Part shown: piece by piece, positions 1-64,000 of the stretch | Position numbering within the stretch: the stretch's first letter is position 1 | Layout of the letters: each line of letters starts with the position of its first letter | Program-made: the position numbers and the translations under genes | Source: a virus | Lineage: Duplodnaviria > Caudoviricetes | Virus record (IMG/VR): IMGVR_UViG_3300043388_000007 | Location: 4,034-68,033 of that record | Strand: one strand, 5' to 3' | Length of the DNA stretch: 64,000 nt | The notes under the pieces: model-generated | The model's input: only the letters and a program-made list of their open reading frames with translations | Databases searched by the model: none | Told to the model about the DNA's origin: nothing

Positions 1-15
1 CCAATCGGCCACGGC

Positions 16-435
16 TCACCAATCCTCGCCCGCTGTCACGCCGATGCCGTAGACGCCGTAGCGGTCCAGACGCTCAGCATCGGAGTCGTAGACCCCACGC
101 ACCATGCGCTGATACGGGAGTATCGAGACGAACGTGTCGAGATCCAAATACTCGATCCCGTCGTACGGCACCTCGACCAGCGAGAGGTAGACGGCGGCCC
201 GATCTGCGAAGTCCTGGTTGATGAACGTCACCAGGCTGATCTCGTAGGGGTAGCGCTCCTTGGTGACGATCAGGCGCTTGAGCGGTACCTCGTACCACAT
301 GATGTGATACTGAACGTCCTCGGTCTTGATGAACCGGCCCCGTGTGGTGCGATCCACCACGACGTTGGCCAGCACACCCTCGATGACGATGTACAGCCGC
401 TCTGGGTGGTGCTCTTGGAGATCACCGAACTGCAC
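16..435 (-). CDS. Hypothetical protein, possibly degenerate HAD-like
   Basis: 139-aa ORF overlapping the end of the DnaC-like gene; YIVIEGVLA weakly resembles HAD motif I. Confidence 0.55.
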   Translation of the reverse strand: MQFGDLQEHHPERLYIVIEGVLANVVVDRTTRGRFIKTEDVQYHIMWYEVPLKRLIVTKERYPYEISLVTFINQDFADRAAVYLSLVEVPYDGIEYLDLDTFVSILPYQRMVRGVYDSDAERLDRYGVYGIGVTAGEDW

Positions 436-1015
436 GGTCAGCCTTCACCATCACGAAGAGATCCTTGACCACCGGCTCCAGATGGGCCAGGTGCCTGGCC
501 TCCAACGACGTGGACACCACCGTCGCCAGACCGTGCTTGACCCTGCTCTCCAACCGGGGGAACAGGTGGCGCTCGATGAAGTTCATGTTCGTGGCGCCGA
601 TGTGCAGGTCATCGATCCACAGTAGATCGCAGTCCTTCCACAGCCGGTCGAGCCTCCGCTCCACCTCCAGGGCCTCGAACCAGGCAGCGTCGTCCTTGGG
701 GTTGATGCGCACCGTCTCGTCCCAGCCCTGGGCCACCAGGGCGACCGCTTCCTCGGTCGTCACGTAGTCCCAGGCGATGATGCCGTAGGTCGGCTGGTTC
801 ACCTTGCGTACGGCCTCTCTGACGGCCACAGAGGCCTCGTACGTGGTCCCACTGCGCCGGGAGCCATGAACCCACAGACCGACCTGCCTGTCGCCCCTAC
901 CGCCCTTGTCGTGCTGCTCCTGGAGAGCCGTCAGCCACAGGTGCACCAAACGCTGGCTCTCCGTCGAGATGTTCTCGTACGTGCCAGGTTCAGGTAGGGA
1001 CAACACTGCGCTCAC
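422..1015 (-). CDS. DnaC/IstB-like AAA+ helicase loader (degenerate Walker A)
   Basis: GLWVHGSRRSGTT (Walker A-like, no Lys), LLWIDDL (Walker B), ..RVKHGLATVVSTSL typical of IstB/DnaC C-terminus; directly downstream of an initiator-like gene. Confidence 0.7.
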   Translation of the reverse strand: MSAVLSLPEPGTYENISTESQRLVHLWLTALQEQHDKGGRGDRQVGLWVHGSRRSGTTYEASVAVREAVRKVNQPTYGIIAWDYVTTEEAVALVAQGWDETVRINPKDDAAWFEALEVERRLDRLWKDCDLLWIDDLHIGATNMNFIERHLFPRLESRVKHGLATVVSTSLEARHLAHLEPVVKDLFVMVKADRAVR

Positions 1016-1131
1016 TCCTTCTGCGTCTCACCGCTCCCCCAGGGGTTCTCCCAGGGACCTATGCATTCGGCGCACCGTGGCCCCTGGGGGAAGGAGTGAG
1101 GTTCAGACGGTATCGGCCAAGGGCCGGGTCG

Positions 1132-2043
1132 TCAAGCCTCCCAGGCGTTGTTGTCCCGACCCCACCACCCGGTGAAGCGCTTCCAGGCCGACTGCCCGGA
1201 CTTGATCAGCACCCGCTCGGATCTCACCGCAGCGATGAAGCCGTCGATGTAGTCGATCACCTCGTCGTAGGTGTACCGACGCCCGGCCTCGGGCCGGAGG
1301 AACACGGTGTTGACATACCCGATGAAGGCGCCCTTGGACTCCCACAGCCGGATGGTGTCGAACTGAGGTAGCTCGTCCACCAGATCGAGCCACCGCAGGG
1401 CGAAGTAGTTGGCCAAGCGACGACCGGGGTCGGGGTCCGTGGCCCGTGGTCGTCTCTTGGCGTAGCCACGCTCGTTGGCAGCAGCGATCAACTCACTCGC
1501 TGTCTTCTTTCCACCACGGCTCTTCTCCACCTCTCTCACGGTAACCGTGCGGGCCGCTCTGGCGGCCCGCACCACCCGTGGGTGAGAAGTCGAAGACTTC
1601 TCACCCGAAGGGTGCTTGCTTTCTGTAGTGGGGGATACGTGAGTATCCCCTACTACTTTGCAGGCCAAGTTGGCCGCATGTGGACCGGCCAAGTTGGCCG
1701 CATGTGCTGTCAACTCCATCGGCTCTACGTGCTGTTCGTTGATGAGATACCGGGAGGTCGATGACTTACTCCCACGGCTCCTGACTCCGGCGTCGTACCA
1801 CACCGTGAGCAAGCCCAACTCCACGGCCATAGCGGTGTATCTGCGGCAACTCCGCACGCTCATCCTGGCTTCCAGAGCCAGCCGCTCCTGGCCGGGGCAA
1901 GCGTTGGGGTAGCGCCGAGCGATGGCCCAGAGAACGTCCATGATCTGCTGCCACTGGTGCAGCGTCAGGTGCGGTGGCTTCTCCATCGCCTTGAGGACGG
2001 CGAAGACTTGCATCCTGGCCAACCTGCCGTTACCGTGAGTCAC
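1132..2043 (-). CDS. Helix-turn-helix replication initiator-like protein
   Basis: N-terminal winged HTH (CPGQERLALEARMSVRSCRRYTAMAVELGLLTV), low-complexity linker containing DNA repeats, adjacent to DnaC-like loader. Confidence 0.72.
   Translation of the reverse strand: MTHGNGRLARMQVFAVLKAMEKPPHLTLHQWQQIMDVLWAIARRYPNACPGQERLALEARMSVRSCRRYTAMAVELGLLTVWYDAGVRSRGSKSSTSRYLINEQHVEPMELTAHAANLAGPHAANLACKVVGDTHVSPTTESKHPSGEKSSTSHPRVVRAARAARTVTVREVEKSRGGKKTASELIAAANERGYAKRRPRATDPDPGRRLANYFALRWLDLVDELPQFDTIRLWESKGAFIGYVNTVFLRPEAGRRYTYDEVIDYIDGFIAAVRSERVLIKSGQSAWKRFTGWWGRDNNAWEA
1573..1706. repeat. Candidate replication origin: two hairpins plus two 20-bp iteron-like direct repeats
   Basis: 12-bp perfect IR gggtgagaagtc-gaa-gacttctcaccc (1580-1606); 14-bp IR with 1 mismatch (1625-1656); ggccaagttggccgcatgtg at 1663-1682 and 1687-1706. 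Confidence 0.65.
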
Positions 2044-2128
2044 GACTACTCCAATCCAGTTGTCAATGACGCCAGGCCTCCAATCACCGAAGCGTCACAC
2101 CTTCCTGGCGGAAGGTAGCAGAACGACA

Positions 2129-2156
2129 GAGGCCCCCCTCCTAGGAGGGGGGCCTC
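2129..2156. terminator. Perfect 28-bp palindrome, probable terminator
   Basis: gaggcccccctcctaggaggggggcctc, intergenic just after the stop of the 2166..2561 ORF. Confidence 0.7.
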
Positions 2157-2165
2157 GTCGCTTCT

Positions 2166-2561
2166 CTATGGTTCCCGCTGAACTTGGCCACCGTAGTGGT
2201 CGTGGTCGTGGTCGGTGTCCGTCCGGTGCTCGGGCTTCAACGTCCGCTCCATGAAGCGATCGATCGCCGCCGCCGCACCGTCACTCACGTCCCAGATGAC
2301 ACGCTCGGCCATCGCCACGATGACCAAGGCACCACCGACGTGGAACACCCGCAGGCCGACGTGGACCGTGGCGGCGAGACCACCGTGGGCCGACAGCAAC
2401 ACCATCCAGTGGGTGGTGGCCGCCGACCGCTTGGTCTTGCGCCGCCAGGTCATCGCCATGGCGCCGACGCTGAGCGCACCACCGAGAGCAACCACCTGCC
2501 AGACACCAGAGGTGGACTCGGCCGGGTCAGCAGGGGCGACCGAGAGCAGGGTGGGGATCAC
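2166..2561 (-). CDS. Predicted membrane protein
   Basis: Several hydrophobic segments; RBS ggag upstream; terminator downstream. Confidence 0.6.
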   Translation of the reverse strand: MIPTLLSVAPADPAESTSGVWQVVALGGALSVGAMAMTWRRKTKRSAATTHWMVLLSAHGGLAATVHVGLRVFHVGGALVIVAMAERVIWDVSDGAAAAIDRFMERTLKPEHRTDTDHDHDHYGGQVQREP

Positions 2562-2768
2562 GATGGAGTCCTTTCGTTCCGAGGGGCAAGTGGAAGGCCG
2601 TACGTTACTAGCAACCTAAGCAGTATCACAACCACTTTCGGCTGAAATACACCAGCCCGCAGACACAGACGTGCGTGTCGAGGTGATCAACGTCCAAACG
2701 ACAGACGTGCTCGACCACCGTGCTCTGTGGTACGTCAAGCCGTGGCGCATACCACCGGTAGAGGCACT

Positions 2769-2987
2769 TCAATCGGAAGGCTCACTCGGCGGTAACACTC
2801 TGAGGCTCACTCTAGTCGGGTGGTAGGGCACCGAGGCAATGATGATTTCGATCACGTCGGTGTAGTTGCCCTGATCGTCGGTCACGATCTCGGCCACGAA
2901 GCCAGCCTCCAGCAACCGGCCCTGCAACATGCCCATGTGCATGGCGTGCTCGAAGCTCGTGAAGTAGGGCGACAGTTCCTCAGGCAT
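2769..2987 (-). CDS. Hypothetical protein (72 aa, MPEELSPYF...)
   Basis: ATG at 2987 overlapping the end of the upstream gene; phage-like codon usage. Confidence 0.6.
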   Translation of the reverse strand: MPEELSPYFTSFEHAMHMGMLQGRLLEAGFVAEIVTDDQGNYTDVIEIIIASVPYHPTRVSLRVLPPSEPSD

Positions 2988-3273
2988 GTGATACCTGGCT
3001 ATCGTCCACCCACTCGATGATTCCCATGGCCTCGGCCAGCCGAATGGTCGTCGTTGGGTGGTTGTCATAGAAGCCACGGCAGATCGGCTCGACCTTCTCA
3101 CCACTGTGCAGGTGAGAGTGACAAGGGATGCAGGCCTCGTTCTTGAGAGCACCGGCCACCATCCGGTCACGACGCCCCTCTTCCAGGTGCATCAGGTTGC
3201 CGGGCCGGAAGATGCAGGTAGCACACATGCGCTTGCGCACGTGCACTTTGCCGTTCACGAATGTCTTACTCAC
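2980..3273 (-). CDS. Cys/His-rich putative metal-binding protein
   Basis: CATC...CIPCHSH...ICRGF; GTG start overlapping the upstream stop. Confidence 0.65.
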   Translation of the reverse strand: MSKTFVNGKVHVRKRMCATCIFRPGNLMHLEEGRRDRMVAGALKNEACIPCHSHLHSGEKVEPICRGFYDNHPTTTIRLAEAMGIIEWVDDSQVSHA

Positions 3274-3581
3274 AAGTACTCCCGCATCCACAGCAGCATG
3301 ATCTTGTTGAGGTCCTGCCACACACCGGGGTGAGTCTTGGTCGGCCGCTGCACCCATTGCGAGATCTTCACGACGTAGCTCACGGCGTGCGGCCGGATGG
3401 TGCCGCCGCAGTTCTGCGCCCAACGATCAGCCACCGCCTTGTCGGAGAAGCGGAGTTCGAGGTAGGCGCCGAAGTTGTACAGCGATACCGCATTCGAGAG
3501 CACTGGCGAGAAACGGACGTACTGTGGGGTGATCGCCATGTCAACGGCTCGGGTGAGACTGGTCTGTCGTGGTGAGGTCAT
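3270..3581 (-). CDS. Hypothetical protein
   Basis: 103-aa ORF, translationally coupled on both sides. Confidence 0.55.
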   Translation of the reverse strand: MTSPRQTSLTRAVDMAITPQYVRFSPVLSNAVSLYNFGAYLELRFSDKAVADRWAQNCGGTIRPHAVSYVVKISQWVQRPTKTHPGVWQDLNKIMLLWMREYL

Positions 3582-3745
3582 GGCGCTCCCTCTCCCTCAG
3601 CCAGCACAGTGCCGTCAGGGGCGACGTGCTTCCAGGTCCACACGTGGTTATGACAACGCCACTCCATCGTGGAGCCATCGTCATTGCGCATCCACACGTG
3701 CGGCATCTGCTGGAACAACTCTTCCTTGCTCGGCTCAGTCGTCAT
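3578..3745 (-). CDS. Hypothetical protein (55 aa, MTTEPSKEELFQQMPHVW...)
   Basis: Read manually; ATGA overlap with the downstream gene. Confidence 0.5.
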   Translation of the reverse strand: MTTEPSKEELFQQMPHVWMRNDDGSTMEWRCHNHVWTWKHVAPDGTVLAEGEGAP

Positions 3746-3854
3746 CGCTGTAGTCCTCAGGGTCGCTCTTGCCGCCCTGCTCCAGCCAGGCTCCGATGCC
3801 GAAGAAGGCGAACAGGAACAGGGCGATGATGATGGCGTCCCCCAGGTCTCTCAT
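3735..3854 (-). CDS. Small single-TM peptide (39 aa, MRDLGDAIIIALFLFAFFGIGAWLEQ...DDD)
   Basis: Read manually; ATGA-coupled to the upstream peptide; one hydrophobic helix and an acidic tail. Confidence 0.5.
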   Translation of the reverse strand: MRDLGDAIIIALFLFAFFGIGAWLEQGGKSDPEDYSDDD

Positions 3855-3946
3855 GGCTTCCGTCTGATGTTGCGCCAGTTGAAGATGACAAGGAAGACGA
3901 GACAGCCGAGGATGACGAATCCGAGAGTGATGTACTCACCGGTCAT
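3851..3946 (-). CDS. Small single-TM peptide (31 aa, MTGEYITLGFVILGCLVFLVIFNWRNIRRKP)
   Basis: ATGA-coupled to the acyltransferase stop; one TM helix and a basic tail. Confidence 0.55.
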   Translation of the reverse strand: MTGEYITLGFVILGCLVFLVIFNWRNIRRKP

Positions 3947-5061
3947 CGGACCACAGCCACCGCCGTCGCCACCGGCACCACGTCGTTGCGGCGCTGGTAG
4001 CGCACGGCCGCTCGGCGCACCGGGATCTCCACCAGGTAGTAGGAGGCCGTCGCTGCGGCGAAGGTCAGCACCAAGGCGATCAGGGAACGCTGGAGCAGGG
4101 TCAGGTCGGTCTTGTTGTGCAGCGCCACGTAGAAGGGCACGTGCCACAGGTAGAGACCGTAGGAGATCCGGCCGACCCACACGATGGGGGCGACGCTGAC
4201 CGCCTTGGCCAGCACACCAGGCTGGAGCGCACGTGCGATGAGCAGGCAGAACAGCCCGGCGACGATGAGATACCCGCCTCGGTAGTAGAACGAACTGGTC
4301 CAGGGGAGAGTGATCAGCAGGACCGCCAACCCAGCCAGCACGGCCAGGATGGAGCGCCGGGACAAGCGTCCGATCCAGTTGGCGTGCAGAGCCTCACCGC
4401 CGATCGGCAGCACCGTCGCCAGGAGGCAGCCGGACATGATCATGACGGCGCCATGAGCGTCGGTGGAGGGGTATAGCACCGGAGCGCTGACACCGAGCAG
4501 CGAGCGGGTGCCCATCTCCAAGGCTGAGAAGGCGACCACGATGGCCGCACCGATGCGCACTCCACGCACGCCCTTCCAGCGGTGGAGCAGGACCAGGCCG
4601 AGCGGCCAGAGAATGTAGAACTGTTCCTCGACCGACAGCGACCAGGTGTGGTTGAGCACCGAACTGATGTTGAAGGCGATGGCCCAATTGGTGGTGTAGC
4701 TGAGGGCGGCGCCCACGCTGAACACCGAACTCTTCAAGCTTCCCAGCGCTCGCACGGTGGCGCCGTCAACGAGGATCACGAAGCACACCAGCATCAACGC
4801 TGGCAGCAACCGGGCCGCACGCCGCAGGTAGAAGCCCTTCACGTCGTTACCGCCGTTTCGGGTGCGCTCTTCGAGCAGCAGCCTGGTGATCAGGAAGCCG
4901 CTCAGCACGAAGAACAGATCGACGCCGAGGAAGCCCCCGGCGAAGAACTTCGGTGCGTCTCCGTAGTGCAGGACGATCACCGCCATCACCGCAAAGGCCC
5001 GCAGGCCATCCAGGGCTGGCCGGTAGCCGAGCCTCCCTGTGTATTCCGCCGCCGTGTTCAC
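3943..5061 (-). CDS. Acyltransferase-3 family O-acyltransferase (OafA/OatA membrane domain)
   Basis: YRPALDGLRAFAV, GGFLGVDLFFVLSGFLIT, FYLRRAARLLP, HTWSLSVEEQFY, WVGRISYGLYLWH, SYYLVEIP; about 10 TM helices; no SGNH domain. Confidence 0.93.
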   Translation of the reverse strand: MNTAAEYTGRLGYRPALDGLRAFAVMAVIVLHYGDAPKFFAGGFLGVDLFFVLSGFLITRLLLEERTRNGGNDVKGFYLRRAARLLPALMLVCFVILVDGATVRALGSLKSSVFSVGAALSYTTNWAIAFNISSVLNHTWSLSVEEQFYILWPLGLVLLHRWKGVRGVRIGAAIVVAFSALEMGTRSLLGVSAPVLYPSTDAHGAVMIMSGCLLATVLPIGGEALHANWIGRLSRRSILAVLAGLAVLLITLPWTSSFYYRGGYLIVAGLFCLLIARALQPGVLAKAVSVAPIVWVGRISYGLYLWHVPFYVALHNKTDLTLLQRSLIALVLTFAAATASYYLVEIPVRRAAVRYQRRNDVVPVATAVAVVR

Positions 5062-5064
5062 GTC

Positions 5065-5301
5065 CTAATGTCCTTTCGGGAGAGGCATCGTACGCTCGAC
5101 GTGCTCGGCCAGCGCATGGGCTTCGAGGTGTTGGGCCACCAGTGTGGCGATCAGAGCGATGTCGGCAGCCAGTGCGGTCACCGGTCGCAGTGGCCCTTGG
5201 ACCGCATACGTTTCGATCTCATACTGAACCTGGGCCTCCAACTCGGCAGCCTTGCCCCGGAGCAGTCGTGCCGCCTGGTCGGGTTTCATTATGTCACTCA
5301 T
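5065..5301 (-). CDS. Hypothetical protein, paralog of 5528..5812
   Basis: PDQAARLL..AAELEAQ...ADIALIATLVA. Confidence 0.65.
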   Translation of the reverse strand: MSDIMKPDQAARLLRGKAAELEAQVQYEIETYAVQGPLRPVTALAADIALIATLVAQHLEAHALAEHVERTMPLPKGH

Positions 5302-5531
5302 GATGTCTTTCTCTCTGGCTTGAACCTGATCCATGCTACGCCGTTGATGCACAACCAGATGCGTCCGTCGTAAGATACTTGGAGACCTACGTCACAGTCG
5401 GTCAGGTCCATGTCCTTGATGATCTCGGCGTTCTCGATGCTGAGACGACCGTGGTGGTGGGTCTCGGGAAACTCATGGGTGAACACCGGCTGCGTCACCG
5501 TCTCTCGGTAGTCGTCGGGGAAGTCGGTCAT
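5298..5531 (-). CDS. Hypothetical protein
   Basis: 77-aa coupled ORF (DVGLQVSYDGRIWLCINGVAWIRF). Confidence 0.65.
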   Translation of the reverse strand: MTDFPDDYRETVTQPVFTHEFPETHHHGRLSIENAEIIKDMDLTDCDVGLQVSYDGRIWLCINGVAWIRFKPERKTS

Positions 5532-5812
5532 TCGGGTCGGCCCTCCTGGAAGCCCTCCATGAACGCCTTCTTCTCGGACAGGTCCACAGCCATCCCCTTC
5601 TGCTCAGCATCGATGCGCCATACCTCTGCCTGCAAGCGGTCGAGGCGCTCGATGTAGTCAGCCAGCAGTGTGGCGATGAGGGCCACGTCGGCAAAGAGGA
5701 AGGAGATGAAGCTGATCGAGGGATCGAGTTGGATCTCCGACTGCTGCTCCAACTTGGCCGCCAAGGTGTGCAGCAGACGCATCGCCTGTTCTGGTGTCAG
5801 TTCAGCCATCAC
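5528..5812 (-). CDS. Hypothetical protein, paralog of 5065..5301
   Basis: PEQAMRLL..AAKLEQQ...ADVALIATLLA. Confidence 0.65.
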   Translation of the reverse strand: MMAELTPEQAMRLLHTLAAKLEQQSEIQLDPSISFISFLFADVALIATLLADYIERLDRLQAEVWRIDAEQKGMAVDLSEKKAFMEGFQEGRPE

Positions 5813-6108
5813 TCCGTCTCCTTGTAGGCCCGGTAGCGGGCCATCACGTCCACCACTGCGGGCACTTCGGTATCTTCCTCCCAGATGAACCTGCCGTTGG
5901 TGGTATTGAAGTTCTCACGCAGCACCTCAGCCAGGTCGTCCATCAACTGCTCGATCACCGGGTTGCGGCAGCCGTCGCAGGCCGCTGCGATACGGGGGTA
6001 GCAGTACTCATGGCAGTCGAAGCACCAGGCCCGGTGAGAGCCGAGCGTGCGGTGCTCGCCGCACTCACGTGGTTCGTGGCCCTCGAAGAGGTCCTTGGTC
6101 TCAGTCAT
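5809..6108 (-). CDS. Zinc-binding hypothetical protein
   Basis: CGEH..CFDC.EYC...CDGC; C-terminus shared with 7630..7860. Confidence 0.65.
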   Translation of the reverse strand: MTETKDLFEGHEPRECGEHRTLGSHRAWCFDCHEYCYPRIAAACDGCRNPVIEQLMDDLAEVLRENFNTTNGRFIWEEDTEVPAVVDVMARYRAYKETE

Positions 6109-6192
6109 ACGTCCTCGACCAAGGTGAAGAGCGGCCAGGCCACCCGGCGATCAACCGTCGTATCCGCTTCATTGCTCGTTTCCACCGTTTCA

Positions 6193-6606
6193 TCACTCAC
6201 TCTTCTTATCACCAAGTGTGATACCGACGTATGGCATGCCTCCAGGGAGGGCCGACCACATGTCCTTGGGGGCCAGCCACTTGGCCAGGCCCATGCCGAT
6301 ACCCAGGCAGAACAGCATCTCCATGCACCAGTGCTCACCGGTCCACTGGACCTCGTTGCGGTCATAGCAGGCATTCAGGAATGACCAGCCGCCGCCGACC
6401 TCCACCCGGAAGGCGTCGGGGAGCAGAGCGAGCATCCCCCGAACCTCGGCGTGGTGCTCGATCAGCTTGTCGGGCCGGAAGGCGTAGGTGTGGAGGATGC
6501 CCTCAACGAACACCGTGTTGATAGGAAGTGTCTCGCCTTCCGGTGTCTCAACGAGACAGTCGCCCACGATGTCACGCACCCGCTGAGAGTCGATGGTGTC
6601 AGTCAC
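6193..6606 (-). CDS. Conserved-looking hypothetical protein
   Basis: GGGWSFLNAC.DRNEVQWTGEH..MEMLFCLGIG...LPGGMPY; compact globular composition. Confidence 0.7.
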   Translation of the reverse strand: MTDTIDSQRVRDIVGDCLVETPEGETLPINTVFVEGILHTYAFRPDKLIEHHAEVRGMLALLPDAFRVEVGGGWSFLNACYDRNEVQWTGEHWCMEMLFCLGIGMGLAKWLAPKDMWSALPGGMPYVGITLGDKKSE

Positions 6607-6832
6607 CAGCCCGCTCCTGGAGATCGGCCAACACCTGGGAGTCCTCGGGCGTCATCCCGATGCTGACCCGGTAGAGCACGGCCATCATGTCGGTCTGCCA
6701 CTGCTTCAACGTCTCGATCTCGTCGGCAGCTTCACGGAGCGCCGACGACCAGTCGTAGGTGGGTGGGTTGACGCTGTACCAGTCGCCAGCGTCGATCTCG
6801 TTGGCGGTTTCCCGCAGGTCGTCGGGGATCAT
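6599..6832 (-). CDS. Hypothetical protein (MIPDDLRETANEI...)
   Basis: TGATG overlap with the upstream gene. Confidence 0.6.
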   Translation of the reverse strand: MIPDDLRETANEIDAGDWYSVNPPTYDWSSALREAADEIETLKQWQTDMMAVLYRVSIGMTPEDSQVLADLQERAGD

Positions 6833-7119
6833 CAGAAGTCCTCGTTCGGGTCGTCGGACTGCACGAACACCGGGCGCCAGTTCTCGGGCAGGCAGTTCGG
6901 ATCGTCCTGGTAGTAGTCGGCCTCTTTCTGATGGACAGCGCCGTGAACGTCGCACCACACGTAGTTGCGGGCTTTGACCTTGTAGTGGCCGTCGTCGGGC
7001 GTGCCCTCGGGAACATCGAGCGAGCCTTCGGCGGCGAGCCGGATCAGCAGCGACTCGATACGCCTGGATCGATCGATGTGCAGCCGGTTGGCGAGGCGTC
7101 GTGATTGGTAGGGGTTCAC
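6832..7119 (-). CDS. Hypothetical protein
   Basis: GTG start overlapping the upstream stop; WCDVHGAVH motif. Confidence 0.6.
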   Translation of the reverse strand: MNPYQSRRLANRLHIDRSRRIESLLIRLAAEGSLDVPEGTPDDGHYKVKARNYVWCDVHGAVHQKEADYYQDDPNCLPENWRPVFVQSDDPNEDF

Positions 7120-7358
7120 GGCCACACCTTCGTCCAGCCCTCGCCCCATCCGTAGTCGCTGAGGACGCCGTAGTGGGGATCGTGGTTCTGTTTCCCATCT
7201 ACCGTGATGCCGGTAGCGAAGAAACCGGCGCAGATGATCTGGTTGCCGTTGACACCGACCCACTCGACCGTCAGATCGTTGCGATCTTCGTGATCAACGA
7301 GCAGGGGGTTTGCGTGACGGATGATGTCACCGATCTTGGGCGTGTACCTGTCGCTCAC
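7116..7358 (-). CDS. Hypothetical protein
   Basis: 80-aa coupled ORF. Confidence 0.6.
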   Translation of the reverse strand: MSDRYTPKIGDIIRHANPLLVDHEDRNDLTVEWVGVNGNQIICAGFFATGITVDGKQNHDPHYGVLSDYGWGEGWTKVWP

Positions 7359-7633
7359 CGCTGCACTTCCTCGCTCTTGCTGTAGACGTGCCAGACGAAC
7401 GGGCCGCAGACGGCTGATCCGACGTGGCTCACGCCTTCGGGTATGGCATGACCGGTGCCGAACACTGCAAGCGTGAGCAGCGTGTTAGGGGCCAGGTCGA
7501 GGTCCTGCTCGATCCACACTGTGGGGAGCGCCCCCGACTGCTGGGCGATCAGGACGATCTGAGGGTTGCACAGCGTCAGTTGCAGGCAGGTCCTCGTGTC
7601 GAAGTCGTACTTGTAGATGGTGCGGCTGATCAA
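7355..7633 (-). CDS. Conserved phage hypothetical protein
   Basis: TIYKY...PTVWIE...VFGTGH..P....HVGSA..GPFVWHVY pattern recalled from widespread phage small proteins. Confidence 0.7.
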   Translation of the reverse strand: MISRTIYKYDFDTRTCLQLTLCNPQIVLIAQQSGALPTVWIEQDLDLAPNTLLTLAVFGTGHAIPEGVSHVGSAVCGPFVWHVYSKSEEVQR

Positions 7634-7860
7634 TTGTCATACTCCTGTGGGAAGTCCTCTGCACGTGGCTCGGGATCGGGGTGTTCCTTGTAGGCCCGAT
7701 ACCGGGCCATCACACGCACGACTTCGGGCTGACGTGATAGGTCGATACCGATCACGCTCTCCCAGCCGACAACGGTGCGGCTGAGTACGGTGGCCAGGTC
7801 ATCGATGAGCGCTATCTCAATAGGCTCATCGTTCCAGCCTCGGGGCAGTAAGTCACTCAC
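7630..7860 (-). CDS. Hypothetical protein sharing a domain with 5809..6108
   Basis: LIDDLATVL...PEVVRVMARYRAYKE. Confidence 0.65.
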   Translation of the reverse strand: MSDLLPRGWNDEPIEIALIDDLATVLSRTVVGWESVIGIDLSRQPEVVRVMARYRAYKEHPDPEPRAEDFPQEYDN

Positions 7861-8033
7861 GGCTGGCTCGGATACTTGGCGACCATCTGATCGGTGACCT
7901 CATCCCGCTGCTCGTCGGTCAGCCTGCGGCCGTCAGTCGTGACGACCTCGGCGCAGGTGACACCGGAACACATCAAGTAGCCGTAGAACGGTATCGAGAA
8001 GTCGTGCTCATGCCAGGGGATCAGGATCAGCAT
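7857..8033 (-). CDS. Hypothetical protein
   Basis: 58-aa coupled ORF with HxH and CxxxxC. Confidence 0.5.
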   Translation of the reverse strand: MLILIPWHEHDFSIPFYGYLMCSGVTCAEVVTTDGRRLTDEQRDEVTDQMVAKYPSQP

Positions 8034-8335
8034 CACTTCACCGGCACCGGATGAGTGCGGCAGCCATAGTCGGCAAACACGTCGCCGCCCTTCCACTCGT
8101 ACTGACCGGTGTGCTCACCGAACAGCGTGGCGTAGTGCCATTCGTGCGGCCCCTTGGCCTCGCACTTGGAGCGGGACTGGTGACCGGGGCCGTGGTAGAT
8201 CTTGACCTCGCACGGCTTGTTCAGGTCGAGCATCTGCTGAGCGAAGGCGGGCCAATCGGTGGTGCCGTCCTCGTTGGCCGGAATCTCGGGCAGTCCGAGG
8301 ATCTTGGCGATGGTGTCCTTCGGATCGTCGCTCAC
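8033..8335 (-). CDS. Hypothetical protein
   Basis: GTG start overlapping the upstream stop; Cys/His cluster. Confidence 0.6.
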   Translation of the reverse strand: MSDDPKDTIAKILGLPEIPANEDGTTDWPAFAQQMLDLNKPCEVKIYHGPGHQSRSKCEAKGPHEWHYATLFGEHTGQYEWKGGDVFADYGCRTHPVPVK

Positions 8336-8577
8336 GACTCCACCTGCTTGCCCTTGATGACGACGGTCTTGCGGCAGAGGACGAAGCCCATCGACTCCAG
8401 GCCCCACATGCAGTAGGCCAGAGCATCTGACCAAGCGCCGTCGTTGCTCTCGCTGATCGCCCTCCACAAGGTGGCGCTGGATGGCGCCTCCGATCCCTTG
8501 CGTAGCCCGGTATGGACGCCCTCACCGATCAGTTCGGCGGCAACGTCCTTGTCCACCTGCTCATATCTCACAGCCAT
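8332..8577 (-). CDS. Hypothetical protein
   Basis: 81-aa coupled ORF. Confidence 0.6.
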   Translation of the reverse strand: MAVRYEQVDKDVAAELIGEGVHTGLRKGSEAPSSATLWRAISESNDGAWSDALAYCMWGLESMGFVLCRKTVVIKGKQVES

Positions 8578-8813
8578 CGTCCGTCTCCCATCTTGTCCTC
8601 CATCCGGTCCAACTGCTCGGCCACGCCGATGAGCAGCTTCTCGATCTCTCGCAGCATCTCTGATTCGGTACGCAGGTCCAGCCCGGCCTTGTCGGGGTCA
8701 ATGCCGCTCATCGTTCTCGTTCTCCCACGAATCAGGGTTGCGGTGATCGTTCCACAACCAGTACAGGCTGGCTCCTACGTAACACACTGAGACCAGGCCG
8801 CCGATGATGTCGG

Positions 8814-9998
8814 TCACGACTCGCTCGACTCGTTGATCAGGTCCCGCAGGGCCTGGAGGTTGTCGGCTGCCTTCTGCGCCCGAAGCTCCGCAGCTTCACG
8901 GTCATCGTTGGCGTAACGCAACTGCTGCTGCGCCTCTTCCACCTGACGCTCGGCGTCGTCCAGTTGGTCGTTGAGGGTGGCGATCTGCTCCCGCAGCACG
9001 TGACCACGGCCCCGGTCTACGAGGGCGGCGATGCGGTCGAGGATCTGATCGGTGTCGAGTTCACCAGCGTCCGAAAGCTCGGTATCGGAGCCACGTACGG
9101 CTTCGACCCGGTGATCGATGATCCAGGTGGCGACCCACTCCGGGTACTCGGGGGCATCAGGACCGAGACCAGCGACGAACGCTGCCGTCATGGCGCCTTC
9201 CAGTTCACGACGCAGGTTGCGGATGCGAATCTTCTTGCGGGGTTCGTGGTCGATGTCCACGCCGTCAACCTCGGGCTGGGGCTGACGACCCTGGCCACGG
9301 TTGTGGCCTGCGTAGTGTGACGCCACCGACCGTGGTGCCTCGTTGACATACTCGCAGTCGGGCCAGGCGCAGCGATAGTCCGTTGTGTTATCGGACCACG
9401 TGCGCTCAGTGACCGCTGGCGACGGGTAGGTGTTGGAGCCGACGCCATCCTTGCGGGGCGAGCCGTGTGCAGTCCACGGCTCCTGACGAAGTATCCTGCG
9501 CTTGCGATGCGTACCTGATGGTGTCTGCTCCGCCTGTTTACCAACATCCGAACGGACACTGGTTTCCGCCGCAGGCGGAGCAGACACCATGGGGGGCGCA
9601 TCGAGCGCTGCCTTGCGCATGACCTGAACCTTCGAGGCCTCTACCTTCAACAGTTCGACCACGTATTCGACCAGAGCGATGGGCATCGCACTGCCACGAC
9701 CGTTCGGGGAGCGGTGACGCATCAATGTGTTCATCCGAGAGCGGAACACCTTGGCGTTGAGACCGGCGTTGGTCGGTACCTCCATGCGAGTGCCATCAGC
9801 AGCCATGAAGACGTAGGCGTTGTGGCGGTGGAACGTCCAGCCCAGCCCGATCGCCATGAACAGGAAGATCTTTGTGTCAACGAAGCGGAACTCGTGAGCC
9901 TGATCAAAGATGGCGTCGTCGTCACCGAAGAACTCGACGGTGTGCATCGTGACGCCAGGCTTGCCGAAGTGTTCAGCGCCAAGGATCTCATCTGACAT
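8814..9998 (-). CDS. Multidomain protein: HicA-like N-terminal region, C2H2 zinc finger, coiled coil
   Basis: GLGWTFHRHNAYVFMAADGTRMEVP; YRCAWPDCEY....VASHYAGH; C-terminal heptad-rich helix; RBS aggag. Confidence 0.7.
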   Translation of the reverse strand: MSDEILGAEHFGKPGVTMHTVEFFGDDDAIFDQAHEFRFVDTKIFLFMAIGLGWTFHRHNAYVFMAADGTRMEVPTNAGLNAKVFRSRMNTLMRHRSPNGRGSAMPIALVEYVVELLKVEASKVQVMRKAALDAPPMVSAPPAAETSVRSDVGKQAEQTPSGTHRKRRILRQEPWTAHGSPRKDGVGSNTYPSPAVTERTWSDNTTDYRCAWPDCEYVNEAPRSVASHYAGHNRGQGRQPQPEVDGVDIDHEPRKKIRIRNLRRELEGAMTAAFVAGLGPDAPEYPEWVATWIIDHRVEAVRGSDTELSDAGELDTDQILDRIAALVDRGRGHVLREQIATLNDQLDDAERQVEEAQQQLRYANDDREAAELRAQKAADNLQALRDLINESSES

Positions 9999-10046
9999 GC
10001 CGTGCTCCTTCTGTTGGTCCGGGGGTTCCTAGCAAGTGGTGAGCAC

Positions 10047-10075
10047 AAGATACCGTATCTTTGCGCATAACACAA
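10047..10075 (-). promoter_or_regulatory. Sigma70-type promoter overlapped by a 7-1-7 palindromic operator
   Basis: Minus strand TTGTGT-17-TATCTT; aagatac-c-gtatctt palindrome at 10047-10061. Confidence 0.55.
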
Positions 10076-10087
10076 CCAGAAACGCAA

Positions 10088-10117
10088 ACAGCCCCTCTAC
10101 CTGGGCAGAGGGGCTGT
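10088..10117 (-). terminator. Intrinsic terminator ending the structural operon
   Basis: acagcccctct / agaggggctgt 11-bp stem followed by ttgcgtttct on the minus strand. Confidence 0.75.
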
Positions 10118-10163
10118 CCTTGTCCCCAGCCGTTCCAGGGGGATCAGACGGATGATGGTGAGA

Positions 10164-11030
10164 TCACACCGACTGGAGAGCCTCCACGATCCGCCTCATC
10201 ACCATGTCAGCGGCAACTGCCGCCACGGCCTCGACGCTGATCTGCACGCCGCCGATGGAGAGACCAGACCCCGAGTCGCTGGAGATGTCGGCGGCAATGG
10301 AAGGGGTGACTTCGGCCTCCGGTGTCTCCGGTGCCGCCTCACCCAAGATGTGGTCGATGTAGGTCTTGGGGCGGGTCCGGGGAGGCAGTGTGATACCCAG
10401 GTTTGCCGCCACCTCCTTCAACTCCCCGAGGTCCATCTCTTCGAGTTCCTCACGGCTGGGCACCTCGGCGGCGGTCTCCTTGGCCGGAGCAGCGGCGGCC
10501 TTCTTGGCGCCTACCTTCTTCGCCGGAGCCTTGGAGGGCTTGGGCGGCTCCTCCGGCTCCGGCTCCTCCGGCTCCCCACCGGAGAGTTCGATCTCCACCA
10601 TGCCGTCGTTGAGCACGAAGCCCTTGAACCCTGCGTCGTTGGCGGCCTGCACCGTGGTGTTGAGCCAGCGGTCTTCCTCGGCCTCGGAGTCGTCCGACAC
10701 GTAGAGCGCCAACACGTCGGCGTCCTCGCCTTCCTCCGGGCTGTTGTTGAGCAGGTTCACGACCTTGCGGGCCAACTGCTTGGCCACGTGGGTGTTCTGC
10801 GACTGCGTGTAGATGTCGGCCATGGCGTCGGCATCGTCGGTCAGGACCTCGTAGTAGATCTCGTTGGTGTGGAGGAACTTGACGATGTTCTTGTCGGTGG
10901 CGGTCGGCTCCGACTTGCCCTGGACGACGAACCAGAAGGCCTCCTCCCCGGCTTGCTCCCACAGATCCTTGAGGGTTTCGGAGAGTTCCTTCTGGGTCAT
11001 CTCCCCGTCACCCAGTACAACATGCATCAC
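10164..11030 (-). CDS. Acidic protein with a Rho-N/SAP-like helical DNA-binding motif
   Basis: PSREELEEMDLGELKEVAANLGI motif after a Pro/Lys/Ala linker. Confidence 0.7.
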   Translation of the reverse strand: MMHVVLGDGEMTQKELSETLKDLWEQAGEEAFWFVVQGKSEPTATDKNIVKFLHTNEIYYEVLTDDADAMADIYTQSQNTHVAKQLARKVVNLLNNSPEEGEDADVLALYVSDDSEAEEDRWLNTTVQAANDAGFKGFVLNDGMVEIELSGGEPEEPEPEEPPKPSKAPAKKVGAKKAAAAPAKETAAEVPSREELEEMDLGELKEVAANLGITLPPRTRPKTYIDHILGEAAPETPEAEVTPSIAADISSDSGSGLSIGGVQISVEAVAAVAADMVMRRIVEALQSV

Positions 11031-11041
11031 GACACGTACTC

Positions 11042-11305
11042 CTATCTGCTGTTTCTCTGCTGGCGAAGGACGGCCAACCTAGTCCAGTCGGTTGATACCA
11101 ACAAGAGATCGTTGACCTTCATCAGCATCACTGCCAGACCCCCGAGGCCGAACCCCAGCCACCAGCGATGGTAGTCGATGAGACACTGACCGCCGACGCC
11201 AAGCACCAGCGGGAGCAGGAGCCAGAACAGCCGGTTGGCCTCGAAGTACTCAGCGAGGATGCTCCAGAGTGCCCAGACGCCGAGGGCAACGAGGAAGTAG
11301 ACCAT
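11042..11305 (-). CDS. Small membrane protein (possible holin)
   Basis: 2-3 TM helices and a basic C-terminus, at the end of the tail operon. Confidence 0.6.
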   Translation of the reverse strand: MVYFLVALGVWALWSILAEYFEANRLFWLLLPLVLGVGGQCLIDYHRWWLGFGLGGLAVMLMKVNDLLLVSTDWTRLAVLRQQRNSR

Positions 11306-11314
11306 CCCCGGACT

Positions 11315-12694
11315 CTAGGGCCAGGGGTTGATCACCCCGTCGAGGTCAGCGAGCACGTCCACCCGATACGGCAGTACGCCAGCGGGCTTGGGCGGCACCG
11401 AGGCCATGATGTCGTTGGGGTGGAGCACGTCGATGTGGGCCACGACGAACGTGCCAGCCGGGACCCAGCGGTACACGAACCCCTGAGCGGCCATCACCTC
11501 GTCGGTGATCAACGTGTCGTCGCTGATGTCCCTGGAGAACAGGCGGCCGTAGAGCGCCCGCTTGTTGTTATACCAGAAGGAGTACGACGCTCCCCGGTTG
11601 GCGCTGCCGCCATACCAGGAGTAGTCGTCACGGGCGCCGTAGGTGCTGTCGCCGTCGAAGTAGGCCCACTCCCGGAGGTAGCCCTTCTCGCAGAGCACGT
11701 TGTCGATTGTGATATCACCACCATCGCACTCGATGCGCACCATGCCCTGAAATGTCTGGACCGGGTTGCGGCAGGCGGCGATGTGGATGAAGCCATCGGG
11801 CTGGAGCGTCCAGGTCTCGGTGCCCCAGTCCACCGACGTTTCCTCGAAGGCATCGTCCCACCACACGAAGCCGACCTTGACCTGTCCCGTCCCCTTGGCC
11901 AGGAACTGCACCGTCCAGAACTCCTCCCGGTAGGTGGGGAAGGTGTTGGACTCAGCGACCACCGTGCCGCCGCCGACGAACTGACCGGCCCACGCTCCCT
12001 GGTTCGGCACCGGGTTGGTGACACCCACCCTGGTGATCGCACCGTTGGTGGACCAGTAGTCGGTGCCCGGCTTCTCGAAGCTCGGGTTGGCCACCATGTT
12101 GGCCCGCTGCGGGTAGAGCCACACATGCTGAGTATGTGAAGGCTCGAAGGTTGGCGCCCCGACGTAGAGCACCAGCGGCCCCTCGACCAGTGACGTGATG
12201 GTGGTGCTCCCGCTGGGAGCGTCGGCCCAGGAGAGCATCCACTTCTTCGAGGCCCCGACGATGCTCTGGTCATCAACGGCGGTGATGCCGTCACCGTCAC
12301 TCACCACCTGGGTCACCCCGAACGGGGTGTCGGTGATGAGAATGATCGGATCGGTGACACCACCGAGGGTGCCGACGTACTGCACCGCCGCCGCTGCCAC
12401 CTCGGCCTGGCCCATACCGGTGAACGGGAACTGCGTGAACATCACGTAGTGGTTGAGGCCCACATCGAGGACGCCCACCGAGAGAGTGCCAGCCAGCGGG
12501 TAGCCGGTGGCGCTGGCCTCCAGCCAGCCGGAGGTCGCCAGAAGACTCGCTTTGGTTGTGATACCTGTGTATCGACTGTCTCCGTTGCTGAAGGTCGGCG
12601 CCTGCCTGAAGAGCACCAGCTTCAGGGTGGCGGTGTCCATGATCGTGGGGTCGTCCGACAACTCGGTGCGGAACAGGTCGGTGAAGACGTTCAT
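11315..12694 (-). CDS. Tail/baseplate protein with carbohydrate-binding-like domain
   Basis: NMVANPSFEKPGTDYWST (CBM4/9-like) ... DNVLCEKG..EWAYFDGD. Confidence 0.75.
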   Translation of the reverse strand: MNVFTDLFRTELSDDPTIMDTATLKLVLFRQAPTFSNGDSRYTGITTKASLLATSGWLEASATGYPLAGTLSVGVLDVGLNHYVMFTQFPFTGMGQAEVAAAAVQYVGTLGGVTDPIILITDTPFGVTQVVSDGDGITAVDDQSIVGASKKWMLSWADAPSGSTTITSLVEGPLVLYVGAPTFEPSHTQHVWLYPQRANMVANPSFEKPGTDYWSTNGAITRVGVTNPVPNQGAWAGQFVGGGTVVAESNTFPTYREEFWTVQFLAKGTGQVKVGFVWWDDAFEETSVDWGTETWTLQPDGFIHIAACRNPVQTFQGMVRIECDGGDITIDNVLCEKGYLREWAYFDGDSTYGARDDYSWYGGSANRGASYSFWYNNKRALYGRLFSRDISDDTLITDEVMAAQGFVYRWVPAGTFVVAHIDVLHPNDIMASVPPKPAGVLPYRVDVLADLDGVINPWP

Positions 12695-14295
12695 TCAGGA
12701 CTCCCCAACAGGTAGCCAGTGGTGTCCGGGTGGAGCGGATCGTAGGCACCGATCAACTCAGCCGGGTCACCCATCGTGAGATACTTGTCAGGTGGCGTCA
12801 CGCTGATCGACGTGCCAGCGGTGTCGATGAGGTAGGCCAGCGCCCCGGCGATGTCCACGAAGGCCGAGCGAGTGGTGTGCGCCCCCGCTACCCGTGACGT
12901 GAAGTAGAGCGCCGGGATCATGTAGATGGCGTCTGGGGGGGCGATGGCCTGTACGACACGTTCGTGCCAGGCGGTGTCCGGGTTGGCCGAGGCCAAGCCA
13001 TCGGAGTGGTCGAGGTAGTCGGTGGGCTGGCCGCCAGCACCGAACCACAGCAGCACGGCCTGGATGGTGGCCGAGGTTTCGTGCTTCACCTGGATGGCGA
13101 AGCCGTAGGAGTTGCCGGGATCGACGGGGATACCGGAGTACAGCGGGATGATCTCACGTGCCGGTGCCACTGGGTCGGTGGTCGCCAGAAGCTCACCATC
13201 ACCCACGGTGATGATGAAGTTGGCCGTCTCGGTGGCCTTGGTGGTGTCCACCCTGGCCGACCCCTTGCCGTAGTTGGCTGGCGGTGCCGTGGCCGGTGAG
13301 GCGATGAACACCTGGGCCGAGGTGAGCCTGTCGAAGTCCGGCTCCACGGTGGAGTGATGGATCGTCGCCCAGTTGCCGGTGCCGTGGGAGAACTCGGAGT
13401 CGTCGGGGAGCATCATGATGTTGGCGCCCAGCGTGATATCACACTGCCACTTGGAGCCGGTCTCCACCACCTGCTTGAGGGCCACCGGGGTGCCACGCAT
13501 CAGCAGCATGTCGGGCAGCCCAGCGATCATCGCCCGGTACCTGATGTCACCTACGCCTGACTTGTAGGGCACGCCGAAGTTGGCGCCCACCTCCTTGAGC
13601 AGGGCCGCTGGTGACTTGTCGATGTGATACACCTCCTGCCACTGCTCGACGTACTCACGGGTGAGGTCAAGCTCGAAGCCGAAGATGGAGAGGAACTGGC
13701 GCAGCGGCCCGTTGCCCTCTCGGAGGTTGGAGTCGGTGGTCTGGTAGAAGGGCGGCACCGTGTTCCACAGGTGGGCGCTGTGATGGTGGTTGCGTGGGAT
13801 CAGAGCCTGGCCCGACATGCCCACGATCCAGTCGTAGGGCGTGGTCTTGAAGAACAGCGTGTAGTAGTAGAACTGGCCCGGCTGGAGCGGACGGTCGTAG
13901 ACCACCGGGGGTGGCACAGCGATGTCGCCGTCGTCGTTGGTGAAGTCCGTCTTGAGCGCACGGAACACCGTCTGGCCGTCGTTGGGTGTGACCGGGTGGC
14001 CGAAGCCCGAGCGGACCAGCGCCACCTCCGACCACGTTTCCTCGATGTCCACCGGCCAGCCCCAGGCGATCTCAGCGGTGGCGTAGTCGAAGGGACGCAC
14101 GGCCAGGAACGCCTTGTTGGTGGCGGCGTCGAAGCCCTCTGTGGTAGTCGGGTATCGCAGTGCGGTGTGCGGCAGCGTCGAGACCGACGAGCCACGCACG
14201 TAGTCGCCACCCTCCTCGACGCCGAAGACCGAGCGCTGGGTGACGAAGGCGGGGTCCTGGTAGCCGGGAGGCCACCAGGGGCGTGTGTCACTCAC
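12691..14295 (-). CDS. Baseplate wedge protein (P2 gpI / tail protein I-like) with CBM-like C-terminus
   Basis: PLRQFLSIFGFELD...ALLKEVGANFG...RYRAMI...RGTPVAL; follows baseplate J. Confidence 0.8.
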   Translation of the reverse strand: MSDTRPWWPPGYQDPAFVTQRSVFGVEEGGDYVRGSSVSTLPHTALRYPTTTEGFDAATNKAFLAVRPFDYATAEIAWGWPVDIEETWSEVALVRSGFGHPVTPNDGQTVFRALKTDFTNDDGDIAVPPPVVYDRPLQPGQFYYYTLFFKTTPYDWIVGMSGQALIPRNHHHSAHLWNTVPPFYQTTDSNLREGNGPLRQFLSIFGFELDLTREYVEQWQEVYHIDKSPAALLKEVGANFGVPYKSGVGDIRYRAMIAGLPDMLLMRGTPVALKQVVETGSKWQCDITLGANIMMLPDDSEFSHGTGNWATIHHSTVEPDFDRLTSAQVFIASPATAPPANYGKGSARVDTTKATETANFIITVGDGELLATTDPVAPAREIIPLYSGIPVDPGNSYGFAIQVKHETSATIQAVLLWFGAGGQPTDYLDHSDGLASANPDTAWHERVVQAIAPPDAIYMIPALYFTSRVAGAHTTRSAFVDIAGALAYLIDTAGTSISVTPPDKYLTMGDPAELIGAYDPLHPDTTGYLLGSPE

Positions 14296-15962
14296 GTCCC
14301 CACCACCCCACCGACTGCCCAGATCCACAGGCCGTCGTGCGTTCGCTCTTCTTCGGTGAGGCCGGGGAAGTCCACCTCGGTCTCGACCACCGGGTCAGCA
14401 TCCGAGCCGTCGATCATGGGGATCAGCAGCGGGTCCACGGCCACGTCGTTGACGGTGCCAGCAGTGGGGGTGGGGTTGCCGGTGATCGGCGCCATGTCCT
14501 GGTCGTCGGAGAGGGTCGGCGCTGCGTCATCGAGCCACATCAACTGCACGTACTCGACACCTTGCACCGCCAGGGCGGTCCGGTAGATCTTGCCGATCGA
14601 CACCAGGGTGCCGAAGTCAACCAGGTCGAAGCTCAAGGTCTTGCGGATGATCGCCTCCACCTGGAGACGCACCGACGTGCGGTTGAAGCCCGAGAGAACG
14701 TGCACGACCATGCGCAGCCACGTGGGGGACCACAGGTCATCGATGTCTTCCGGCTCGGCGTACACCGTGGAGCCGACGATGATCTTGTCCTTCATGTAGT
14801 CCTCGACCGAGGCGCAGAGGAACGTCATGTACTCGGTGGTGGCCTTGCCGCCCTGGGGTGCGATGCGCACGTGCACGGCGGTGTAGATGGTGCCGTGGGC
14901 CACGCTCTTGGACACACCGGGCACCTGGAGGGCGAGGTCGGCGTAGTCGTTGAGGGTGACGGCCCGGCTCTTGATGCGAGCAGCGGCTCGGGGGATCGAG
15001 GCCCGCATGGCGTCCACCGTCTCGGGGTCGGTACCACCGAGCGGCGACGCAGCGTTGCGCACCGAGACACCCCACAGGTCGGTGTTGGGAGGCACCGAGG
15101 CCGCAGCGATGTTGACCAGGGAGTCGGGCGCCAGGTCGTTGGCCCTGGCCCCCACGCCGTAGCGGTAGCTCACGAAGAGGTTGGCCTGCACCGGAGGGAT
15201 GCGCCCGGCAGCGTTGTCACCGAAGAGCAGGTGGGTGGACCCCTCGTCATCGAGGAAGGTGGTGAACACCGCCTGGGTGGGCCGAGCTAGTGAGATATCA
15301 CTGACGAAGCTCCAGGGCAGGGTGGCCCCCGACTCTTCGGTGGTGACGCTCACCGAGTTGAACACCACTCCCTTGTGGGCCAGCACGTACTCGGCGTTGG
15401 GGATGCCCAGGCTGGCCGCCAGCAAGATGCTGTCCACCGACACACCCTCGGTGGCGAAGGCCGAGCCGGTGAGGATCGGGGCGCCCACATCGGGGTCCAG
15501 CGTGACGGCCTGGTTCAACTCGAACACGATGAGGTCGTTGGCGTCGGCGGCGTCGTTGTAGACCCGGCAGCCGATCGGCAAGGTCACCGCCTCGACAGCA
15601 TTGGAGTCCATCGTGAAGTCGAGCAGAACGCTGGCCGCCTGCTGCCCGATAGGGCGGTATCCGAGCATGTCTGCGATGTAGAGGATGCTCTGGCGTCGAA
15701 CTGCTGTTCCCAAGAACGCCTCGGAGGCCGTGCGGTCGATGTAGAAGTTGAGGACATCGCCCATGTAGGCGTACAACTCCAGCAGCAGGGTGCCGAAGTC
15801 ACCGGTCTCACCGACTGTCTGCCACTCGGGCATGATCCCTCGGGCCAGCCCCACCAGTTGCGCACGGATGGCGGTGAAGTCCCGGTTGGTGTAGTCGAGG
15901 ACGACACGAGAGTTGAACTCGTCGGCGTCCTCGATCGTGACGAGGATTCCTGTATCGCTCAA
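14292..15962 (-). CDS. Baseplate J-like wedge protein (T4 gp6-like)
   Basis: DYTNRDFTAIR, DFGTLLLELYAYMGDVLNFYIDR, GGTDPETVD, RAVTLNDY. Confidence 0.92.
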   Translation of the reverse strand: MSDTGILVTIEDADEFNSRVVLDYTNRDFTAIRAQLVGLARGIMPEWQTVGETGDFGTLLLELYAYMGDVLNFYIDRTASEAFLGTAVRRQSILYIADMLGYRPIGQQAASVLLDFTMDSNAVEAVTLPIGCRVYNDAADANDLIVFELNQAVTLDPDVGAPILTGSAFATEGVSVDSILLAASLGIPNAEYVLAHKGVVFNSVSVTTEESGATLPWSFVSDISLARPTQAVFTTFLDDEGSTHLLFGDNAAGRIPPVQANLFVSYRYGVGARANDLAPDSLVNIAAASVPPNTDLWGVSVRNAASPLGGTDPETVDAMRASIPRAAARIKSRAVTLNDYADLALQVPGVSKSVAHGTIYTAVHVRIAPQGGKATTEYMTFLCASVEDYMKDKIIVGSTVYAEPEDIDDLWSPTWLRMVVHVLSGFNRTSVRLQVEAIIRKTLSFDLVDFGTLVSIGKIYRTALAVQGVEYVQLMWLDDAAPTLSDDQDMAPITGNPTPTAGTVNDVAVDPLLIPMIDGSDADPVVETEVDFPGLTEEERTHDGLWIWAVGGVVGT

Positions 15963-16402
15963 GTCTGGTCCTCCTGTATCGAGCGCTGGCGGGTGACGAA
16001 CTCAGACGAGGTTGGCACGCTGAGTGTCGTGTCGGTGGCATACAGCGATGAGCGGTAGACCACGCTGATGACCACGGCCGACTCCATGGCTCCGGTGAAC
16101 ACCGTCTCGGCACCGGCCCGAGAATCTTCGATGTTCATGGTCACATTGCGCACCATCGCTCGACTTACCAGTTGGGTGAGCCGGTTCTTGATGATCGAGG
16201 CCCCGTCCTTGCGGGCCAGTTCGTCCTGGGGATCGAACAGCGCAGCCTGGATATCACACCCGTAGCGAGGCCGCATGACCCGCTCGCCCTGGTTCGTCAT
16301 GAGGGCATCGATCACCTGACCCCGCACAACCTCGTCGTAGTTGGTGGTGGCGGAGAGCTTGCCGCTCAGGTCCACCTGGAAGGGGTATTTCAGCGCTATC
16401 AT
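15959..16402 (-). CDS. Baseplate wedge gp25/GPW-like protein
   Basis: ALMTNQGERVMRPRYGCDI. Confidence 0.9.
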   Translation of the reverse strand: MIALKYPFQVDLSGKLSATTNYDEVVRGQVIDALMTNQGERVMRPRYGCDIQAALFDPQDELARKDGASIIKNRLTQLVSRAMVRNVTMNIEDSRAGAETVFTGAMESAVVISVVYRSSLYATDTTLSVPTSSEFVTRQRSIQEDQT

Positions 16403-17577
16403 AATACGTCACTCACTGTCGGGTTGGTCCAGGACGACTTCCAGACCTCGTTCTGGAGCGACAGGGTGGGCCGGGCCTTCCCGGCCACTTCCCAGAACGA
16501 GCGATATGGGTCCTGCGTGATGGGAGCGGTGCTCGACGGACGCACCAGCGATAGCTGGGTCTGGAACTGCTGCACGTCCATGTGATGGCCCACCGCCTGC
16601 ACCAGCCACCGACCGTCGAACTTCTGCCGGAGGTAGCGAGTGTTCGAGGTCACCACGTCCACGCACATGCCGGGGTAGATGTCGGAGTCGCCCCACATGC
16701 GAGCATCAGCCGACTGATCCCAGGAGGATGGCCGTGAGGACTCACCGTTGGCGTAGATGTCGGCCTCTTCGGCGCCGTTGACGCAGAAGTTGGTGACGAA
16801 CTTGTAGCGCTTGAACGTCCCGAACTGCTTGGTCACCTGCACATCACCGTTGTCGGTGAAGTAGGCGATCTGGAAGCCGTAGTTGGAGGGCACCGACTTC
16901 GACTTCTCCTGGGGGTTGAACTCGATCAGGCGGCGGTCGAAGGTGGGATCGAAGTCAGCCTGGTCCTGGGCCGAGACCAACGTGGTGTAAACCCCCTGGT
17001 CCTTGTGCAGCTTGGCCGGGTCGTAACACATCACGACGCCGTAGCGGGAGAAGATCGACCAGCCGAGACGGTCAGCAAGGTTGTTGGCCATCGTCCAGTC
17101 GCTCTCGTCGGTCTGCGCCAGAGCAGGCCACAGGTAGGTGCTGTCGTGGCTGTGGAAGCCGAGAGCGTTGGTGTAAGCCAGGGCCTGCACCGCCGAGGGA
17201 ACGTTCTTCGAGCGCCAGAAACGAGGGCGGCCAGCCTGCATCGGCTGAGTGGAGGCCATCACGTCCAGCGTGAAGTTGATGTTGCCCTTGCCGACCTCGA
17301 CCTCTTCCACGTTGACGATGTAGCCGCAGAACAGTTCGGTGCGAGGAGCCTGGCCCCAGTAGAAGGCGATGGTCGAGTTGAGCATGCCGTCCGTGGTCGT
17401 CAGTTCGGTGGAGGTGCACTTGAGCATGGCCGAGTCGTGCTGACCAGCACCGAGCAAGAAGGTGGCCTCCTGCACGGTGATGGGGAAGTCCTCCCCGTTC
17501 ATCTGGGGACGGAAGATGGGGGTCCGTCCCCTCGTTGCACGGTAGGTCGGACTGCTCAGCAGGTCGGTCAGTGACAT
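16399..17577 (-). CDS. Baseplate hub protein (gp27/VgrG-like)
   Basis: LAQTDESDWTMANNLADRLG; PGMCVDV...DGRWLVQAVGH; position between LysM and gp25 genes. Confidence 0.82.
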   Translation of the reverse strand: MSLTDLLSSPTYRATRGRTPIFRPQMNGEDFPITVQEATFLLGAGQHDSAMLKCTSTELTTTDGMLNSTIAFYWGQAPRTELFCGYIVNVEEVEVGKGNINFTLDVMASTQPMQAGRPRFWRSKNVPSAVQALAYTNALGFHSHDSTYLWPALAQTDESDWTMANNLADRLGWSIFSRYGVVMCYDPAKLHKDQGVYTTLVSAQDQADFDPTFDRRLIEFNPQEKSKSVPSNYGFQIAYFTDNGDVQVTKQFGTFKRYKFVTNFCVNGAEEADIYANGESSRPSSWDQSADARMWGDSDIYPGMCVDVVTSNTRYLRQKFDGRWLVQAVGHHMDVQQFQTQLSLVRPSSTAPITQDPYRSFWEVAGKARPTLSLQNEVWKSSWTNPTVSDVL

Positions 17578-17578
17578 A

Positions 17579-17914
17579 TCAACTCGGGATCTTGATGTAG
17601 CTCCCCGCCGACATGTCCAGCGGATACCAGAGTTGCGGGTTGACCTCAGCGATCTCCCACCACCGAGTCGAGTCCTCCATGAACTTGTAGGCCAGCAGCG
17701 GCATGTGCTCGTCCTGCTTGGCGTAGTACTCAGCGGGCGGGGGAGGTGGAGCAGGCAGCACGTTGAGCAGGTAGGTGGCCTGCACCGACGAGCGCACGAA
17801 GTGAATGTTGCCGGTCACGTCTTCCATCAGCGGGTGGCCGTACTGGTCGTAGTAGTGCCGGATCACGAAGTTCTTCTCGGCCTCTTCGTATCGTGACCCT
17901 GGTTGGATGCTCAT
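17579..17914 (-). CDS. LysM/tail-X-like baseplate protein
   Basis: LAYKFMEDSTRWWEIAEVNP......G..IKIP. Confidence 0.85.
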   Translation of the reverse strand: MSIQPGSRYEEAEKNFVIRHYYDQYGHPLMEDVTGNIHFVRSSVQATYLLNVLPAPPPPPAEYYAKQDEHMPLLAYKFMEDSTRWWEIAEVNPQLWYPLDMSAGSYIKIPS

Positions 17915-19431
17915 GGTCCTGCGTCCGATGCGTTCCGTGATGTCGATGTGTTATTGGCGTTGTACGACATGTCCCTGCCCAGTGGCATCGGCCGCACGCC
18001 GAACCAGTCCTTCTGTGCGTAGTGGGCGGCGCTGTTGTGGTGGGTGCCGACCTGGGGGTTGGAGTTGTGACCAGCGGCCTCGAAGACGTTGAAGGCGCCA
18101 TTGCTGTCGTAGCTGTCGAAGAACTGGATGTGGCCGGTACGCACAAGGAGGTCCCCATACTGGAGTATCCCCGGCTTCTGGAGATCGGCCTGAGCAATGC
18201 GCTGGACCGTCTTGTAGTTCGAGGACGACCAGTAGCTGCGCATCGCTCCGGTACCGGGGTACCCACCGGAACCAAAGATCGCCTTGGTGTCGGCACCGAC
18301 TCCCTTGTAGGCCGCCACCACCAGGCCAGAGCAATCAGCCGAGGTGGGCAGGTTCCAGCGCTGCGAGCCAGAGGTGCTGTTGTTATACACCGTGGAACCG
18401 GTGACGTGGGCCTTGGCCCAGTCGAGGGCGGCTCTGCGCACCTTGGCGTTGGCGTCACCAGCGACACCGGACTGGTTGGTGTAGTCGTTGGTGGTGCCGG
18501 GGGTGTTGTTGGCCGCCGTCTGCTGAGCGAGCAGGTCACCGATGGTGACGATGATGTTGCTGTTGGCGTCACGGCCGTAGGGGATGGCGGCTTCGGCCTG
18601 GAACTCCTCGGCCCGGTACTGCGTCATGTCCCGCACCGGCCCCATGTAGTTGGCCCGGAGTGTCAGCGATATCGACATACGGGTGGGCGTCATACGGTGG
18701 GTGAACTTCATGAAGGTCACCCGAGCGTTGAGCGGACGACCCTGCACCGTGAACTGCGGGCTGAACACCACCGTGATGTCACGAGGGTTGACCATCATCA
18801 CACCGTTGTCAGGGAGTGTGTTACTCGTCTGGTTGGGGTCGGATGGGACGACGTTGCGCACCACCAGATCGAAGAACTGGTAGTCCACGTACACACCGGG
18901 GTGACTGACCTGGGTCGCTTCCTCCTGGCGATCGAAGAACAGGTCGAAGGAGAAGTCGAGGATCGAGGGCGGCGCCACCAGGTTGCCGCTCTGGTAGATC
19001 GTGTTGAAGGGGTCGAGTGCCGACTGGTCGAGGTAGCTCACGTAGTCCCGAGTGATCGTCTCGGGGTTGTACATGAAGTAGAGCCGGGCCTTGGACACGG
19101 CATCACCAGCATCGAAGGCGGCCCGCCTGATGTAGCCACGCAGGATGCGAGCAGGAGTACCGCTGGCGCTCTGGAGCGAGGGCAGGAGACGACCGGCCGC
19201 ACCGCTGACGAACGGTGGGTTGGACATGCCAGCGCTGATCTGACCGGACTGGAACCACTCGTAGGCGAACTGCTGGAGAAGCTGGTCAGCCGAGATGTTG
19301 TCGGGAGCGCTCTGCATCAGCGCCGTGGGCACATCGGCCCGGTTGTAGCCGGGAGCCGTGGACCAGCCATAGGCCTTGTTGACCAACTGCGACGGCCGGT
19401 AGACGTTGCGCAGGCCGTAGCGGTAGGCCAT
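17911..19431 (-). CDS. Tail tube initiator-like protein fused to an NlpC/P60 peptidoglycan hydrolase
   Basis: LYFMYNPETITRDY..FSFDLFFDR N-terminal domain; C-terminal DCSGLV...GDLLVRTGHIQF. Confidence 0.82.
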   Translation of the reverse strand: MAYRYGLRNVYRPSQLVNKAYGWSTAPGYNRADVPTALMQSAPDNISADQLLQQFAYEWFQSGQISAGMSNPPFVSGAAGRLLPSLQSASGTPARILRGYIRRAAFDAGDAVSKARLYFMYNPETITRDYVSYLDQSALDPFNTIYQSGNLVAPPSILDFSFDLFFDRQEEATQVSHPGVYVDYQFFDLVVRNVVPSDPNQTSNTLPDNGVMMVNPRDITVVFSPQFTVQGRPLNARVTFMKFTHRMTPTRMSISLTLRANYMGPVRDMTQYRAEEFQAEAAIPYGRDANSNIIVTIGDLLAQQTAANNTPGTTNDYTNQSGVAGDANAKVRRAALDWAKAHVTGSTVYNNSTSGSQRWNLPTSADCSGLVVAAYKGVGADTKAIFGSGGYPGTGAMRSYWSSSNYKTVQRIAQADLQKPGILQYGDLLVRTGHIQFFDSYDSNGAFNVFEAAGHNSNPQVGTHHNSAAHYAQKDWFGVRPMPLGRDMSYNANNTSTSRNASDAGP

Positions 19432-22268
19432 CAGCTTCTCCTCGACAGACGCTTGTTCACTTCGTCCTCCAGGTGGTCAGCGATGAGCGTGGCGGTACGT
19501 CGTGCGTCGATGCCGCCACCACTGCTACCACCACCGCCACCTCCGATCACGAAGGTGTTGGAGAACACCACACCGCCTCCCGACTGGACGACACGTGGGG
19601 CATAGCTGCCGTCCACGTCTCCGATCCAGCCCGCCTGGCGGGCCAGTGCCTCGCCTTGCTGTGCCGACGCCCAACCACCCTGAGTGCCGTTGAGCGGATC
19701 TCCGGTACGGCTCCAGCCGCCGTTGGGTGACATACCCCAGGGCCAGGTGACGGTGCCTCCGTTGGACAACATGTAGACGGCCTTGGCGTTGGTGAGCGGG
19801 TCGAACAACTGGCTGCGCCCAGACACGGTGTTGCCCGAGATGATCCCGGCTGCCGCCAGGTTGTCGTCGTTGGCGTAGTTGATCTGCCACACGCCACGGT
19901 CACCGATGATCCTCGCCGGATCAGCGTCGGTGCGATGGGCATCAGCCTGCCAACGTGACTCACGCCAGCCGATCTTGAGGAACTTGTCGAGGGCGTCACC
20001 ACGGAAGCCAGCGGCATACAGAGCACCAGCCGCCGAAGCAGCACGGGTGGCCTCGTCACTGGAGTTGAACCCGGCCCGCCAGTCACCACTCACGGTGCCA
20101 CCACCGCCGCCTCCACCGCCACCAGTGACGACTGAACCGCTTGTGATACCACGGTCAGAGAAGCGACCACCAGCCGCACCCATCATCTGCTCGTAGACGT
20201 TGGGGATGAAGGCGAGCTTGGTCGGGTCGATACTGGTACCACCGAGCATGGTGTTGAGGAAGCCGAGCATCGAGCCGGTGGTCCCGGCCACACCGCTCAT
20301 CGCCCCCGAGGGGCTGGACGAGAACATGCGGAAGAAGTCGCTGATGAGGTCGGTGATGTCACCGATGCCGCCACCATCGACATCACCCATGCCGACATGC
20401 CACGGCTCACCCTTGCTGGCTCCTGAACTGAGGCCGAACTTGCTGGCGTTGTTCATGATCCAGCCGTACTCACTGGCTGGCCCGAGGTCGGCGGCCATTC
20501 CTCTGGTGTGCGCAGATGGCTTACCCGAGACCCTGCCCAAACCTCGCTTCTTCAAGGTCTGCTGCATCCGATTGTCACGCAGACCAGACGTAACCCTGAT
20601 ACGAGGGTTTGCCCGCTGCATCGCCTTGACCTTGCGCTGCATGTCGGGGTGCAGCCCGGCTGCGCTGGTGCCACCGGTCGTGGTGTAGTCACCGATGTCG
20701 CCCACATCACCAGCGCCGGGCACCCAGTCGGGGAGCTTGTCCCACAGGTTGTTGGCGGCGCCGCTGATGAGACCGCCGAAGCTCGCACCACCAGCCAGAA
20801 GAGTGCCGAGCGAGCCGGAGTTCTCCAGCATCGACATCATCATCTGCTCCATGGTGTCCGGCATGAACTGAGCGAAGCCGAACTTGCCCGTTGACACGGC
20901 GGCGGGCACCGAGGTCTGGAGGAACTTGCCGAAGATGTCGTTGAAGAAGCGGTTCGAGGATTCCTTGTTGGCGTAGGCCCCTGACATGGTGGCGCCGAGA
21001 CCGAACTGAGCACCGGCCGCCGAGGTGGTGGCTTGGAGGCGCTGCCACAGCGGGTTGTCCTGCTGCGGCGTGATCGTCATCTCTCCGCTGGTACCGGTCT
21101 TCGACTTGTTGAGGGCGTAGGTCCACCAGTACTCACGCATCTCTTGTGATACGCCGGTCGAGGTGAACCAGGCATCGATGTTGGAGCCGGGGTAGTACTG
21201 GGCGACCAGTTCGCCGTAGTTGAAGGCCTTGCCCTTGTTGGAGCCACCACGGAGGCCCTGGAGCCACTTGAGCACGTCCTCAGCCCACTCCGAGAGCGAC
21301 TTCTGACCGCCTCCGGTCTTGATCATGCCCATCGCTCCACCGGTCATCATCACCGAGGCCTGCTGGGCACCGATGTTGCTGGCCTGACCGCCGATGGTCT
21401 GAGCGATCGACCCCAGCGAGGCACCGGGGTTCATCATCTGCGCCTGACGCACACCGGAGAGGAAGCCGTTGGCCCGAGGAGCGTTGCCCGCTCCCCCGAA
21501 GTCATAGAAGGCGCCGTACGACGGAGCACTGGAGAACAGATCGAGCACGTCACTCATCGGCCCCTGCACGCCACCAGGCATGCGAGCCAGTTGCCCAAGG
21601 ATCGTTGAGATGTTCGTGTTCGAGGCGAAGCCCACCCGGCCGAGTGCAGCACCGCTCGATAGCACGGTTTGACGGTTGGCCGAGATCTGATCACGGAGGA
21701 ACCGGAACGGGAACAGCGCTGCGTTGTTGGCCAGGTCGGCCGCCGAGGACAGAGCGCCACCGATGATCGGGATGCTGCTGAGCATGCCCCCGCCACCTCC
21801 ACCGCCGCCGCCTCCACCCCCGCCACCGGGGAACATATTGGCGCCCATGGAAGTACCGAGCGTGGACTGCGGAGCACCCACGGTGGCGATCGAGGACACC
21901 GCACGGTTGACCCACGACGCCGAGCCGTTGGCGCCAGCGGGAGCCGATGCCGTGGCTGGTGCGCCGCCACTGGTGCCCATGCTGGAGCCACCACCGACAC
22001 CGGCCACCGCCGAGGACACAGCGTTGAGCGCCGTGGCTGTCTCGTTGGCCCGCTTGGTGATGTTGGTGAACATCGAGTTGATGCCCTGCGTCAGCATGTA
22101 GCTGTTCGAGCCGAGGTCACGCAGGGCGCTCTTGAGACCGGTCAGTGCATCAGAGACGGCACCGATCTGCGAGGCCGCTGTGGACAGGGCGGGCAGGTTG
22201 AGGTTGACGCCCATGCCCATCGACGGCATGCCCGTTGCAGACGGTTCACCACCTCCGATGTCAGACAC
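19431..22268 (-). CDS. Tape measure protein with M15-like peptidase and lysozyme/transglycosylase-like domains
   Basis: Follows the chaperone; Gly/Ala-rich; VTSGLRD..SAHTRGMAAD..EPWHV; RESRWQADAH..DRGVWQIN. Confidence 0.88.
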   Translation of the reverse strand: MSDIGGGEPSATGMPSMGMGVNLNLPALSTAASQIGAVSDALTGLKSALRDLGSNSYMLTQGINSMFTNITKRANETATALNAVSSAVAGVGGGSSMGTSGGAPATASAPAGANGSASWVNRAVSSIATVGAPQSTLGTSMGANMFPGGGGGGGGGGGGGGMLSSIPIIGGALSSAADLANNAALFPFRFLRDQISANRQTVLSSGAALGRVGFASNTNISTILGQLARMPGGVQGPMSDVLDLFSSAPSYGAFYDFGGAGNAPRANGFLSGVRQAQMMNPGASLGSIAQTIGGQASNIGAQQASVMMTGGAMGMIKTGGGQKSLSEWAEDVLKWLQGLRGGSNKGKAFNYGELVAQYYPGSNIDAWFTSTGVSQEMREYWWTYALNKSKTGTSGEMTITPQQDNPLWQRLQATTSAAGAQFGLGATMSGAYANKESSNRFFNDIFGKFLQTSVPAAVSTGKFGFAQFMPDTMEQMMMSMLENSGSLGTLLAGGASFGGLISGAANNLWDKLPDWVPGAGDVGDIGDYTTTGGTSAAGLHPDMQRKVKAMQRANPRIRVTSGLRDNRMQQTLKKRGLGRVSGKPSAHTRGMAADLGPASEYGWIMNNASKFGLSSGASKGEPWHVGMGDVDGGGIGDITDLISDFFRMFSSSPSGAMSGVAGTTGSMLGFLNTMLGGTSIDPTKLAFIPNVYEQMMGAAGGRFSDRGITSGSVVTGGGGGGGGGTVSGDWRAGFNSSDEATRAASAAGALYAAGFRGDALDKFLKIGWRESRWQADAHRTDADPARIIGDRGVWQINYANDDNLAAAGIISGNTVSGRSQLFDPLTNAKAVYMLSNGGTVTWPWGMSPNGGWSRTGDPLNGTQGGWASAQQGEALARQAGWIGDVDGSYAPRVVQSGGGVVFSNTFVIGGGGGGSSGGGIDARRTATLIADHLEDEVNKRLSRRS

Positions 22269-22413
22269 CTGTGCGTTCCTTCTTCCAGCGGATCATCCGC
22301 AACCAGTAGTTCCGTTCCCGACCCGACATGCGCCGGATCTCACCGAGTGACCACCCTGGGTATCCCTGGGCCACCACGTCGTAGTTGATGTAGAGGGCTT
22401 GTTCGTCAGTTAC
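22261..22413 (-). CDS. Probable frameshift-accessed C-terminal extension of the tail assembly chaperone
   Basis: Open +1/-2 frame ..ALYINYDVVAQGYPGWSLGEIRRMSGRERNYWLRMIRWKKERTGV* between chaperone and tape measure; no good start codon with RBS. Confidence 0.65.
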   Translation of the reverse strand, partial: VTDEQALYINYDVVAQGYPGWSLGEIRRMSGRERNYWLRMIRWKKERTGV

Positions 22414-23245
22414 GAAAGAGATCCCCCCATCCGAGCGAGACCCTCGTCGGGTTCCCGCACACGGCGCAGTTGGTGGTCACCTCCAAGGCGATCGACGGCT
22501 GCTTGGCCACCAACAGGTTGAGCAGCGTGCTCCGGTCCTTCATCGTCATCGACCGCACGTAGGACATGGGGTCGGTGAGCAGCCCACCGTTGAGCTTGAC
22601 GATGACGTTGTTGAGGATGGTCGAGTTCTGTTCGGCCAGCGAGGCACCCTTACGGGTGATCGCCTCCCTCTGGTCGTCGCCGGTCACCAGCCGGTATGTC
22701 AACACGTCGCCCCTGGCGGTGGTGTAGGTCCAGGTCTCCAGGGTGAGATCCTCGACCTCCTTGGGCTTGAAGTCCTCGCTCAGCAGGAGCGTCATCTCCT
22801 GCTGCTCGTCGCAGGCCCCGCAGGTGAAGCCCACGTCCCTGGCGTCCCCGAACGTCACTCTGGTCACCGCCACGAAGAGTTGGTCCCGCTCACCCACCAG
22901 GAGGGTGCGCAGGAGAGCCTGGCGCTCCGACAGCGGCCTACTGGCCATGTCGAAGTCGTCAGCGCTGACGACACCGAGAGCGATCACGGTGTCGAAGAAG
23001 TCGGTCGGCTCCTTCTGCTTGGCCAGCACTTCCTCATCCAGTCCTGTCAACTCCCGGACGGTGATCTCGGTCTTGTGGACCCCGTTGACGTAGAGGCCGA
23101 GGGGAAGGATGAGCTTGTTGTCCGGCGCCTCTGGGATGAGGGGCACCGGACCGGCGATCGCTTCCTTGGCCTTCTGGAGGGCCTGCGACTTGTCTCCGAA
23201 CAGTTCTTCGGACGTGATGTCTTCTTTGTCTTGCACGTCAGTCAC
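22406..23245 (-). CDS. Tail assembly chaperone
   Basis: TVRELTGLDEE, CxxC pairs (CGAC, CAVC), between tube and tape measure. Confidence 0.82.
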   Translation of the reverse strand: MTDVQDKEDITSEELFGDKSQALQKAKEAIAGPVPLIPEAPDNKLILPLGLYVNGVHKTEITVRELTGLDEEVLAKQKEPTDFFDTVIALGVVSADDFDMASRPLSERQALLRTLLVGERDQLFVAVTRVTFGDARDVGFTCGACDEQQEMTLLLSEDFKPKEVEDLTLETWTYTTARGDVLTYRLVTGDDQREAITRKGASLAEQNSTILNNVIVKLNGGLLTDPMSYVRSMTMKDRSTLLNLLVAKQPSIALEVTTNCAVCGNPTRVSLGWGDLFRN

Positions 23246-23273
23246 GATGTGATACTCCGATATCGGTCAGGGT

Positions 23274-23879
23274 CTAGTAGTAGCGGACGCTGCTGTTCGA
23301 GAGGTTCATGGCGTCCTGGTTGCCGAAGAAGACCTCGAAGCCCTCGTGGTGCACGGTCATCTGGTGGATGAGGACCGAGTTGTCGAGAGCGTTGAGGCCG
23401 CTGAACCCCACGCTGGCGCACCAGCAGTTGTAGAAGGCGAACGCCATCACCGAACCGCTGGTGTCCTTGGTCGAGCCGGAGGCTGCGCCGTTGGTGACCG
23501 GGTGGTCGAGCACACGCACCGCCATGTCGAAGCGGAACTCGGCGCCCATGCCGATGGTCCCCTGGCCCCACTGGACCGAGAACATCTGCTTGGCGAGGTT
23601 CCACATGCCGGGCTTGGTGTAGAACACCCCGGCGCTCATCGACAACGGAGCGAAGTCCGTCAGGCCGGGGAGCTTGTGCGGGTTGGTATTCCAGCCGCCC
23701 TCTCGGTACGGCACCATCTCGGTGTTCATCGAGATGCCATCGACCGTCATGAAGCCCATCTTGGCGATCTCGGTCTGCATGTTGGCGTTGGGGTGGAACA
23801 GTTGGATTTGGAACTTGAAGTTCCTCACCGGGTCGGCCTTGACCCGTGTGCGGTCCTGCAAGGTTGGGACAATGGGCAT
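23274..23879 (-). CDS. Tail tube protein (T4 gp19-like)
   Basis: DPVRNFKFQIQ, GFMTVDGIS, YREGG, KLPGLTDF. Confidence 0.93.
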   Translation of the reverse strand: MPIVPTLQDRTRVKADPVRNFKFQIQLFHPNANMQTEIAKMGFMTVDGISMNTEMVPYREGGWNTNPHKLPGLTDFAPLSMSAGVFYTKPGMWNLAKQMFSVQWGQGTIGMGAEFRFDMAVRVLDHPVTNGAASGSTKDTSGSVMAFAFYNCWCASVGFSGLNALDNSVLIHQMTVHHEGFEVFFGNQDAMNLSNSSVRYY

Positions 23880-23896
23880 GATGTGTTACCTCCTGA

Positions 23897-25540
23897 TCAG
23901 TTGGCCGGGGAGACTTCGGAAGTGAAGCTGCCCTGATCGAACTGGGTGAGCCGGATGATGACGAACTCGGCGGGGTACTGGAGCGCCACGCCGACCTCCA
24001 TGCGGACTTCGCCAGAGGCGATGACCGATGCAGTGTTGAGGGTGTCATCGCAGCGGATGAAGTAGGCCTCCGCTGCGTTGGCCCCCTTGAGTCCACCTGC
24101 TTCCCAGAGCGGACGGAGGATGCGATCAGCCGACATGCGCAACGACGACCACAGGCGCTGGTCGTTGTTCTCGAACACGGCGAACTGCGTGGTCTGGCGC
24201 AGCGACTCCTTGATGTAGATCAAGGTGCGCCGGGCGCTGACGTAGTGGTCGGCACCGAAGCTCTTGCGGGTGCGGGCACCCATCACGCAGATCCCGGCGC
24301 CGGGCACCGAGCGGATGATGTTGATGTTCACCGAGTTGAGGTCGCCCAACTCGGTGTCGGAGAACTTGGTCTGGACACCGACTGCATTGGTGATGGCGGC
24401 GATGACACCAGCGGGAGCACGGAACACACCCACGGTGGCATCGATGCGTGACATCACGCCCATCAGGCCGCCACCCGGTGGGACAGCGACCACCTGGCCG
24501 ATCTTCTGCGGGTGCGGGATCAAGAGCCACGGCCCGTAGCTGGCGCTGTAGGAGTCGCCGGGGTTGACGCCGAGCGAGGTCTGGATCGTGGACTTGTAGG
24601 CCGCCGAGGTCTGGTTGGGCAGGCGGGGCGGCGCCGAGTCGTTGACCACGAAGATGTCCTGGCGATCGGTCCACGCCGTGGACGGCACGGTGGTGCCGAC
24701 CCAGGACGACGCCGACTCCGAGGTGTTGATCTTGGAGATGTCGCTGTGATACCCGACAATGCCGACCACGACGGGACCCTCGACCTTGGACACCTGCTGC
24801 GCCGACCCCATGAGGGCCGCCGCATCGGGGATGCCGGGATCGGTACCACCGGCCAAAGCGACGGGGCTGGTGGTGGGCAACGGCTGGCCCTGAACCTCGT
24901 TGGCTTCACTGATGGTGACGTACTGCGAGCCAGCGGCCGGATCGTTGACGGCCACATCGACACGGCGGGTGCCGGGCACCGAGCCGGAGATCGACAGGCC
25001 GGGGAAGGTCTCGACCACCTCGTCCACACCATCGGAGTTGGTGACGAGGATCTGGAGCACGAACACGTCCTGCGCCGTGTCACCGGAGCCGACCGTGGAC
25101 TGCGTGCCCAGGCTGTACTTGACCGTGTTGCCCCAGGAGCCGACCGACAGGGCCGAGATCACGAAGGAGGTCAGCGGGTCCTCGGTGTCGAGAGCACCGT
25201 TGACATCGACGGACGACGGGTCGCCCTCCTCGCCAGAGGTGGCCGAGACGGAGCGGATGATCCAAGCAGTGCGGCCGCCGCTCTGGAAGAACGAGTAGAC
25301 GCTGAAAGGCAGGTATGACAACACCTGCGTGGTGGCGGGGGCCGGAGGCGTGATCGGGGAGAAGCCGCCGAACATGGTCACGAAGTCGGACCATGAATCG
25401 ACTCTGGTCGGCTCGTTCACCGGCCCCTTCTCAGCGACGCCGATGAAGGCGGCGACCGTGAAGGACGCTGATGTGGTCGCCTGGTTGACCAGCAGGCTTT
25501 CTTCCAGGTACACGCCTGGGCGGCGATAGGTGGTGGGCAT
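23897..25540 (-). CDS. Tail sheath protein
   Basis: YRRPGVYLEE, AFIGVAEKGP, FFQSGG, FRAPAG, YVSARR, VFENND, VALQYPAEFV. Confidence 0.96.
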   Translation of the reverse strand: MPTTYRRPGVYLEESLLVNQATTSASFTVAAFIGVAEKGPVNEPTRVDSWSDFVTMFGGFSPITPPAPATTQVLSYLPFSVYSFFQSGGRTAWIIRSVSATSGEEGDPSSVDVNGALDTEDPLTSFVISALSVGSWGNTVKYSLGTQSTVGSGDTAQDVFVLQILVTNSDGVDEVVETFPGLSISGSVPGTRRVDVAVNDPAAGSQYVTISEANEVQGQPLPTTSPVALAGGTDPGIPDAAALMGSAQQVSKVEGPVVVGIVGYHSDISKINTSESASSWVGTTVPSTAWTDRQDIFVVNDSAPPRLPNQTSAAYKSTIQTSLGVNPGDSYSASYGPWLLIPHPQKIGQVVAVPPGGGLMGVMSRIDATVGVFRAPAGVIAAITNAVGVQTKFSDTELGDLNSVNINIIRSVPGAGICVMGARTRKSFGADHYVSARRTLIYIKESLRQTTQFAVFENNDQRLWSSLRMSADRILRPLWEAGGLKGANAAEAYFIRCDDTLNTASVIASGEVRMEVGVALQYPAEFVIIRLTQFDQGSFTSEVSPAN

Positions 25541-25608
25541 GGGTCGCTCCTGTCTGAGGTACGTGGTGACGACAGAGTGCGACGACGAGTGCTACGAGCC
25601 AGGCGGCG

Positions 25609-26421
25609 TTATCCCGTGACAGCGGTAGGCATCTGGTGTCCCTGATGCCAGATGTGGCCAACCTCGCCACCGTCCTCCCGTTCCTGCTGAGTGAAATCGT
25701 TCAGCGGGTCTGGTTGGTTGGTGAGGAACTGGTCACGGTACGAGTCCATGTACGGCAGCCAAACGATCGGGATGAGCACCTTGAGCGCCCGGTAGACCAC
25801 CGAGTCGAGGATGCGATCCTGAGGAACCTCAGCGAGCACGTTGACCGTGTACACCTTGCGGAAGATCCGCTTGGTGCCGGACTCTGATGTCTCTGAGGTG
25901 TCGGCTGCGATCATGGACGAAAGCTCGGTACGCCGCCACGTCTCGTCGGTGGCGCACCAGACCCAGAACGGTCGTGGGGGGAACACGTCCGAGCGGAAGA
26001 TCGAGTGGAGGTAGCGATCGTGCAGAGCGTTGCGAGCGTGCACGGCCACTTGGTACGTGAGCCGGAAGGGCAGGAAGTTACGCAGCGCATAGCTCTGCAC
26101 GTCCCAGCCCTCGGCCGGTTCCGGCATATCGGGAGAGACCGATGGCCGGTAGAGATCCTGCTCGGGCAGGTAGTAGTCACTGGTGAACAGGTCGAAGGCT
26201 GGTTCGGCCTGGAGCAGGTCGATGGTCGTGAAGGGGTAGCGGATCTGACGCTCACCCTCGGGCCAGCGGAACCACACACCGAGCGGCACGGTGGGGTCGG
26301 TGGAGCTACGGCCGGGCACGGTGATGTTGGAGAGGTGGTCCTTCATCATCTCGTCCTCGGCCAGGAGGAAGCCCTGGTGGGTCCAGATGTTCGGCTCGTC
26401 ACGAAGCGGTCTAACGGCCAT
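25609..26421 (-). CDS. Tail completion/terminator-like protein
   Basis: Position upstream of sheath; YPFTTIDLL, LTYQVAVHAR. Confidence 0.7.
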   Translation of the reverse strand: MAVRPLRDEPNIWTHQGFLLAEDEMMKDHLSNITVPGRSSTDPTVPLGVWFRWPEGERQIRYPFTTIDLLQAEPAFDLFTSDYYLPEQDLYRPSVSPDMPEPAEGWDVQSYALRNFLPFRLTYQVAVHARNALHDRYLHSIFRSDVFPPRPFWVWCATDETWRRTELSSMIAADTSETSESGTKRIFRKVYTVNVLAEVPQDRILDSVVYRALKVLIPIVWLPYMDSYRDQFLTNQPDPLNDFTQQEREDGGEVGHIWHQGHQMPTAVTG

Positions 26422-26818
26422 ATCGCATGCCCTTGACCTTCGGAGTTGCTAGCTCAAGCGGGCCGTAATGCGTCTCCATGCTCTTACGCATGTAGTCGCC
26501 AGCGTCGGCCACCTCCGAAGAGAGCGTGCGGAACAACGGGTTGGGCGGCGTGTCGAGGTCGCCGTACTCCAGCAGGCTGGCCTGACTGACGAACATCGGG
26601 TCGGTGACGCCGATGAAGAGTTGGCCGTCCTGCGACCACATCGTGATGTTGTCGGCCATCGAGGACCAGCCCTCATTGGCCTTCGCCTTCTCGGTGACCT
26701 TCTGATGGAGGAGATCCGTAGCACCCTGGGCCGCAGCGATCGAGTGTTGGGCCAAGCCATCGACGTATCTCTGGACGGCATCGAGCCATCCAGCAGCGAT
26801 CTCGATCGAGGCCACCAC
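26411..26818 (-). CDS. Virion structural protein (neck/tail completion)
   Basis: LLEYGD..TPP.PLFR motif; position. Confidence 0.65.
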   Translation of the reverse strand: MVASIEIAAGWLDAVQRYVDGLAQHSIAAAQGATDLLHQKVTEKAKANEGWSSMADNITMWSQDGQLFIGVTDPMFVSQASLLEYGDLDTPPNPLFRTLSSEVADAGDYMRKSMETHYGPLELATPKVKGMRYGR

Positions 26819-26900
26819 TGCGCTCCCAAGGTTCTAGGCGATGTAGGTTGGCGACCCGCTCGGTCGCCATCGGGCCATACCCTACTATCAGCGCCCGACC

Positions 26901-27161
26901 TCAACCAGCCTTCAAGGCTTGGATCTCCCGCAGCAGCATCGTGACCTTCTCGACCTCGGTGCCAGGCAAGGTGGTGACGAAGCCGACCTCGACGTTCTCG
27001 CCGTCCAGCACCGGCTGATGATCCCAGGCGGTCACGTCGATCTGCTCGGCCACCTGGATCAGGTAGTCGATCGTGGCGCTCTGGACAGCCAGCCGAGCAC
27101 TGAGGTTGGCAACATCGACACCGAGGGAACGGACAGCAGATACACCGATGGGATCAATCAT
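26901..27161 (-). CDS. Hypothetical protein
   Basis: 86-aa coupled ORF in the structural region. Confidence 0.6.
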   Translation of the reverse strand: MIDPIGVSAVRSLGVDVANLSARLAVQSATIDYLIQVAEQIDVTAWDHQPVLDGENVEVGFVTTLPGTEVEKVTMLLREIQALKAG

Positions 27162-27179
27162 CGGCCCACTATGTCACGC

Positions 27180-28088
27180 TCACCAGTACGAGTTGGCTAC
27201 CGCTGGGTCAGTGACCGTGATCACCCGGTTGTAGTGCTCGGTGCCAGCCACGCTGACGGTGCCGACCACCCGCTGAGCGCCGGTCGAGGTCGTTGACCAC
27301 CCGGCTCCACGACAGACGAAGCCCTGCACAGCCAAACCACCGATCGAGGTGTTGCTGAGGGCGACCGTGGTGTCCACCGGGTTGAGCCAGCTACGTGCTC
27401 CCGGCACCTGAGCGTTGTTGATCCACATGTAGATCTCACGGTTGTTGTAGACCGACAGGACGCTGGTGAAACCGCCGTATGCCGACAACTGGAAGCGGAT
27501 CGAGGTCATCACCACCGTCGAGGGCACCACCACACCGACCGCCACATCCCGGTAGCCGTTGACCGAGGCCGAGCCTGACCATGGCCGGGTATCAGGCGTC
27601 GTGGTGGTGTGGCTCGATGCGGCGTGGCCGATCTGGACCTTGATCGGACCCACCCAGTCGCTGATCAGTCCACCGGCCGACTTGGCCCGCACGAAGAACT
27701 GGTACTTGGTGTCCTCGGCCACGGTGAAGTTGGCCGAGGGCGATGCCGTGTCGGTCTGCGTGGCGATCACGGTGGTGCCGTTCTGCGCCCGCTGCTGAAT
27801 GTCGTAGTTCGCTGGTGTCGCACCGCCGACACCAGGCGCCCACTTCATGCTGATGGTGGTGAAGCTCCAGGCGTTGACGGCGAAGCTCACCGGCTCGGCT
27901 GGGTAGCCTACGTAGTCCGAGTCCACCCAAGCGCCCGCTCCGATGGCTCCGTTGTTCTTCACCTTGAGCAAGCTCGGTCTGATCCAGGAGCCGCCACCGA
28001 CCACCCCCGACTTGAGGGCGACGTTGCCGTTGGTGATGTTGCGCCAGGCGCCGCCACCAACGGCGTCGTACTTGAAGCGGACCGGCAT
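27180..28088 (-). CDS. Fibronectin type III-containing virion protein
   Basis: ISMKWAP..GATPANYDIQ...EDTKYQFFVRAKSAGG. Confidence 0.75.
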   Translation of the reverse strand: MPVRFKYDAVGGGAWRNITNGNVALKSGVVGGGSWIRPSLLKVKNNGAIGAGAWVDSDYVGYPAEPVSFAVNAWSFTTISMKWAPGVGGATPANYDIQQRAQNGTTVIATQTDTASPSANFTVAEDTKYQFFVRAKSAGGLISDWVGPIKVQIGHAASSHTTTTPDTRPWSGSASVNGYRDVAVGVVVPSTVVMTSIRFQLSAYGGFTSVLSVYNNREIYMWINNAQVPGARSWLNPVDTTVALSNTSIGGLAVQGFVCRGAGWSTTSTGAQRVVGTVSVAGTEHYNRVITVTDPAVANSYW

Positions 28089-29078
28089 CTAGCTGATCCA
28101 CAGGGTGCCGGGCGGGTAGTTGGCCGCACCAGGATCGGTGGTCGAGTAGACGACGAGGCCGCCGTAGGCCTTGAATGCCCCAGCCGTGTTGTACCAGTAG
28201 ATGGTGGCCCCGGTGCGGATGCGAACGTCACCGTCGAGGTAGATGTTGGGGGCCACCATCTGAGTGAGCACGTCGGTCACCTGCACATACGACGTACCGA
28301 GCGAACCGTCAGACGGGTCCCGGTATCTCATCACCGCAGCGGTGGTGCCTCCGTAGAAGAGTCCGTTCTGCGAGAGGAAGCCGCTGGCTGCGGTGACCCG
28401 GTTGCTGGCCATCGCCACACCGCCGATGGTGCCGCTGGAGCCGTTGAGCACACCACCGGTCAGAGTGCCACCGAGCGTGATGTTGGTGATCGTCGCCGTG
28501 GTGGCGGTGACGATGCCGACAGCGATGGTCTTGCCGGGAGCCGAGAAGACAGTGCCAGCCCCGGTGAGGGTGAGGCTGGGGATGCTGACCGGCTTGTCGA
28601 TCAGTAGCTGGGTGGCGTCGGTGGTGAGCTTGGCCGTGGCGGCGCCGGTCTTGACGCTGACACCAGTGGTATCGACGGTGAGCACGCCGCCCTGGACACG
28701 GAGATCGGCGTTGGTACCGACGTATGTGGGCGTGAACTGAATGCCCTTGCCAGCCGCACCGGAATGACTGATCGACACCTGACCGCTGTCGTCGGCCGTC
28801 TTCACCAGGTTGACCGGCATGGCCTTGTAGTCCAGCCACAGCGTCCCGTTGGACATCTCCAACCCACCACCGCTGGCCACGTCGGAGGCATTGAAGATGA
28901 ACTGGCCCGCTGGTGGCACCGAGGTGTACACAGCATCACGGTCAGCGTTGTTGGCGAAGCGCAGGATCGAGCGGGACTGGAGCCAGGTGGCGTCAGCGTC
29001 CCGCCAGTTGTTCACGTAGTCCTGCCAGTCGGCGGCGCCGTACTGGCCACCAACAGGGATCGGCTCGGTCATTGTCAT
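28089..29078 (-). CDS. Fibre-like minor structural protein
   Basis: Gly/Thr-rich beta-repeats; C-terminal YSTTDP....PGTLWI. Confidence 0.7.
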   Translation of the reverse strand: MTMTEPIPVGGQYGAADWQDYVNNWRDADATWLQSRSILRFANNADRDAVYTSVPPAGQFIFNASDVASGGGLEMSNGTLWLDYKAMPVNLVKTADDSGQVSISHSGAAGKGIQFTPTYVGTNADLRVQGGVLTVDTTGVSVKTGAATAKLTTDATQLLIDKPVSIPSLTLTGAGTVFSAPGKTIAVGIVTATTATITNITLGGTLTGGVLNGSSGTIGGVAMASNRVTAASGFLSQNGLFYGGTTAAVMRYRDPSDGSLGTSYVQVTDVLTQMVAPNIYLDGDVRIRTGATIYWYNTAGAFKAYGGLVVYSTTDPGAANYPPGTLWIS

Positions 29079-29584
29079 ACTAGGCTCCCTGGCTCGAAGT
29101 CGAAGAGTTGGTCGTCACTCGGGTACGTCTCGATACCGGTGATGCCGACGATCACGTCTTCACCCTTGGCCCGGCCACGGATCTGGAAGGCGCTGACCTC
29201 GTAGTAGCGGTTGTCGTAGTAGAAGACATCGTTGACCCGCTCGTATCTCCACACCAGAGAAGGCGAGCCATCGGTGAGACGGTTGCCGTGGACCTCGGTG
29301 ACGGAGATGCCCGCTTCGTGAAGCTGCTTGGCCGATACGGCCAGGCGGATGCGCTGAGTGGGACGACGACCCTCGGCGGCGTAGTCCTCGGTGGCCTCGC
29401 TCTGGTCCACCCACAGGATGGGGATGCGCAGACCCGACTCGTAACGCCGGTATGCCTCGTCGTACACATCGTCGTAGTTCGACGCCGAGGCATCGAACTT
29501 GAAGTAGATGATGGCCTCACCGATGTCGGTCTGGTAGCGCTCGAAGTGCTTCCAGATCTCTCGGACCTCACGACGTGGGTCCAT
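29075..29584 (-). CDS. Head-tail adaptor/closure-like protein
   Basis: YDDVYDE, DVFYYDNRYYEV; position. Confidence 0.65.
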   Translation of the reverse strand: MDPRREVREIWKHFERYQTDIGEAIIYFKFDASASNYDDVYDEAYRRYESGLRIPILWVDQSEATEDYAAEGRRPTQRIRLAVSAKQLHEAGISVTEVHGNRLTDGSPSLVWRYERVNDVFYYDNRYYEVSAFQIRGRAKGEDVIVGITGIETYPSDDQLFDFEPGSLV

Positions 29585-30237
29585 CAGAGGAAGCTTCCGT
29601 TGACCGGGCCAGGTGTGGAGGACTTGCCGTACTTCTTCTGCCGAGCAGCCATTGCGTTGGAGGACTCGATGTGACGCTCCACGCCCTTGGCCTCGATGAC
29701 GTGTGATACCGGCATCACCGGCAGCAACTGGTCTGGGTTGAGGTTTGCCATCACCGCCAGCCGGTGGTGACCGCCAGCGACGTTGGGCTTGCCAGTACGG
29801 CCTTGCGTCTCGGTGGCCAGGGAGATGGGCATGGTCACGCCCTTCTCCTTGATCGACTTGGTGAGGCCGGAAACGTTGGACTCACCGAGCTTGCGGTGGT
29901 ACATCTGCTCGTCGGTCTCGGGAGCAGCCCGCTCACGGATGGGCCGGAAGCCTCGGTAGTAAGGCTTGGCCTCCCCACCTCTTCGCACGTCTGCCGCCTG
30001 GCGCTCCCCGTAGTTGACCTCGTTCTTCACATCATCGGTACGACTGGTACGCCAAGTGGCCTGACCCTCACGTGGGTCCAGACCCACCTCACGGAACACG
30101 CCACCGGAGGCCCGGCTCACGCTGTAGCTGGTGCCGTGGTACATGCGGTCCGGCTCGTTGGGATCGTGGGTGGCCATGATCTCCCGAGCGCTCATGAAGA
30201 GCTTGCCCTGGAGCGGGTTCTCGGTGGGCTTCTTCAT
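29584..30237 (-). CDS. ParB/Sulfiredoxin-like domain protein
   Basis: LTKSIKEKGVTMPI...VAGGHHRLAV; N-terminal QGKLFMSARE. Confidence 0.75.
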   Translation of the reverse strand: MKKPTENPLQGKLFMSAREIMATHDPNEPDRMYHGTSYSVSRASGGVFREVGLDPREGQATWRTSRTDDVKNEVNYGERQAADVRRGGEAKPYYRGFRPIRERAAPETDEQMYHRKLGESNVSGLTKSIKEKGVTMPISLATETQGRTGKPNVAGGHHRLAVMANLNPDQLLPVMPVSHVIEAKGVERHIESSNAMAARQKKYGKSSTPGPVNGSFL

Positions 30238-31097
30238 GCAGGCCACCCACCGCTACCACTGGTGCCGAGCGAGTTCCACGCCAGTTCTCGGGTGGACTGC
30301 GCCCGCCACATGTCGTATGGCGTCAGGTCCTCGGTGACCTCGATCACGTCGGGGTCATCGGTACCACCGATGCCCTCCATCGTGCCGTCCGGGATCGGCG
30401 GCGTCAGACGCTTGGGCCAACGGGGGTCATCGATCTCCCGCTCCTTGTACACCGGCACGTAGCGGTTGGTGAGATACGCCACCCGGCGCAGGCGGAACTG
30501 CTCCAGTTGATCGAGACCGATGTTGAGCGACTGCGCCCGCTTGGAGTACTCGCCCTCCCAGTACTGCATCATCTGGATGACCTGGGAGAAGCGCTGCCGA
30601 GCCGGGATGTACATGCCCTCCGGCGTGGATACGTCGATATCCAGCGACAGTTCGAGGGCCAGCGACCAGAGCGCCCTGACGACCGCTCCCATCGCTGTCA
30701 CTTCGGTGTACACACCGGAGATGTTCGAGGCGTTGCCGGTGGTGTTGTAGAGCACCTCTTCGGCCGCCTGGTTGGCGTGCATGATCAGGTCCTCGTCAGC
30801 GAACCAGGTGTAGTAGTACGCCGAGATGAGCAGCCGGGTGTTGAGCAGGGTCTCGTCGGTGAGCTTGAGCAGCCCGTTGCGGGAGTCGAGGGTCCAGGCG
30901 GTGGTGGCCGTGGAGACCATCGGATCGTCAACCGTCGCCCCCGGCACAGCCGAGAACACCTGCACCGAGGGCGGCGAGATGAGAGGGTGCGGCAGGCGCA
31001 CCGTCAGGACGTTGAGCGGCCCGACCTCGATCTCGAAGAACTTTGGGAAGTCCCGCAGGAAGGCCCGAGCGTTCCCGGCAATCTCCATGACGCCCAT
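30234..31097 (-). CDS. Neck/head-tail connector protein
   Basis: DIDVSTPEGMYIPARQRF motif; position. Confidence 0.7.
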   Translation of the reverse strand: MGVMEIAGNARAFLRDFPKFFEIEVGPLNVLTVRLPHPLISPPSVQVFSAVPGATVDDPMVSTATTAWTLDSRNGLLKLTDETLLNTRLLISAYYYTWFADEDLIMHANQAAEEVLYNTTGNASNISGVYTEVTAMGAVVRALWSLALELSLDIDVSTPEGMYIPARQRFSQVIQMMQYWEGEYSKRAQSLNIGLDQLEQFRLRRVAYLTNRYVPVYKEREIDDPRWPKRLTPPIPDGTMEGIGGTDDPDVIEVTEDLTPYDMWRAQSTRELAWNSLGTSGSGGWPA

Positions 31098-31098
31098 A

Positions 31099-31521
31099 TC
31101 ACAACACCTTCATCCAGAGTCGAGTCGTGTCGTTCTCATCGAAGCCCTCCACCCGGTCCGGGCGCAACACGAAGGTGCCCTCATGGCTCTGCGTCAGTGG
31201 ATCACTCTCCCCTGACGTGTCGAAGAAGGAGAGCAGGTTGACGCTGAGGCCGAGATCCTGCACCAGGATCATCTGGTAGGTGCCGCTCGGCACAGCCTCG
31301 AAGAAGGCCGGGTAGCCGAGCAGCAGGCCGCCCACCCCAACGATGCGGCCCTGAATCGGCGCCTTGGCCACCACAGTGGCTCCGACGACATCGGAGAACA
31401 CCTTGTCGGTGGCGTTGAACATGGCCCCACTGCACAGGTAGCCCATGATGATGTCCGTCTTCCAGTTGAGGATGCTGGAGGCGAGCAGATCGATGACCTG
31501 GGTGTAGTTGCGGTTGGCCAT
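31099..31521 (-). CDS. Structural hypothetical protein
   Basis: 140 aa, fibre-region position. Confidence 0.6.
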   Translation of the reverse strand: MANRNYTQVIDLLASSILNWKTDIIMGYLCSGAMFNATDKVFSDVVGATVVAKAPIQGRIVGVGGLLLGYPAFFEAVPSGTYQMILVQDLGLSVNLLSFFDTSGESDPLTQSHEGTFVLRPDRVEGFDENDTTRLWMKVL

Positions 31522-31556
31522 GGTGTCCTCAACGATAGTCGGGTATGGATCAGGGC

Positions 31557-31727
31557 CTAGGGGAACCCAGCCGGGTGGTTCTGGAACTGCTGCTTCTGGA
31601 GCAGGATCTGCTCGTGCTCGGTGCGCTCCTGCCCGACCGTCATGTGGGGTGAAGGCCAAGGCTTGCGCTCGGGGTAGTCGCCCTCGAACAGCGGCTCCTG
31701 GTGACTGATCTTCTTGATGCCGCTCAT
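31557..31727 (-). CDS. Small hypothetical protein (MSGIKKISHQEPLFEG...)
   Basis: 56 aa, ATG overlapping the upstream stop. Confidence 0.5.
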   Translation of the reverse strand: MSGIKKISHQEPLFEGDYPERKPWPSPHMTVGQERTEHEQILLQKQQFQNHPAGFP

Positions 31728-32404
31728 GTGATCGGTGGTCCTGATGAGTCGAGGGTCGGCGTACCAGTTGCCGTGAGAGTCCGACCGTTGCCCGAGTCGT
31801 CGGTGGTCTGCGGCCCCGACTGGAAGCTGTAGGCGCCCCACAGGTTGGCCGTGCGCACCGGGGCGTACTTCGCTGCCTCCGCTGTCAACTCGGTCTGGTT
31901 CAGCACGGCGTTCCACACCTTGACAGCGGCGATGGACCCAGCCCACGGATCACCGAAGCCGTCACCACCGATGCTGAACGTGTTGGTGTCGAGCATGTGC
32001 GAAGTCGGCACGGCGAAGAAGAACTCACGGGTCAGCGTCGTAGCCGGAGCGTTGGCGTAGTAGAGCCAGCACTCGGTGCCGGTGCGATCGATAGAGGCGG
32101 CGATGAACGCCCAGGTGCCGGTCGTGAAGTTGAACGCCGTCGTCCCGCCATTGGAGAGGAAGAAGTTGACACCACCGGCCGAGACACCGAACTGGCAGTA
32201 GTGGCTGCTGGCGTCGTCGGACGCCAGCACCATGGCGTAGCTGGCAGCGGTGTCCATCCTCGCCCAGGCGCACCACGTGATGCTGGTGGACGTGAGGTTC
32301 AGCCCCGACGCTGAGCGTGTGTACTTCTTGCCGCTACCGGTAGCGACCGCTCCCGCTGCTGCTGCGGCTGCATGGGAGGAAGCGACGACGCCAGGAAGGA
32401 CCAT
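31724..32404 (-). CDS. LamG/concanavalin A-like domain protein
   Basis: TGTWAFIAASID, FSIGG, WAGSIAAVKVWNAVLNQTEL. Confidence 0.85.
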   Translation of the reverse strand: MVLPGVVASSHAAAAAAGAVATGSGKKYTRSASGLNLTSTSITWCAWARMDTAASYAMVLASDDASSHYCQFGVSAGGVNFFLSNGGTTAFNFTTGTWAFIAASIDRTGTECWLYYANAPATTLTREFFFAVPTSHMLDTNTFSIGGDGFGDPWAGSIAAVKVWNAVLNQTELTAEAAKYAPVRTANLWGAYSFQSGPQTTDDSGNGRTLTATGTPTLDSSGPPIT

Positions 32405-34692
32405 CAGGCAAGGTCACCCATGAGATACCACTGGTCGGTGCCGGTCTTGACCAGCGTGGCTCCCGAGTACCGTGCTCGGAAGACGAGTGACGGCGTGGAG
32501 TTGATGGTGACACCAGCCCCCTGGGCGATGGTGACGAGGCCGACACCGATCCCGATGACCGTGATCTGTGAGCCGATCGGGAACGCCACCGATGAGTTGG
32601 GCGGCACGGTGAGTGTGACAGCGCTGGCGTTGGAACAGGTGACCACCTTGTTGTTGTCGGTGAGGACGAGCGTGTAGGTGGTGCCGGTCTGAGCGTTGAC
32701 GGCCAGGTTGATCTTCGGGTCGGTCAGCGTCTTGTTGGTCAGCGTCGAGGTGGCCGCATCCTTGGTGGCGTCGGACGTGTTGTCCACATTGCCGAGTCCG
32801 ACATCGCCTTTGACGAGTGCCAGGGTCGTCTTCACCTGGGCGACGGTGCGAGAGGCCCACGCCGATGCCACCGAGACGATGAAGTTGTCCGTGGTCGCCG
32901 TCAGCCCAGCGATGGTGGTGAGGTCGGTATCGACCGGCTGGGCGCCGAGCGTGGTCAGCATCGCCGCTGTGGTGGTGTCATCGAGCACCGTGCGGGCCGC
33001 TGCGGTGACGGTGAACGTCTCGGGTACGCCAGTCGAGGCGGTGGTGCGGCCGATGACCTGATCCTGTGCCAGGTTGGCCATCTTGGCCAGTGTGATACCA
33101 GCGGTTGCCACATCGAGCGTACGGTTGGCCGAAAGATCGCCACCGCCACTCAGAGCACCGGTACCTGTCACCGTGGTGGCCTTGTCGGCCTTGAGGTTGA
33201 GCGCCGTCTGCTGCGCCGTGCTCACTGGCTTGGCGGTATCAGCCGTGTTGTCCACGTTGCCGAGGCCCACGTCGCCCTTGGCCAGAGCGAGCGCCGTCTT
33301 CACCTGAGCCGGGGTACGGCTCGCCCATGCTCCAGCCACCGACTGAATGATGTTGTCGGTGGTGGCCGTGAGCGCTGCGATGGCAGAGAGGTCAGCGTCA
33401 CCGGGCTGTGCAGCCGCCGCCACTGCTGCTACTGCCGCCACCTGGGTGTCGATGTAGAGCTTCGTACCGAGGTGCTCATCGATGGTCGGCTCGCCGCCGA
33501 ATACGGAGACCGTGCCATACACCTGGAAGGGGATATTGGACTGCACGATGGTGTCCGAGGCCGTGATCACCGGGGCGCTACCGATCTTGAAGTACAGACC
33601 GGCTCGACCTACGAAGTTCATCGCTCCGTCGTTGGTCGCCTGCGCCCATCCGTTCTCGGTCGTGCGGTCGTCACCCTGGAACACCACCCGAGGCCCGCCG
33701 TAGTCATTGGCCAGAACGAGGGTGTCGAAGCCGGTTGTCGAGTCGATGGTCAGGGTGCCGAGCAGCCCGTCGCCCATGGTGTTGACATACCTGATGTCGG
33801 CGGCAGCCTCATCGAGAGCACCAACGTCAGCAGCAGTGATGGTGTGCCAGGAGGTGTCGTAGTCAGTGGTGCTCGCCTTCATCGGGAACTGACCGGTGGT
33901 GCCTCCCGTCTGGAGGCCAGGCCCGGCAGCGCCATCCGAGCCAGGATCTCCAGGGTCGCCTTGAGCACCAGGAGCGCCAGGGTCACCTGGGGGACCAGCA
34001 GGACCCCTGATGGGGCCAACGTTCGTCCAGACCGACCCGCTCCACACGATGCCGTCACCGACTGCCTTGGTGCCCCCGGAGGGGTCTGGAGCAGCGGTTG
34101 GAATCGGACTGCCCAGGAGCCACATGTCACCGGCCGTTGGTGACGCTGGCAGAGCCGTGCCCGTACCGGAGTATGTGCCCTTGATGGCAACACCCTCGCC
34201 GGTGTCGCCCTTTGGACCCTGCGGTCCGGGGGGGCCGGTGGCACCGTCTACGCCGTCAGCACCATCGGCGCCATCAGTGCCATCGACACCGGGGACACCT
34301 TGCGGGCCGGTATTGCCAGTATCACCCTTGGGACCGGTTGCACCGGTAGCTCCCGTCGTACCGGTCGTTCCGGTGGGGCCAGCCGGGCCAACAGGGCCAC
34401 GGATGGGACCGACGTTGGTCCATACGACGCCATCCCAGACGATGCCGTCTCCAGCCGTCTTGGTGCCGCCAGCAGGAGCAGGCGCAGCGGTCGGCAGCGG
34501 AGTGCCGAGCAACCACATGTCCCCGGTGTCGGGGCTGGTGGGCAAGGGGGTGCTCGCTCCCGAGAGCGTGCCCTGGATGACGACACCTTCGCCTGGAGGA
34601 CCAGCGGGACCAGTCGGCCCGACCGGGCCAGGTATCCCCTGCTTGCCCATCGGGGCGGTGACGAAGATCTTCTGGCCACCAGTGATGGTCAT
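32404..34692 (-). CDS. Collagen-like tail fibre protein
   Basis: Long G-X-Y runs; duplicated GDMWLLG..GDGIVW..WTNVGPIRGP module; C-terminal NAQTGTTYTLVLTD domain. Confidence 0.85.
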   Translation of the reverse strand: MTITGGQKIFVTAPMGKQGIPGPVGPTGPAGPPGEGVVIQGTLSGASTPLPTSPDTGDMWLLGTPLPTAAPAPAGGTKTAGDGIVWDGVVWTNVGPIRGPVGPAGPTGTTGTTGATGATGPKGDTGNTGPQGVPGVDGTDGADGADGVDGATGPPGPQGPKGDTGEGVAIKGTYSGTGTALPASPTAGDMWLLGSPIPTAAPDPSGGTKAVGDGIVWSGSVWTNVGPIRGPAGPPGDPGAPGAQGDPGDPGSDGAAGPGLQTGGTTGQFPMKASTTDYDTSWHTITAADVGALDEAAADIRYVNTMGDGLLGTLTIDSTTGFDTLVLANDYGGPRVVFQGDDRTTENGWAQATNDGAMNFVGRAGLYFKIGSAPVITASDTIVQSNIPFQVYGTVSVFGGEPTIDEHLGTKLYIDTQVAAVAAVAAAAQPGDADLSAIAALTATTDNIIQSVAGAWASRTPAQVKTALALAKGDVGLGNVDNTADTAKPVSTAQQTALNLKADKATTVTGTGALSGGGDLSANRTLDVATAGITLAKMANLAQDQVIGRTTASTGVPETFTVTAAARTVLDDTTTAAMLTTLGAQPVDTDLTTIAGLTATTDNFIVSVASAWASRTVAQVKTTLALVKGDVGLGNVDNTSDATKDAATSTLTNKTLTDPKINLAVNAQTGTTYTLVLTDNNKVVTCSNASAVTLTVPPNSSVAFPIGSQITVIGIGVGLVTIAQGAGVTINSTPSLVFRARYSGATLVKTGTDQWYLMGDLA

Positions 34693-35423
34693 GGCACTCT
34701 CCCGTTCGGGCCGTAGACCCCGGTCGGTGTGACGATCACCTGGGTCTGTGTGGGTAGCGCTCCCTTGGGTGGCAGCCAGTCCGTCTGCGAGACCCGAGGC
34801 ACCACGTAGACCCGGCCGAAGAGCCACGTCTTCACCTGGTCCTGGAGCCAGTCCTCGTCCTTCACGCTCTCGGGCTGCTCGAAGTCAGGGCCGACGTAGG
34901 GGCTGGTGGAGAACAGGTCCCAGGCGTAGACGCCGCAGTAGCGATTCCAGAAGCGGGGCAGGAACAGGGTGACCAGCGTCGAGCCGAGCGACGTGTCGTC
35001 GTCGGGGTCTTCGGGCGGGATGTACTCGCTCTCCACCGAGAGCTTGACCATCTGCATCGAGTAGTAGGTGTGGAAGAAGCGGACCTGGGACTCCCAAGTC
35101 CAGCCGGTGGAGATGTCGAAGTCGGGGGTGGTCGGGTCCTGGAAGTAGAGCGGCACCTGCACGTCATCGCCCTGGTACACGTAGATGTCGAGGCGATCGG
35201 GGTAGCTCTTCCACTGGGCCGGGCCGGTGTCAACGAACGAGGCCCCCGAGGTGAGATCGAGCACGCCGGAGGAGCCGCCGTTCACCAAGCCCGGATAGAA
35301 CGGTACGAGCGGTTGATACATAGGTACCGGTGGCAACTCGCTGGCCTCCATCAGAAGCTCAGTAGTCGCTGCGATGCGTGGAGCGGTGTCCTGCCCGAAG
35401 CGGGACCCGGCGAACTGCGGCAT
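34689..35423 (-). CDS. Fibre-associated structural protein
   Basis: LDIYVYQGDD...W.WESQVR...VTLFL; YAWDL. Confidence 0.65.
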   Translation of the reverse strand: MPQFAGSRFGQDTAPRIAATTELLMEASELPPVPMYQPLVPFYPGLVNGGSSGVLDLTSGASFVDTGPAQWKSYPDRLDIYVYQGDDVQVPLYFQDPTTPDFDISTGWTWESQVRFFHTYYSMQMVKLSVESEYIPPEDPDDDTSLGSTLVTLFLPRFWNRYCGVYAWDLFSTSPYVGPDFEQPESVKDEDWLQDQVKTWLFGRVYVVPRVSQTDWLPPKGALPTQTQVIVTPTGVYGPNGRVP

Positions 35424-35435
35424 GTGACCTCACGA

Positions 35436-36995
35436 TCATGACCTGATGTACGTGTACACGTTGAGATACTGAGGCGTGATGTCCACCGCCGCCCCTGATC
35501 CCTTTGCCGTCTCGTTCACCACGTGACCATGCACCGGAGCGTTGGTGGCCGACACCACGTGGGTGTGCGGTGGCGCCAACTCCATGGTGTGACCGTGCAG
35601 CGAGCCGTTGGAGAGCACGTCCACCTCTCCGACAGCGGGCATGGTGTCCATGATCGCCTCGACCGAGTAAGTGTGGTTGCGGTCGTTGAAGAGAGCGTCG
35701 ATCTTGTTGCGCCCGCCCCAGGCCACGCCGATTACCGCAGCGGCTTGACCGAAGTAGTTCATGCCCTGGTGGGTGTGCGGGTGCTCCACCACCCAGTGAA
35801 TGTGCTCGCCGCCCGGTACGACCGTATGGACGTGCTGACCAGAAGGCTGCATGGTGATCGTGATCGGACCGCCACCGCCGTTCACCACGGCCACGTCATG
35901 GTCGTGGTTGGGCATCTGAGCGAGCGAGAGGTTGATGTGGTTGTTCGCTGGGCCGCCGACACCACCGGGAGCGCTGTTCCACGTCGTCAGCAGGACTCGC
36001 TTCTCGGCGTTGGGCAACACCATCGAGCGGTGGGGGGCAGTGCCGGTGATGGTGCCGAAGCCGGGGATGGTGAACAGCGAGGGGTACTGGTCCTCGGTGA
36101 TCGTGGCGCCGTCGAGCGGCACCCAGCCGAGAGCGATCATCGCCGCCTTGGGCTGAACGCAGGTGATCACAGACCCCACCGGCACCGAGTTGGCCAGCGT
36201 GGCCAACTCCTGCCAGGCACCGTTCTGAATGATGTAGAGGCGCCCGTTGGTCTGATTCTGGAAGAGCGTGCCAGGCAGCAGCCCGGTCGGGCTGGGCATG
36301 GTCGTGGACTGCTTGAGGTTGGACCCCTGAACCTTGCCAGCCGCCGTCACCGTCTCGGCTGTGAGGGGACCACCGGTCGAGATCCCGTCATCGACGGTGA
36401 GCAGGTTGCGAATGCGCAGCGTCCCCACCCCGGAGCGATCGAGGAAGGTGTCGTCCTCCCACACCATCGAGCCGCCACCGGTCACCGTGAAGTGGTTGCC
36501 GGTGTTGTTGAGGTTCTGGACCAGCATGGCGCTGGGGTCGATCTTGGTCAGCAGCGACCGGGAGATGAACTTGCGCTTGTCGATCACGTTGTCCGACAAG
36601 CTGCTCGTCCCGATGGGCACGAAGACCGACGCCAGCACCGTGACATCGAGCGGGATATCGGGGTACACCGGGTTGACGCTCTCGTCGCCCCGCACCGACA
36701 GGAGCGTGCCTCCCTGGTTGACCACGATGAGGTCGAAGCGGTCGAGCGCCCCACCGATGGCGAGGGTCACCGACTGGCCGTTGACCTTGACCAGTGCGCC
36801 GTTGACGAGAGCGAGGCCCCCGAGCGTGGAGGCCGTCGAGCCGGAAGCGGTGACGAGGCAGCCATCGACCACACCCCAAAGGGCGTGGGCCATGGTGTTG
36901 AAGTCGATCTGATCAGGCTCGGCCATTCGAGGGTTCGAGACCGTCGAAGCGTTCGGGATCAAGAACCCGTCGTGCGTGAGATTCGGCCGAGTCAT
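35436..36995 (-). CDS. Tail fibre with collar domain and His-x-His repeats
   Basis: VPVGSVI...GWVPLDGA...YPSLF collar motif; multiple HxH motifs in the C-terminal part. Confidence 0.85.
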   Translation of the reverse strand: MTRPNLTHDGFLIPNASTVSNPRMAEPDQIDFNTMAHALWGVVDGCLVTASGSTASTLGGLALVNGALVKVNGQSVTLAIGGALDRFDLIVVNQGGTLLSVRGDESVNPVYPDIPLDVTVLASVFVPIGTSSLSDNVIDKRKFISRSLLTKIDPSAMLVQNLNNTGNHFTVTGGGSMVWEDDTFLDRSGVGTLRIRNLLTVDDGISTGGPLTAETVTAAGKVQGSNLKQSTTMPSPTGLLPGTLFQNQTNGRLYIIQNGAWQELATLANSVPVGSVITCVQPKAAMIALGWVPLDGATITEDQYPSLFTIPGFGTITGTAPHRSMVLPNAEKRVLLTTWNSAPGGVGGPANNHINLSLAQMPNHDHDVAVVNGGGGPITITMQPSGQHVHTVVPGGEHIHWVVEHPHTHQGMNYFGQAAAVIGVAWGGRNKIDALFNDRNHTYSVEAIMDTMPAVGEVDVLSNGSLHGHTMELAPPHTHVVSATNAPVHGHVVNETAKGSGAAVDITPQYLNVYTYIRS

Positions 36996-37007
36996 GGCCG
37001 TGGACTC

Positions 37008-37346
37008 CTATCCTCGGTGGTAGAGATACCCCAGGCTGTTGAGATACCGGGCGACATCAACAGGGAGCCGGTACCGCCTCCCCGCCTCCAGCTTGTAGTG
37101 CTTGTGGGGGTTGCCGTAGGTGAACTCCTCGATGGTCTCGGCCATACGGATCTCCACCATCCCTGCCTGATCGATCTCGGCTGGCGACGGCGCCAGTGAT
37201 TCGACTTCGATCTCTCGGTGGTGCGGGATCGGACCCGTCTGCGTGTTGGAGGGAAAGCCGAGGTCGGATGGCCTGGTGACCTGACTCTCGTCAGGCTCAG
37301 CGTCCGTGTCGATCTCGATCTCACCCTGTGCTGCTGTTCGTGGCAC
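37008..37346 (-). CDS. Hypothetical head-associated protein
   Basis: YKLEAGRRYRLPVDVARYLNSLGYL. Confidence 0.65.
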   Translation of the reverse strand: MPRTAAQGEIEIDTDAEPDESQVTRPSDLGFPSNTQTGPIPHHREIEVESLAPSPAEIDQAGMVEIRMAETIEEFTYGNPHKHYKLEAGRRYRLPVDVARYLNSLGYLYHRG

Positions 37347-37385
37347 GACGTGTTCTCCTTGTGTCGCTAGTAACTAGCCGCTCTA

Positions 37386-37865
37386 CTACAACGCCTCCAG
37401 TTGGGTGATCAGCGTCGAGCGGTTCTTGCCAGCCTTCTCGGCTGCGATCAGGTCGTCAACCTGTTCCGGGTTGGTGATGGCGTAGTCCACGACCTCCTGG
37501 ACGGTGTAGGAGCCTGGGTCGTAGGGAAGTCGCTCTTCCAGCCAGATGACCAAGGTGGAGCGATTCTTCTCAGCCACCTCGGCGTCGTAGACCGCCTCCA
37601 ACTCGTCAGGGTGGGAGCCGACGTACTCCTGGACCTCGGCCACGGTGTGCACGGAGGGGTCGAACTCGTCGTCGGCCTCGTCGTACTCATCGTCTTCTTC
37701 GGCCTCGTCGTCGTCGTCGTCGTCTTCGGCCTCGTCTTCCTCCAGCACCTCGACGGTGACTTCGTGCTTCTCGCCATCCTCGTACGGATGGAAGTGCACG
37801 GAGCCGTCGAAGACATCAAGCTCCTCCTCGGGGGAGCCATCGCCGTAGTTGACCTTGACCCTCAC
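37386..37865 (-). CDS. Acidic protein with two tandem ~43-aa repeats
   Basis: FDPSVHTVAEVQEY...KNRSTL and YDPGSYTVQEVVDY...KNRSTL. Confidence 0.7.
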   Translation of the reverse strand: MRVKVNYGDGSPEEELDVFDGSVHFHPYEDGEKHEVTVEVLEEDEAEDDDDDDEAEEDDEYDEADDEFDPSVHTVAEVQEYVGSHPDELEAVYDAEVAEKNRSTLVIWLEERLPYDPGSYTVQEVVDYAITNPEQVDDLIAAEKAGKNRSTLITQLEAL

Positions 37866-38416
37866 GTCGGACCTGCCTTCGCTGCGATGCCCATGACGTA
37901 GGCCCCGGCTGCCGGGTGACCGGCTGAGGTGGCCGTGCCAGCGATCGCCGCCGACGTGATGTTGGCGTTGGTCTTGGCGTAGGTGAACGTCGTCCCGGAG
38001 GGCACGCTCGTGACGGTGTAGGTCCCGTCGAGAACGGGATCGGCAACCGTCATCGCCACGGTGACAGAATCACCGACCTCCAGGTTGTGGGCAGCGGCCG
38101 TGGTCAACGTGACCACGTTCGACGTGAGCGCCTTGTTGGAGATCGTGGCCACAGCGTTGGGAACGGTGAGGGTGACGGTCTTGGTTCCGGCCACCGAGTA
38201 GGTGACCGAGATCGGCCCCTTGCTGTCGGCCTGGCTGGCTGGGGTGGAGTTGGCGCCGAAGGTCCAGTCGTAGTCGGCGGCGGGACGGGTCGATGTGTCG
38301 GCCGAGAACGACCAGACCAGCCCGTCCGACTGGCTCGGCGCTGCGTTGGCAGGACCTGTCTCGACACCTGGTGTGGACCCCCAGGTGTTGGGGCCGTGGA
38401 CGGCCACGATGCTCAT
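37862..38416 (-). CDS. PKD/Ig-like head decoration protein
   Basis: YDWTFG, VTYSVAGTKTVTLTV; directly after the major capsid gene. Confidence 0.7.
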   Translation of the reverse strand: MSIVAVHGPNTWGSTPGVETGPANAAPSQSDGLVWSFSADTSTRPAADYDWTFGANSTPASQADSKGPISVTYSVAGTKTVTLTVPNAVATISNKALTSNVVTLTTAAAHNLEVGDSVTVAMTVADPVLDGTYTVTSVPSGTTFTYAKTNANITSAAIAGTATSAGHPAAGAYVMGIAAKAGPT

Positions 38417-38445
38417 GCGATACCTCCGTATCTGGGGCAGATGAG

Positions 38446-38479
38446 GCGGGAGAGGGGGACATGCGGCCCCCTCTCCCGC
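38446..38479. terminator. 13-bp stem hairpin after the major capsid gene
   Basis: gcgggagaggggg / ccccctctcccgc; weak U-tract. Confidence 0.65.
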
Positions 38480-38502
38480 ATCACGGACTGTGGAACCGGA
38501 CC

Positions 38503-39846
38503 TCAGTTCGTGATGATCTTCACGACGGACGAGTCCGTCACGACGCCCCAGCCCCAGATCGAGTACCACGCCAGAGCGTGCTCACGACCGAAGTCGAGCA
38601 CGCCGCCGTCACGGAGTTCGACGGGCAGGGAGATGGCATGACCGAAGGCGTTGTCTCCGAGCATGATCGCCTCGTAGACGCCGTTGGTCGGCCCCCACGG
38701 CTCGCCCCAGCCGGGGAGAGCGGTCTCGCCGGTCGGCAGGTCATCGAGAGTGCCGGGGTCAGCGATGTCGGGGAACGGTGACAAGTCGCCAGCACCGGCA
38801 GCGTCGCCGCCCGTGTAGCCGAGGGCCGTACCACGCCAGTCGGGGTTGAACGGGTTCACCGTGCTGACGGCGCCTCCGGGCAGTCCCGGCCACGGGTCGG
38901 TGATGTCGGCCGAACCGGCGAGCGGGCTGGAGATCTGCGTGGTCTCGATGAACACCACGTCGTCCAGGCGGCCGATCTCACCGAGCATGAAGTTGCCGGG
39001 AGCGGCGTACTTCGTGACCTCGATCCACTCCGGGGTGTCCCGGAGGCGACGGCTCTGGTGCGGGTGCACGAAGCACACGTACGTCTCACCGAGGCGGGGC
39101 ACGTTCTTCGACGCCAACACCTCGACCGCATCCTTCACGGCGTGCGGAGTGAGATAGAAGTCGTCGGCAACCGAGCCGGTGCCTCCCGACGTGGTGACCT
39201 GTGCCAGGCCGGTGGCCGGGGTGCCCGGCTCGTACACGCCGTAGCCGACGTTGATGGCGGTCGGCTTGGTGTAGCCGAAGACCACCGAGGACGAACGGGC
39301 GAGCGTCTGGCGAGCCTGGCCGTCCATGTAGAGCGCCATGTTGCGCCCGAGCAGACGGGAGGCCGACGCCATGATGTCATCGAAGCTGGCGTTGAGCAGC
39401 AACTCCGACACGGCAACGGCGAAGCCCTGCTCCTGCACCGTGATGGCGTACTGGTTGGCCGTGATCGCATGGGTCTTCATGCGCACGCCTTCCACCAGCG
39501 GCCCTGCGGGCATCGGCAGGTTGTTGTAGCGCATGAAGTTGACGGTGAGGCCCGGCATCGTGCCGAGTTCCGTCTTCTTCACGGCGAACTGCTCGAACCG
39601 GAGCACCGGCATCGACTGGAAGAGGATCTCCTTCGACCAGATCGTCTGGATCGCCGGGCCGAGCATGGTCGAGCCGGTGGCGACCGAACCCGAGTAGCCG
39701 ACCGCAGTGTTGTCCATCGTGGCGAGGCCCTTGTAGCCGACCGCAACGTCATAGTTCGAGTAGGGGCCTCCGGGGGCGACACGAGTCGTACCGGTGATAC
39801 CGGATACAACAGGAAGCTCGCCACCGAGACCAGAACCTGCTGGCAT
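38503..39846 (-). CDS. Major capsid protein (N4 gp56-like family)
   Basis: LRFEQFAVKKTELG, GEIGRLDDVVFIET, DFGREHALAWYSIWG; follows the scaffold; strong AGGAG RBS. Confidence 0.93.
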   Translation of the reverse strand: MPAGSGLGGELPVVSGITGTTRVAPGGPYSNYDVAVGYKGLATMDNTAVGYSGSVATGSTMLGPAIQTIWSKEILFQSMPVLRFEQFAVKKTELGTMPGLTVNFMRYNNLPMPAGPLVEGVRMKTHAITANQYAITVQEQGFAVAVSELLLNASFDDIMASASRLLGRNMALYMDGQARQTLARSSSVVFGYTKPTAINVGYGVYEPGTPATGLAQVTTSGGTGSVADDFYLTPHAVKDAVEVLASKNVPRLGETYVCFVHPHQSRRLRDTPEWIEVTKYAAPGNFMLGEIGRLDDVVFIETTQISSPLAGSADITDPWPGLPGGAVSTVNPFNPDWRGTALGYTGGDAAGAGDLSPFPDIADPGTLDDLPTGETALPGWGEPWGPTNGVYEAIMLGDNAFGHAISLPVELRDGGVLDFGREHALAWYSIWGWGVVTDSSVVKIITN

Positions 39847-39914
39847 GGTGGATCTCCTTGTGGAGCGTGGGGACCGCTCCGAGGAGCGCCCCTATGTGGG
39901 TGTGGTGTTACCCG

Positions 39915-40727
39915 TCAGCCTCGGCGTTGGCCGGGACTGGTCGCCTGTAGGAGTTGGTTCCTGTATCTCTTGTACGTGTCCATATCCATGCCCTTGATGT
40001 CCTCGGGCGTCAACGATTCATACGACGGCAATTGCTCCATTGGACCAACAGGTGGGACCGTGGGTGCGGCCCCCATCCGTCCGAACGGAACCGGTTGGGG
40101 TTCCGCTGCGACGAAGTTTGCGACGATGGCCTCTGTGCGGGCCTTCATCGCTGCGATCGAAGCGTCGATCTCCTCGGGGGAGGAGCCGACGATGAAGTCA
40201 CGCAGTTCGGGCAGGATGAACTCCTGCTCTTGTGCGATCCGGTCTCGCCGGTACAACTCTGCTTCCTGTAGCTGGCGCTCCTTGTTGAACACTTCACGAT
40301 CGGCGTCGTAGCGGGCGGTCATCTCAGCCATCTGAGACTTCCACTCGTTGTCACGCTTCTCCATCAGCGTTCGGAGATCCATCTCTTGCTCTTCTTGGGT
40401 CTGGCGAGCAGCGGCGGCCTCTTCGGCCAACCTCTGTCGTTCGGCAGCTTCTGCGTCACGTTGCTCCTGCAAGGTGCGGAGTTGGGTGGCCATGTCCTCG
40501 ATCCGAGGGTAGAGCTTGTCCTTCTCCTGCTTGCGAGCGTTCTCGATGTCCTCGTCGGTCCACCGGTAGGCGGGCCTCGGCGGCTCGTTGGATGGAACCG
40601 GCTGACTCACGGCCTGATCCGGTCGCTGCTGGCCGGTCCAGTCACCCGCCATGCGGGGCTGGGCTGGTTGCACGCCCTGGAGGAAGCCGCTTCCGGTGTC
40701 TCCGGTGTTCTCCGATGTCGTCGTCAT
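39915..40727 (-). CDS. Capsid scaffolding protein
   Basis: ARKQEKDKLYP, long coiled coil, between portal and capsid genes. Confidence 0.85.
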   Translation of the reverse strand: MTTTSENTGDTGSGFLQGVQPAQPRMAGDWTGQQRPDQAVSQPVPSNEPPRPAYRWTDEDIENARKQEKDKLYPRIEDMATQLRTLQEQRDAEAAERQRLAEEAAAARQTQEEQEMDLRTLMEKRDNEWKSQMAEMTARYDADREVFNKERQLQEAELYRRDRIAQEQEFILPELRDFIVGSSPEEIDASIAAMKARTEAIVANFVAAEPQPVPFGRMGAAPTVPPVGPMEQLPSYESLTPEDIKGMDMDTYKRYRNQLLQATSPGQRRG

Positions 40728-40814
40728 GGTGATCCCTCGGGTTATCCCTGTGCGCTCGTTACTTATATCACGGATCGTGTTGATACAGCAGTATCTCAGT
40801 CCCTTAGGGGCGTA

Positions 40815-42473
40815 TCAGCCGTGGTCGTCGCTCTCGAAGTCGAGCATCTGCGGTGGCATCTGCCCGTAGGCCAGGAACTGGACCTCCTGAGCGATCTCGG
40901 GGTTGACTGGGGGCGACGCAGGAACGGGGTTCCCCTCCTGGTCTTGCCCCATGAGCGGTTGGCCATCGGGCGTCATGCCGGTGGCCATCATGTTGAAGGC
41001 GGCGATCTGGCTCTGGACCAGTGAGAGGGCGCCTTGCTCCTTGGCGTCCTCCATGACCTCCTCGAAGATCTCCCGGATCTTCTGGTCCGGGAACTGCACC
41101 CCGAGATCCCGCAGCGCTCCACGACGGCTCTCCAGGTTCATCGCCATCAGAGCCTGGATCTCGTTGATCTTGAGCAGCTTGTCGATCGGCATCGGGGACG
41201 GCCAGTCAACGTAAGTGCGGTATGATACTGGAAGCGACGGGTCAAGCTGTTCCATCTGGTCCGGCTTGAGATACGTGGCCGACAGGATCGGGTTGTAGAA
41301 CGTCAACTCGGGGGCAAACACGAAGGCGTGACGGATGACGAGTTCGTTGACCCGCTCGAACAGGTAGGTGAAGTTCACCGTCTTGCGTTCGTGCTTGAGC
41401 ATCAGCGGCTGGTACTGGATGGCCAGGGCCACGCCAGAGGTGTTGGAGATCGGCTGCATTGTGCCCAGCGCCGCTGCTGGCACGCCGGTCAGTTCGTGCA
41501 TCGACTGCTTGAGCAACTCCATGTAGCCGAGGGGGCCGGTGAAGTTTGTCTGTAGCTCAAGCTGGGTGATCTTGGCGTCCTTGTTGGTCACCGCCCACAC
41601 CTTGCGGGGACCCTTCTCCAGGTTGGAGGCCTTGGCCCCGGTGATCACGGTGACCGGGGAGGCGTGGTAGTTGATGATGTCGCTGATCTCGGTGGCCTTC
41701 TCGTTGTACTCACGATTCAGCGGCACGATGTCAGCGATGTCGGCCAGCCCCCAGGGACTGGAAGCGACGGCGATGTTGGGGCAGAAGGCGACGGTGATCT
41801 CACCGATCGGGTTGGGCCGACGATCGATCAGTTCGTCGTTGATGTACTCCTCGATCACGTCCTCGGTCATGATCTCGACGTATGTCATCACCTGACGAGT
41901 GCCGTCCTGGGCGGTGCCCCAGAACTTGTACTTCGTCTTGAAGCGGATCATCCGCTGACGGTCGTGCGGGTGCCACTCCGGGAAGCAGAAGGCCGGGTTG
42001 AGCGGGAGAATGCGGATGCGCCCCTCCATCGGTACCCCTGCCATATCCACGTACGGCGGCTCATAGGCCACTTTGATGAAGACATCGCCTGAGACCGATC
42101 CCAGTTGGCCGATCTCCATCAGGATCTGCTGCTTGGCGTTGTGGACCTCCCACACCTCCTTGAGGAGATACGGGGTGATCGCCCCGGTGGCCTCGGGGGA
42201 GTAGAAGTTCACGCCCTTCACGAAGCTGAAGTTGACGAGGTAGTCGCTGAAGGCCTTGACCCAGTTGAAGGTCAGTTGCGGCTCACCGATCTCTCGGCGG
42301 TACGCCCAGTGGTGACCGAGGTACCACGCCCAGTTGTTGGCGTAACGGTTCAACCGAGGGCCGTGGACCTCGAACTCCTCATCCGCAAGCTCCACAATCC
42401 CCAGGGGGGAGATAGCGATCGTGAGATCGCTAGCGGCGGCTCGGTAGGAACTGGAGACGAAATCAACGGCCAT
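40815..42473 (-). CDS. Portal protein
   Basis: 552 aa; GSVSGDVFIKV, LNREYNEK, MHELTGVP, SGVALAIQYQPL. Confidence 0.9.
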   Translation of the reverse strand: MAVDFVSSSYRAAASDLTIAISPLGIVELADEEFEVHGPRLNRYANNWAWYLGHHWAYRREIGEPQLTFNWVKAFSDYLVNFSFVKGVNFYSPEATGAITPYLLKEVWEVHNAKQQILMEIGQLGSVSGDVFIKVAYEPPYVDMAGVPMEGRIRILPLNPAFCFPEWHPHDRQRMIRFKTKYKFWGTAQDGTRQVMTYVEIMTEDVIEEYINDELIDRRPNPIGEITVAFCPNIAVASSPWGLADIADIVPLNREYNEKATEISDIINYHASPVTVITGAKASNLEKGPRKVWAVTNKDAKITQLELQTNFTGPLGYMELLKQSMHELTGVPAAALGTMQPISNTSGVALAIQYQPLMLKHERKTVNFTYLFERVNELVIRHAFVFAPELTFYNPILSATYLKPDQMEQLDPSLPVSYRTYVDWPSPMPIDKLLKINEIQALMAMNLESRRGALRDLGVQFPDQKIREIFEEVMEDAKEQGALSLVQSQIAAFNMMATGMTPDGQPLMGQDQEGNPVPASPPVNPEIAQEVQFLAYGQMPPQMLDFESDDHG

Positions 42474-42487
42474 CGGTCAAGATCCGT

Positions 42488-43039
42488 TCAGCGGGCGGGC
42501 AACTGCTCGGCCGTGGGCGGCGGCTCGCCACCACCACTGGTCTTGTCGGTCGGCTCGCCAGCGGTGACGGCGATCTCGGCCATCATGCCTGCGACGACAT
42601 CGATCGAGATCGAGCCGATGAAGTCGCCGGTCCCGTCCTGGTTCACGTCGTTGGTGACCGTGACGGCAGCGGAGCCGGTCGGCCCAACCGCAACGGCAGT
42701 GGCGTGGGAGGGATCGGAGTTGGAAACGGTGACGATCGACTCGTCCGACGAGGACCAGACGACATCGCCCGAGATGTCAACGGGGTTGTTGTACTTGTCC
42801 TCACCCGTGATGGACAGATCGACCTGTTGGTCGGCGGTGAGTTGCATGGTGGTGTTGCTTCTTTCTCCGGGGTGGCCCTTGGGGCCGGGCTTTGGTTGGG
42901 ATTTCTTCGGGCCAGGTGGCCCGATGGTCCAGCGCCAGATGATGGCGTCGGACGGTCGTGGTCTGGGGATGACCTGGGTGTGCTTCCAAACGTCGTAGCC
43001 GTATGGGGCATCGACGTTGGAGGGTGGACTCTTCTTCAC
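42488..43039 (-). CDS. Ig-like domain protein (alternative start 42847)
   Basis: VVWSSSDESIVTV Big_2-like motif. Confidence 0.65.
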   Translation of the reverse strand: MKKSPPSNVDAPYGYDVWKHTQVIPRPRPSDAIIWRWTIGPPGPKKSQPKPGPKGHPGERSNTTMQLTADQQVDLSITGEDKYNNPVDISGDVVWSSSDESIVTVSNSDPSHATAVAVGPTGSAAVTVTNDVNQDGTGDFIGSISIDVVAGMMAEIAVTAGEPTDKTSGGGEPPPTAEQLPAR

Positions 43040-43046
43040 GGTTACC

Positions 43047-43271
43047 TCACGTCCTGACCCTCGTGGTGTAGGGGGTCTTCGCCCGCATGTAGCTGCGGTA
43101 CGTGTTGCGCATCGTGGAGCGGATGTACAACTGCGGGAACTGGCTGTTCGAGATCGGAGCGAAGGGGTCATCGACCGGTCGTAAGTCATGACGTGCCGCC
43201 GACATCACGATGTGATGCTTCGGCGGTGAACGTCGTGGTCGGACCTCTCCTCGGAACTCGCTGCTGGCCAT
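43047..43271 (-). CDS. Small basic hypothetical protein
   Basis: 74 aa, coupled. Confidence 0.55.
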   Translation of the reverse strand: MASSEFRGEVRPRRSPPKHHIVMSAARHDLRPVDDPFAPISNSQFPQLYIRSTMRNTYRSYMRAKTPYTTRVRT

Positions 43272-43477
43272 CAGTCGTCCGGGTCTCGTAGACGCTCGCC
43301 CAGCGTCATCTGGTTGCGGGGCATCGAACTGCCGTGACCGAGTGCGGAGTTGACCTGCCCATGGAAGGCGGCCTCTCGTAGCTCCTGGCGGGTGTATGTC
43401 ACTCCCAGGATCGCCCGCATGCGATCTCGACCGACCTGACGGTTTGGGTGGCCTGCCGTGTCTTCGCCCTTGGCCAT
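43271..43477 (-). CDS. Small protein with MAKGEDTAGHP N-terminal motif
   Basis: N-terminus shared with 43477..43689. Confidence 0.65.
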   Translation of the reverse strand: MAKGEDTAGHPNRQVGRDRMRAILGVTYTRQELREAAFHGQVNSALGHGSSMPRNQMTLGERLRDPDD

Positions 43478-43689
43478 CAGCGCTTTCCCCGTGTGGTCTT
43501 CTCGTAGAAGTCGGCAGCAGCGGAGTACCTGTCGGTCTGGAACCCAGGTGCACCCTTGACGTGATAGCCACGGCCACTCTCGTTCTTCTCCAGAGCGGGA
43601 CCCTGACCGAAGTTGCCACCAGGCGACTTGAAACGATCGGCGCCGACCTTGCGCCCAGGGTGCCCTGCTGTGTTCTCACCTCTGGCCAT
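43477..43689 (-). CDS. Small protein with MARGENTAGHP N-terminal motif
   Basis: ATG at 43689 overlapping the upstream stop. Confidence 0.65.
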   Translation of the reverse strand: MARGENTAGHPGRKVGADRFKSPGGNFGQGPALEKNESGRGYHVKGAPGFQTDRYSAAADFYEKTTRGKR

Positions 43690-43865
43690 CACTTCCCCTT
43701 CCTGGTACGAGCGGCCTTCTTGGCCATCCGTGATCGTGCTGCTGGCCCCTTGGCCGCTTCGTTGGAGATCGCCGCTGCCTTCGACTTGGAGTAGCCCTGA
43801 TCCTTGAGGGCCTCGTACTCGTCGGGCTTCTTGATCGACGGCCCTGGTGACTTCCCTCCTGGCAC
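43689..43865 (-). CDS. Small basic protein (MPGGKSPGPSIKKPDEYEALKDQGYSKSKAAAISN...)
   Basis: Read manually; AGGAGG RBS; PGPSIK..YEAL..G.SK.KAA.I.N motif recalled from small bacterial proteins. Confidence 0.7.
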   Translation of the reverse strand: MPGGKSPGPSIKKPDEYEALKDQGYSKSKAAAISNEAAKGPAARSRMAKKAARTRKGK

Positions 43866-43894
43866 GGATACCTCCTCGATACCGCTGTATCACT

Positions 43895-44629
43895 CTAGAA
43901 CAGCGTGGGCGGCTTCTCCGCCGCCTTGCGCTGACGTTTCGGCTGCTTGGCTTGGGCCTGGTTGGCCCAGCCCGGCATGTCGTAGGCCTTGTTCTCCGGG
44001 AACTCCCCCATGCGGATGAGGCCAGCGGTCTGGCCACGAAGCTCGGAGAACAGCGCCGGATGGGCCGCCTCCGGGAACATCTGAGAGTGGTGCTGGACGG
44101 CCGCTTCCTCACCATGGCGGGTGAAGTCACGCCCGGTGGCCAGGTGGCCAAAGGCGTCGTGCACGGCCCGGAACTTGTCGTTGATGGCGGCGGGCATCAT
44201 CGTGTTCTCGCCACCAGCCGTCTCGGTGGCCAGCACCTTGAGGCGCTTGTTCTTGGCCACATCATCCCGAGCCGCCTTGGGGCCGGAGTACGGGTCCTCC
44301 TTGGAGACCTCGACCGAGACGCCGAGGCCTCCCTGATGTGTGGGACGAGTGAGATAGTCGTACTGGCTCTCGATCCCGGCGTGGAGAGCCTTGTACGACT
44401 CCTGCATCTGCGGGCTGACGTGCTGGGGAAGACCCTGCTGGCGGCGCACGACGTTGCCCACGGTGTTGAGCACGTTGGGGTCCGCACGGACCCCCTCGAT
44501 GCCTTTGTTGCTGTAGGCCAGGCCCTGGGACTTGGCGTAGTCACGTGAGCCACGCTCCAGCGTGCCGATGCGCTGGAAGTCGCCACGTGGCCACGCCACA
44601 CCGGGAAGACGGGGTTGTCCTTGAGCCAT
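43895..44629 (-). CDS. Protein with HDxFGH..GEE putative metallo-domain
   Basis: NDKFRAVHDAFGH...GEEAA..HHSQMF...LFSELRGQ. Confidence 0.7.
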   Translation of the reverse strand: MAQGQPRLPGVAWPRGDFQRIGTLERGSRDYAKSQGLAYSNKGIEGVRADPNVLNTVGNVVRRQQGLPQHVSPQMQESYKALHAGIESQYDYLTRPTHQGGLGVSVEVSKEDPYSGPKAARDDVAKNKRLKVLATETAGGENTMMPAAINDKFRAVHDAFGHLATGRDFTRHGEEAAVQHHSQMFPEAAHPALFSELRGQTAGLIRMGEFPENKAYDMPGWANQAQAKQPKRQRKAAEKPPTLF

Positions 44630-44634
44630 GGTTG

Positions 44635-46092
44635 TCACCCTGGAGCGATCGTCTCGCCCGTGCTCCAGACGTTGCCAGACCAGACGTTGCCGGTTCGGCC
44701 GATGCCGAAGTCGGTGTTCGAGCCGTACCGACCGCACACGCCAGGACCGGAGAACGGCGTCGTGCGGTTGGGGCCACGTGCGTACGTGTTGTTGGTCCAC
44801 ACGACGTAGGTGGCGTTGGTCGGGTGAGCGTTGACGGTCGGCGTGTCCGTGGAGTACGGCTTGCCCTTGCTGTTGCCGCCGTAGGTGCAGAAGCTCGACC
44901 CGATCGGATTGGCGCCGATCAGGTTGCCGTTGACCGTGTTGTGCATGATCTCGATGAAGTCGGGGTAGCCCGAGATGGCCGCCGAACACCCGAGGTCGAG
45001 GTTGAACGAGTCACCCTCGAACAGGCCGAAGTCGCACTCGATCGTGTTGTGGATCAGGTTGCCGTACTGCTGGAGGCGGAAGCCGGAGGCGTGCGGGCAG
45101 GTGCCGTAGGGCGCCTGCGGGCAGGGCCGGGTGTCGAGGTTGTCGGCGTGGACCCACGAGTCCTGGATCGTGCAATGGGACTCGCAGTACGCACCACGGT
45201 TGGTGTGGATGATCTCGACCCTGGTCAGCGTGAAGTTGTAGCCGTCGAAGCCGCAGTTCACGCAAGCCCGGCCAGCCGCACCACCGTTGGCACCGGTCTG
45301 GGCGCCATCGAGCAGTGAGTCACTGACGCTGTAGGCGAAGCCGTTGGCGTCGTTGCCATGCACCGAGTCGTAGATCTTCGACCGGGTGATGGTGATGTTG
45401 TTGGCCCTGATCAGCAGACCGCTACGACACGACACGAAGTCATAGGCGTCGAGCGTGATGTTGGGCACCGAGAGCGTGCAGGGACCGCTGTAGGCCCGCA
45501 GCGTCGTGCCGACCGGGACACCGACTCGGCCAGGACCGGGGAAGCACCCGCCACGGCCGTCCGAGCTACCGGGCAGACCGGCCGCTGCGGTACACGTACC
45601 AGCAGGCAGGGTGGTCGTGGTCGCTGGCGCTGTCGTGGTCGGAGCAGCAGTCGTGGTGGTCGGCCTGACCGTCGTCGTGGGCGCCACCGTCGTGGTCGTG
45701 GCGGGAGGACGAGTGGTCGTCGTGGCAGGTAGCGTGGTCGTCGCCGCTGCGGTGGTAGACGGAGCCGCCGTGGTGGTGGGCGCCGTCGTAGTCGGCGTGG
45801 TCACCTGCGGAATGCGTGCCGGGTTGACGCAGATCGACTCGTCGGCCCGCAGCGATGAGCCGAGGGTGCGCCCGCCGTTGGCAGCGGCGACGTAGGTAGC
45901 GAACGCCGTGCGGTCGTTGTTGTTGGCGGCGTCGTACCAGACCGGGTTGAAGTCACGTGCCGTGGCTCGCCAACCGTTGGGGTTGGCATCAACGCAAACC
46001 GGTGGGTATGTCGTCGCTGAGGCGACGAGAGTCAGCGTGCCGAGGGCCATCGTGGCCACGGCGACGGCTGCGAGGATGCGCTTGAGGTTCAC
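44635..46092 (-). CDS. Secreted protein: signal peptide, LysM-like domain, Thr-rich linker, beta-helix-like domain
   Basis: MNLKRILAAVAVATMALG..ASA; AAANG..LRADESICV; TTAAP repeats; ITITRSKI, TLTRVEI, TIQDSWVH parallel beta repeats. Confidence 0.8.
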   Translation of the reverse strand: MNLKRILAAVAVATMALGTLTLVASATTYPPVCVDANPNGWRATARDFNPVWYDAANNNDRTAFATYVAAANGGRTLGSSLRADESICVNPARIPQVTTPTTTAPTTTAAPSTTAAATTTLPATTTTRPPATTTTVAPTTTVRPTTTTAAPTTTAPATTTTLPAGTCTAAAGLPGSSDGRGGCFPGPGRVGVPVGTTLRAYSGPCTLSVPNITLDAYDFVSCRSGLLIRANNITITRSKIYDSVHGNDANGFAYSVSDSLLDGAQTGANGGAAGRACVNCGFDGYNFTLTRVEIIHTNRGAYCESHCTIQDSWVHADNLDTRPCPQAPYGTCPHASGFRLQQYGNLIHNTIECDFGLFEGDSFNLDLGCSAAISGYPDFIEIMHNTVNGNLIGANPIGSSFCTYGGNSKGKPYSTDTPTVNAHPTNATYVVWTNNTYARGPNRTTPFSGPGVCGRYGSNTDFGIGRTGNVWSGNVWSTGETIAPG

Positions 46093-46433
46093 GGCTTCCT
46101 TTGCTGCGGGTTGGGGGTGGTTGGGAGATCTGAAACTTCGACCACCGGGGTGGAAGACGGGAAGACAGAACCCGCAGGTTGCTGGTTGTCATACGCAAGC
46201 TGGGCCAGCGGTTGCCGTGGCACCGTGGCGGGCTTGACGAAGAGCAGTTGGGTCGAGGCCCAGGCGGCGGCGATCACGCCCGAGATGATTCCGCCCGCCA
46301 CATCGGAGAACACTCCGGTGATCATCAGCACCGACGAGATGGCGAGCAGGAAGGTGAAGATGGCCGTCGTGACCACCACCGGGTCCCTGGTGAAGGTGGT
46401 GCCTGGCGGCGGTGGCTCTAGAGGGGCGGTCAT
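46089..46433 (-). CDS. Holin-like two-TM protein
   Basis: RDPVVV..TM1..TM2..VKP pattern resembling actinophage holins; aggag RBS. Confidence 0.55.
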   Translation of the reverse strand: MTAPLEPPPPGTTFTRDPVVVTTAIFTFLLAISSVLMITGVFSDVAGGIISGVIAAAWASTQLLFVKPATVPRQPLAQLAYDNQQPAGSVFPSSTPVVEVSDLPTTPNPQQRKP

Positions 46434-46620
46434 GTCCAGTCTCCTTTGTCGGGTCGATCTCGAATGCCCCAGATGGAGCGTTGGAGGTTCGAGGAAGCGG
46501 ATGCTGGCCGCTTGTCTGATGTGATACCGGTCTGACCGGTGCCTACTGAGATGGGGTTGAGAACTGGCTTCTTGGCCACCTTCTTGGACAGAGGTGGCAG
46601 GCGTCGGGGGCCGGTCGGCA

Positions 46621-47907
46621 TCAGAACTCCAGGCCGAGACGCTTGGCTTGCGGACTACGCCCGTCGAACTGCGGACCAACCGACTCTGGCCGGGCACGGA
46701 TCTTGCCCGAACGCATGGTCTCCAACATGGAGTGCTCGCCCATCGGCTCAGTGGTCTTGGACTTCTGACCTTCCCATACCGCCGATTGATGCATCGGTGG
46801 TAGCTCGCTATGGCGCAGGGCCGAACGACGACCGGACATCCGGGCCGCCGCCATGCCACCAGGGGTCTTGAGCAGGTCCGGGCTGTCGGCGCCCATCGAC
46901 ATCACGTCGTGGGTGTCCACGGTGTAGGACTGGGCCGCCTGCTTGCGGATCGCCTGGCTGGGGTGGGCCTGTTGCAGGCTCTGGTTGAAGTTGGGCACCT
47001 TCTGGCTCTGCAACTCCGAGATCTTGATCGGTCGTCCAGGGTCGCCCACGGCGTAGTCAGCCCCCGCCTTGCCCATGTGCTGCTGGAGAGCACCAGCGCT
47101 CTCGGCGTGACGACCGATCTCGTGGTAGTCAGCGCCGAGGTCGAGATCCTTGGCGATCTTCACGTCGTGCACGACGTTGCGAGCCGACTCCACGTTGGGC
47201 GCTCGGTAGTCGTCAGTACCTGGCGTCCCCCCGGTCCAGCGGGTGCGTGGACTGGTGATGGCCGAGGCCCGGCTCATCTCGTCGTAGCTGACGCCCTCAC
47301 GGTGAGCGGCTACGTGGATCATCTCGGTGGCGCTGCCGGGGCCAAGCTCGAAGCGGCCTTGGTTGGGGTTGTCCGGGGTGCGCTCGGTGCGCTTGGCGTA
47401 CCAGGGCGCCTCACCACGGTGGAGCGAGCGAGTGGCGGCCCGGTTCTCCAGCGACTCGGCCACGCTCGACACGCCGTAGTCAGGAAGTCGCTGGATGCCG
47501 CCGATCATGCGCTTGTGGGCCTGGGCCGTCGAGACGGTGCCGCCGCCCCGCTTCTCGTACAACTCCGGCATGAAGCCGGGGCGGCTGGCAGCGAGCGGCG
47601 GGGCGACGCCGTGCTTGGCTGCCATCTCCCGAGGCGAGGACACCGCTGGCAACTCATGCGGGGCGAAGAGTTGGCCTTGGTTGGGGTTGGCGGCTCCCTG
47701 ATCCATGAGACCATGCTCAGCCAGTAGCTGCTCATGGCGAGGAACACGGCCGTTACCACCAGGCCGAGGCGCTGGACGGCCGGTCTTGCGACCAACCAGG
47801 CCTTGATAGAAGCCCTCACCAGAAGCGGTAGGAACAGCGGTCGCCCTGACTGCTGTCCCAGTGGGGTTGGTCAGCGGTGACGACTCTCGCTGTGTTGCCT
47901 TCGGCAC
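46621..47907 (-). CDS. Hypothetical protein, possibly DNA-glycosylase-like fold
   Basis: PWY...AITSPRTRW...NVESA...KVPNF...TVDTH motif series. Confidence 0.7.
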   Translation of the reverse strand: MPKATQRESSPLTNPTGTAVRATAVPTASGEGFYQGLVGRKTGRPAPRPGGNGRVPRHEQLLAEHGLMDQGAANPNQGQLFAPHELPAVSSPREMAAKHGVAPPLAASRPGFMPELYEKRGGGTVSTAQAHKRMIGGIQRLPDYGVSSVAESLENRAATRSLHRGEAPWYAKRTERTPDNPNQGRFELGPGSATEMIHVAAHREGVSYDEMSRASAITSPRTRWTGGTPGTDDYRAPNVESARNVVHDVKIAKDLDLGADYHEIGRHAESAGALQQHMGKAGADYAVGDPGRPIKISELQSQKVPNFNQSLQQAHPSQAIRKQAAQSYTVDTHDVMSMGADSPDLLKTPGGMAAARMSGRRSALRHSELPPMHQSAVWEGQKSKTTEPMGEHSMLETMRSGKIRARPESVGPQFDGRSPQAKRLGLEF

Positions 47908-47910
47908 GAC

Positions 47911-48270
47911 TCACCCCTGACGGCTTCGTGGATTGCGCCACCCTCTGGAGATGGCCTTCTGACGTTGGCCCTCCAGAGGCTGAGGCTTGCGGAGGTACTT
48001 CGGCTGGAGGGCCGGTGGCAACTGTCCCGCCTTGAGGTACTTCTTGTGGACTTCCTGGAGCACCTGGGGGTCCGAGTTGATCATCTCGAAGCCGGTGTCC
48101 ACCTCGGCAGTGGGCTTGATGAGATACTTGCCGATGTTGGATACAGGTCGTCCGGGGGCCGCAGCACCAAGCTGGTTGCCGACTCCAGCGGGAGAGGTCG
48201 GCTTGCTACTGGGTGCTGCGGTCCCCACCCCAACCGTCAAGAACGGCGGCTTTCGGCGGTGAGAAGCCAC
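47911..48270 (-). CDS. Basic Pro-rich hypothetical protein
   Basis: GTG start estimated at 48270. Confidence 0.55.
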   Translation of the reverse strand: MASHRRKPPFLTVGVGTAAPSSKPTSPAGVGNQLGAAAPGRPVSNIGKYLIKPTAEVDTGFEMINSDPQVLQEVHKKYLKAGQLPPALQPKYLRKPQPLEGQRQKAISRGWRNPRSRQG

Positions 48271-48287
48271 TGTTCGCCCGAGAGGAT

Positions 48288-48650
48288 CTAGTCGCTGACC
48301 TGTGCCGGGTTGAGGCGACGCAGGCGAGCTTCGGAGCCGATCTCCATCTCGAACTGCGGCGGTCCCTTGCCGATCGACGCACCGATCACGAAGTCGTTGA
48401 GCATCGTCGGAGCCTCGATCCACGTCGAGGAGCCGAGGTGTGCACGCTCACGCATGGTGTCGGCGGGCGACTTCACGACGGTGAACGGCCGACTCCGGCC
48501 GTCGCCACCCGGATCGCCGTAGGCGCCCTGACCGAAGTCAGCGGGCACGTCGGTGTCGGTGGCGACACCTTCCTCGAAGCGAAGCGGGCCACGACGCACG
48601 GTGTTGGACGCCATCACGTGCTCGTAGCCAGACGCTGGCTGATATGACAT
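48288..48650 (-). CDS. Conserved phage protein downstream of terminase
   Basis: GPLRFEEGVATDTDVP, MRERAHLGSSTWIEAP; aggagg RBS. Confidence 0.75.
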   Translation of the reverse strand: MSYQPASGYEHVMASNTVRRGPLRFEEGVATDTDVPADFGQGAYGDPGGDGRSRPFTVVKSPADTMRERAHLGSSTWIEAPTMLNDFVIGASIGKGPPQFEMEIGSEARLRRLNPAQVSD

Positions 48651-48770
48651 GGAAGCCCTCCTGGTGCCTTAGGCAGGTATCACTCCGGGATCATAGCTCA
48701 AACCCCGGTATCAGGAGCTATGTCCAACTACAGGTCGGTAGGCACTCCCTCGAACGTCAGTTCGAGAGAC

Positions 48771-50393
48771 TCAGCCTCGGCGGAAGAACGGCGAGTCCAT
48801 GACCTCTACGACCGGTGCCGTCTCGGCCATAGAGCACACACACGCCAGCGCCAGAGAGTCCACATAATCATCGTGCGCCTCCCGCTCGTTGGGGGCCTCT
48901 ACCAGGAGGTACTGGCCCTTCATGACCTTCTCGGCATCGCTCATCTGCTGGCGGAAGTTACGCCAGACCCGAGTACGCCGAGCCTTGGAATGGCCGGGGT
49001 AGATGAGCATCCGGCGCTGAATCAACTGGATCAAGTGCTTCCAGCGGTCGCTCTGGTTCTTGGCGTCGCTGGAGTACGGCGTGACCTCGCAACGTGAGCC
49101 GAGCAGACGCTGGAGACGATCGGCCACCGCCGACCCCATGCCCTGGGCATCGACACCGACGAAGGCGATGTCGTAGGGGTCGAGGAACTCCATGATCTGG
49201 AAGTACTGCTCCTCCCAGGCCGTGTTGTGGATCTCCATCCAGTTGAGGATGCGGTGCTCCCGGTAGCCAGCCGGATCGGGGTAGTCCCAGTCCACCCAGC
49301 ACACCGTGACCACGGTGGAGTCCTTCACTCGGGCCGGGTCGATACCGACCACCACCGGGGTGCGGTGCCACGCCTTGACCAGGCCCATCGAGCGGTCGGC
49401 CAGCATGTCCAGGTCGTCCTCGGTGATGAGCATGCCTCGCTCAAGCATCCACTTGAGGGCGTATGACATCTGGAACTCTTCGGAGTCCTCACCGAGGCGG
49501 ATCTTCTCCTTCTCGATGAACTTGCGGTAGGCCGGGTTGTACTTGCTGACGACCTTGTGGTCGTACTCGAAGTGGTTGGAGCGCTTGCCCCGTTGGCGCC
49601 GCTTGTTGAGGTTGATGGCCTTGTAGAAGTCGCCCTTGGTGTAGCCGGGAGTGCCGATCTTCACCATCGTCCCGGCGTTGGCGGCGAGCATCGGGTGGAC
49701 GCTCTTGCGCACCACCATCTCATCGGCTTCCTGGGCCTCATCGATGACGATGATGTGATACGTGGAGCCTTCGATCTTGGCTCGGGGGTTGGCTGTCTGA
49801 CGGCGGCAGAACGACCCGTTGGAGAGTCGTATCACACGGCTCTTGCCTTCCACCTTCTCATCGATCTCGGGGTCCGACAAGATGGCCACCGCCCGCTCAC
49901 TGGAGAGGCGGGTGGCGATGCGGGAGAAGACGAGTTCGGACTGCTCCTCGACCGGAGCGAACAGGCCGACCATGAGGCCTTCCTTGAACTGCTCCATGAT
50001 CGGGTAGGTCTTGGCCAGGATCGGGAAGAGGATCATGCACCCAGCGAGAGTGGTGGCGACGACCTCGCTCTTGCCCGACTGGCGGGCCATCAAGCCGGTG
50101 ATTTCCTCGGCGTCGTTGAGGATCAAGGACTCGACAATCCGGTATGACATCGAGCGCTGGTAGGGCCGAAGCTCCTTGCCCCACAGTTCTTCACAGAACA
50201 GGATCGTCCGCTTGATGAGTTGGTCGAGGAAGTCGGCCATCTCCGGTTCGAGGTCGTCTAGTGCATGATCAGCCTCTTCCTCGGCCTCAGCCTGCGCATC
50301 GGCGGCCTCCAGTGCATCAAACTCGGCCTGCTCGTCCTCGGAGAGGTCGAAGCCCAGGTCCTCGATGATGATGTCGGCCACTGAGAGGACCAT
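48771..50393 (-). CDS. terL: Terminase large subunit
   Basis: LRPYQ, ARQSGKS (Walker A), IIVIDEAQ (Walker B), VGIDPA and HDDYVDS nuclease motifs. Confidence 0.95.
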   Translation of the reverse strand: MVLSVADIIIEDLGFDLSEDEQAEFDALEAADAQAEAEEEADHALDDLEPEMADFLDQLIKRTILFCEELWGKELRPYQRSMSYRIVESLILNDAEEITGLMARQSGKSEVVATTLAGCMILFPILAKTYPIMEQFKEGLMVGLFAPVEEQSELVFSRIATRLSSERAVAILSDPEIDEKVEGKSRVIRLSNGSFCRRQTANPRAKIEGSTYHIIVIDEAQEADEMVVRKSVHPMLAANAGTMVKIGTPGYTKGDFYKAINLNKRRQRGKRSNHFEYDHKVVSKYNPAYRKFIEKEKIRLGEDSEEFQMSYALKWMLERGMLITEDDLDMLADRSMGLVKAWHRTPVVVGIDPARVKDSTVVTVCWVDWDYPDPAGYREHRILNWMEIHNTAWEEQYFQIMEFLDPYDIAFVGVDAQGMGSAVADRLQRLLGSRCEVTPYSSDAKNQSDRWKHLIQLIQRRMLIYPGHSKARRTRVWRNFRQQMSDAEKVMKGQYLLVEAPNEREAHDDYVDSLALACVCSMAETAPVVEVMDSPFFRRG

Positions 50394-50443
50394 ACCCCCA
50401 TATGGTCAGCGGACGCTGGAGGGTGCCCTCCGCACCTCACCTG

Positions 50444-50540
50444 AGAAACGAAGAAGCCCGCTCTTACGAGCGGGCCGCTTCGCCACTTACCATCCCCCGA
50501 ACCGGCTGAGCGAACTCAGCAGCGGCTCACGGATCTGATG
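50444..50540 (-). ncRNA. Candidate small structured RNA or attenuator upstream of terminase
   Basis: TATGAT -10 at 50546-50551; gctgag-UUCG-ctcagc hairpin; terminator gcccgctc/gagcgggc plus U-rich tract. Confidence 0.35.
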
Positions 50541-50561
50541 AGACCATCATACCGGAGTGAG

Positions 50562-50846
50562 TTACCGCTTGCCACTCCGGGAAGTCGGTTTCTTCGTTCG
50601 AGGGATCGTCCGCTTGCGAGGTTGTTCATCGGGTAGCTCCACGTCGGCGGTCACCGCTCGCTGAGCCTCCTGGAACGAGAGCAGGGTCCTCTTCACCAAA
50701 CGCTGGTATCCCTCAAAGGACCGCTGGAACCGCTGCTTGTCCTCGATGATCTCCATGAGCCAGGAGAACGATCCGGCGTCGAGGTGGACCGTGTAGATCG
50801 GCCCGTCGTTGAGTCGTTCGAGGGCGTCTTGGCTGCGCTGGCTCAC
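50562..50846 (-). CDS. Hypothetical protein
   Basis: GTG start overlapping the upstream stop; basic tail. Confidence 0.6.
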   Translation of the reverse strand: MSQRSQDALERLNDGPIYTVHLDAGSFSWLMEIIEDKQRFQRSFEGYQRLVKRTLLSFQEAQRAVTADVELPDEQPRKRTIPRTKKPTSRSGKR

Positions 50847-51184
50847 TGCACGCCCTCCAACACTTTCACCATCTCCAGGATGCGAGTGTGCCCAGCCTCC
50901 GCTTCGACCAACGTCGAGTAGCGGTACTGCTCCACACCCTCCCACCAGTACTCAGTGCCGCCAGGCATCACGTACGGCTCGTCCCTGAGTGTGAACACCA
51001 TCGTCTCGAAGATCAGCGGAGGACCGCCAAAGAAGTTGTGGTTCAGACCCAACCAGACGGTGGACACCTTGATACCAGCGCCCACTTCGTCCCAAGCCAC
51101 GACGGCATACTCACGGATGTCCAGCAGGCGTGCCCACTCCTCCATGGTGATCGGCTCACCATCGATGTTGTAGAACCGACTCAC
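50843..51184 (-). CDS. Conserved phage hypothetical protein
   Basis: VSTVWLGLNH..GPPLIFETMVF..RYST..EA.AGH pattern. Confidence 0.75.
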   Translation of the reverse strand: MSRFYNIDGEPITMEEWARLLDIREYAVVAWDEVGAGIKVSTVWLGLNHNFFGGPPLIFETMVFTLRDEPYVMPGGTEYWWEGVEQYRYSTLVEAEAGHTRILEMVKVLEGVQ

Positions 51185-51528
51185 TCCCAGCCCTGGCGCT
51201 CGGCCTCGTCCCAACCGAGCTTCATCAGATCGGGCCGAGTGGTCCCTACCGGAGCCATCGTCATGATCGAACCCTTGCGGACCAACCGATCAGCTTGCGT
51301 GTACCTCATCGTGCCGAGGATGTGATACCCCTCTTCGGTGCCGACGTGACCGGCTGGCAGAAAGCACAAGTCATCGGGGCACAACGGGTTGACGAGCGGG
51401 CACAACGTCTCGTCTGGCCACAACTCACCGTGAAGGTCAATGACGCCCAGCCAATCGACCCTCAACTCAGCCATGCGATCCTCGACCAGCCTGGTGAGTT
51501 CACGGCGGATCGTCCGGGCCTGTTTCAC
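51181..51528 (-). CDS. Hypothetical Cys/His protein
   Basis: CP....C....C.L..GH.G. Confidence 0.6.
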   Translation of the reverse strand: MKQARTIRRELTRLVEDRMAELRVDWLGVIDLHGELWPDETLCPLVNPLCPDDLCFLPAGHVGTEEGYHILGTMRYTQADRLVRKGSIMTMAPVGTTRPDLMKLGWDEAERQGWE

Positions 51529-51791
51529 TTCGCCCGACGAGCGCCGTAGTAGGCCTGTGAGATACTGACACAGGCGTCGCCCTGGCAACCCTTCTGGCGC
51601 CGGTAGAGCGAGGCGTCAGGGCAGGTGGTCGAGTCACGGTCAGGGTCTACACCGCAGACGTGAGCTACGGAGACGACGATCGGCTTGGGCTTGCGCCCCG
51701 GTCGCTCCTTCTCCAACGTCTCGACCCTCGTCTGGAGGTTGGAGATGAGCATCATCATCGTCTTGGGGTCTGGATCATCCGAAGTCGTCAT
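51525..51791 (-). CDS. Putative zinc-binding protein
   Basis: HVCG...CPDASLYRRQKGCQGDAC. Confidence 0.65.
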   Translation of the reverse strand: MTTSDDPDPKTMMMLISNLQTRVETLEKERPGRKPKPIVVSVAHVCGVDPDRDSTTCPDASLYRRQKGCQGDACVSISQAYYGARRAK

Positions 51792-51929
51792 AGGGGTCCC
51801 AATCCGGGTCGAGGGGTGCTGGTGTCCACACGGCGATGCGCTCTCTGATCGCATCCGCCTCATCGTTGATCTTGCGGGTGAGGATGAGGGAGATCTGGTG
51901 GCACAGATCGATGGGAGCGTTGAGTTCGG

Positions 51930-52229
51930 TCACTCGGTCAGTTCGGTGTTGAGGTCCGGGGTGACGTGGATCTGGAAGATCACGCCGTCCGGTGCCAGAC
52001 CGAAGAGGTCTCCCTTGCCGTCCACTTCCTGGTCCCGCCAGACCACCTTGTCACGGAAGGCCGAGCGGTCTCGCAGGCCGCCGATCAGGCCGATGGCGTC
52101 AAGAGAGGTGGAAGCGGTGTGATGCCGCAGCACCTCCATGTCCTCGGGGTCAGCGCCCTTGCGCAGTTCGATGGTGTATTCGTGGTACACGGGCCACTCC
52201 AGTGGTAGTTCGTCTTGCAGGTTGGTCAT
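51930..52229 (-). CDS. Hypothetical protein
   Basis: 99-aa ORF; N-terminal QDELPL. Confidence 0.6.
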   Translation of the reverse strand: MTNLQDELPLEWPVYHEYTIELRKGADPEDMEVLRHHTASTSLDAIGLIGGLRDRSAFRDKVVWRDQEVDGKGDLFGLAPDGVIFQIHVTPDLNTELTE

Positions 52230-52253
52230 GTGTCAAAGATACCAAGTCTTTGA

Positions 52254-52505
52254 CTAAGTTTCAACCCTGCGCTGTAAGGCGAGTAAGACACCGTAGGCCT
52301 GCTTGACCTCGGCCGTCATCTGAGCGACCACCCAGGCGGTCTCGATCTCCTTGTGCTGGAAGCCCCTGAACAGTTCAGCCGTGCGCAGCAAGCTGGTCTC
52401 CAGCGCTAGCTCCAGGTCCGCTACCGGCATCCGATCGAACCGGCTGGTCATCGGGATCGACGGGAGTGAGTTCTCCTGGTCCCTCTTGATCCTTCTCAGC
52501 ATCAC
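52254..52505 (-). CDS. Helical hypothetical protein
   Basis: 83 aa; overlaps the end of the upstream ORF. Confidence 0.6.
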   Translation of the reverse strand: MMLRRIKRDQENSLPSIPMTSRFDRMPVADLELALETSLLRTAELFRGFQHKEIETAWVVAQMTAEVKQAYGVLLALQRRVET

Positions 52506-52743
52506 GCCCCCATTGGCCGATGTCGGAGGGCTTGAACATCAGCCCAGTGTGGAGCGCCTCCCGGTTGTAGCGGAACTGTCCGATATGCAGCCATCGGTGT
52601 GGTGATACCCGGATACGGACCGCTCGCACACTCTCACGGAACGGAGGGAGATCCTCCATGAGCCACGACCCCGAGAAGAACGAGCGATCCAGGGCGTCCC
52701 TCTCGACCCCCCAGTAGAGAGGGATGCCCCGTATCACAATCAT
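52375..52743 (-). CDS. Hypothetical protein
   Basis: Aromatic-rich N-terminal 80 aa; C-terminal part overlaps the next gene. Confidence 0.55.
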   Translation of the reverse strand: MIVIRGIPLYWGVERDALDRSFFSGSWLMEDLPPFRESVRAVRIRVSPHRWLHIGQFRYNREALHTGLMFKPSDIGQWGRDAEKDQEGPGELTPVDPDDQPVRSDAGSGPGASAGDQLAAHG

Positions 52744-53000
52744 CGGACACTCCAGCGCTTGGGATACATCATGCGTTGACCGTCCATGATCATGCCCCGC
52801 ATGAACAACTCGTTGGCCAGCTTCTGCTGACCGATGCGTGGACCGATGATGGCGTTGCCGCCGCTCGGTAGAGCGCCGCCACCGCTACCACCGCAGTGGC
52901 CCTGGTACCTGTCGCCTGGGCCGTACCAGAACGCATGCGGTTCGTGATCGCCCTCGAAGAGGGGATGCCCCTTCCAGCGCTCGGCCCGACAGTCGTTCAC
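52740..53000 (-). CDS. Hypothetical protein
   Basis: 86 aa; C..HCGG. Confidence 0.55.
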   Translation of the reverse strand: MNDCRAERWKGHPLFEGDHEPHAFWYGPGDRYQGHCGGSGGGALPSGGNAIIGPRIGQQKLANELFMRGMIMDGQRMMYPKRWSVR

Positions 53001-53005
53001 TGATA

Positions 53006-53347
53006 TCAGTAGTTGAGGCGGCCGTGCTTCACCGGCACGTAGCTGTCGGGGTTGTGGTCGTAGGCAGCGGTGGTGCGATGGTGCCCATTGGCGAGCCTGG
53101 TGCCGTCGTTCTCACTGTGCACGATCAGGACTGGCTCTTGCACGCCGTGGGCGGCCACGTCCTTGTCGAGGCCTTCCCGCTTGTTCTCACGGCGCTTCAC
53201 CTTCCACATGGCGTCCTTGGACTTCCAGGCCCCGCCCATACGGTCATTGGGGAACCGCTGAACGTCGATCGAGTTCATGCCGTGCAGTTCTCGGGCCGTC
53301 ATGAACATGGCGAGTTGCTGCGGGTGGAGATGGTCTGAGGCAGCCAT
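53006..53347 (-). CDS. ParB/Sulfiredoxin-like domain protein
   Basis: LDKDVAAHGVQEPV...LANGHHRTTAA; N-terminal QQLAMFMTARE. Confidence 0.78.
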   Translation of the reverse strand: MAASDHLHPQQLAMFMTARELHGMNSIDVQRFPNDRMGGAWKSKDAMWKVKRRENKREGLDKDVAAHGVQEPVLIVHSENDGTRLANGHHRTTAAYDHNPDSYVPVKHGRLNY

Positions 53348-53763
53348 CAGGTCCTCACTCTCGACCCGACACCACGGCGCTTGTCGTTGGAGGGAGCGTC
53401 ATACTCGAACGGGTCCATCGGTCGGTAGGTGTAGTTGTCCAGGGTCGAGTTGATGTGCTTGCCCTTGCTGGCAACTCGGGCGAATGAGCGATAGCCCTCG
53501 TAGTCCACGTTCTCGTAGACGTAGCCGTGGCCCTTGTTGTTGGTCCACTGCACCTGGAGAGAGCGCTGGAGGTGGTCGTAGCGGAAGCGGCTCACCCGGC
53601 TGGACGATGGAGTCTCGATCCAGGGGCCGAGGTCGTGGGCGCCACCGACATCGACACCAGCGAAGATCTCTTCGGCTGAGAGGGCTGGACCTCTGGACTT
53701 GCCGGAAGCCTCGGCGGTGCCCTGGTTGGCACCGACTTGGCCACCCTTCGGACGTGCTGCCAT
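53347..53763 (-). CDS. KTSC domain protein
   Basis: PSSSRVSRFRYD...LQVQW....YVYENV....F....SKGKHIN. Confidence 0.85.
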   Translation of the reverse strand: MAARPKGGQVGANQGTAEASGKSRGPALSAEEIFAGVDVGGAHDLGPWIETPSSSRVSRFRYDHLQRSLQVQWTNNKGHGYVYENVDYEGYRSFARVASKGKHINSTLDNYTYRPMDPFEYDAPSNDKRRGVGSRVRT

Positions 53764-53769
53764 GTCTGG

Positions 53770-53778
53770 ACTGTAGCA
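53770..53778 (-). promoter_or_regulatory. Extended -10 promoter, leaderless start
   Basis: TGcTACAGT, 6 nt before the ATG at 53763. Confidence 0.6.
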
Positions 53779-53801
53779 ACGCTGCGGTATCGTTGGCGAC
53801 C

Positions 53802-54080
53802 GTGACAGACGAGGACCAGATCGTGTGCTCGGCCATGGGCGTGGGCGTCAAGATCGTCAACGACGAGGCCCGGCTGTTCGTCACCCTCGGGGTCGAACAC
53901 GGCGAAGCCACTCACATCATCCTCCTGCCCCCGGAACGTTGGGGCGAAGTGATCACCTCGATGATGGCCGCCGCCCACGAGGCTCACAAGATCAACGATG
54001 AACTGAGCGGGTACGTCGGTGAGGAACGCCTCATCCACCTGTCCGAGATCGCCTCCCGCTACAACGCCGGGAGCAACTGA
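53802..54080 (+). CDS. Hypothetical protein, isolated plus-strand gene
   Basis: GTG at 53802 after TATCGT; good codon usage; followed by a hairpin terminator. Confidence 0.7.
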   Translation: MTDEDQIVCSAMGVGVKIVNDEARLFVTLGVEHGEATHIILLPPERWGEVITSMMAAAHEAHKINDELSGYVGEERLIHLSEIASRYNAGSN

Positions 54081-54082
54081 TC

Positions 54083-54119
54083 AGAGCCGGGGCTGTGAGG
54101 AGTCATCAGCCCCGGCTCT
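54083..54119. terminator. Bidirectional hairpin terminator between convergent genes
   Basis: agagccggggctg / cagccccggctct 13-bp stem. Confidence 0.75.
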
Positions 54120-54241
54120 AACCCTTCCTACCAGTCCGTCGTAACCAGCGACGGAACGACCGCTTGGAGCGCCGCTCGTACGGTTGGCTCTTGTACCCGT
54201 TCAGCCCGAACGAGAGAAAGCGGGTGTAATGGCTCACGTTG

Positions 54242-54448
54242 TCATACCGGCTTCACCACCCACTGCATGGTCGAGCCACGGGCCGCTGCATCCCGGCCAA
54301 GCTCCCACGTCAGGTGGTCACCACACGCTCGGGTCATCGGGTTCGGGTACCGAGCCACCCTGGGGTGAGCACTGTCCATCTCGGCGTCGTAGCAGGCGTA
54401 GACCTGCCAGCGAGCGTCTTTGGTGCAGCCCTGACGGTCACACATCAT
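54242..54448 (-). CDS. Small zinc-binding protein
   Basis: CDRQGC...ACGDH. Confidence 0.6.
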   Translation of the reverse strand: MMCDRQGCTKDARWQVYACYDAEMDSAHPRVARYPNPMTRACGDHLTWELGRDAAARGSTMQWVVKPV

Positions 54449-54636
54449 TCGGGTGGGATCTCCGGGTTGTAGTGGCGCTGCTCTTCGCCCTCGACGTAGT
54501 GATAGTCGGCCCTGATGAGTCGATCGCCCTCGATGATGGTGCGGCAGGTGAAGCTGTAGCCGTTGGGGCCGACTGCGGCTCCCCAGCGTCCACCCCGACG
54601 AAGCTCCACCGGCTTGCCGCAGTCAGCGCAGTTCAC
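54445..54636 (-). CDS. Small zinc-ribbon-like protein
   Basis: CADCGKP...C...H; GTG overlapping the upstream stop. Confidence 0.55.
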   Translation of the reverse strand: MNCADCGKPVELRRGGRWGAAVGPNGYSFTCRTIIEGDRLIRADYHYVEGEEQRHYNPEIPPE

Positions 54637-55022
54637 CGACCAGTGTCCTCTTCGTAGGCTCCCACGTCCCCCAGCACCGACTGCACGTAGGGGTCCAGGG
54701 GCATGTACTCGTTGAGCGCCTCGGCCAGGCGGAAGGTGAGCGGGGAGTATCTCACGACAGCGCAGTGCATGGAGGCGTTGGCCTTGTCCTCGTGGAACAC
54801 CTTCACGAACGCCCACCAGGCCGGGTCAACCAGGGCAGGCTGGTTCTGGACGATCCTCGGCTCGATCGGGACCGGCTCGAAGGCCTCATCGACCTCACCA
54901 CGGTGCTCGTACGCCAGTTCCCGGCGCTCCTGCTCACTCATAGGGTGGTCTGGTTCTAGCAGAGGCGGCGGCGGTAGCTCGGCGGGGGTCGGCTTCTCGA
55001 TCTTGCTGTTCTTGCGTTTCAT
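54633..55022 (-). CDS. Hypothetical protein
   Basis: 129 aa; DKANASMHCAVVRYSPLTFRLA. Confidence 0.65.
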   Translation of the reverse strand: MKRKNSKIEKPTPAELPPPPLLEPDHPMSEQERRELAYEHRGEVDEAFEPVPIEPRIVQNQPALVDPAWWAFVKVFHEDKANASMHCAVVRYSPLTFRLAEALNEYMPLDPYVQSVLGDVGAYEEDTGR

Positions 55023-55237
55023 GACTGCCTATCTGGGTTGTCCGTGCGTTCCCGTATCACACGCTGCATGAGATGCCGCATGGCGGGGTCGCTGATGGGT
55101 TTGTTGACCTCTTCCACCGGGTCCTCGGTGATGGCGTTGTAGATCGCCACCCCAAACGCCAGTATCAGAAGGACCAGTGCTCCGACGATTATTCCTTGGA
55201 CTGTTGTCGTTGACATACTGTCCGATACTCCGATCAA
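55019..55237 (-). CDS. Single-TM membrane protein
   Basis: IIVGALVLLILAFGVAIY. Confidence 0.6.
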   Translation of the reverse strand: MIGVSDSMSTTTVQGIIVGALVLLILAFGVAIYNAITEDPVEEVNKPISDPAMRHLMQRVIRERTDNPDRQS

Positions 55238-55638
55238 GTTCCGCTGAACCCCTTCCTGAACGCCGTCCGATTGGCAGCCGTCGAACCCTTCACCCGCACC
55301 GTTGGTGCCTTCTTCACGATCTTGGGTGTCGCCGCCCTCTTGCGGGGGGCTGCCGTCCGCTTGCGTGGTGACTTGGCCACCACCAGGCGGTTCATCTGTG
55401 CCTGCACCGAGGCCAGCATGTTACGCAACATGCCGTTCTCGGCCTGGAGTTCGAGCACCGGCCGCAACTGCATGAAGAACGCCGGGTCGTTGAGGATGGT
55501 GATGAGGGAGCGCCCCACCAACTCGATGACCGCCTCCTGTTGTGATACCGGCACGCCCTGCTGGCGTACGGCTTCACGGATGCGGGCTAGAAGTTCATCG
55601 CCAACTGTCGTGGTCATCGTGCTGACGCCGTAGCTCAC
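55234..55638 (-). CDS. Coiled-coil protein with basic C-terminal tail
   Basis: LQAENGMLRNML; KRTAAPRKRAATPK. Confidence 0.65.
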   Translation of the reverse strand: MSYGVSTMTTTVGDELLARIREAVRQQGVPVSQQEAVIELVGRSLITILNDPAFFMQLRPVLELQAENGMLRNMLASVQAQMNRLVVAKSPRKRTAAPRKRAATPKIVKKAPTVRVKGSTAANRTAFRKGFSGT

Positions 55639-55763
55639 GTCTCAACCAACGACCATCCTCTTCGGCATCGTGGTGCCGCAGGCTGCCGCCCTTGCGCAAC
55701 CACTCCAGCGCTACGTCCCAAATCAGGAACCCGGCCATGACGAGTACTACAACGCCAATCGCC

Positions 55764-56021
55764 TCAGGACTCATGGCGACCTCGATCAGGCTCGGCTGGT
55801 GTCTCACCGAGAGCAGAGAGCGTCAGTGGGTCCACCCAGGCGATGCCCATGCCACCGTAGATGGCCGGGTCATCGAACTTCACCTGGACGCAGCGCCACG
55901 GTTGCTCGGGGCCTGGCTCTTGCACCCTGGTCACGGTACCGGTGTGCACGGTCTTGCCGTCCTCGCCGTAGGGGAGGGAGACCTGCACCTTGTCGTCGGG
56001 GAACCACATGGTTACCTCCAT
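55764..56021 (-). CDS. Small SH3/Tudor-like protein
   Basis: GTVTRV...CVQVKFDD. Confidence 0.55.
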   Translation of the reverse strand: MEVTMWFPDDKVQVSLPYGEDGKTVHTGTVTRVQEPGPEQPWRCVQVKFDDPAIYGGMGIAWVDPLTLSALGETPAEPDRGRHES

Positions 56022-56665
56022 TCCGAGTCCTTGAGGATGATCGGCATGAGCAGCACCCGCAGAGTACCTGCCTCGCTCTTCATGGAGAAGTGGTTGACCC
56101 GCTTGCGTTGCAGAGCGTGCACCCGTAGCGGGACCATGGCGCCGTCCTCGTCCACCGGATCGTGCCAGGAGTCGAAGGCGTCGAAGGCGTCGTGGAAGTA
56201 GTCGAGGTTGAACCCGACCTCTTCGTCAGCGACCACTTCGTCGCTGATCAGCCTGTGCATGTCGGGCCAGTTGGGGATTGTGAAGATGTCGGTCTCGGCC
56301 ACGCCGTCGCTCGGATCGCTGGTCTCGACCGTCCACTTGGTGTGGCTGTTGGTGGCCGTGATGACGATCGACTCGTCGCTGTCGTCGTCGGCGTTGTCCA
56401 GCAGGATGCTGTGGGCGAGGAAGTCGGCGCCGATGACGATCTCACCCTCGTCGTACGCATCGACAACAGATCGTTTGATCTGGGCGATGTGAGCACGGAA
56501 GCCGTCCGTGGTCACGAAGGCCACGGTCTTGTCGTCCTCGTCCCACGTGATGTGGATCGTCTCCATGAAGGAGGTGGGCGACTCGTCCAGACAGGACGCC
56601 GCCGCAGGGGTGAGAGCTTCGAGGATCTGTTTCAGCAGCTTGGTCTTGATGGTAAGTGTGGCCAC
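56012..56665 (-). CDS. Truncated two-domain DNA polymerase III beta-clamp-like protein
   Basis: FVTTDGFRAH (cf. ATDGHRL), PNWPDMHRLI, VGFNLDYF, C-terminal RVLLMPI; 217 aa. Confidence 0.78.
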   Translation of the reverse strand: MATLTIKTKLLKQILEALTPAAASCLDESPTSFMETIHITWDEDDKTVAFVTTDGFRAHIAQIKRSVVDAYDEGEIVIGADFLAHSILLDNADDDSDESIVITATNSHTKWTVETSDPSDGVAETDIFTIPNWPDMHRLISDEVVADEEVGFNLDYFHDAFDAFDSWHDPVDEDGAMVPLRVHALQRKRVNHFSMKSEAGTLRVLLMPIILKDSEWR

Positions 56666-56671
56666 ACTAGC

Positions 56672-56680
56672 ACTGTATCA
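56672..56680 (-). promoter_or_regulatory. Extended -10 promoter, leaderless start of the clamp-like gene
   Basis: TGaTACAGT, 6 nt before the GTG at 56665; inside the cactgt/acagtg IR. Confidence 0.6.
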
Positions 56681-56920
56681 CACAGTGGGGGCTTGTGCTA
56701 CCTCGTCCGCTTCTTCGACCGGCCGGTTCCGGGAGGGCGGCTGAGGCTCGATGGTGACCTTCCAGTGTGAAAGCCCCATATCCCGGTATTGGACAGGCAG
56801 GTCCTCGATCACGATTCCGTTGAATCGCTCGACTCCAGCCTGCGCCGAGAGGTCGGAGAGGTCGTGGATGACACCCTGGAGGTCTTCTGCGATCTTGTCG
56901 AAGGTCAGTGGCTTGGACAT
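56678..56920 (-). CDS. Hypothetical protein
   Basis: 80 aa; TAGTAT 6 nt before the ATG. Confidence 0.6.
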   Translation of the reverse strand: MSKPLTFDKIAEDLQGVIHDLSDLSAQAGVERFNGIVIEDLPVQYRDMGLSHWKVTIEPQPPSRNRPVEEADEVAQAPTV

Positions 56921-56946
56921 GTGGTGATACTAGAGGCCTGACGCAC

Positions 56947-56977
56947 AAGTGCCCCGGTCACAGCGACCGGGGCACTT
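56947..56977. terminator. Perfect 13-bp hairpin terminator
   Basis: aagtgccccggtc-acagc-gaccggggcactt. Confidence 0.8.
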
Positions 56978-56991
56978 ACTTCACCGAGTGG

Positions 56992-57123
56992 TCAACTCGC
57001 CGGGTACTGGTCCTTGTCCTTGTCGTTCTTCTCCATGAAGGCGTAGCCGCTGGTGTAGCCGCCCTGGGTGAAGTCGGCAACCCTGCCGAGCGTCTCGATG
57101 CTGGGTGATTCGTAGTCCACCAT
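56992..57123 (-). CDS. 43-aa peptide with lasso/RRE-type RiPP leader (MVDYESPSIETLGRVADFTQ-GGYTSGYAFMEKNDKDKDQYPAS)
   Basis: Not in the ORF track; AGGAGA RBS 7 nt upstream; own promoter and terminator; YxxPxI-xxx-G-xxxxx-T-x-G leader spacing. Confidence 0.72.
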   Translation of the reverse strand: MVDYESPSIETLGRVADFTQGGYTSGYAFMEKNDKDKDQYPAS

Positions 57124-57154
57124 AGTGATGTCTCCTGTTCGGTAGTGGACCATC

Positions 57155-57163
57155 ACTATAGCA
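57155..57163 (-). promoter_or_regulatory. Extended -10 promoter for the RiPP-like peptide
   Basis: TGcTATAGT on the minus strand. Confidence 0.6.
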
Positions 57164-57177
57164 GATGTGGTGAGATA

Positions 57178-57693
57178 CTAGGACTCGACCAGCATCCTGG
57201 TCATCACCGGGTCTCTGGTGATGATGGTGGCGACCCAGTTGACGATGCGTTGGCTCTGGTCGGGGGAGTACGTCTCGGGCGTCCCGTAGTGCGCCTGCAA
57301 CTGCTCCATCCAGCCATCGAGAGCATCGAGCCGGGTCCGTGGTCCTCGGGCCAGGGTGTCGTTGGGGACGATGACCGGTCGCTTGGCGTGCTCGACTCGA
57401 CGGGTCCCCGACTCGTAGTACAGCTTGATACCTGGGTTGTCCTGACGGACCAGGTAGTTGAGGATGGTCAGGAAGGAGCGGTGGAAGTCCTGCGATCCCT
57501 TCGTGCCCTGCCACTTCTGCTCGCCCAGGTCCCGCAGCGCTCGGCCCTCGGAAAGCGTCTGGCGGGGAAGCACCAGGCGTGTAGGACAGATCTCAGGTCT
57601 GTCGTTGGTACGGCCGTTACGTGTCGCTCCTGAGCATTGCAGCAGCCTGATACCCACGATCTCGCAGGTGACATACTTCCTATCAGGTGTCAT
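57178..57693 (-). CDS. Hypothetical protein
   Basis: 171 aa; TGcTACATT extended -10, 7 nt before the ATG (leaderless). Confidence 0.7.
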   Translation of the reverse strand: MTPDRKYVTCEIVGIRLLQCSGATRNGRTNDRPEICPTRLVLPRQTLSEGRALRDLGEQKWQGTKGSQDFHRSFLTILNYLVRQDNPGIKLYYESGTRRVEHAKRPVIVPNDTLARGPRTRLDALDGWMEQLQAHYGTPETYSPDQSQRIVNWVATIITRDPVMTRMLVES

Positions 57694-57725
57694 GCTCGCG
57701 AATGTAGCACCAGGTAGATAGGTGT

Positions 57726-57989
57726 CTAGTCCGTTGAGACGACGCTCTTCTCCACCGCTACATCAACGCCGTAGTACTTGACCCATACCGTGGTCAGCAG
57801 CGCCGAGAGCCGGTAGGGCAGGCCAGCGTCGGGGTCGCCCACGTCCTTACAGAAGTGCTGGTGGTCGATCAGGTGACCGATGCCGCCCATGACTTCACGC
57901 AAGGCGCAGGCCTTGTGCATCGGCTGGATCGAGGATGCCGAGTTCTCGTCCTCCATCGGAGTATCACAGAGCACGCAGTTCACTGCCAT
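57726..57989 (-). CDS. Zinc-binding hypothetical protein
   Basis: CVLC...MHKAC..H..HQHFC. Confidence 0.65.
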   Translation of the reverse strand: MAVNCVLCDTPMEDENSASSIQPMHKACALREVMGGIGHLIDHQHFCKDVGDPDAGLPYRLSALLTTVWVKYYGVDVAVEKSVVSTD

Positions 57990-58189
57990 ACCACCCGAGT
58001 GAGGCCACCATGACCATGGACGGCTTCGACCGACTCCATGCCCCGGTCGTGGAACACCACGCTGGTGGGGAACTCGGACAGCCAGCGCAGCGCTACGACG
58101 CCTCCGGTGAACTCGATGCCCTCGGCCACGATGCCGGTCCCGGAGATGCCGGTGACATCTTCGTCACGAACCAGGACGAAGGCCCTCAT
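57980..58189 (-). CDS. Conserved small actinophage-type protein
   Basis: RDEDVTGISGTGIVAEG.EF....ALRW...VHGHGG.T pattern. Confidence 0.75.
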   Translation of the reverse strand: MRAFVLVRDEDVTGISGTGIVAEGIEFTGGVVALRWLSEFPTSVVFHDRGMESVEAVHGHGGLTRVVWQ

Positions 58190-58337
58190 ACGTCATCCTC
58201 AGGGTGCTCGGGGGGACAGAGCAGCCCGGTCCACTCCTGCCCGACGAACACGCCGAAGGGGCGGTCGGACGGCTCTTCCCGGTTGGCGACTTCGTGCTCA
58301 TCGAAGTCGTGGCCGCAGCGATCACATCGGTACTCGG

Positions 58338-59051
58338 TCATAGCGACTCAGGCAGGATGCGGCGGCGCTGTCTCGGCGGCAGCACTGTCGTGGTCGTCGT
58401 GGTCGTGGTCGTCGTGGGCGAGATCGTCGTGCTTGTGGAGGAGGTCGTGGATGAGGTGCTGGTCGTCGTCGTTGAGGACTCGGGGGGCAGTGACGACGTT
58501 GAGGTAGTGCTGACCGAGGTCGTCGTGGTCGAACTGGGGGCCGTAGTCGTGCTCGCCGGGACCGTGCTGGTCGTTGTACTGGTCGATGGCACGGTTGACG
58601 AGGTTGACGAGGTAGTCGAGGTCGTGCTGGTCGTCGTAGATGTGCTCGTAACCGGCACGGTGGAGGTCGTCGTTGGCGGCACGGTGGTCGAAGTGGTCGA
58701 GGTCGATGGCGACGTAGACGATGTGGTGGTGCTGGACGGCGCCGTCGTCGTGGTCGTCCCTGGTACGGAGGTCGTCGTTGAGGTACTCGGGGTGGTGGTG
58801 GTCACCGGCACGCTGGTGGTGGTCGTTGAGGCCACCGTGGTCGTCGTCGCACCCGTCCCCGTAGTAGTGGGCGCCACTGTCGTTGTCGTTGATGACGAAC
58901 CCCCGTCTGTCGTGGTCGTTGTGTAGGCCGGATGCGTCGTTGTGGTGGTCGGGGGCGGGTACCAACCACCAGCATCAGCCACCGTCGCCAGTGTGATAGC
59001 GCCTGCCGTCACCACGGCTGCTGCGACAGCGACCCACCGCTTGATTGCCAT
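58338..59051 (-). CDS. Secreted mucin-like Thr/Ser-rich protein
   Basis: Signal peptide (MAIKRWVAVAAAVV..ADA) then about 190 aa dominated by Thr/Ser/Pro; ggagag RBS. Confidence 0.75.
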   Translation of the reverse strand: MAIKRWVAVAAAVVTAGAITLATVADAGGWYPPPTTTTTHPAYTTTTTDGGSSSTTTTVAPTTTGTGATTTTVASTTTTSVPVTTTTPSTSTTTSVPGTTTTTAPSSTTTSSTSPSTSTTSTTVPPTTTSTVPVTSTSTTTSTTSTTSSTSSTVPSTSTTTSTVPASTTTAPSSTTTTSVSTTSTSSLPPESSTTTTSTSSTTSSTSTTISPTTTTTTTTTTVLPPRQRRRILPESL

Positions 59052-59093
59052 GACCGTCTCTCCGTCCCTGTGTGTTGAGTGAGTTGGGGGATG

Positions 59094-59483
59094 TTAGCTC
59101 GCCGTGAGGCCCACGAAGGAGCCGTGTGACGATTGTGTTACAGCCCGGTACTCCTGAGCCATCGTGCGCACTTCACGCATGGTCATCGGCTCATTGATCC
59201 GGTACTGCAACCGGTTGAAGATCTTCCCGTAGAGGTCGTGGCCGCAGCGGTAACACAACGTCCGATTGATGTCAGCGACGAACCAGTTCTCCCTGTACAA
59301 CGAGTAGTTCTCGGTGTAGAAGGCATGGCCAACAATATCACAACAGTTGAACAAGGTGAGTTGGGTCGGGGGGCGGTCCGTCGTCCTGTAGTGGAGGTAG
59401 ACGTTGGGGCTGACATGCATCTCGAAGTCCTCGATCGGTTGAGCCATGAACTTGCTGAACGAGAATTCAAACCCGTCACTCAA
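59094..59483 (-). CDS. Early protein with QLTLF motif and Cys/His cluster
   Basis: PPTQLTLFNCC..H...CYRCGH. Confidence 0.7.
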   Translation of the reverse strand: MSDGFEFSFSKFMAQPIEDFEMHVSPNVYLHYRTTDRPPTQLTLFNCCDIVGHAFYTENYSLYRENWFVADINRTLCYRCGHDLYGKIFNRLQYRINEPMTMREVRTMAQEYRAVTQSSHGSFVGLTAS

Positions 59484-59718
59484 AGCGCACCCACTCAGGC
59501 AGGTGGGTGGTCAGCCGGTGGACGGTGTTATGACACGCCAGTTGGGGACGGATCGTATCGACCTCAGAACGGCTGTAGGGGCCGAGGAAGCAGTCGGCGT
59601 TGTCCTGGAAGGAGATGTAGCAAGCGATGACATACTTGGCGAAGTCCACCGACACGACCGTTGTGGTGTTGTTCTCCAGAGGCACTACCTCTCCTTCCCG
59701 GAGCCAGACCTTCGGCAT
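59476..59718 (-). CDS. Hypothetical protein
   Basis: 80-aa coupled ORF. Confidence 0.55.
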   Translation of the reverse strand: MPKVWLREGEVVPLENNTTTVVSVDFAKYVIACYISFQDNADCFLGPYSRSEVDTIRPQLACHNTVHRLTTHLPEWVRFE

Positions 59719-59791
59719 GCGTCAAGGATACCGAACCTTGTCACTAAGAGACAAGGTGACCCCGTACGCCGGTATCAGCGACATACGCTGG

Positions 59792-60226
59792 TCACAGGCT
59801 TGGTGGTGGTGTGTCACCAGCTTCCGCCGCTGTGCGATCGCTGCCACCAAGCTTGCGCATCTCGTCCCCGAAGACCGGGAACAACGAGGTCGGCGTGGAC
59901 CCACAGAGCACCCTGGCGGTGATGCCGTCGTACATGTAGGACGAGAGGAAGTAGGCGTGACGCCAAGGGCTGAGGGTGTCGGTGTCACGGTCGTACTTGC
60001 GGAACTCGATCTCGTCGCCCTCGTAGCAGTTGGCCACCACCCACTCCGACTCGTTGGCGCCGTAGCACCACTCGAAGAAGTGCATCTGGCCCTGCTGCCG
60101 GTCATAGACAGGGACACCATTGAGCCAGTGCTTGGGCACTACGGTGATCCTGGTGTGGGAGTCCACTTTGGCGAGATCCCTCGGGTAGGTCGTTGGGATG
60201 TTGTAGAGGTGGTAGCTAGCTGGCAC
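59792..60226 (-). CDS. Aromatic-rich early protein
   Basis: 144 aa; QGQMHFF. Confidence 0.65.
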   Translation of the reverse strand: MPASYHLYNIPTTYPRDLAKVDSHTRITVVPKHWLNGVPVYDRQQGQMHFFEWCYGANESEWVVANCYEGDEIEFRKYDRDTDTLSPWRHAYFLSSYMYDGITARVLCGSTPTSLFPVFGDEMRKLGGSDRTAAEAGDTPPPSL

Positions 60227-60485
60227 GACTCTCGGCGTAGTCCAGGGCCGCCCGGACCCGCTTGTCGAACTCCACGCCGCCTGGCTGGTCGAACAGGATG
60301 GTGCCAGTGCCTCTCAACTGCCACTGCACAGCGAACCGTACAGCGGCATCGAGCAGGAGCGGGGCGCAGGGGATCATCTGGCGAGGGTTGTGCTCCAGGA
60401 ACCACTTACGGGTGCTGTGGTATCTCACTATCTCCGAGCCGGAGACCGACTTGGCGTAGACGATTCTTTCAGGATGGGGGATCAT
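60216..60485 (-). CDS. Hypothetical protein
   Basis: ATG estimated at 60485. Confidence 0.6.
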   Translation of the reverse strand: MIPHPERIVYAKSVSGSEIVRYHSTRKWFLEHNPRQMIPCAPLLLDAAVRFAVQWQLRGTGTILFDQPGGVEFDKRVRAALDYAESRAS

Positions 60486-60963
60486 TCGGGTACTCCATGG
60501 TGCCGTCTGGATGCATATGTCGGCTCCATCCTCTCGGCGTATACGACGGACCGAGCATGTAACTTCTGATTGCCGAGTCGTTGCTGTTGAAGCACCAGTG
60601 CTCACCGGCCGTGAACTGGTCCTCTGCGATGACGATGCGCAGCCGCTCACCGATCAGCCTCAGCAGGCACCAGTAGCGGCCGTCGTCCATCTTCTTGGTG
60701 GCGATGTAGCCGTTGGCCTCGGCCTCGAAGCCATCGGGGAAGCGGTACTCCGGGGTCAGGCGCCACTTGTCGAAGCACTCGGTGTGCGAAGAACACGACC
60801 GAAGCTGGTAGAGCTTGTGCTTGATGCGCCATGCCTGGTACTGGCATGGGTAGTACTCGGTGCCGCACCCCTCCTCGGGTAGGTACACACGACCAAAGTC
60901 AGCGGACCTACGTCGGCCGAAGTCGGCCTCAGTGAACATGACCTCCTGCTGATACGCCTCCAT
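60469..60963 (-). CDS. Early protein with N-terminal QEVMF and Cys/His cluster
   Basis: 164 aa. Confidence 0.7.
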   Translation of the reverse strand: MEAYQQEVMFTEADFGRRRSADFGRVYLPEEGCGTEYYPCQYQAWRIKHKLYQLRSCSSHTECFDKWRLTPEYRFPDGFEAEANGYIATKKMDDGRYWCLLRLIGERLRIVIAEDQFTAGEHWCFNSNDSAIRSYMLGPSYTPRGWSRHMHPDGTMEYPNDPPS

Positions 60964-60972
60964 AGACGTATC

Positions 60973-61296
60973 TTACAGCATGTTCGGCCCTTGTCCCTTA
61001 GGGACATTCATCCGTTCGAGGGCACGACGCATTATCTGGCTCGGCCAGGCAGGCCTCGGCTCGTCGGTGACGCAGAGCGGCTCACCGGCTCGTTCGCAGA
61101 CGCCCATCTGATAGCAGATCCCATGCTCGTCGGCCCCTGGCAAACCGTGGTATCGGGCGTAGTACGGACAGGTGCCGAGATCGACCTCATCCTGGCTGCC
61201 CCACTCGTTCGGCTTGAACAGGCTCAACTGGTGCGGCGGCACTACGGGTACCGTGATCAGGAGTTCTTCAGGCTCCCAGTTGAGATACTTAGACAT
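60973..61296 (-). CDS. Early protein with QLSLF motif and Cys cluster
   Basis: PPHQLSLFKP; CPY..CYQMGVC..C. Confidence 0.7.
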   Translation of the reverse strand: MSKYLNWEPEELLITVPVVPPHQLSLFKPNEWGSQDEVDLGTCPYYARYHGLPGADEHGICYQMGVCERAGEPLCVTDEPRPAWPSQIMRRALERMNVPKGQGPNML

Positions 61297-61582
61297 ACGG
61301 GCGCTCACGCACCAGCATCGGCAGCGAGCAGGCCCGGACGAGTGTGCCCTCCAGCCAGTAGTACGAGATGCTGGTCATGTTGTGGTAGAAGGTCTTGGCC
61401 AACGTCTCGACGGCCCACTTCTGGTCGAACAGGACGGTCTCGATCTTCTGGAACCGCTCTTCCTCGGAGTCCTCTCGAACCCTGCCGCCCCAGATCCCGT
61501 AGATCACATCGATCACCTTGGGTATGGTCAGCGTCCCCGGCAGCGGCAGTTGCAGACCGTAGATCTCGGAGTCGCCACTCAC
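61289..61582 (-). CDS. QLPLP-family early protein
   Basis: YGLQLPLPGTLT; GTGA-coupled start. Confidence 0.7.
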   Translation of the reverse strand: MSGDSEIYGLQLPLPGTLTIPKVIDVIYGIWGGRVREDSEEERFQKIETVLFDQKWAVETLAKTFYHNMTSISYYWLEGTLVRACSLPMLVRERPYV

Positions 61583-61899
61583 GAGAGGCCCCACCTCTTC
61601 TTCGTCACGTACATCGGCAGTATCTTACTCTCGACAGTCTTGTCACGCCTGCGGGTGATGAAGCCGTACGTGTCGGTCAGGAAGGCTGTGGACAGAGCGT
61701 CGATCATCAGATCAGGGTCGTTCAGCGTCACGTCCCTGATGTAACGGCGGTTCTTCCCGTCGCTCGGCACGTTCATCACGACCTTGGCGTACTCTTCGGC
61801 CTGCGCTTTGGTGAAGATCGGCAGGGGCAACTGGAGGCCGTGAGTGAGATAGAGCACTGGTTTGCGCTTCTTGGGGTTCGGTCGCCGCCTGTACACCAT
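61579..61899 (-). CDS. QLPLP-family early protein
   Basis: HGLQLPLPIFT. Confidence 0.7.
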   Translation of the reverse strand: MVYRRRPNPKKRKPVLYLTHGLQLPLPIFTKAQAEEYAKVVMNVPSDGKNRRYIRDVTLNDPDLMIDALSTAFLTDTYGFITRRRDKTVESKILPMYVTKKRWGLS

Positions 61900-61915
61900 C
61901 TCAGTCTAGATGTCC

Positions 61916-62125
61916 CTAAGAGACTAGTGCTGTGCCGAACTGCACAGTCTGCGGAATCAACCGGGTGATGAACCACTCCTGCTGCTCGAAAGAGCGGGTC
62001 CAGTCCTGGGCGTCGTATCTCAACTGCGGATACCAGGTGTTCTCGTAGACCTCGGTATGGCGCCACACCAGATACGGCAGGATCGTCTCTTCGGTGAGCA
62101 GACCGGGCAGCGGTAGCTGGATCAC
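61916..62125 (-). CDS. QLPLP-family early protein
   Basis: MIQLPLPGLLT. Confidence 0.7.
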   Translation of the reverse strand: MIQLPLPGLLTEETILPYLVWRHTEVYENTWYPQLRYDAQDWTRSFEQQEWFITRLIPQTVQFGTALVS

Positions 62126-62133
62126 TTGAGACC

Positions 62134-62403
62134 TCAGGACTCTTTCGGCTCAATGAGATACCGCCGCTGACGACGAGAGTCCCACTGGTTGTTAGTGGAC
62201 GAGGGATCGAGCCGAACCTCAGCGACATCGACCACGTTCGTGAGCAGGTAGTCGTGGTCCTCTTCCAGGCGCTTGACGACATTGCCCATGTCGTAGATGC
62301 CGACGCCACGATGAACCCAGCGATAGAAGGGCAGAGCGGTCTCCACCGTGAACACCGGCAGCGGCAACTGCACGCCCTGCCTACCGAGCCAGTTCATGCT
62401 CAC
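62134..62403 (-). CDS. QLPLP-family early protein
   Basis: QGVQLPLPVFT. Confidence 0.7.
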   Translation of the reverse strand: MSMNWLGRQGVQLPLPVFTVETALPFYRWVHRGVGIYDMGNVVKRLEEDHDYLLTNVVDVAEVRLDPSSTNNQWDSRRQRRYLIEPKES

Positions 62404-62711
62404 TTCTTCAAGCCCCAGGCCCGAGCGACATACTCGGACACGTTGCTCTCACGCTCCATGGCCCACCGGATGCAGAACATCGCCTCCAGGTCGTCCACCA
62501 GCACGTCCTGGTGCTTGTGGTAGTAGCCGACCTCACGATCGATCCAAGTCTGATTCTCGGTGCCCAACACTCCTACCAGGTACTTCACCTGCTCCATGGT
62601 CATCAGGCCTGGTATCGGCGTCTGCACGAAGTCAAGGAACTCGTATGATATTGCCGACTCGTATGACACCCGCACCATCTCATGGATACGTCTCGCCTCT
62701 TCACTGATCAC
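62400..62711 (-). CDS. Early protein with degenerate QTPIP motif
   Basis: FVQTPIPGLMT; GTGA-coupled. Confidence 0.65.
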   Translation of the reverse strand: MISEEARRIHEMVRVSYESAISYEFLDFVQTPIPGLMTMEQVKYLVGVLGTENQTWIDREVGYYHKHQDVLVDDLEAMFCIRWAMERESNVSEYVARAWGLKK

Positions 62712-62965
62712 AGCCCGCACGTGTCCTCATGATCGTCACGATCCTCGATCGTGTCACACTTCACACCACACCAGGCGCAGAACAGTTCGGGGTGCTCGAC
62801 AATCAGCGGTGTCATACTCAGCCCCTGAGGGCCGAGACCCTGAGGGCCGAAGATGCGCTCCCGTGCAAGCGCATACTCCCAACTGACCCAACTGTTCTCG
62901 TCGTTCTTCTTGAGGTACTCGTTCTGCGCCACCTCCAGTTGCTTGGGCTTGCGCCTGGGCCACAT
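62708..62965 (-). CDS. C-terminal C2HC zinc-finger family protein 3
   Basis: CAWCGVKCDTIEDRDDHEDTCGL*. Confidence 0.75.
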   Translation of the reverse strand: MWPRRKPKQLEVAQNEYLKKNDENSWVSWEYALARERIFGPQGLGPQGLSMTPLIVEHPELFCAWCGVKCDTIEDRDDHEDTCGL

Positions 62966-63150
62966 CAGAGGCCGCAGTTGTCTTCGTGGTAGTCACGCTG
63001 GGCCACGCTGGAACAGAGCTTGCCGCACCAGGCACACATACGATCGGCTTCCCTGAGCCGCCGTTCGGCCGTCATGTCGCCACTCCTGCCGATCAACGCC
63101 GCCGCACCCCACACCGTGGTGAGCAGCGCCAGCGCCACCTTCACGTTCAC
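62965..63150 (-). CDS. C-terminal C2HC zinc-finger family protein 2 (N-terminal TM)
   Basis: CAWCGKLCSSVAQRDYHEDNCGL*. Confidence 0.72.
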   Translation of the reverse strand: MNVKVALALLTTVWGAAALIGRSGDMTAERRLREADRMCAWCGKLCSSVAQRDYHEDNCGL

Positions 63151-63686
63151 AGCCCGCACACGTCTTCGTGCTCGTCACGGCGCTCCACCGTCTCGCACTC
63201 CTTGCCACACCAGGCACAGGCCAGCAACATCTTGTCGTTCTCCCGCTTCTCCAGGATCGCCTCGGCCAGCAGCTTCTGCAACCACGTCTGGCGGTTGTGC
63301 ATCAGGCTGGCCTCGCCCAGCAGATCCACCCGCCGAGTAGAATACTCCTCCATCGCCATCGCCGTGATCCTGCCGTTCATCGCCGTGATCAGTTCGTCGT
63401 ACCCGTCCAGCATCCGGTTGTAGTGGGCGATCTTGTCCACGCCCTCCGGCGCCAACAGTTCCGCAGGAAGGTCCATAGCCTCAGATCCCCCCATCTCGTG
63501 GAAGCTCCTACCACCCTCACCCTGGCCCATCCCCACGAACGCTCCCTGGAAGAACTTGAAGTCGTTGCGGCTGAGGTCCTTCAACGCCTTGGCCACCATC
63601 TCGGGCAACAGCACCGCCCCGCCGTACTGTTCAGCGAAGAGCACCTGCTTCGCTGCGTCACGCTTCTCCTTGTCCTCCGGCCACAT
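63147..63686 (-). CDS. C-terminal C2HC zinc-finger family protein 1
   Basis: CAWCGKECETVERRDEHEDVCGL*. Confidence 0.78.
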   Translation of the reverse strand: MWPEDKEKRDAAKQVLFAEQYGGAVLLPEMVAKALKDLSRNDFKFFQGAFVGMGQGEGGRSFHEMGGSEAMDLPAELLAPEGVDKIAHYNRMLDGYDELITAMNGRITAMAMEEYSTRRVDLLGEASLMHNRQTWLQKLLAEAILEKRENDKMLLACAWCGKECETVERRDEHEDVCGL

Positions 63687-63692
63687 GCTGAC

Positions 63693-63701
63693 ATGTTAGC
63701 A
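63693..63701 (-). promoter_or_regulatory. Extended -10 promoter, leaderless start of the early array
   Basis: TGcTAACAT, 6 nt before the ATG at 63686. Confidence 0.62.
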
Positions 63702-63800
63702 GCCCTGGAGTGTGTTACTCCAGAGTTACTAGTAGCTCCCCCTCCTGGCCGATACCTATTCCATAGCCCGGTATCACCCGTTGAGCTACGGTCCACTGTC

Positions 63801-63920
63801 ATGCCTGATCAGAGCGATGATCCAAAGCAGCCCGACTACGGCATCGTGCTGTGGTGGGCCGTCGCCCTGATCATCGTCGGCATCGCCCTGATCGCCCGCT
63901 ACTGGGACCGCTTCCTGTAG
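63801..63920 (+). CDS. 39-aa single-TM peptide, divergent from the early array
   Basis: MPDQSDDPKQPDYGIVLWWAVALIIVGIALIARYWDRFL; TACGGT 8 nt upstream; terminator after. Confidence 0.62.
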   Translation: MPDQSDDPKQPDYGIVLWWAVALIIVGIALIARYWDRFL

Positions 63921-63923
63921 AAC

Positions 63924-63958
63924 GCAGGAGGCCCACCCCCGAAGGGATGGGCCTCTGC
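63924..63958. terminator. Hairpin terminator
   Basis: gaggccca...ccc-gaa-ggg...tgggcctc. Confidence 0.7.
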
Positions 63959-64000
63959 TCGGCAATCTAGGAAGTTGTGATGCTAGCGGCCCCGCCTGCG

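Follow-up and report, generated by a model that had tools for sequence, protein, structure and literature searches.

The 8-bp word TGWSATAC recurs as a DNA-level signal, independent of reading frame and strand, throughout the 64,000-nucleotide stretch of phage DNA analysed here (the window). Sequence comparison leads us to favour, with moderate confidence, the view that it is the half-site recognized by a protein that binds double-stranded DNA in a sequence-specific manner, within a single clade of BRock-like soil myoviruses that are uncultured and apparently virulent.

Consensus, copy number and coding constraint

A preliminary description of the window had counted about 40 copies of TGWGATAC, and every position and strand it listed is correct. 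The 40 copies (29 on the + strand and 11 on the - strand) compare with 1.9 expected from dinucleotide shuffles (mean 1.9, maximum 8). They start at the following positions:

TGWGATAC, + strand: 303, 1743, 2987, 4266, 6217, 10389, 12557, 12777, 13623, 20142, 21145, 23248, 24745, 29702, 30470, 32421, 33091, 35462, 37040, 41267, 46520, 48120, 49754, 51321, 51558, 55541, 57171, 61281, 62154
TGWGATAC, - strand: 2623, 28323, 40791, 49829, 52731, 54747, 55054, 56675, 57961, 60420, 62015

Both TGWGATAC 8-mers are the top two outliers among all 8-mers of the contig under an order-3 Markov model. A position-by-position substitution table revealed that the true consensus is wider; because C is tolerated at position 4, we extended it to TGWSATAC. 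This form has 59 copies in the window, between 303 and 62817 (41 + and 18 -), and 64 on the whole 68-kb contig. The 19 extra copies in the window are as follows:

TGWCATAC, + strand (12 of the 19): 1311, 7635, 9344, 19728, 29073, 33783, 46187, 54240, 55211, 57669, 59628, 62810
TGWCATAC, - strand (7 of the 19): 22694, 25313, 41880, 43394, 49461, 50142, 62661

The sequence TGTGTTAC is likewise over-represented. Information is confined to the 8 bp, with weak flanking preferences for G at -2 (approximately 56% of copies) and for C or T at +1, giving the weakly extended form G-D-TGWSATAC-Y. A depletion of T on the 3' side of the word is a generic codon-phase effect. The flanks of the copies share almost no similarity, and the copies are therefore not duplicated segments. 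The reversed word, of the same composition, stays at background level in every genome, and lineages differ in the "dialect" of the one word that they use.

All genes of the window lie co-directionally on the - strand. For a codon-aware null, synonymous codons and codon order were each shuffled 300 times inside genes. As many as 38 genic copies of TGWSATAC on the + strand and 13 on the - strand were observed, compared with approximately 2 and 1.5 expected, so that this control, which the preliminary description had proposed, does not reproduce the count. Copies are found in each of the three frames and on either strand, and they encode different peptides; the rare-codon readings that the word was said to force (TAT, GTA-TCA and ACA) are indeed seen. 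The reported 29:11 orientation bias holds as a raw count but not as a true preference. The antisense word is synonymously accessible at 105 positions and the sense word at 56, which makes the bias mostly a coding artefact. In the three densest genomes the two orientations are used equally per synonymous opportunity (antisense versus sense: 32% versus 23% in G000, p=0.28, with approximately 2% predicted from codon usage; 20% versus 21% in G011; 25% versus 28% in G012). This equal use fits recognition of duplex DNA. When five genomes were pooled, a mild residual antisense excess was observed (12.8% versus 7.9%, p=0.007). The unenriched genomes G004, G014 and G015 use 1.4-4% of their opportunities, which is the codon-usage expectation.

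Placement of the sites and their arrangement in relatives

The sites are spread over all modules with random spacing. On the contig, 39 of the 64 (61%) lie deep in genes, 14 are intergenic (5.6 expected) and 11 fall within the final 40 nt of a gene (4.2 expected). The impression that many copies sit at gene junctions thus reflects an approximately 2.5-fold enrichment and not a majority. One junction that had been singled out, that of a clamp gene, could not be confirmed, as no DNA_pol3_beta match was found in six frames and the candidate ORFs had no Pfam match. Four loci of the window are considered below:

2595..2631, - strand: promoter-type unit consisting of TTGTGATAC, a spacer with GGTTGCTAGTAAC, and then TAnnnT
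40728..40814, - strand: portal-scaffold intergenic control region; the scaffold-like gene starts at 40727
49461..50149, both strands: terminase cluster with sites 49461-, 49754+, 49829- and 50142-
56675..57968, both strands: small-gene run with four intergenic sites, 56675-, 57171+, 57669+ and 57961-

In the window, only 2595..2631 forms a complete unit of promoter type. It is sense-oriented and precedes the gene at 2166-2561, whose start codon is 62 nt away, in an intergenic space of 207 bp; a generic sigma-70 scan made no call there, and we regard it as a weak candidate for a promoter or operator. Since the window holds only this one weak unit, the argument for a promoter role comes from the relatives. 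Repeated units of this kind are predicted in G001 (n=9) and G002 (n=10), where the word would serve as the -35 box. Their layout is gtTTGTGATAC, 13-15 nt and TAcaCT, in approximately 10 near-identical units that often have an inverted second copy. Most are intergenic, sense and located 35-130 nt upstream of start codons.

The portal-scaffold region reads, in - strand order, cTGATACG, CCCTaAG, TGAGATAC-N4-GTATCA, 13 nt, an extended -10-like GTGATATAAG and the start of the scaffold-like gene. This palindromic pair is conserved and coincides with the -35 region of the predicted scaffold/capsid promoter, which recurs in the relatives. Site 40791 is among the few kept letter for letter in both G001 and G002, and the corresponding region of the motif-poor G004 still keeps GATAC/GTATC half-sites. 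An inverted partner at a distance of exactly 4 nt is found for 13 of 222 sites, compared with 1.9 expected. In G005, a gene-free array of GTTGTGATAC/GTTGTGACAC shows iteron-like phasing of 35-36 bp; it is the only such array found and lies approximately 50 kb from the initiator gene of that genome.

The densest exact cluster of the window is that of the large terminase gene, with four sites in 700 bp. Site 49754 is kept in G001, G002 and G003, and the terminase gene of G002 shows the same four-site clustering. The genes around 56675..57968 are very small. Two other soil strains have replaced the cassette at 57167-57739 and retained the junction site, which reads GTGG-TGTGATAC-TAGG there and GTGG-TGAGATAC-TAGG in the reference, with A and T exchanged at W. 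Overall, the retention of sites at orthologous positions (39% versus 8%; odds ratio 6.9, p=1e-8) suggests that they are partly conserved, while measured against AT-matched random 8-mers conservation is not significantly raised (33% versus 28%; 10-21% versus 17%).

Enrichment of the word is restricted to an uncultured clade of BRock-like myoviruses that lack integrases; close relatives of similar composition (G004, G014 and G015) do not carry the enriched word. No tyrosine or serine integrase (Phage_integrase, Resolvase) is encoded in the five near-complete genomes G001-G005, and the cultured relative BRock is virulent and has no lysogeny genes (PMC7453282). On the phage the word occurs approximately once per kb, whereas the five bacterial chromosomes examined have one copy per 30-150 kb. 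These candidate soil actinobacterial chromosomes, which may not be the host's, contain 22-100 unskewed copies per 3-4 Mb.

A candidate reader and its possible mode of action

Among the proteins encoded in the window, a winged-helix, O-like initiator appears to be the best candidate for reading the word:

1132..2043, - strand: lambda O-like / HTH_36 replication initiator of 303 aa

Its gene heads the helicase-primase module and has sites 1311 and 1743 inside it. In the AF2 model, a winged helix at the N terminus is followed by a disordered linker and then by a C-terminal domain made of helices, with a MarR/SlyA/DnaD-N-like fold. Four of five members of the initiator family match the "replication initiation" families PHROG 270/391/1032, and the G001 orthologue has a Pfam HTH_36 match at 36 bits. 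A "type A" initiator is present in all six densely marked genomes. Across these six genomes, 27 sites fall within 1 kb on either side of the initiator gene compared with 14.2 expected, approximately twice the density, and no tight lambda-like iteron block was detected in or beside the gene. A further 59 kb of initiator-bearing contigs contain 53 copies of the word and one of the control word. G015 carries a "type B" family member without word enrichment, with 3 of its 13 sites within 1 kb on either side of the gene, and G005 carries the word but no type-A initiator. The association is confounded by phylogeny, because the carriers all come from a single clade. A scan of approximately 70 proteins detected no repressor-type HTH, the enriched genomes yielded no domain of the classical repressor, sigma, ParB or WhiB kinds, and ParB_N gave no match above the cut-off.

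In the half-site reading, the reader would be a phage-encoded protein (a host protein being less likely), bound as a monomer or dimer. At promoters it may replace or occlude recognition of the -35 region, acting as an activator or as a shut-off repressor. The approximately 50 orphan copies in the window would be kept by selection on their number and not on their exact place, and may load, concentrate or titrate the reader along the whole phage chromosome. The preliminary description had proposed a genome-wide signal for protein binding, modification or packaging. The frames, strands, shuffles and promoter-, operator- and iteron-like arrangements argue for a DNA-level signal read by a protein; modification finds no support from a conserved phage methyltransferase, and nothing points to packaging.

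If the O-like initiator is the reader, the sites could work like dispersed DnaA boxes or iterons. Those are short asymmetric words of approximately 9 bp that an HTH or winged-helix initiator recognizes (bacterial DnaA, with datA; the Rep/O iterons of plasmids and phages); besides the copies at the origin and at promoters there are numerous orphan ones, in either orientation. Initiators such as DnaA double as transcription factors at the promoter copies. The phage resembles these systems in encoding an initiator with a sequence-reading domain (1132-2043) that co-occurs with the dense word. It differs in that no tight origin cluster was found beside the initiator gene and in its far higher density, and G005 and G015 break a simple one-to-one link between initiator and word. 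A bolder version, which we consider rather unlikely, is a genome-wide "self" code. Here an initiator or regulator would have spread its own 8-bp half-site until it filled between a fifth and a third of the positions where synonymous codons permit it, and the phage chromosome, but not the host's, would as a result be loaded with that protein. The purpose would then be multi-site recruitment of the replisome or of RNA polymerase, or nuclease shielding, and phage DNA would be marked by sequence density instead of base modification. To our knowledge, such marking has not been described for a lytic phage.

Comparison with known systems and alternative explanations

The closest analogue appears to be the repeats of Cluster O mycobacteriophages (the Corndog group). 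These 17-bp dyads, 5'-TGTTCGGNNNCCGAACA, are present in more than 30 copies genome-wide, about a third of them inside genes, most of them away from promoters and with no meaningful orientation to transcription (PMC4351075). No obvious temperate character is seen in Cluster O phages, whose genomes code for Ku and an AAA ATPase; the repeats are presumed to be protein-binding sites, and their function is still unknown (PMC4351075). Our phage likewise combines dozens of copies genome-wide, many of them intragenic, with no orientation rule and an apparently non-temperate lifestyle, and its relatives G001, G002, G003 and G005 also encode Ku and an AAA ATPase. The Cluster O repeat, however, is a perfect palindrome (7+3+7 bp) with invariant arms, whereas TGWSATAC is an asymmetric 8-bp half-site with degenerate positions and only occasional pairing (the N4 palindromes above). 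Moreover, 80% of copies are intragenic here compared with about 33% there, the density here is approximately 1 per kb, and host group and phage backbone are unrelated. A resemblance also exists to the DNA uptake sequences of Neisseria (DUS) and Pasteurellaceae (USS), which serve DNA uptake by competent bacteria. They too are short words, present at approximately one per kb within coding regions; every frame is used, orientation does not matter and selection is at the level of density. A phage genome delivered by a virion, however, has no uptake need, and the word here also builds promoters and operator-like arrays.

The preliminary description had drawn an analogy with the stoperators of mycobacteriophage L5. 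In a strict system of this type, as in L5 or Streptomyces phage R4, an immunity-type repressor blocks the promoter copy, the dispersed copies stop elongating RNA polymerase, and the genome is silenced. The part of the analogy that holds is the architecture: the site is asymmetric and could be read by a monomer, it overlaps the -35 box of a predicted, repeated promoter family in the relatives with many more copies dispersed, and it has lineage-specific dialects. The residual antisense excess in the pooled genomes would agree with such a system, and co-directional genes would make control of read-through useful. Known stoperators of Cluster A (L5, Bxb1; PMC9283540, PMC6550527) and of Streptomyces phages R4/phiJoe (PMC10276819) are asymmetric 13-14 bp sites in short intergenic spaces, with one copy overlapping an early promoter. 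They are oriented with transcription, and the phages are temperate with an immunity repressor (PMC9283540, PMC6550527, PMC10276819). The phage studied here departs from them in all four features: the word has 8 bp, most copies lie deep in genes, the three densest genomes show no orientation preference per opportunity, and a temperate lifestyle is made unlikely by the missing integrases of five near-complete relatives, the virulence of BRock and the failure to find a repressor-like HTH. We therefore consider a strict stoperator system improbable.

There is also only a slim chance that the word is the target of a sequence-specific DNA-modifying or nicking enzyme, its high copy number spreading the mark along the genome. 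The models would be the localized nicks of T5, tf/LUZ24-like and phiKMV-like phages or motif-directed base modification. A short asymmetric word inside genes at approximately 1 per kb is in keeping with this option, already raised in the preliminary description; such marks are invisible in assembled sequence, and an SNF2 helicase and several proteins without assigned function are encoded. Yet the enriched genomes share no methyltransferase: G000, G001, G002 and G005 have no member of the N6_N4, D12 and C5 methylase families, and the sporadic single hits are a D12 enzyme confined to G012 and a C5 enzyme confined to G003. Known nick motifs show a strand bias that TGWSATAC, being orientation-neutral, does not share. 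A mark of this kind would leave the -35 position, the fixed-spacer palindromes and the phased arrays without a reason, and there is no known reason for positive selection on its copy number.

A Chi-like "self" word is less probable still. It would attenuate a processive nuclease (a host AdnAB/RecBCD-type enzyme or a phage-encoded one) and shield linear phage DNA, with density mattering and position not. The density-type selection with much turnover, the length shared with the E. coli Chi 8-mer, the strong contrast in density with bacterial chromosomes and the linear genome with terminal repeats of the relatives would suit it. Chi, however, is read on one strand, whereas TGWSATAC uses both orientations equally per opportunity. 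The word is also rare and unskewed in the five actinobacterial chromosomes, with the reservation on host identity given above; the -35 placement, the N4 palindromes and the phased array are not accounted for, and the Ku of the relatives is another way of guarding ends.

Finally, that the word has no function and simply results from codon usage, amino-acid motifs, mutation bias or a series of recent duplications is very hard to credit: coding constraints do explain the antisense excess and codon phase the T depletion, but this reading was tested against codon-aware shuffles, the control word and the relatives and was not supported, as codon-preserving shuffles yield 10-20 times fewer copies, the peptides, frames and strands vary, the flanks are dissimilar, the reversed word stays at background, and the close, compositionally similar G004, G014 and G015 do without the word.

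Enrichment and consensus of a dispersed 8-mer

The source contig (G000, 68,033 bp) was judged approximately 58% complete, and codon-model gene calls place 110-112 of its 112-114 genes on the - strand. The structural genes of the window form a myovirus module, with approximately 13 kb of small genes upstream. The left end is the start of the replication module, where an O-like initiator is followed off-window by a DnaB-type helicase, a DnaG-type primase, a DUF6551 protein, and an SNF2 helicase. The main features are:

1132-2043 (-), O-like replication initiator
19431-22268, SLT-domain protein
22406-23245, baseplate protein
23897-25540, sheath protein
32404-34692, collagen-like fibre
38503-39846, capsid protein
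40815-42473, SPP1-type portal
48771-50393, large terminase

All 40 positions of TGWGATAC (W = A/T) listed in the preliminary description were exact, and its low chance expectation was borne out by dinucleotide shuffles, which average 1.9 copies with a maximum of 8. In an unbiased scan under an order-3 Markov model, both TGWGATAC 8-mers were the strongest outliers among all contig 8-mers. A position-by-position substitution table revealed that position 4 takes G or C. TGWGATAC is thus enriched but too narrow, and the true consensus is TGWSATAC (S = G/C), hereafter the word. The dispersed signal is real and stronger than first stated, with 64 copies on the contig (TGTGATAC 23, TGAGATAC 21, TGACATAC 11, TGTCATAC 9), including 59 in the window (41 on + and 18 on -). 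The variant TGTGTTAC is likewise raised. Positions T1, G2, T6, and A7 are near-invariant. The flanks are only weakly informative: among 295 pooled sites, -2 is G in about 56%, -1 tends not to be C, and +1 is C or T. The reversed word, identical in composition, stays at background level in every genome. A literature search for the word returned primer matches only. Several other contig 8-mers are strongly strand-specific, including CTTGGCCA (21 on + versus 1 on the opposite strand), TTGGCGTA (13 versus 1), and GAAGCCCT (12 versus 0); coding on a single strand probably accounts for these through codon or peptide effects.

Among cultured phages, the nearest are the Streptomyces phages BRock, Alone3, LuckySocke, GiJojo, and pSt2308, with terminase identity of about 47%. 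BRock has been described as virulent and without lysogeny genes (PMC7453282). Closer relatives, with 68-85% terminase identity, were found in IMG/VR; five of these (G001-G005) are near-complete genomes of 107-118 kb. Near-identical DNA is present in soil metagenomes of 19 studies. Enrichment of the word is strong in G000, G011, G012, G001, and G002, moderate in G003 and G005, and absent from G004, G014, G015, and four cultured Streptomyces phages. The enriched genomes use distinct dialects: G005 carries almost only TGTGATAC, G002 carries TGTGATAC and TGTGTTAC, and TGAGATAC is as frequent as TGTGATAC in G000 and G012. G004, which is free of the motif, has over-represented words of its own, TTGGCCTT and CACTAGTG.

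Selection within coding sequences, orientation and conservation

Most copies (51 of 64) are genic. They fall in three frames on both strands and encode unrelated peptides, such as V-S-H, G-I-T, x-Y-L/H-I, and x-R-Y. We constructed codon-aware nulls by shuffling either synonymous codons within each gene or codon order, 300 times each. The codon-preserving shuffles, which the preliminary description had named as a possible refutation, yielded approximately 2 (+) and 1.5 (-) genic copies, compared with 38 and 13 observed. Occupancy was then expressed as the share of synonymously possible positions that actually carry the word.

Occupancy of synonymously possible positions by the word, relative to gene orientation
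Genome; antisense; sense; remark
G000; 34/105 (32%); 13/56 (23%); codon usage predicts 1.6-2%
G012; 25%; 28%; enriched relative
G011; 20%; 21%; enriched relative
G001; 14%; 12%; enriched relative
G002; 12%; 6%; enriched relative
G003; 7%; 5%; enriched relative
G005; 6%; 0%; enriched relative
G004, G014, G015; 1.4-4%; 1.4-4%; equal to codon-usage expectation

An artefact of composition or codon usage is excluded, because frames and peptides vary, the shuffles fall short, and synonymous occupancy is high. The word is a DNA-level signal under selection.

The 29:11 orientation bias noted earlier is correct as a count but is mostly a coding effect: with every gene on one strand, accessible positions for the antisense word are about twice as numerous as for the sense word. 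Relative to these opportunities, antisense and sense use did not differ in G000 (p=0.28), G011 (p=1.0), or G012 (p=0.85), and a mild antisense excess appeared only when five genomes were pooled (12.8% versus 7.9%, p=0.007). Given the co-directional genes, the lack of a per-opportunity difference indicates no polarity toward any genome-wide process, which favours recognition of duplex DNA and disfavours RNA-level signals and strictly strand-specific mechanisms.

The earlier statement that many copies sit at gene junctions or promoters holds in part. Intergenic sites are enriched 2.5-fold (14 versus 5.6 expected) and 11 sites fall in the last 40 nt of genes (4.2 expected), but 39 of the 64 lie deep within genes. 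Even spacing or tiling was rejected, since inter-site distances behave as under random placement (CV 0.93-0.95); every module carries 0.8-1.4 sites per kb.

Conservation in relatives, proposed earlier as a check, gave a divided answer. Sites were not clearly better conserved than AT-matched random 8-mers, either at 73% identity (10-21% versus about 17%) or at 78-85% identity (33% versus 28%). This control includes protein-constrained positions, while the word relies on unpreferred codons, so the test was limited to orthologous positions encodable in both genomes. There, a site predicts a site in the partner: 26/67 (39%) versus 23/272 (8%), odds ratio 6.9, p=1e-8, with pairs that are not phylogenetically independent. 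Together, these results indicate partial retention plus much turnover. Strains with an identical capsid protein (0-1.3% divergence) showed 0 changes in 64 motif positions against about 0.8 expected, a comparison with no power. One intergenic site survives although other soil strains have a different cassette there; only its W position differs, by an A/T exchange. Small-gene cassettes at window 50846-51181, 53000-53372, 54076-54118, 57167-57739, 61296-61597, and 62681-62965 are absent or replaced in such strains according to contig joints from two or three independent runs, a sign of active gene flux among the small genes upstream of the terminase.

Promoter contexts and candidate recognition proteins

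In two relatives, the word constitutes the -35 box of 9-10 near-identical promoter-like units, gtTTGTGATAC, 13-15 nt, TAcaCT (G001 99.4-101.6 kb; G002 59.5-66.2 kb). Most of these units are intergenic and sense-oriented, with a start codon 35-130 nt downstream, and those of G002 are usually accompanied, at a distance of 14-29 bp, by a second copy in inverted orientation. In five genomes taken together, 13 sites have an inverted partner downstream at a spacing of exactly 4 nt, compared with 1.9 expected per spacing. In G005, GTTGTGATAC/GTTGTGACAC occurs at least eight times, in both orientations, within a gene-free region of about 1 kb, and three of the copies show 35-36 bp phasing. In the window, the portal-scaffold gap (40728-40814) contains cTGATACG, TGAGATAC-N4-GTATCA, 13 nt, and an extended -10-like GTGATATAAG. 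This arrangement is conserved in G001 and G002, and GATAC/GTATC half-sites are kept even in the motif-poor G004. These promoter, palindrome and array contexts are signatures of a putative sequence-specific DNA-binding protein at the promoter -35 region. The window's own complete promoter-type unit, at 2595-2631 (-), is weak, and a generic sigma-70 scan made no call there. The counterpart of the relatives' early promoter array would fall just past the right end of the partial contig. None of the public runs listed as holding the phage was an RNA run.

Several promoter models were rejected. Orphan sites are not full promoters, as TAnnnT stands at the right distance for one window site only. Avoidance of T 3 nt after the word, read as a disabled extended -10, is matched by similar depletion after any word ending in TAC in these GC3-rich genes. 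A T4-like late-promoter and sliding-clamp model failed because no clamp was found and most copies would be misoriented or sit well inside genes. A CRP-type TGTGA-N6-TCACA site does not match the partner spacings of N4 or 14-29 bp.

Another over-represented word is the palindrome GTTGCTAGCAAC, with core TGCTAGCA. It occurs 22 times in G003 (0.9 expected) and 10 times in G001, and GTTGCTAG occurs 14 times in G002 (1.2 expected); the window total for GTTGCTAG is only 2. The palindrome often adjoins the 8-mer in promoter regions, and an imperfect copy, GGTTGCTAGTAAC, lies at 2604-2615 (-) within the window's promoter-type unit.

Pfam and PHROG scans of approximately 70 proteins detected no repressor-type HTH, sigma factor, ParB, or WhiB in the enriched genomes. 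WhiB is confined to G004, where a WhiB-domain protein (91244-91651 (+), 1e-18) shares its 193-aa frame with a weak HTH match. A weak Sigma70_r4 match was rejected as a sigma factor, being the winged helix of the initiator. Two proteins appear as leads for the reader of the word, the initiator (1132-2043) and A1, a basic-tail protein of the relatives.

Relatives of the initiator match PHROG replication-initiation families, and the G001 orthologue scores above the cut-off for Pfam HTH_36. In its AF2 model, a confidently predicted winged helix is followed by a disordered linker and a C-terminal domain of helices, and the predicted head resembles MarR/SlyA and DnaD-N domains. All six densely marked genomes and 13 further contigs encode the type A form, whose members share 30-47% identity; the 13 contigs carry 53 copies of the word versus 1 control copy in 59 kb. 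Site density is about 2-fold higher within 1 kb of the initiator gene. No homologue was found in 50,697 cultured phage records. Against this lead, every carrier belongs to one clade, and G005 has a type B form yet carries the word. G015 has a type B homologue without enrichment, which rules out presence of the family as a sufficient predictor. No tight iteron block was found for the initiator.

A1 (160 aa) is encoded at G001 86871-87353 (-) with orthologues in G002, G003, and G005; the partial G000 contig lacks the corresponding region. It has a conserved N-terminal domain and a Lys/Ala-rich histone-H1-like tail, and its gene follows a TTGTGTTAC-type promoter on the opposite strand. The AF2 pLDDT is 64, and Pfam, fold and atlas searches of the family gave no match. 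From these features, A1 is possibly a DNA-binding protein. Another possibility for the reader is a core protein, because the capsid promoter had GATAC half-sites before the expansion.

Taken as a whole, the sequence contexts suggest that the word is most likely a dispersed protein-binding half-site tied to promoter control, possibly also to the replication initiator.

Competing explanations and comparison with known systems

Sequence-directed modification or nicking of DNA is unlikely to explain the word, since the enriched genomes share no methyltransferase and the promoter and palindrome architecture would be left unaccounted for. A Chi-like role is also unlikely: the word is rare in five soil actinobacterial chromosomes tested as candidates and shows no skew there, although the true host may differ, and its regulatory contexts do not match such a role. 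The strict stoperator model fails on orientation, location, length, and lifestyle, and the stoperator label, offered in the preliminary description as an analogy, is unjustified.

Dispersed recognition words are known in a few actinophage groups, namely as Cluster A stoperators and Cluster O repeats. The closest described case is that of the Cluster O mycobacteriophages, which have more than 30 dispersed 17-bp dyad repeats, one third intragenic, with no orientation rule and with function unknown, and which are not temperate and encode Ku and an AAA ATPase (PMC4351075). Likewise, the relatives studied here carry Ku and an AAA_5 ATPase. In G001, a Ku homologue (93751-94560; Pfam Ku, 1e-13) adjoins the AAA_5 ATPase with a VWA-domain protein nearby, as also in G002, G003, and G005; the complete motif-enriched genomes have the Ku set, which G004 lacks. 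Unlike the Cluster O repeats, the word is an 8-bp asymmetric half-site, is mostly intragenic, saturates synonymous opportunities, and visibly forms the -35 boxes of promoter-like units.

The case adds a clean quantitative picture of an orientation-free half-site of this kind, with 20-32% synonymous occupancy and use at promoter -35 regions. The relatives form a graded series from none to saturated, and the phage itself is present in soils of 19 studies, so the question can be tested: related genomes that carry the signal can be compared with those that lack it, and binding can be assayed for a few candidate proteins. A DNA-binding code can strongly shape viral codon choice, which bears on gene prediction, codon-usage-based host prediction, and recoded phage design.

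Three further window genes were noted. An Acyl_transf_3 acyltransferase (3943-5061 (-), 6e-30) could be a surface-polysaccharide modifying, serotype-conversion-like gene; its identity of only about 40% to proteins of bacteria spread over many soil phyla precludes its use for host identification. The sole well-supported + strand gene, 53802-54080, encodes 92 aa with 28-34% identity in G001-G003 and no family match. A small protein at 53347-53763 (-) contains a KTSC domain (1e-8), which is common in phages.

Follow-up and report, generated by a model that had tools for sequence, protein, structure and literature searches.

Lasso precursors are usually seen as parts of bacterial biosynthetic clusters; in this work we describe a cassette of a soil phage that encodes a precursor of this type and keeps the handles for the host enzymes, while the one residue needed for ring closure is gone. 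The gene appears to be a phage-borne, horizontally mobile derivative of the precursors found in kinase-type lasso clusters of Acidimicrobiia. The reading that we favor, to which we give a probability of about one half, is that it represents a captured ring-less precursor that enters the kinase-type lasso pathway of the host in trans, and acts as a linear (phospho)peptide, as a dead-end competitor, or as both. The window referred to throughout is the whole stretch of DNA that was analyzed, i.e. 64,000 nucleotides corresponding to positions 4,034 to 68,033 of the IMG/VR virus record IMGVR_UViG_3300043388_000007.

Results

Architecture of the cassette

An earlier sequence-only reading had proposed a 43-aa frame at 56992..57123 of the minus strand, as a monocistronic unit with an extended − 10 box, an AGGAGA ribosome binding site and a perfect 13-bp terminator. 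The frame is present, it starts with the ATG at 57123-57121 and ends with the TGA at 56994-56992, and the elements of the cassette are the following:

57155..57163, minus strand: − 10 element TATAGT with an upstream TG, read directly; no clear − 35
57131..57136, minus strand: ribosome binding site AGGAGA, invariant in 6 of 6 copies
57064..57123, minus strand: leader, codons 1-20, with the Y-x-x-P-x-I RRE-binding motif, Gly-8, Thr-2 and the putative cleavage site Q/G
56995..57063, minus strand: core, codons 21-43, with a Gly start, Glu11 as first acid, a charged K/D tail and a Pro-Ala-Ser end
56992..56994, minus strand: stop codon TGA, read directly
56946..56978, minus strand: predicted terminator hairpin (by folding), 13 Watson-Crick pairs and one G-U, loop of 5 nt, weak U-tail

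The TATAGT hexamer (57160-57155) is preceded by a TG (57163-57162), as had been proposed, but this TG is not conserved among the relatives, which share just GCTAnAnT. The AGGAGA sequence was found 7 nt upstream of the ATG (57136-57131). The 13 Watson-Crick pairs of the terminator are there (56978-56946), together with one G-U pair and a 5-nt loop; the U-tail is weak. The predicted folding energy of the hairpin is − 28.2 kcal/mol (z = − 3.9 versus shuffles). A sigma-70 consensus scan did not call the − 10 element at 57155..57163, and a simple terminator scan did not call the hairpin at 56946..56978. In the DNA alignment of the six copies, GCTAnAnT, the ribosome binding site and the start codon are kept and the surrounding intergenic DNA has diverged, while the frame, intact in all copies, carries two indels, one of 3 nt and one of 6 nt. 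A hairpin lies 3' of every copy; in L001 (a 27-kb contig) and L005 its stem is kept and the loop varied, and in L003 a different hairpin occupies the same place. The in-frame GTG at 57156 can be discarded as start codon, since L001 does not have it. From its sequence features we regard the 43-codon frame as a real gene, and the expectation of a monocistronic cassette was borne out.

The leader is homologous to those of lasso precursors

The spacing of the leader residues is exactly the one that had been noted, with Tyr-17, Pro-14, Ile-12, Gly-8, Thr-2 and Gly+1. When the peptide was compared with the lasso-leader HMMs, NF033521 (lasso_leader_L3) was the sole NCBIfam match, but its 13.5 bits are below the cut-off of 19. 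The four close phage peptides score 13.5-14.9 bits on this model (E 0.02-0.06) with the entire 20-position profile covered, and the bacterial relatives score 22-26 bits, above the cut-off of 19. When the phage peptides were aligned by hhalign to 13 cluster-resident precursors, the probability was 98.3% (E 2.3e-14), with 68% identity over 22 columns, and a profile made of bacterial cluster-resident precursors only had a single match in the 68-kb virus record, which was this leader (E 1.8e-9). Nine leader positions are invariant across 20 aligned peptides, and the phage peptide keeps all nine; no invariant leader residue is lost in the six phage-type peptides, which have Thr-2 and Gly+1 as well. 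The resemblance to actinobacterial lasso leaders thus proved to be true homology that goes beyond motif spacing, with a source narrower than had been suggested, namely the kinase-type lasso clusters of Acidimicrobiia. Judged by this homology, the peptide is a lasso-type, RRE-dependent precursor by descent.

The bacterial source family

A search of 1.84 billion representatives with a profile of the four close peptides retrieved small peptides with the same leader and with cores that carry Asp at position 7 or 9. The presence of B1, B2 and C genes beside homologues, which had been set as a check, was observed: the gene for P0011 adjoins those of PF13471 (B2), PqqD (B1), Asn_synthase (C) and an ABC exporter, and that for P0014 adjoins an Asn_synthase gene. 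A degenerate leader DNA pattern located ten loci in the GTDB species genomes, distributed among Ilumatobacteraceae, Acidimicrobiaceae, other Acidimicrobiia or 'Actinomycetes' MAGs, and one Thermoleophilaceae; most of the bacterial relatives belong to the first two families. A cyclase homologue adjoins the peptide gene in all ten of these loci, an exporter in nearly all, and, within the flanking DNA examined, B1 and B2 in most. In these loci the respective cut-offs are exceeded by the precursors (NF033521), by B2 (NF033537) and by B1 (PqqD). The Acidimicrobiia clusters contain an 84-aa B1, a B2 of ~126 aa, a short Asn-synthase-like cyclase, an ABC exporter and an HprK-like protein. The latter is conserved, has ~290-320 aa, and its P-loop region matches HprK-related kinases, although below the curated cut-offs (TIGR04352, E 1.8e-8; PF07475, E 1.5e-4; PDB 1ko7, E 0.013). 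As predicted from its gene content, the layout of the cluster is that of the phosphorylated, paeninodin-type lasso clusters, in which the C-terminal Ser is phosphorylated by the kinase while the precursor is still linear and its leader still attached (PMC9266682). Among 20 distinct bacterial cores, counted from bacterial genomes or from beside cluster genes, Asp9 is present in 20 and a Ser end in 16, mostly as Pro-Thr-Ser. The distribution of the family is patchy (16 of 401 sampled genomes at the family level, 8 of 401 at the class level), so the phage gene would be useful in some hosts only.

Several features of the bacterial loci were recorded on the side. The cyclase in the clusters of L008, L010 and L013-L020 is unusually short for its Asn-synthase-like type (~350-400 aa), and in L020 the precursor-plus-cyclase pair is present twice, in tandem. 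Small peptides whose leaders are lasso-like and whose cores are Cys-rich or acceptor-less occur in arrays of 3-4 in L024, L029, L031 (G335, G135) and L023/L053 (G087), with no B1, B2, C or D homologue within 3 kb. The neighbors in the G087 locus include an ECF-type sigma factor, an ABC-2 transporter and a halogenase-like flavoenzyme. Although its peptides combine leaders of lasso type with cores that lack an acceptor, this locus (L053) was set aside because its cluster is of an unrelated type.

What the core keeps and what it loses

The absence of an acid at positions 7-9 of the core, from which a canonical ring had been called unlikely, was confirmed; these positions are Tyr-Ala-Phe, the first acid is Glu11, and a canonical ring is impossible. 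An acid at 7-9 is missing in five of the six phage-type peptides, the sixth (P0005) having Glu8. The C-terminal Pro-x-Ser, in contrast, is present in all six, and the peptide of the window, ending in Pro-Ala-Ser, thereby has the conserved C-terminal Ser that is the phosphorylation site of kinase-type precursors. Within the core, the six phage-type peptides conserve Gly1, an aromatic residue at position 3, Ser/Thr5, Gly6 and Tyr/Phe7; these positions, along with Thr-2, Gly+1 and Pro-x-Ser, persist in P0004 and P0005, which are 49% identical.

In the MAFFT alignment the phage-type core corresponds to the bacterial core minus five ring residues, and the old Asp9 would then correspond to position 4 of the phage core, where three copies have Asp, the window peptide has Thr and P0002 has Asn. 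This register is also the best ungapped one, but 23% of column shuffles equal it, and a five-residue deletion in the ring is no more than suggestive. No ring-less member of the close family was seen in roughly 800 Acidimicrobiia genomes. A cut after Ser25, which would give a 9-residue Gly-to-Asp ring, was rejected as the main reading since no Thr is conserved two residues ahead of Gly26; it is also disfavored by the leader spacing, which fits a Q/G cut as in the bacterial relatives.

Relatives and mobility of the cassette

Protein searches yielded five relatives, all of them metagenomic, i.e. P0001-P0003, which are close, and the more distant P0004 and P0005. The phage-type family is very rare, with six sequences among 5.8 billion proteins, and a second protein search added only peptides of the Asp9 type. 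No relative was found among 50,697 phage records (blastn, tblastn), in IMG/VR scanned with the peptide profile and with the leader DNA pattern, or in the GTDB genomes scanned with the phage-type profile; a scan of JGI metagenomes gave one further copy of the P0003 variant and nothing else.

Synteny with the window was seen for L001, L002 and L005. L003, L004 and L048 have in common with it just 180 bp, from the − 10 box to ~10 nt beyond the stop codon, and their flanks are unrelated; the cassette is thus found in at least two unrelated genomic backgrounds. Furthermore, a segment of ~570 bp just upstream of the cassette (57170-57738) is present in the window and missing from the syntenic L001. 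The following elements surround the cassette:

57980..58189, minus strand: gene of the Acb5 (anti-CBASS sponge) family, 69 aa, ~0.85 kb upstream of the cassette
57165..57180, minus strand: direct repeat, left copy (TAGTATC..ACCACAT, imperfect, ~15 nt), overlapping the stop codon of the upstream ORF
56918..56933, minus strand: direct repeat, right copy, with a TAGTAT hexamer 6 nt 5' of the ATG of the next gene (56920)

The product of 57980..58189 is 96% identical to that of an L001 gene with a precomputed PF26761 Acb5 match, and matches phrog_7499 (E 1.4e-22); the Acb5 family has been described (bioRxiv 10.1101/2025.07.12.664507). Given the 570-bp segment that is absent from L001 and the Acb5-family gene nearby, the site acts as a hot spot for accessory genes, and these comparisons show that the cassette is mobile and lies within an accessory region. 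The imperfect direct repeat that brackets the cassette is also seen in L005, at 189-201 and 439-451, and may be due to chance.

Additional observations concern the adjacent DNA. The segment 57170-57738 holds an ORF at 57178-57693 (minus strand) without family match and a promoter-like site at 57728-57701. With TAGTAT as its − 10 box, 6 nt before the ATG at 56920, the start of the next gene looks leaderless. On the minus strand, 58338-59051 encodes a 237-aa protein without family match that consists mostly of Thr/Ser runs after a signal-like N-terminus. The neighboring genes gave no lead in Pfam, PHROGs and the ESM Atlas, and neither tRNA genes nor Rfam matches were found.

When the peptide gene of the window was compared with that of L001 (5112-5243), three non-synonymous and no synonymous changes were counted (25 synonymous sites), whereas four neighboring genes have a pooled pS of 0.168 in the same comparison, and the deficit of the peptide gene has a P of about 0.01. 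A recent spread of the cassette would leave such a pattern and agrees with its being mobile; nucleotide-level constraint could also be responsible. The protein-level reading alone leaves the missing synonymous changes unaccounted for, and RNA structure is unsupported as the reason for the low synonymous divergence because the mRNA shows no notable structure over its coding part. Nearly all the changes in the core are non-synonymous, but the counts are too small for significance, and positive selection was rejected as a reading.

Maturases, completeness of the record and host

The earlier statement that no maturase is visible in the window was extended to the entire record, and it held: there is no Asn_synthase, PqqD, Transglut_core3 or Hpr_kinase_C match in 68,033 bp (PF00733, PF05402, PF13471 and PF07475). 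This record is ~58% complete. The cluster proteins gave no tblastn match in the window or across L001-L007, the flanking DNA examined around the phage-type copies, all of which lie outside clusters, contained no maturase gene, and three complete Borockvirus-like relatives showed no Asn_synthase or PqqD gene. The term 'orphan' stands for the 68 kb that were seen and is limited to them, because the record is a fragment (~58% by CheckV); maturases may be encoded in the ~42% of the phage genome that lies beyond the record, and this is the main caveat of our interpretation.

The terminase is 47% identical to those of Streptomyces phages of ~113-116 kb such as BRock and LuckySocke. No relatives of the terminase were found among 401 Ilumatobacteraceae genomes; we count this, with the affinity to Streptomyces phages, against the main reading, but for assigning the host it is uninformative. 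Acidimicrobiia are the probable host lineage.

Predicted complex with B1

An Acidimicrobiia B1 modeled together with the phage peptide scored 0.47, versus 0.22 for the best control, and passed a mark that is reached by 58 of 80 solved complexes and by 2 of 110 mismatched pairs; at a score of 0.60 or under the mark is reached by 7 of those 80 and by both of the passing mismatches. The contact agreement between runs was at least 69% and the partner pLDDT at least 51. Because lasso B1-leader complexes have already been solved, the pass may reflect likeness to them, and the prediction weakly supports binding of the phage leader by B1.

Discussion

Proposed role of the peptide and alternative explanations

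All the handles by which the enzymes hold a linear precursor are kept in the phage peptide and only the residue for cyclization is lost; therefore, the peptide should still meet the lasso machinery of the host. We propose that the cassette is expressed from its own promoter during infection and that the leader docks on the B1 RRE protein of the host. The HprK-like kinase would probably phosphorylate the C-terminal Ser43, and the B2 peptidase, via Thr-2 and Gly+1, would cut after Gln20. Cyclization would never occur given that Asp9, the residue that the cyclase activates, is missing. The product would be a linear (phospho)peptide of 23 residues, which the host exporter may release; the phage peptide would also compete with the host precursor for B1, kinase, B2 and cyclase. 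By calculation, the linear core has a monoisotopic mass of 2571.12 Da and the unmodified full-length peptide a mass of 4810.17 Da. To our knowledge, a benefit for the phage, either from a linear peptide of this kind or from blocking lasso synthesis, has been shown in no system. A dominant-negative action, in which the precursor works as an 'anti-RiPP' that jams the host lasso line at B1, B2, kinase and cyclase, is unlikely in our estimate; if it were true, the kinase-type lasso peptides of Acidimicrobiia would be a chemical anti-phage defense and phages would counter RiPP defenses via precursor mimicry.

The remaining explanations differ in how much of the lasso pathway they retain. A lasso-like leader may have been repurposed toward a partner, of phage or host, unrelated to lasso enzymes, so that the resemblance records only its origin. 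The absence of maturases from every phage-type context and the rarity of the host cluster family are in its favor, lasso-like leaders also occur in Acidimicrobiia loci that have no recognizable lasso enzymes (e.g. L053), and the nucleotide-level conservation of the peptide gene is otherwise unexplained; however, it is hard to see without lasso enzymes why Tyr-17, Pro-14, Ile-12, Thr-2, Gly+1 and the end Ser should be kept when the cyclization residue alone is lost, and we hold this explanation to be rather unlikely. Quite unlikely, in our opinion, is a pure leader decoy, a counter-defense in which the leader titrates the B1 (and B2) of the host, a harmful host lasso peptide is left unmade, and the core is passive. 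It would account for a lost ring acceptor beside an almost unaltered leader, and it agrees with the strong expression signals and with the accessory region near an anti-defense gene of the Acb5 family, a proximity that is circumstantial as evidence of an anti-defense function; anti-phage lanthipeptides are known in actinomycetes (bioRxiv 10.1101/2024.06.26.600839), and non-productive RRE complexes are a recognized cost of shared leaders (PMC13381572). A decoy, however, needs neither Thr-2 and Gly+1 nor a conserved core nor an invariant Pro-x-Ser, and all of these persist in P0004 and P0005; a lasso peptide acting against phages was not found in the literature. The conservation of the core across members that are 49% identical therefore disfavors the leader-only decoy, and leaves undecided whether the peptide is a product or an inhibitor.

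A true RiPP precursor, very doubtful in our judgment, would have its enzymes in the unseen ~42% of the genome, or would form a non-canonical ring, Gly1-Glu11 or, after a Ser25 cut, Gly26-Asp34. The record is incomplete, the four close copies all have Glu31 and Asp34, and the Ser25 cut would yield a ring of 9 residues. On the other hand, the bacterial precursors adjoin cyclase and exporter genes and the phage copies never do, the complete Borockvirus-like relatives are devoid of Asn_synthase and PqqD genes, the rings known so far are closed at positions 7-9 and nowhere else (PMC9266682), Thr, Asn or Asp stands two residues ahead of Gly26, and with the register shifted in this way P0005 lacks an acid at 7-9. 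A gene that was captured from a host and is now decaying, without any function left, would agree with the lost ring acceptor and with a family of six sequences among 5.8 billion proteins; nevertheless, the frame is intact everywhere with indels in threes, promoter, ribosome binding site and terminator are conserved, and the cassette sits in at least two unrelated genomic backgrounds, all of which makes a remnant highly improbable.

Comparison with known systems

The closest precursors to the phage peptide belong to the kinase-type clusters of Acidimicrobiia, which are uncharacterized (e.g. L016 and L015, in Ilumatobacteraceae and Acidimicrobiia MAGs); their characterized analogue is that of paeninodin, PadeA with PadeK/B1/B2/C/D. 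The phage peptide and these precursors have in common the leader (68% over 22 columns), Thr-2, Gly+1, a core of 20-25 residues and Pro-x-Ser. In contrast to them, the phage peptide has no Asp9, does not adjoin B1, B2, cyclase, kinase or exporter genes, and is encoded in a self-contained phage cassette. With regard to the lasso precursor class, it carries the leader but is below the cut-off of NF033521, has no acid at 7-9 and has no adjacent B1/B2/C genes; with regard to the paeninodin-like class, its locus has no HprK-like kinase.

Phosphorylated lasso peptides have linear analogues, and cross-recognition, or competition for the RRE, between precursors is a recognized problem (PMC13381572). 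The linear polyphosphorylated peptides (LPP) of Bacillota are ring-less and leader-guided, and have their RRE, kinase and exporter proteins in common with paeninodin-type lasso pathways (Popov et al., Nat Commun 2026, PMC13381572). LPP precursors have a WxxP leader and a leader peptidase of the SpI type (signal-peptidase type), and reside in bacterial clusters of their own; the phage peptide, with a YxxP leader and no linked peptidase, kinase or RRE, falls outside the LPP. The phage peptides of the Arbitrium AimP type are small pro-peptides that use host processing and transport, and whose residues vary between related phages. The likeness to AimP is by analogy only, given that the peptide described here has no linked receptor gene and carries a RiPP leader instead of a secretion signal.

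In a full-text literature search no phage-encoded lasso precursor or leader mimic was found, and an interaction in which phages tap or disturb RiPP biosynthesis in trans, as they may do here, was found in no paper. Compared with the known systems, the gene encodes a lasso-family precursor by descent that is borne by a virus and departs from the family in both its ring and its cluster; as such, the phage peptide would constitute a natural, evolution-tested, non-cyclizable substrate analogue for the study of lasso enzymes.

Follow-up and report, generated by a model that had tools for sequence, protein, structure and literature searches.

A tandem array of small actinophage proteins with putative clamp-binding tags lies close to the gene for a DnaN-derived mini-clamp

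We describe an operon of small, diversifying genes in an uncultured actinobacterial phage, the products of which carry short peptides resembling sliding-clamp-binding motifs; the gene for a two-domain "mini-clamp" lies 2.4 kb downstream and reads in the same direction. On the sequences, the best reading of these peptides is that they are docking tags for a clamp cleft carried on diversifying small proteins, the platform being either or both of the mini-clamp and the host beta clamp; we estimate at about 0.6 the probability that either clamp binds the tags. That they dock the small proteins on a DnaN-type cleft with the phage mini-clamp as a partner is, in our estimate, a little short of an even chance. 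The window, i.e., the whole stretch of DNA analyzed, comprises 64,000 nt (positions 4,034-68,033 of IMGVR_UViG_3300043388_000007).

Short motifs in one operon and their conservation

Six-frame translation of the whole 64 kb places all four QLPLP and both QL[ST]LF motifs in one minus-strand operon (59094-62720; Table 1), and every QLPLP and every QL[STDP]LF of the window falls inside a gene of this array. All motif coordinates in the original prediction were confirmed on the minus strand, and its start at 61296 for the QLSLF gene is supported by orthologs that begin MSKY. The proposed test against shuffled proteomes shows enrichment: QLxL[FP] occurs 6 times in the contig proteome (a crude gene set) vs. 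0.38 +/- 0.59 times in 200 residue shuffles (maximum 3), so that the cluster is not due to chance, and 0-2 times in five complete relatives, where 0.6-0.85 are expected. The looser pattern Qxx[LM]F is expected 2.6 times per proteome, making QEVMF weak as a stand-alone motif; loose patterns of this sort arise 3-4 times per proteome by chance. Synonymous codons differ among the four QLPLP copies, and the repeat is therefore one at the protein level. In all tagged array proteins the tag lies within the first 45 residues, starting 3 to 41 residues from the N terminus behind variable leaders.

Table 1. Genes of the array, the mini-clamp gene, and a tagged core gene of the same window
Coordinates	Strand	Length	Features
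62400..62720	-	106 aa	Variant tag VQTPIPGLMT (QTPIP 62610-62624); ortholog VQPPLIGLMT
62134..62403	-	89 aa	Likely start 62397; VQLPLPVFT near N terminus (QLPLP 62356-62370)
61916..62125	-	69 aa	Begins M-I-QLPLPGLLT (QLPLP 62105-62119)
61579..61899	-	106 aa	Basic N terminus, then LQLPLPIFT (QLPLP 61819-61833); close to Hda QLSLPL
61289..61594	-	101 aa	LQLPLPGTLT (QLPLP 61538-61552); gene missing in two related contigs
60973..61296 (or 61308)	-	~107 aa	Variable N terminus with canonical QLSLF 61216-61230, then conserved Cys-rich domain
60469..60963	-	164 aa	N-terminal QEVMF 60934-60948
60216..60485	-	89 aa	Conserved, without tag; overlooked in the original prediction
59792..60226	-	144 aa or shorter	Without supported tag
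59476..59718	-	80 aa	Without tag
59094..59483	-	129 aa	QLTLF 59349-59363 (residues 41-45), directly N-terminal to Cys/His-rich part
56012..56665	-	217 aa	Mini-clamp; DnaN domain II+III homolog
51930..52229	-	99 aa	Lineage-wide core protein; N-terminal Q-x-x-L-x-L-E-[WFY], here QDELPLEW

The array proteins gave no usable match in PHROG, Pfam, NCBIfam, or PADLOC, and tblastn found no homologs of them at about 45 related loci, marking this as a hypervariable region. IMG/VR scans with single proteins and a first metagenome scan returned no matches; a second metagenome scan returned two short contigs only, one identical to a known contig and the other from a known sample. No near-identical DNA was found in cultured phages, and a homolog search with the 61916 protein retrieved a single near-identical match. 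Promoter and terminator sites were no commoner than in shuffled sequence, and the scan found no minus-strand terminator. The operon lies on the same strand as the packaging genes, upstream of them. Two further candidate tags were rejected: QGQMHF of the 59792 gene, put forward as a weak motif variant, lies in an interior stretch that is uniformly conserved in orthologs, and QLHLP at 54556 and 53437 lies in frames unlikely to be coding.

The motifs had been expected to be conserved in homologs, and QLSLF, QLTLF, and Q[EQ]V[ML]F do form conserved islands amid diverged flanks. A 53%-identical homolog of the QLSLF protein has QLQLW in fully diverged surroundings; QLTLF of the 59094 gene is kept in the relative L074 though the flanks diverge on both sides; and QEVMF reads QQVLF in orthologs, with Q-x-V-[ML]-F kept within a diverged N terminus. 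The 61579 tag is invariant in four homologs (74-84% identity), as is the 62134 tag in the orthologs covering that part, and one ortholog of the 61916 protein has QLPLSG, a change at the tolerant fifth position; identity within the QLPLP ortholog sets covers only 73-95%, and their conservation is therefore of little weight. In the core 51930 family the tag is present in 17 of 19 orthologs, and one without the N-terminal tag ends in QPTLF; judging by its sequence, the tag of this ortholog has moved to the C terminus.

Comparison of ortholog profiles with hhalign reveals that the five QLPLP-type proteins have in common only an N-terminal module of roughly 10-22 residues, in which h-Q-L-P-L-P-(G)-h-h-T leads into a helix; the alignments between QLPLP families span 7-22 residues. 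The probability between QLPLP families is 59-82% for four pairs; the N-terminal module of 62400 matches the 61916 family at 59%, and 62134 is a partial paralog of 61916 (75%; pairwise similarity z = 4.1). Full-length paralogy of the QLPLP proteins was looked for by pairwise comparison and hhalign and was not found. The earlier statement that the rest of each protein is unrelated thus holds at the detection limit, except that 62134 and 61916 are similar beyond the motif. The four QLPLP genes are better seen as tandem relatives keeping an N-terminal module of ~20 residues than as products of separate origins. A five-sequence QLPLP profile had no match in the five complete relatives. In the AF2 model of the 61289 protein, residues 1-25 are coil (pLDDT <50) followed by four helices, at a mean pLDDT of only 52. 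Together, the evidence supports the view that the array motifs behave as short linear motifs: they are terminal, they form low-confidence coil in the sole model, and they are kept amid diverging flanks.

The mini-clamp and its co-occurrence with arrays

The 217-aa protein, previously noted as clamp-like, is clamp-derived by its fold, its alignment to DnaN II+III, and its cleft residues. Foldseek matches of its AF2 model (pLDDT 88) are headed by PCNA and beta clamps, VIA-align gives Z of 14-16 over 170-185 residues, and the alignment of model residues 1-211 with E. coli beta 125-366 has 14-18% identity. Sequence profiles give E 1.6e-6 for TIGR00663 over DnaN 126-190 (27 bits, below the cut-off of 138), 14 bits for Pfam DNA_pol3_beta_2 (below the cut-off of 27), and E 2e-4 for a mini-clamp profile against PDB DnaN chains. 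The peptide pocket of the E. coli clamp comprises T172, G174, R176, N320, Y323, M362, and P363 (PMC11139829). Its counterparts in the mini-clamp are TDGFR for ATDGHRL, GFNxxY for N320/Y323, and a C-terminal LMP for M362-P363; the protein differs in having Phe for H175 and a variable residue at the L177 position. It has two domains, vs. three per chain in the head-to-tail dimer ring of DnaN, and with only domains II+III present it cannot be counted as a canonical DnaN; the inner helices are acidic in this phage, which makes a DNA-encircling ring uncertain. Members of the family are rare, with 15 representatives in 1.84 billion proteins, and an IMG/VR scan with the mini-clamp alignment found no matches.

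Parallel arrays accompany the mini-clamp in related phages. In L090, seven consecutive small genes upstream of it encode the C-terminal peptides QPKLPF, QMRLPF, QMELPW, QPEFSW, QMRFPW, QPKLPF, and QPMLPF, and in L093 the array tails QPQLPF, QLRLPL, QPPLPF, and QPPLPL are found just upstream of it. The five complete relatives without a mini-clamp are also without arrays (three carrier lineages, five non-carriers; Fisher p about 0.02, a value that ignores phylogeny), and carriers and non-carriers interleave by TerL identity (L090 84.5%, G001 86%, G002 79%, L093 77%). The distance from mini-clamp to array is always 2-5 kb, so the two could be co-inherited as one recombining block, and their co-occurrence in three lineages gives weight to a link between the arrays and the phage's own mini-clamp, the second option of the original prediction. 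Relatives without a mini-clamp still have tagged proteins (core 51930 family; C-terminal QLSLF or QLRLDL), which suggests that some of the tags, at least, are meant for the host clamp. In most carriers the 55764 gene comes immediately after that of the mini-clamp. We rejected QVSLPY of its product as a tag, since L093 has TVSLPY and the family occurs without the mini-clamp; Acb5-like and 55764-family neighbor genes are found also without arrays.

What the tags may bind

In the mechanism that we propose, the small proteins would diverge fast while each retained, near one end, a short linear motif of the class that binds sliding clamps. This tag, in one of two forms, the pentamer QL[ST]LF or an Hda-like Q-x-x-L-P-hydrophobic, would fit the peptide cleft of a DnaN-type clamp and so dock the variable remainder of the protein, which is Cys-rich or helical. 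The phage itself encodes such a cleft near the operon, for which reason we favor the mini-clamp as the principal platform, a private "tool-belt"; the host beta clamp may accept these tags as well. We infer binding, ring formation by the mini-clamp, and the action of the docked proteins. Two definitions of the clamp-binding motif, Q-phi-x-[LM]-[FL] and Q-phi-x-[LM]-x-[FL] (PMC11139829), are matched to different degrees: QLSLF and QLTLF fit the first exactly, QLPLPI and QLPLPV fit the hexamer except for I/V at position 6, and QLPLPG (61916 and 61289), QTPIPG, and QEVMF fall outside both. A complex prediction for Streptomyces coelicolor DnaN with the 61579 protein scored 0.00, in a run without controls and with the partner's fold uncertain, and weighs on neither side of the question of binding.

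The atypical tags would also suit a different partner, an account that we regard as rather unlikely. Here QLPLP-(G)-h-h-T would be the conserved end of a tandem-duplicated family and would contact, e.g., RNA polymerase or a protease adaptor, or play a structural part, and the clamp likeness would be superficial. Two members (61916 and 61289) have Gly as the sixth residue after Pro as the fifth, and the module, about 20 residues long with its conserved h-h-T and helix, exceeds a motif of 5-6 residues. Furthermore, three neighboring genes likewise have only a C-terminal Cys-x2-Cys...His-x3-Cys tail in common, so genes of this region generally diverge while one end is retained. However, this account must accommodate canonical pentamers in unrelated genes of the same operon and a Q-x-x-L-P core at the opposite terminus of different proteins in L090 and L093, as is usual for a docking motif that can move between proteins; the two prolines also speak against a buried strand or helix.

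Docking on the host DnaN cleft alone, by which the tagged proteins would block replication or ride loaded clamps while the mini-clamp served separately (e.g., as a decoy for host clamp partners), is in our view unlikely. It would draw on the exact canonical form of QLSLF and QLTLF, on the N-terminal Qx[DE][LM]F by which Mu MuC/Mor bind the host clamp (PMC12867686), on the persistence of tagged proteins in relatives without a detectable clamp gene, and on the family A polymerase encoded by the lineage, which need not use a clamp, but it leaves unexplained why arrays occur only in mini-clamp phages. A shared peptide that targets small proteins to the prohead or is a site of proteolytic cleavage, in the manner of the T4 internal proteins, would agree with the diversity of small proteins behind one terminal peptide and with the packaging genes downstream on the same strand; it is very improbable given the variable leaders of 3 to 41 residues, the C-terminal tags of L090 and L093, the lack of likeness to known targeting sequences, and the mini-clamp link, which it does not explain. 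Chance with shared ancestry and no common function, to which the frequency of loose Qxx[LM]F and the loss of Q from QVSLPY in L093 might be credited, is scarcely credible against six strict matches in a single operon, motifs that are conserved islands, and the parallel arrays of L090 and L093.

Extending the preferred reading, in which the tags dock into a clamp cleft, we tentatively suggest an accessory module across clades of large actinophages, in which a DnaN-derived two-domain mini-clamp would serve interchangeable small effectors plugging its cleft by a terminal Q-x-x-L-P-hydrophobic tag. Arrays would duplicate keeping only the tag, at either terminus, yielding a private, programmable tool-belt, perhaps with host-replisome cross-talk. 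Binding of the tags would give a dozen ORFan phage proteins their first testable handle, the site at which they act, and would make the DnaN(II+III) mini-clamp a natural minimal cleft module for actinobacterial clamp-peptide recognition; phages would then be seen to diversify effectors around one docking peptide. The cleft of the actinobacterial clamp is an antibiotic target (griselimycin), and if the host clamp is what the tags bind, the array offers natural peptide ligands of the clamp and perhaps inhibitors of replication.

Comparison with known systems

The original prediction knew of no described system of this form; precedents are found in the T4 clamp gp45, whose partners have tails, and in Mu MuC/Mor. 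T4 gp45 is a phage clamp, and several of its phage partners, some of them small, carry short terminal clamp-binding peptides. Among these are the clamp-binding tails of gp33, gp55, and the polymerase gp43 (PMC12867686). Both systems combine a phage-encoded two-domain clamp protein with phage proteins that have terminal peptides, their binding being a prediction here. In contrast to T4, the clamp described here derives from bacterial DnaN II+III and not, by sequence, from the gp45/PCNA lineage, the tags belong to the Q-L-x-L type of bacteria, and the putative partners form tandem ORFan arrays, without an identified clamp loader or clamp-dependent polymerase.

Mu MuC/Mor are transcription activators whose N-terminal Qx[DE][LM]F engages the DnaN cleft and whose overexpression is toxic via clamp binding (PMC12867686). 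They resemble the array products as small phage proteins with an N-terminal motif of clamp-binding type (predicted here), whereas our phage has many tagged proteins in a row and a cleft of its own; the array proteins show no sequence relation to Mor/C and no Pfam, PHROG, or NCBIfam match. Among single motifs, Hda PAQLSLPLYL binds the clamp with a Kd of 0.38 uM (PMC11139829) and shares with the tags Q-L-x-L-P-hydrophobic and an N-terminal position, in a region that may be disordered in the tagged proteins as it is in Hda, QLPLPI and QLPLPV differing at positions 3 and 6 only. The mycobacterial ImuB motif QLPLWG (PMC10421592) has Q-L-P-L-x-G in common with QLPLPG, which lacks both an aromatic residue or Leu at position 5 and a hydrophobic residue at position 6. 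Finally, the BFVD structural neighbors of the mini-clamp include proteins annotated as actinophage "DNA polymerase III sliding clamp" (Rhodococcus phage REQ2, 266 aa; Gordonia phage Horus, 238 aa), and these short clamps, compared by structure, likewise have a two-domain beta-clamp fold in phages of actinobacteria.

Setting and conservation of the tagged array

The source is a 68-kb IMG/VR virus contig (window, 4034-68033; completeness estimate 58%, GC ~63%) with nearly all its genes on the minus strand, from a lineage that encodes a family A polymerase and in which Pol III alpha was not found. The tagged array, with the terminase 9-12 kb downstream, forms part of a tightly packed run of small minus-strand genes whose junctions mostly overlap or leave gaps of <20 bases; a scan of this run found no minus-strand terminator. 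Every motif of the original prediction is where it had been placed, and its gene list lacked one conserved gene (see table). Across six frames of the whole 64 kb, QLPLP (n = 4) and QL[STDP]LF (n = 2) are confined to array genes, and the QLPLP copies differ among themselves at synonymous sites. QLxL[FP] occurs 6 times against 0.38 expected from residue shuffles of a crude contig proteome, vs. 0-2 observed and 0.6-0.85 expected in five complete relatives. Because chance readily produces loose patterns (Qxx[LM]F, for example), QEVMF carries little weight by itself, and QGQMHF, also proposed as a tag, carries none and was rejected.

Array-protein homologues are absent from the five complete and ~40 partial relatives; database searches recovered closer kin, including a syntenic 15.9-kb contig (L074) and shorter contigs. 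QLPLP is retained in most orthologues (QLPLS in one), and QTPIPG is QPPLIG in an orthologue. In a homologue of 53% identity, with unalignable N-terminal flanks and a conserved Cys-rich C-terminal domain, QLQLW stands in place of QLSLF; QLTLF is retained although both flanks diverged, and QEVMF/QQVLF is retained within a rewritten N terminus. These three are more telling evidence of conservation than QLPLP. The 61289 protein (low-confidence AF2 model: residues 1-25 coil, then four helices) has an orthologue that comes and goes among otherwise near-identical contigs (L078 and L080 compared with L079, L081, and L082), which means that the make-up of the array turns over quickly. The contig probably stops short of the full tagged set, since an L074 DUF7717 protein lying beyond the window's right end begins M-S-A-QLPLS; a DUF6011 protein and then a 573-aa Helicase_C protein lie downstream of it.

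Features of the window and of related contigs
Feature	Position	Strand	Remarks
Tagged array	59094-62720	-
89-aa gene	60216-60485
Cys/His-tail trio	63147-63686, 62965-63159, 62708-62965		adjacent; proteins otherwise dissimilar
Low-complexity protein, 237 aa	58338-59051	-	Thr/Ser/Pro-rich; hydrophobic N-terminal segment; different genes at this position in L074
69-aa protein (phrog_7499)	57980-58189	-	precomputed Pfam Acb5 match in orthologues in L074, L083, L090, L093
54-aa ORF	56992-57156	-	counterpart L074 6432-6590
Mini-clamp, 217 aa	56012-56665	-
ParB-like proteins	53006-53347, 29584-30246	-	paralogues in relatives G001-G004
Core 99-aa protein	51930-52229		N-terminal Q-x-x-L-x-L-E-[WFY] in 17/19 orthologues
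Large terminase	48771-50393		47% identity to Streptomyces myophages BRock and LuckySocke; 68-86% to ~40 uncultured relatives, several complete (107-118 kb)
L074 DUF7717 protein	1005-1340
L090 array			7 consecutive small genes; C-terminal QPKLPF, QMRLPF, QMELPW, QPEFSW, QMRFPW, QPKLPF, QPMLPF
L093 array			4 genes; QPQLPF, QLRLPL, QPPLPF, QPPLPL
L093 large terminase	10809-12329		spread over three ORFs; frameshifts or assembly errors

Shared termini of dissimilar proteins

The remainder of each tagged protein had been described as unrelated, which holds for profiles past the N-terminal module; the 62134 and 61916 proteins are nevertheless alike after the pentapeptide (z 4.1, the only significant pair). 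Rather than matching as full-length paralogues, the five families, compared by orthologue alignments and profile-profile searches, are joined over 7-22 N-terminal residues only (probabilities 59-82% for four pairs), and the remainder never aligned. Their common module is h-Q-L-P-L-P-(G)-h-h-T, then an amphipathic stretch; the QLPLP genes therefore look like tandem relatives in which one terminal module was kept and everything else diverged. The same habit is seen in three genes just upstream, which have in common only a C-terminal tail of identical type, C-A-W-C-G-x-x-C...R-D-x-H-E-D-x-C-G-L-stop, that resembles a zinc knuckle of the Cys2-His-Cys kind. L074 has the trio too, and several relatives have single copies.

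The 54-aa ORF fits a lasso-peptide leader pattern (Y-x-x-P-x-I-x3-G-x5-T-x-G) at residues 15-33, scoring 13 bits against NCBIfam lasso_leader_L3 (cut-off 19), and no lasso maturation genes were seen near it.

The mini-clamp and its co-occurrence with arrays

The clamp-like character proposed for the 217-aa protein is borne out by a confident model (pLDDT 88, 14 homologues) that matches PCNA and beta clamps, as well as short actinophage "DNA polymerase III beta" proteins. Its sequence matches DnaN domain II (TIGR00663, E 1.6e-6), and its profile finds PDB DnaN chains, family positions 5-105 corresponding to domain II and 142-167 to the domain III helix. The highest-identity structural alignments (14-18%) pair model residues 1-211 with 125-366 of E. 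coli beta; as modelled, the protein is thus DnaN minus domain I. All DnaN peptide-pocket residues listed in PMC11139829 fall within domains II and III, and in the acidic mini-clamp (pI 4.4) TDGFR aligns with T172-R176, GFNxxY with N320/Y323, and the C-terminal LMP with M362-P363.

The five complete relatives lack both mini-clamp and tagged arrays. Two more carriers, contigs L090 and L093, encode mini-clamp homologues of ~30% identity, and 2-5 kb upstream of these genes stand arrays encoding proteins that differ from those of the window, bear the tag at the opposite terminus, and in several cases are zinc-ribbon-like. By terminase identity carriers are interleaved with non-carriers, and array-neighbour genes are found also without arrays, for example, the Acb5-like gene, which lies directly upstream of the mini-clamp gene in L090, L093, and a 115-kb contig encoding a further homologue (P0017).

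Candidate partners of the tags

Similar motifs are used more widely in the lineage. One orthologue of the core 99-aa protein has no N-terminal motif and ends in QPTLF instead, genes at the equivalent position begin with QLSLPL and QLTLF in relatives G004 and G005, and some larger proteins of relatives end in QLSLF, QLRLDL, or QEALF. The ParB-like proteins have a common N-terminal H-P-x-Q-L-x-M-F-M-T-A, so that their clamp-motif-like QLxMF is part of a more extended conserved stretch. A member from G003 begins, in addition, with QQRLPF.

Judged by motif and precedent, a DnaN-type cleft is the most likely docking site of the tags. Arrays track the mini-clamp, and for this reason the cleft encoded by the phage itself is the preferred tag partner (probability roughly 40%). 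Targeting of the host clamp only, which would not explain why arrays track the mini-clamp, seems unlikely, as does a partner other than a clamp. Precedents for docking in a DnaN-type cleft are Hda QLSLPL and the canonical motif definitions (PMC11139829), ImuB QLPLWG (PMC10421592), Mtb PolI QLSLLDD (10.64898/2026.09.19.751633), and Mu MuC/Mor (PMC12867686).
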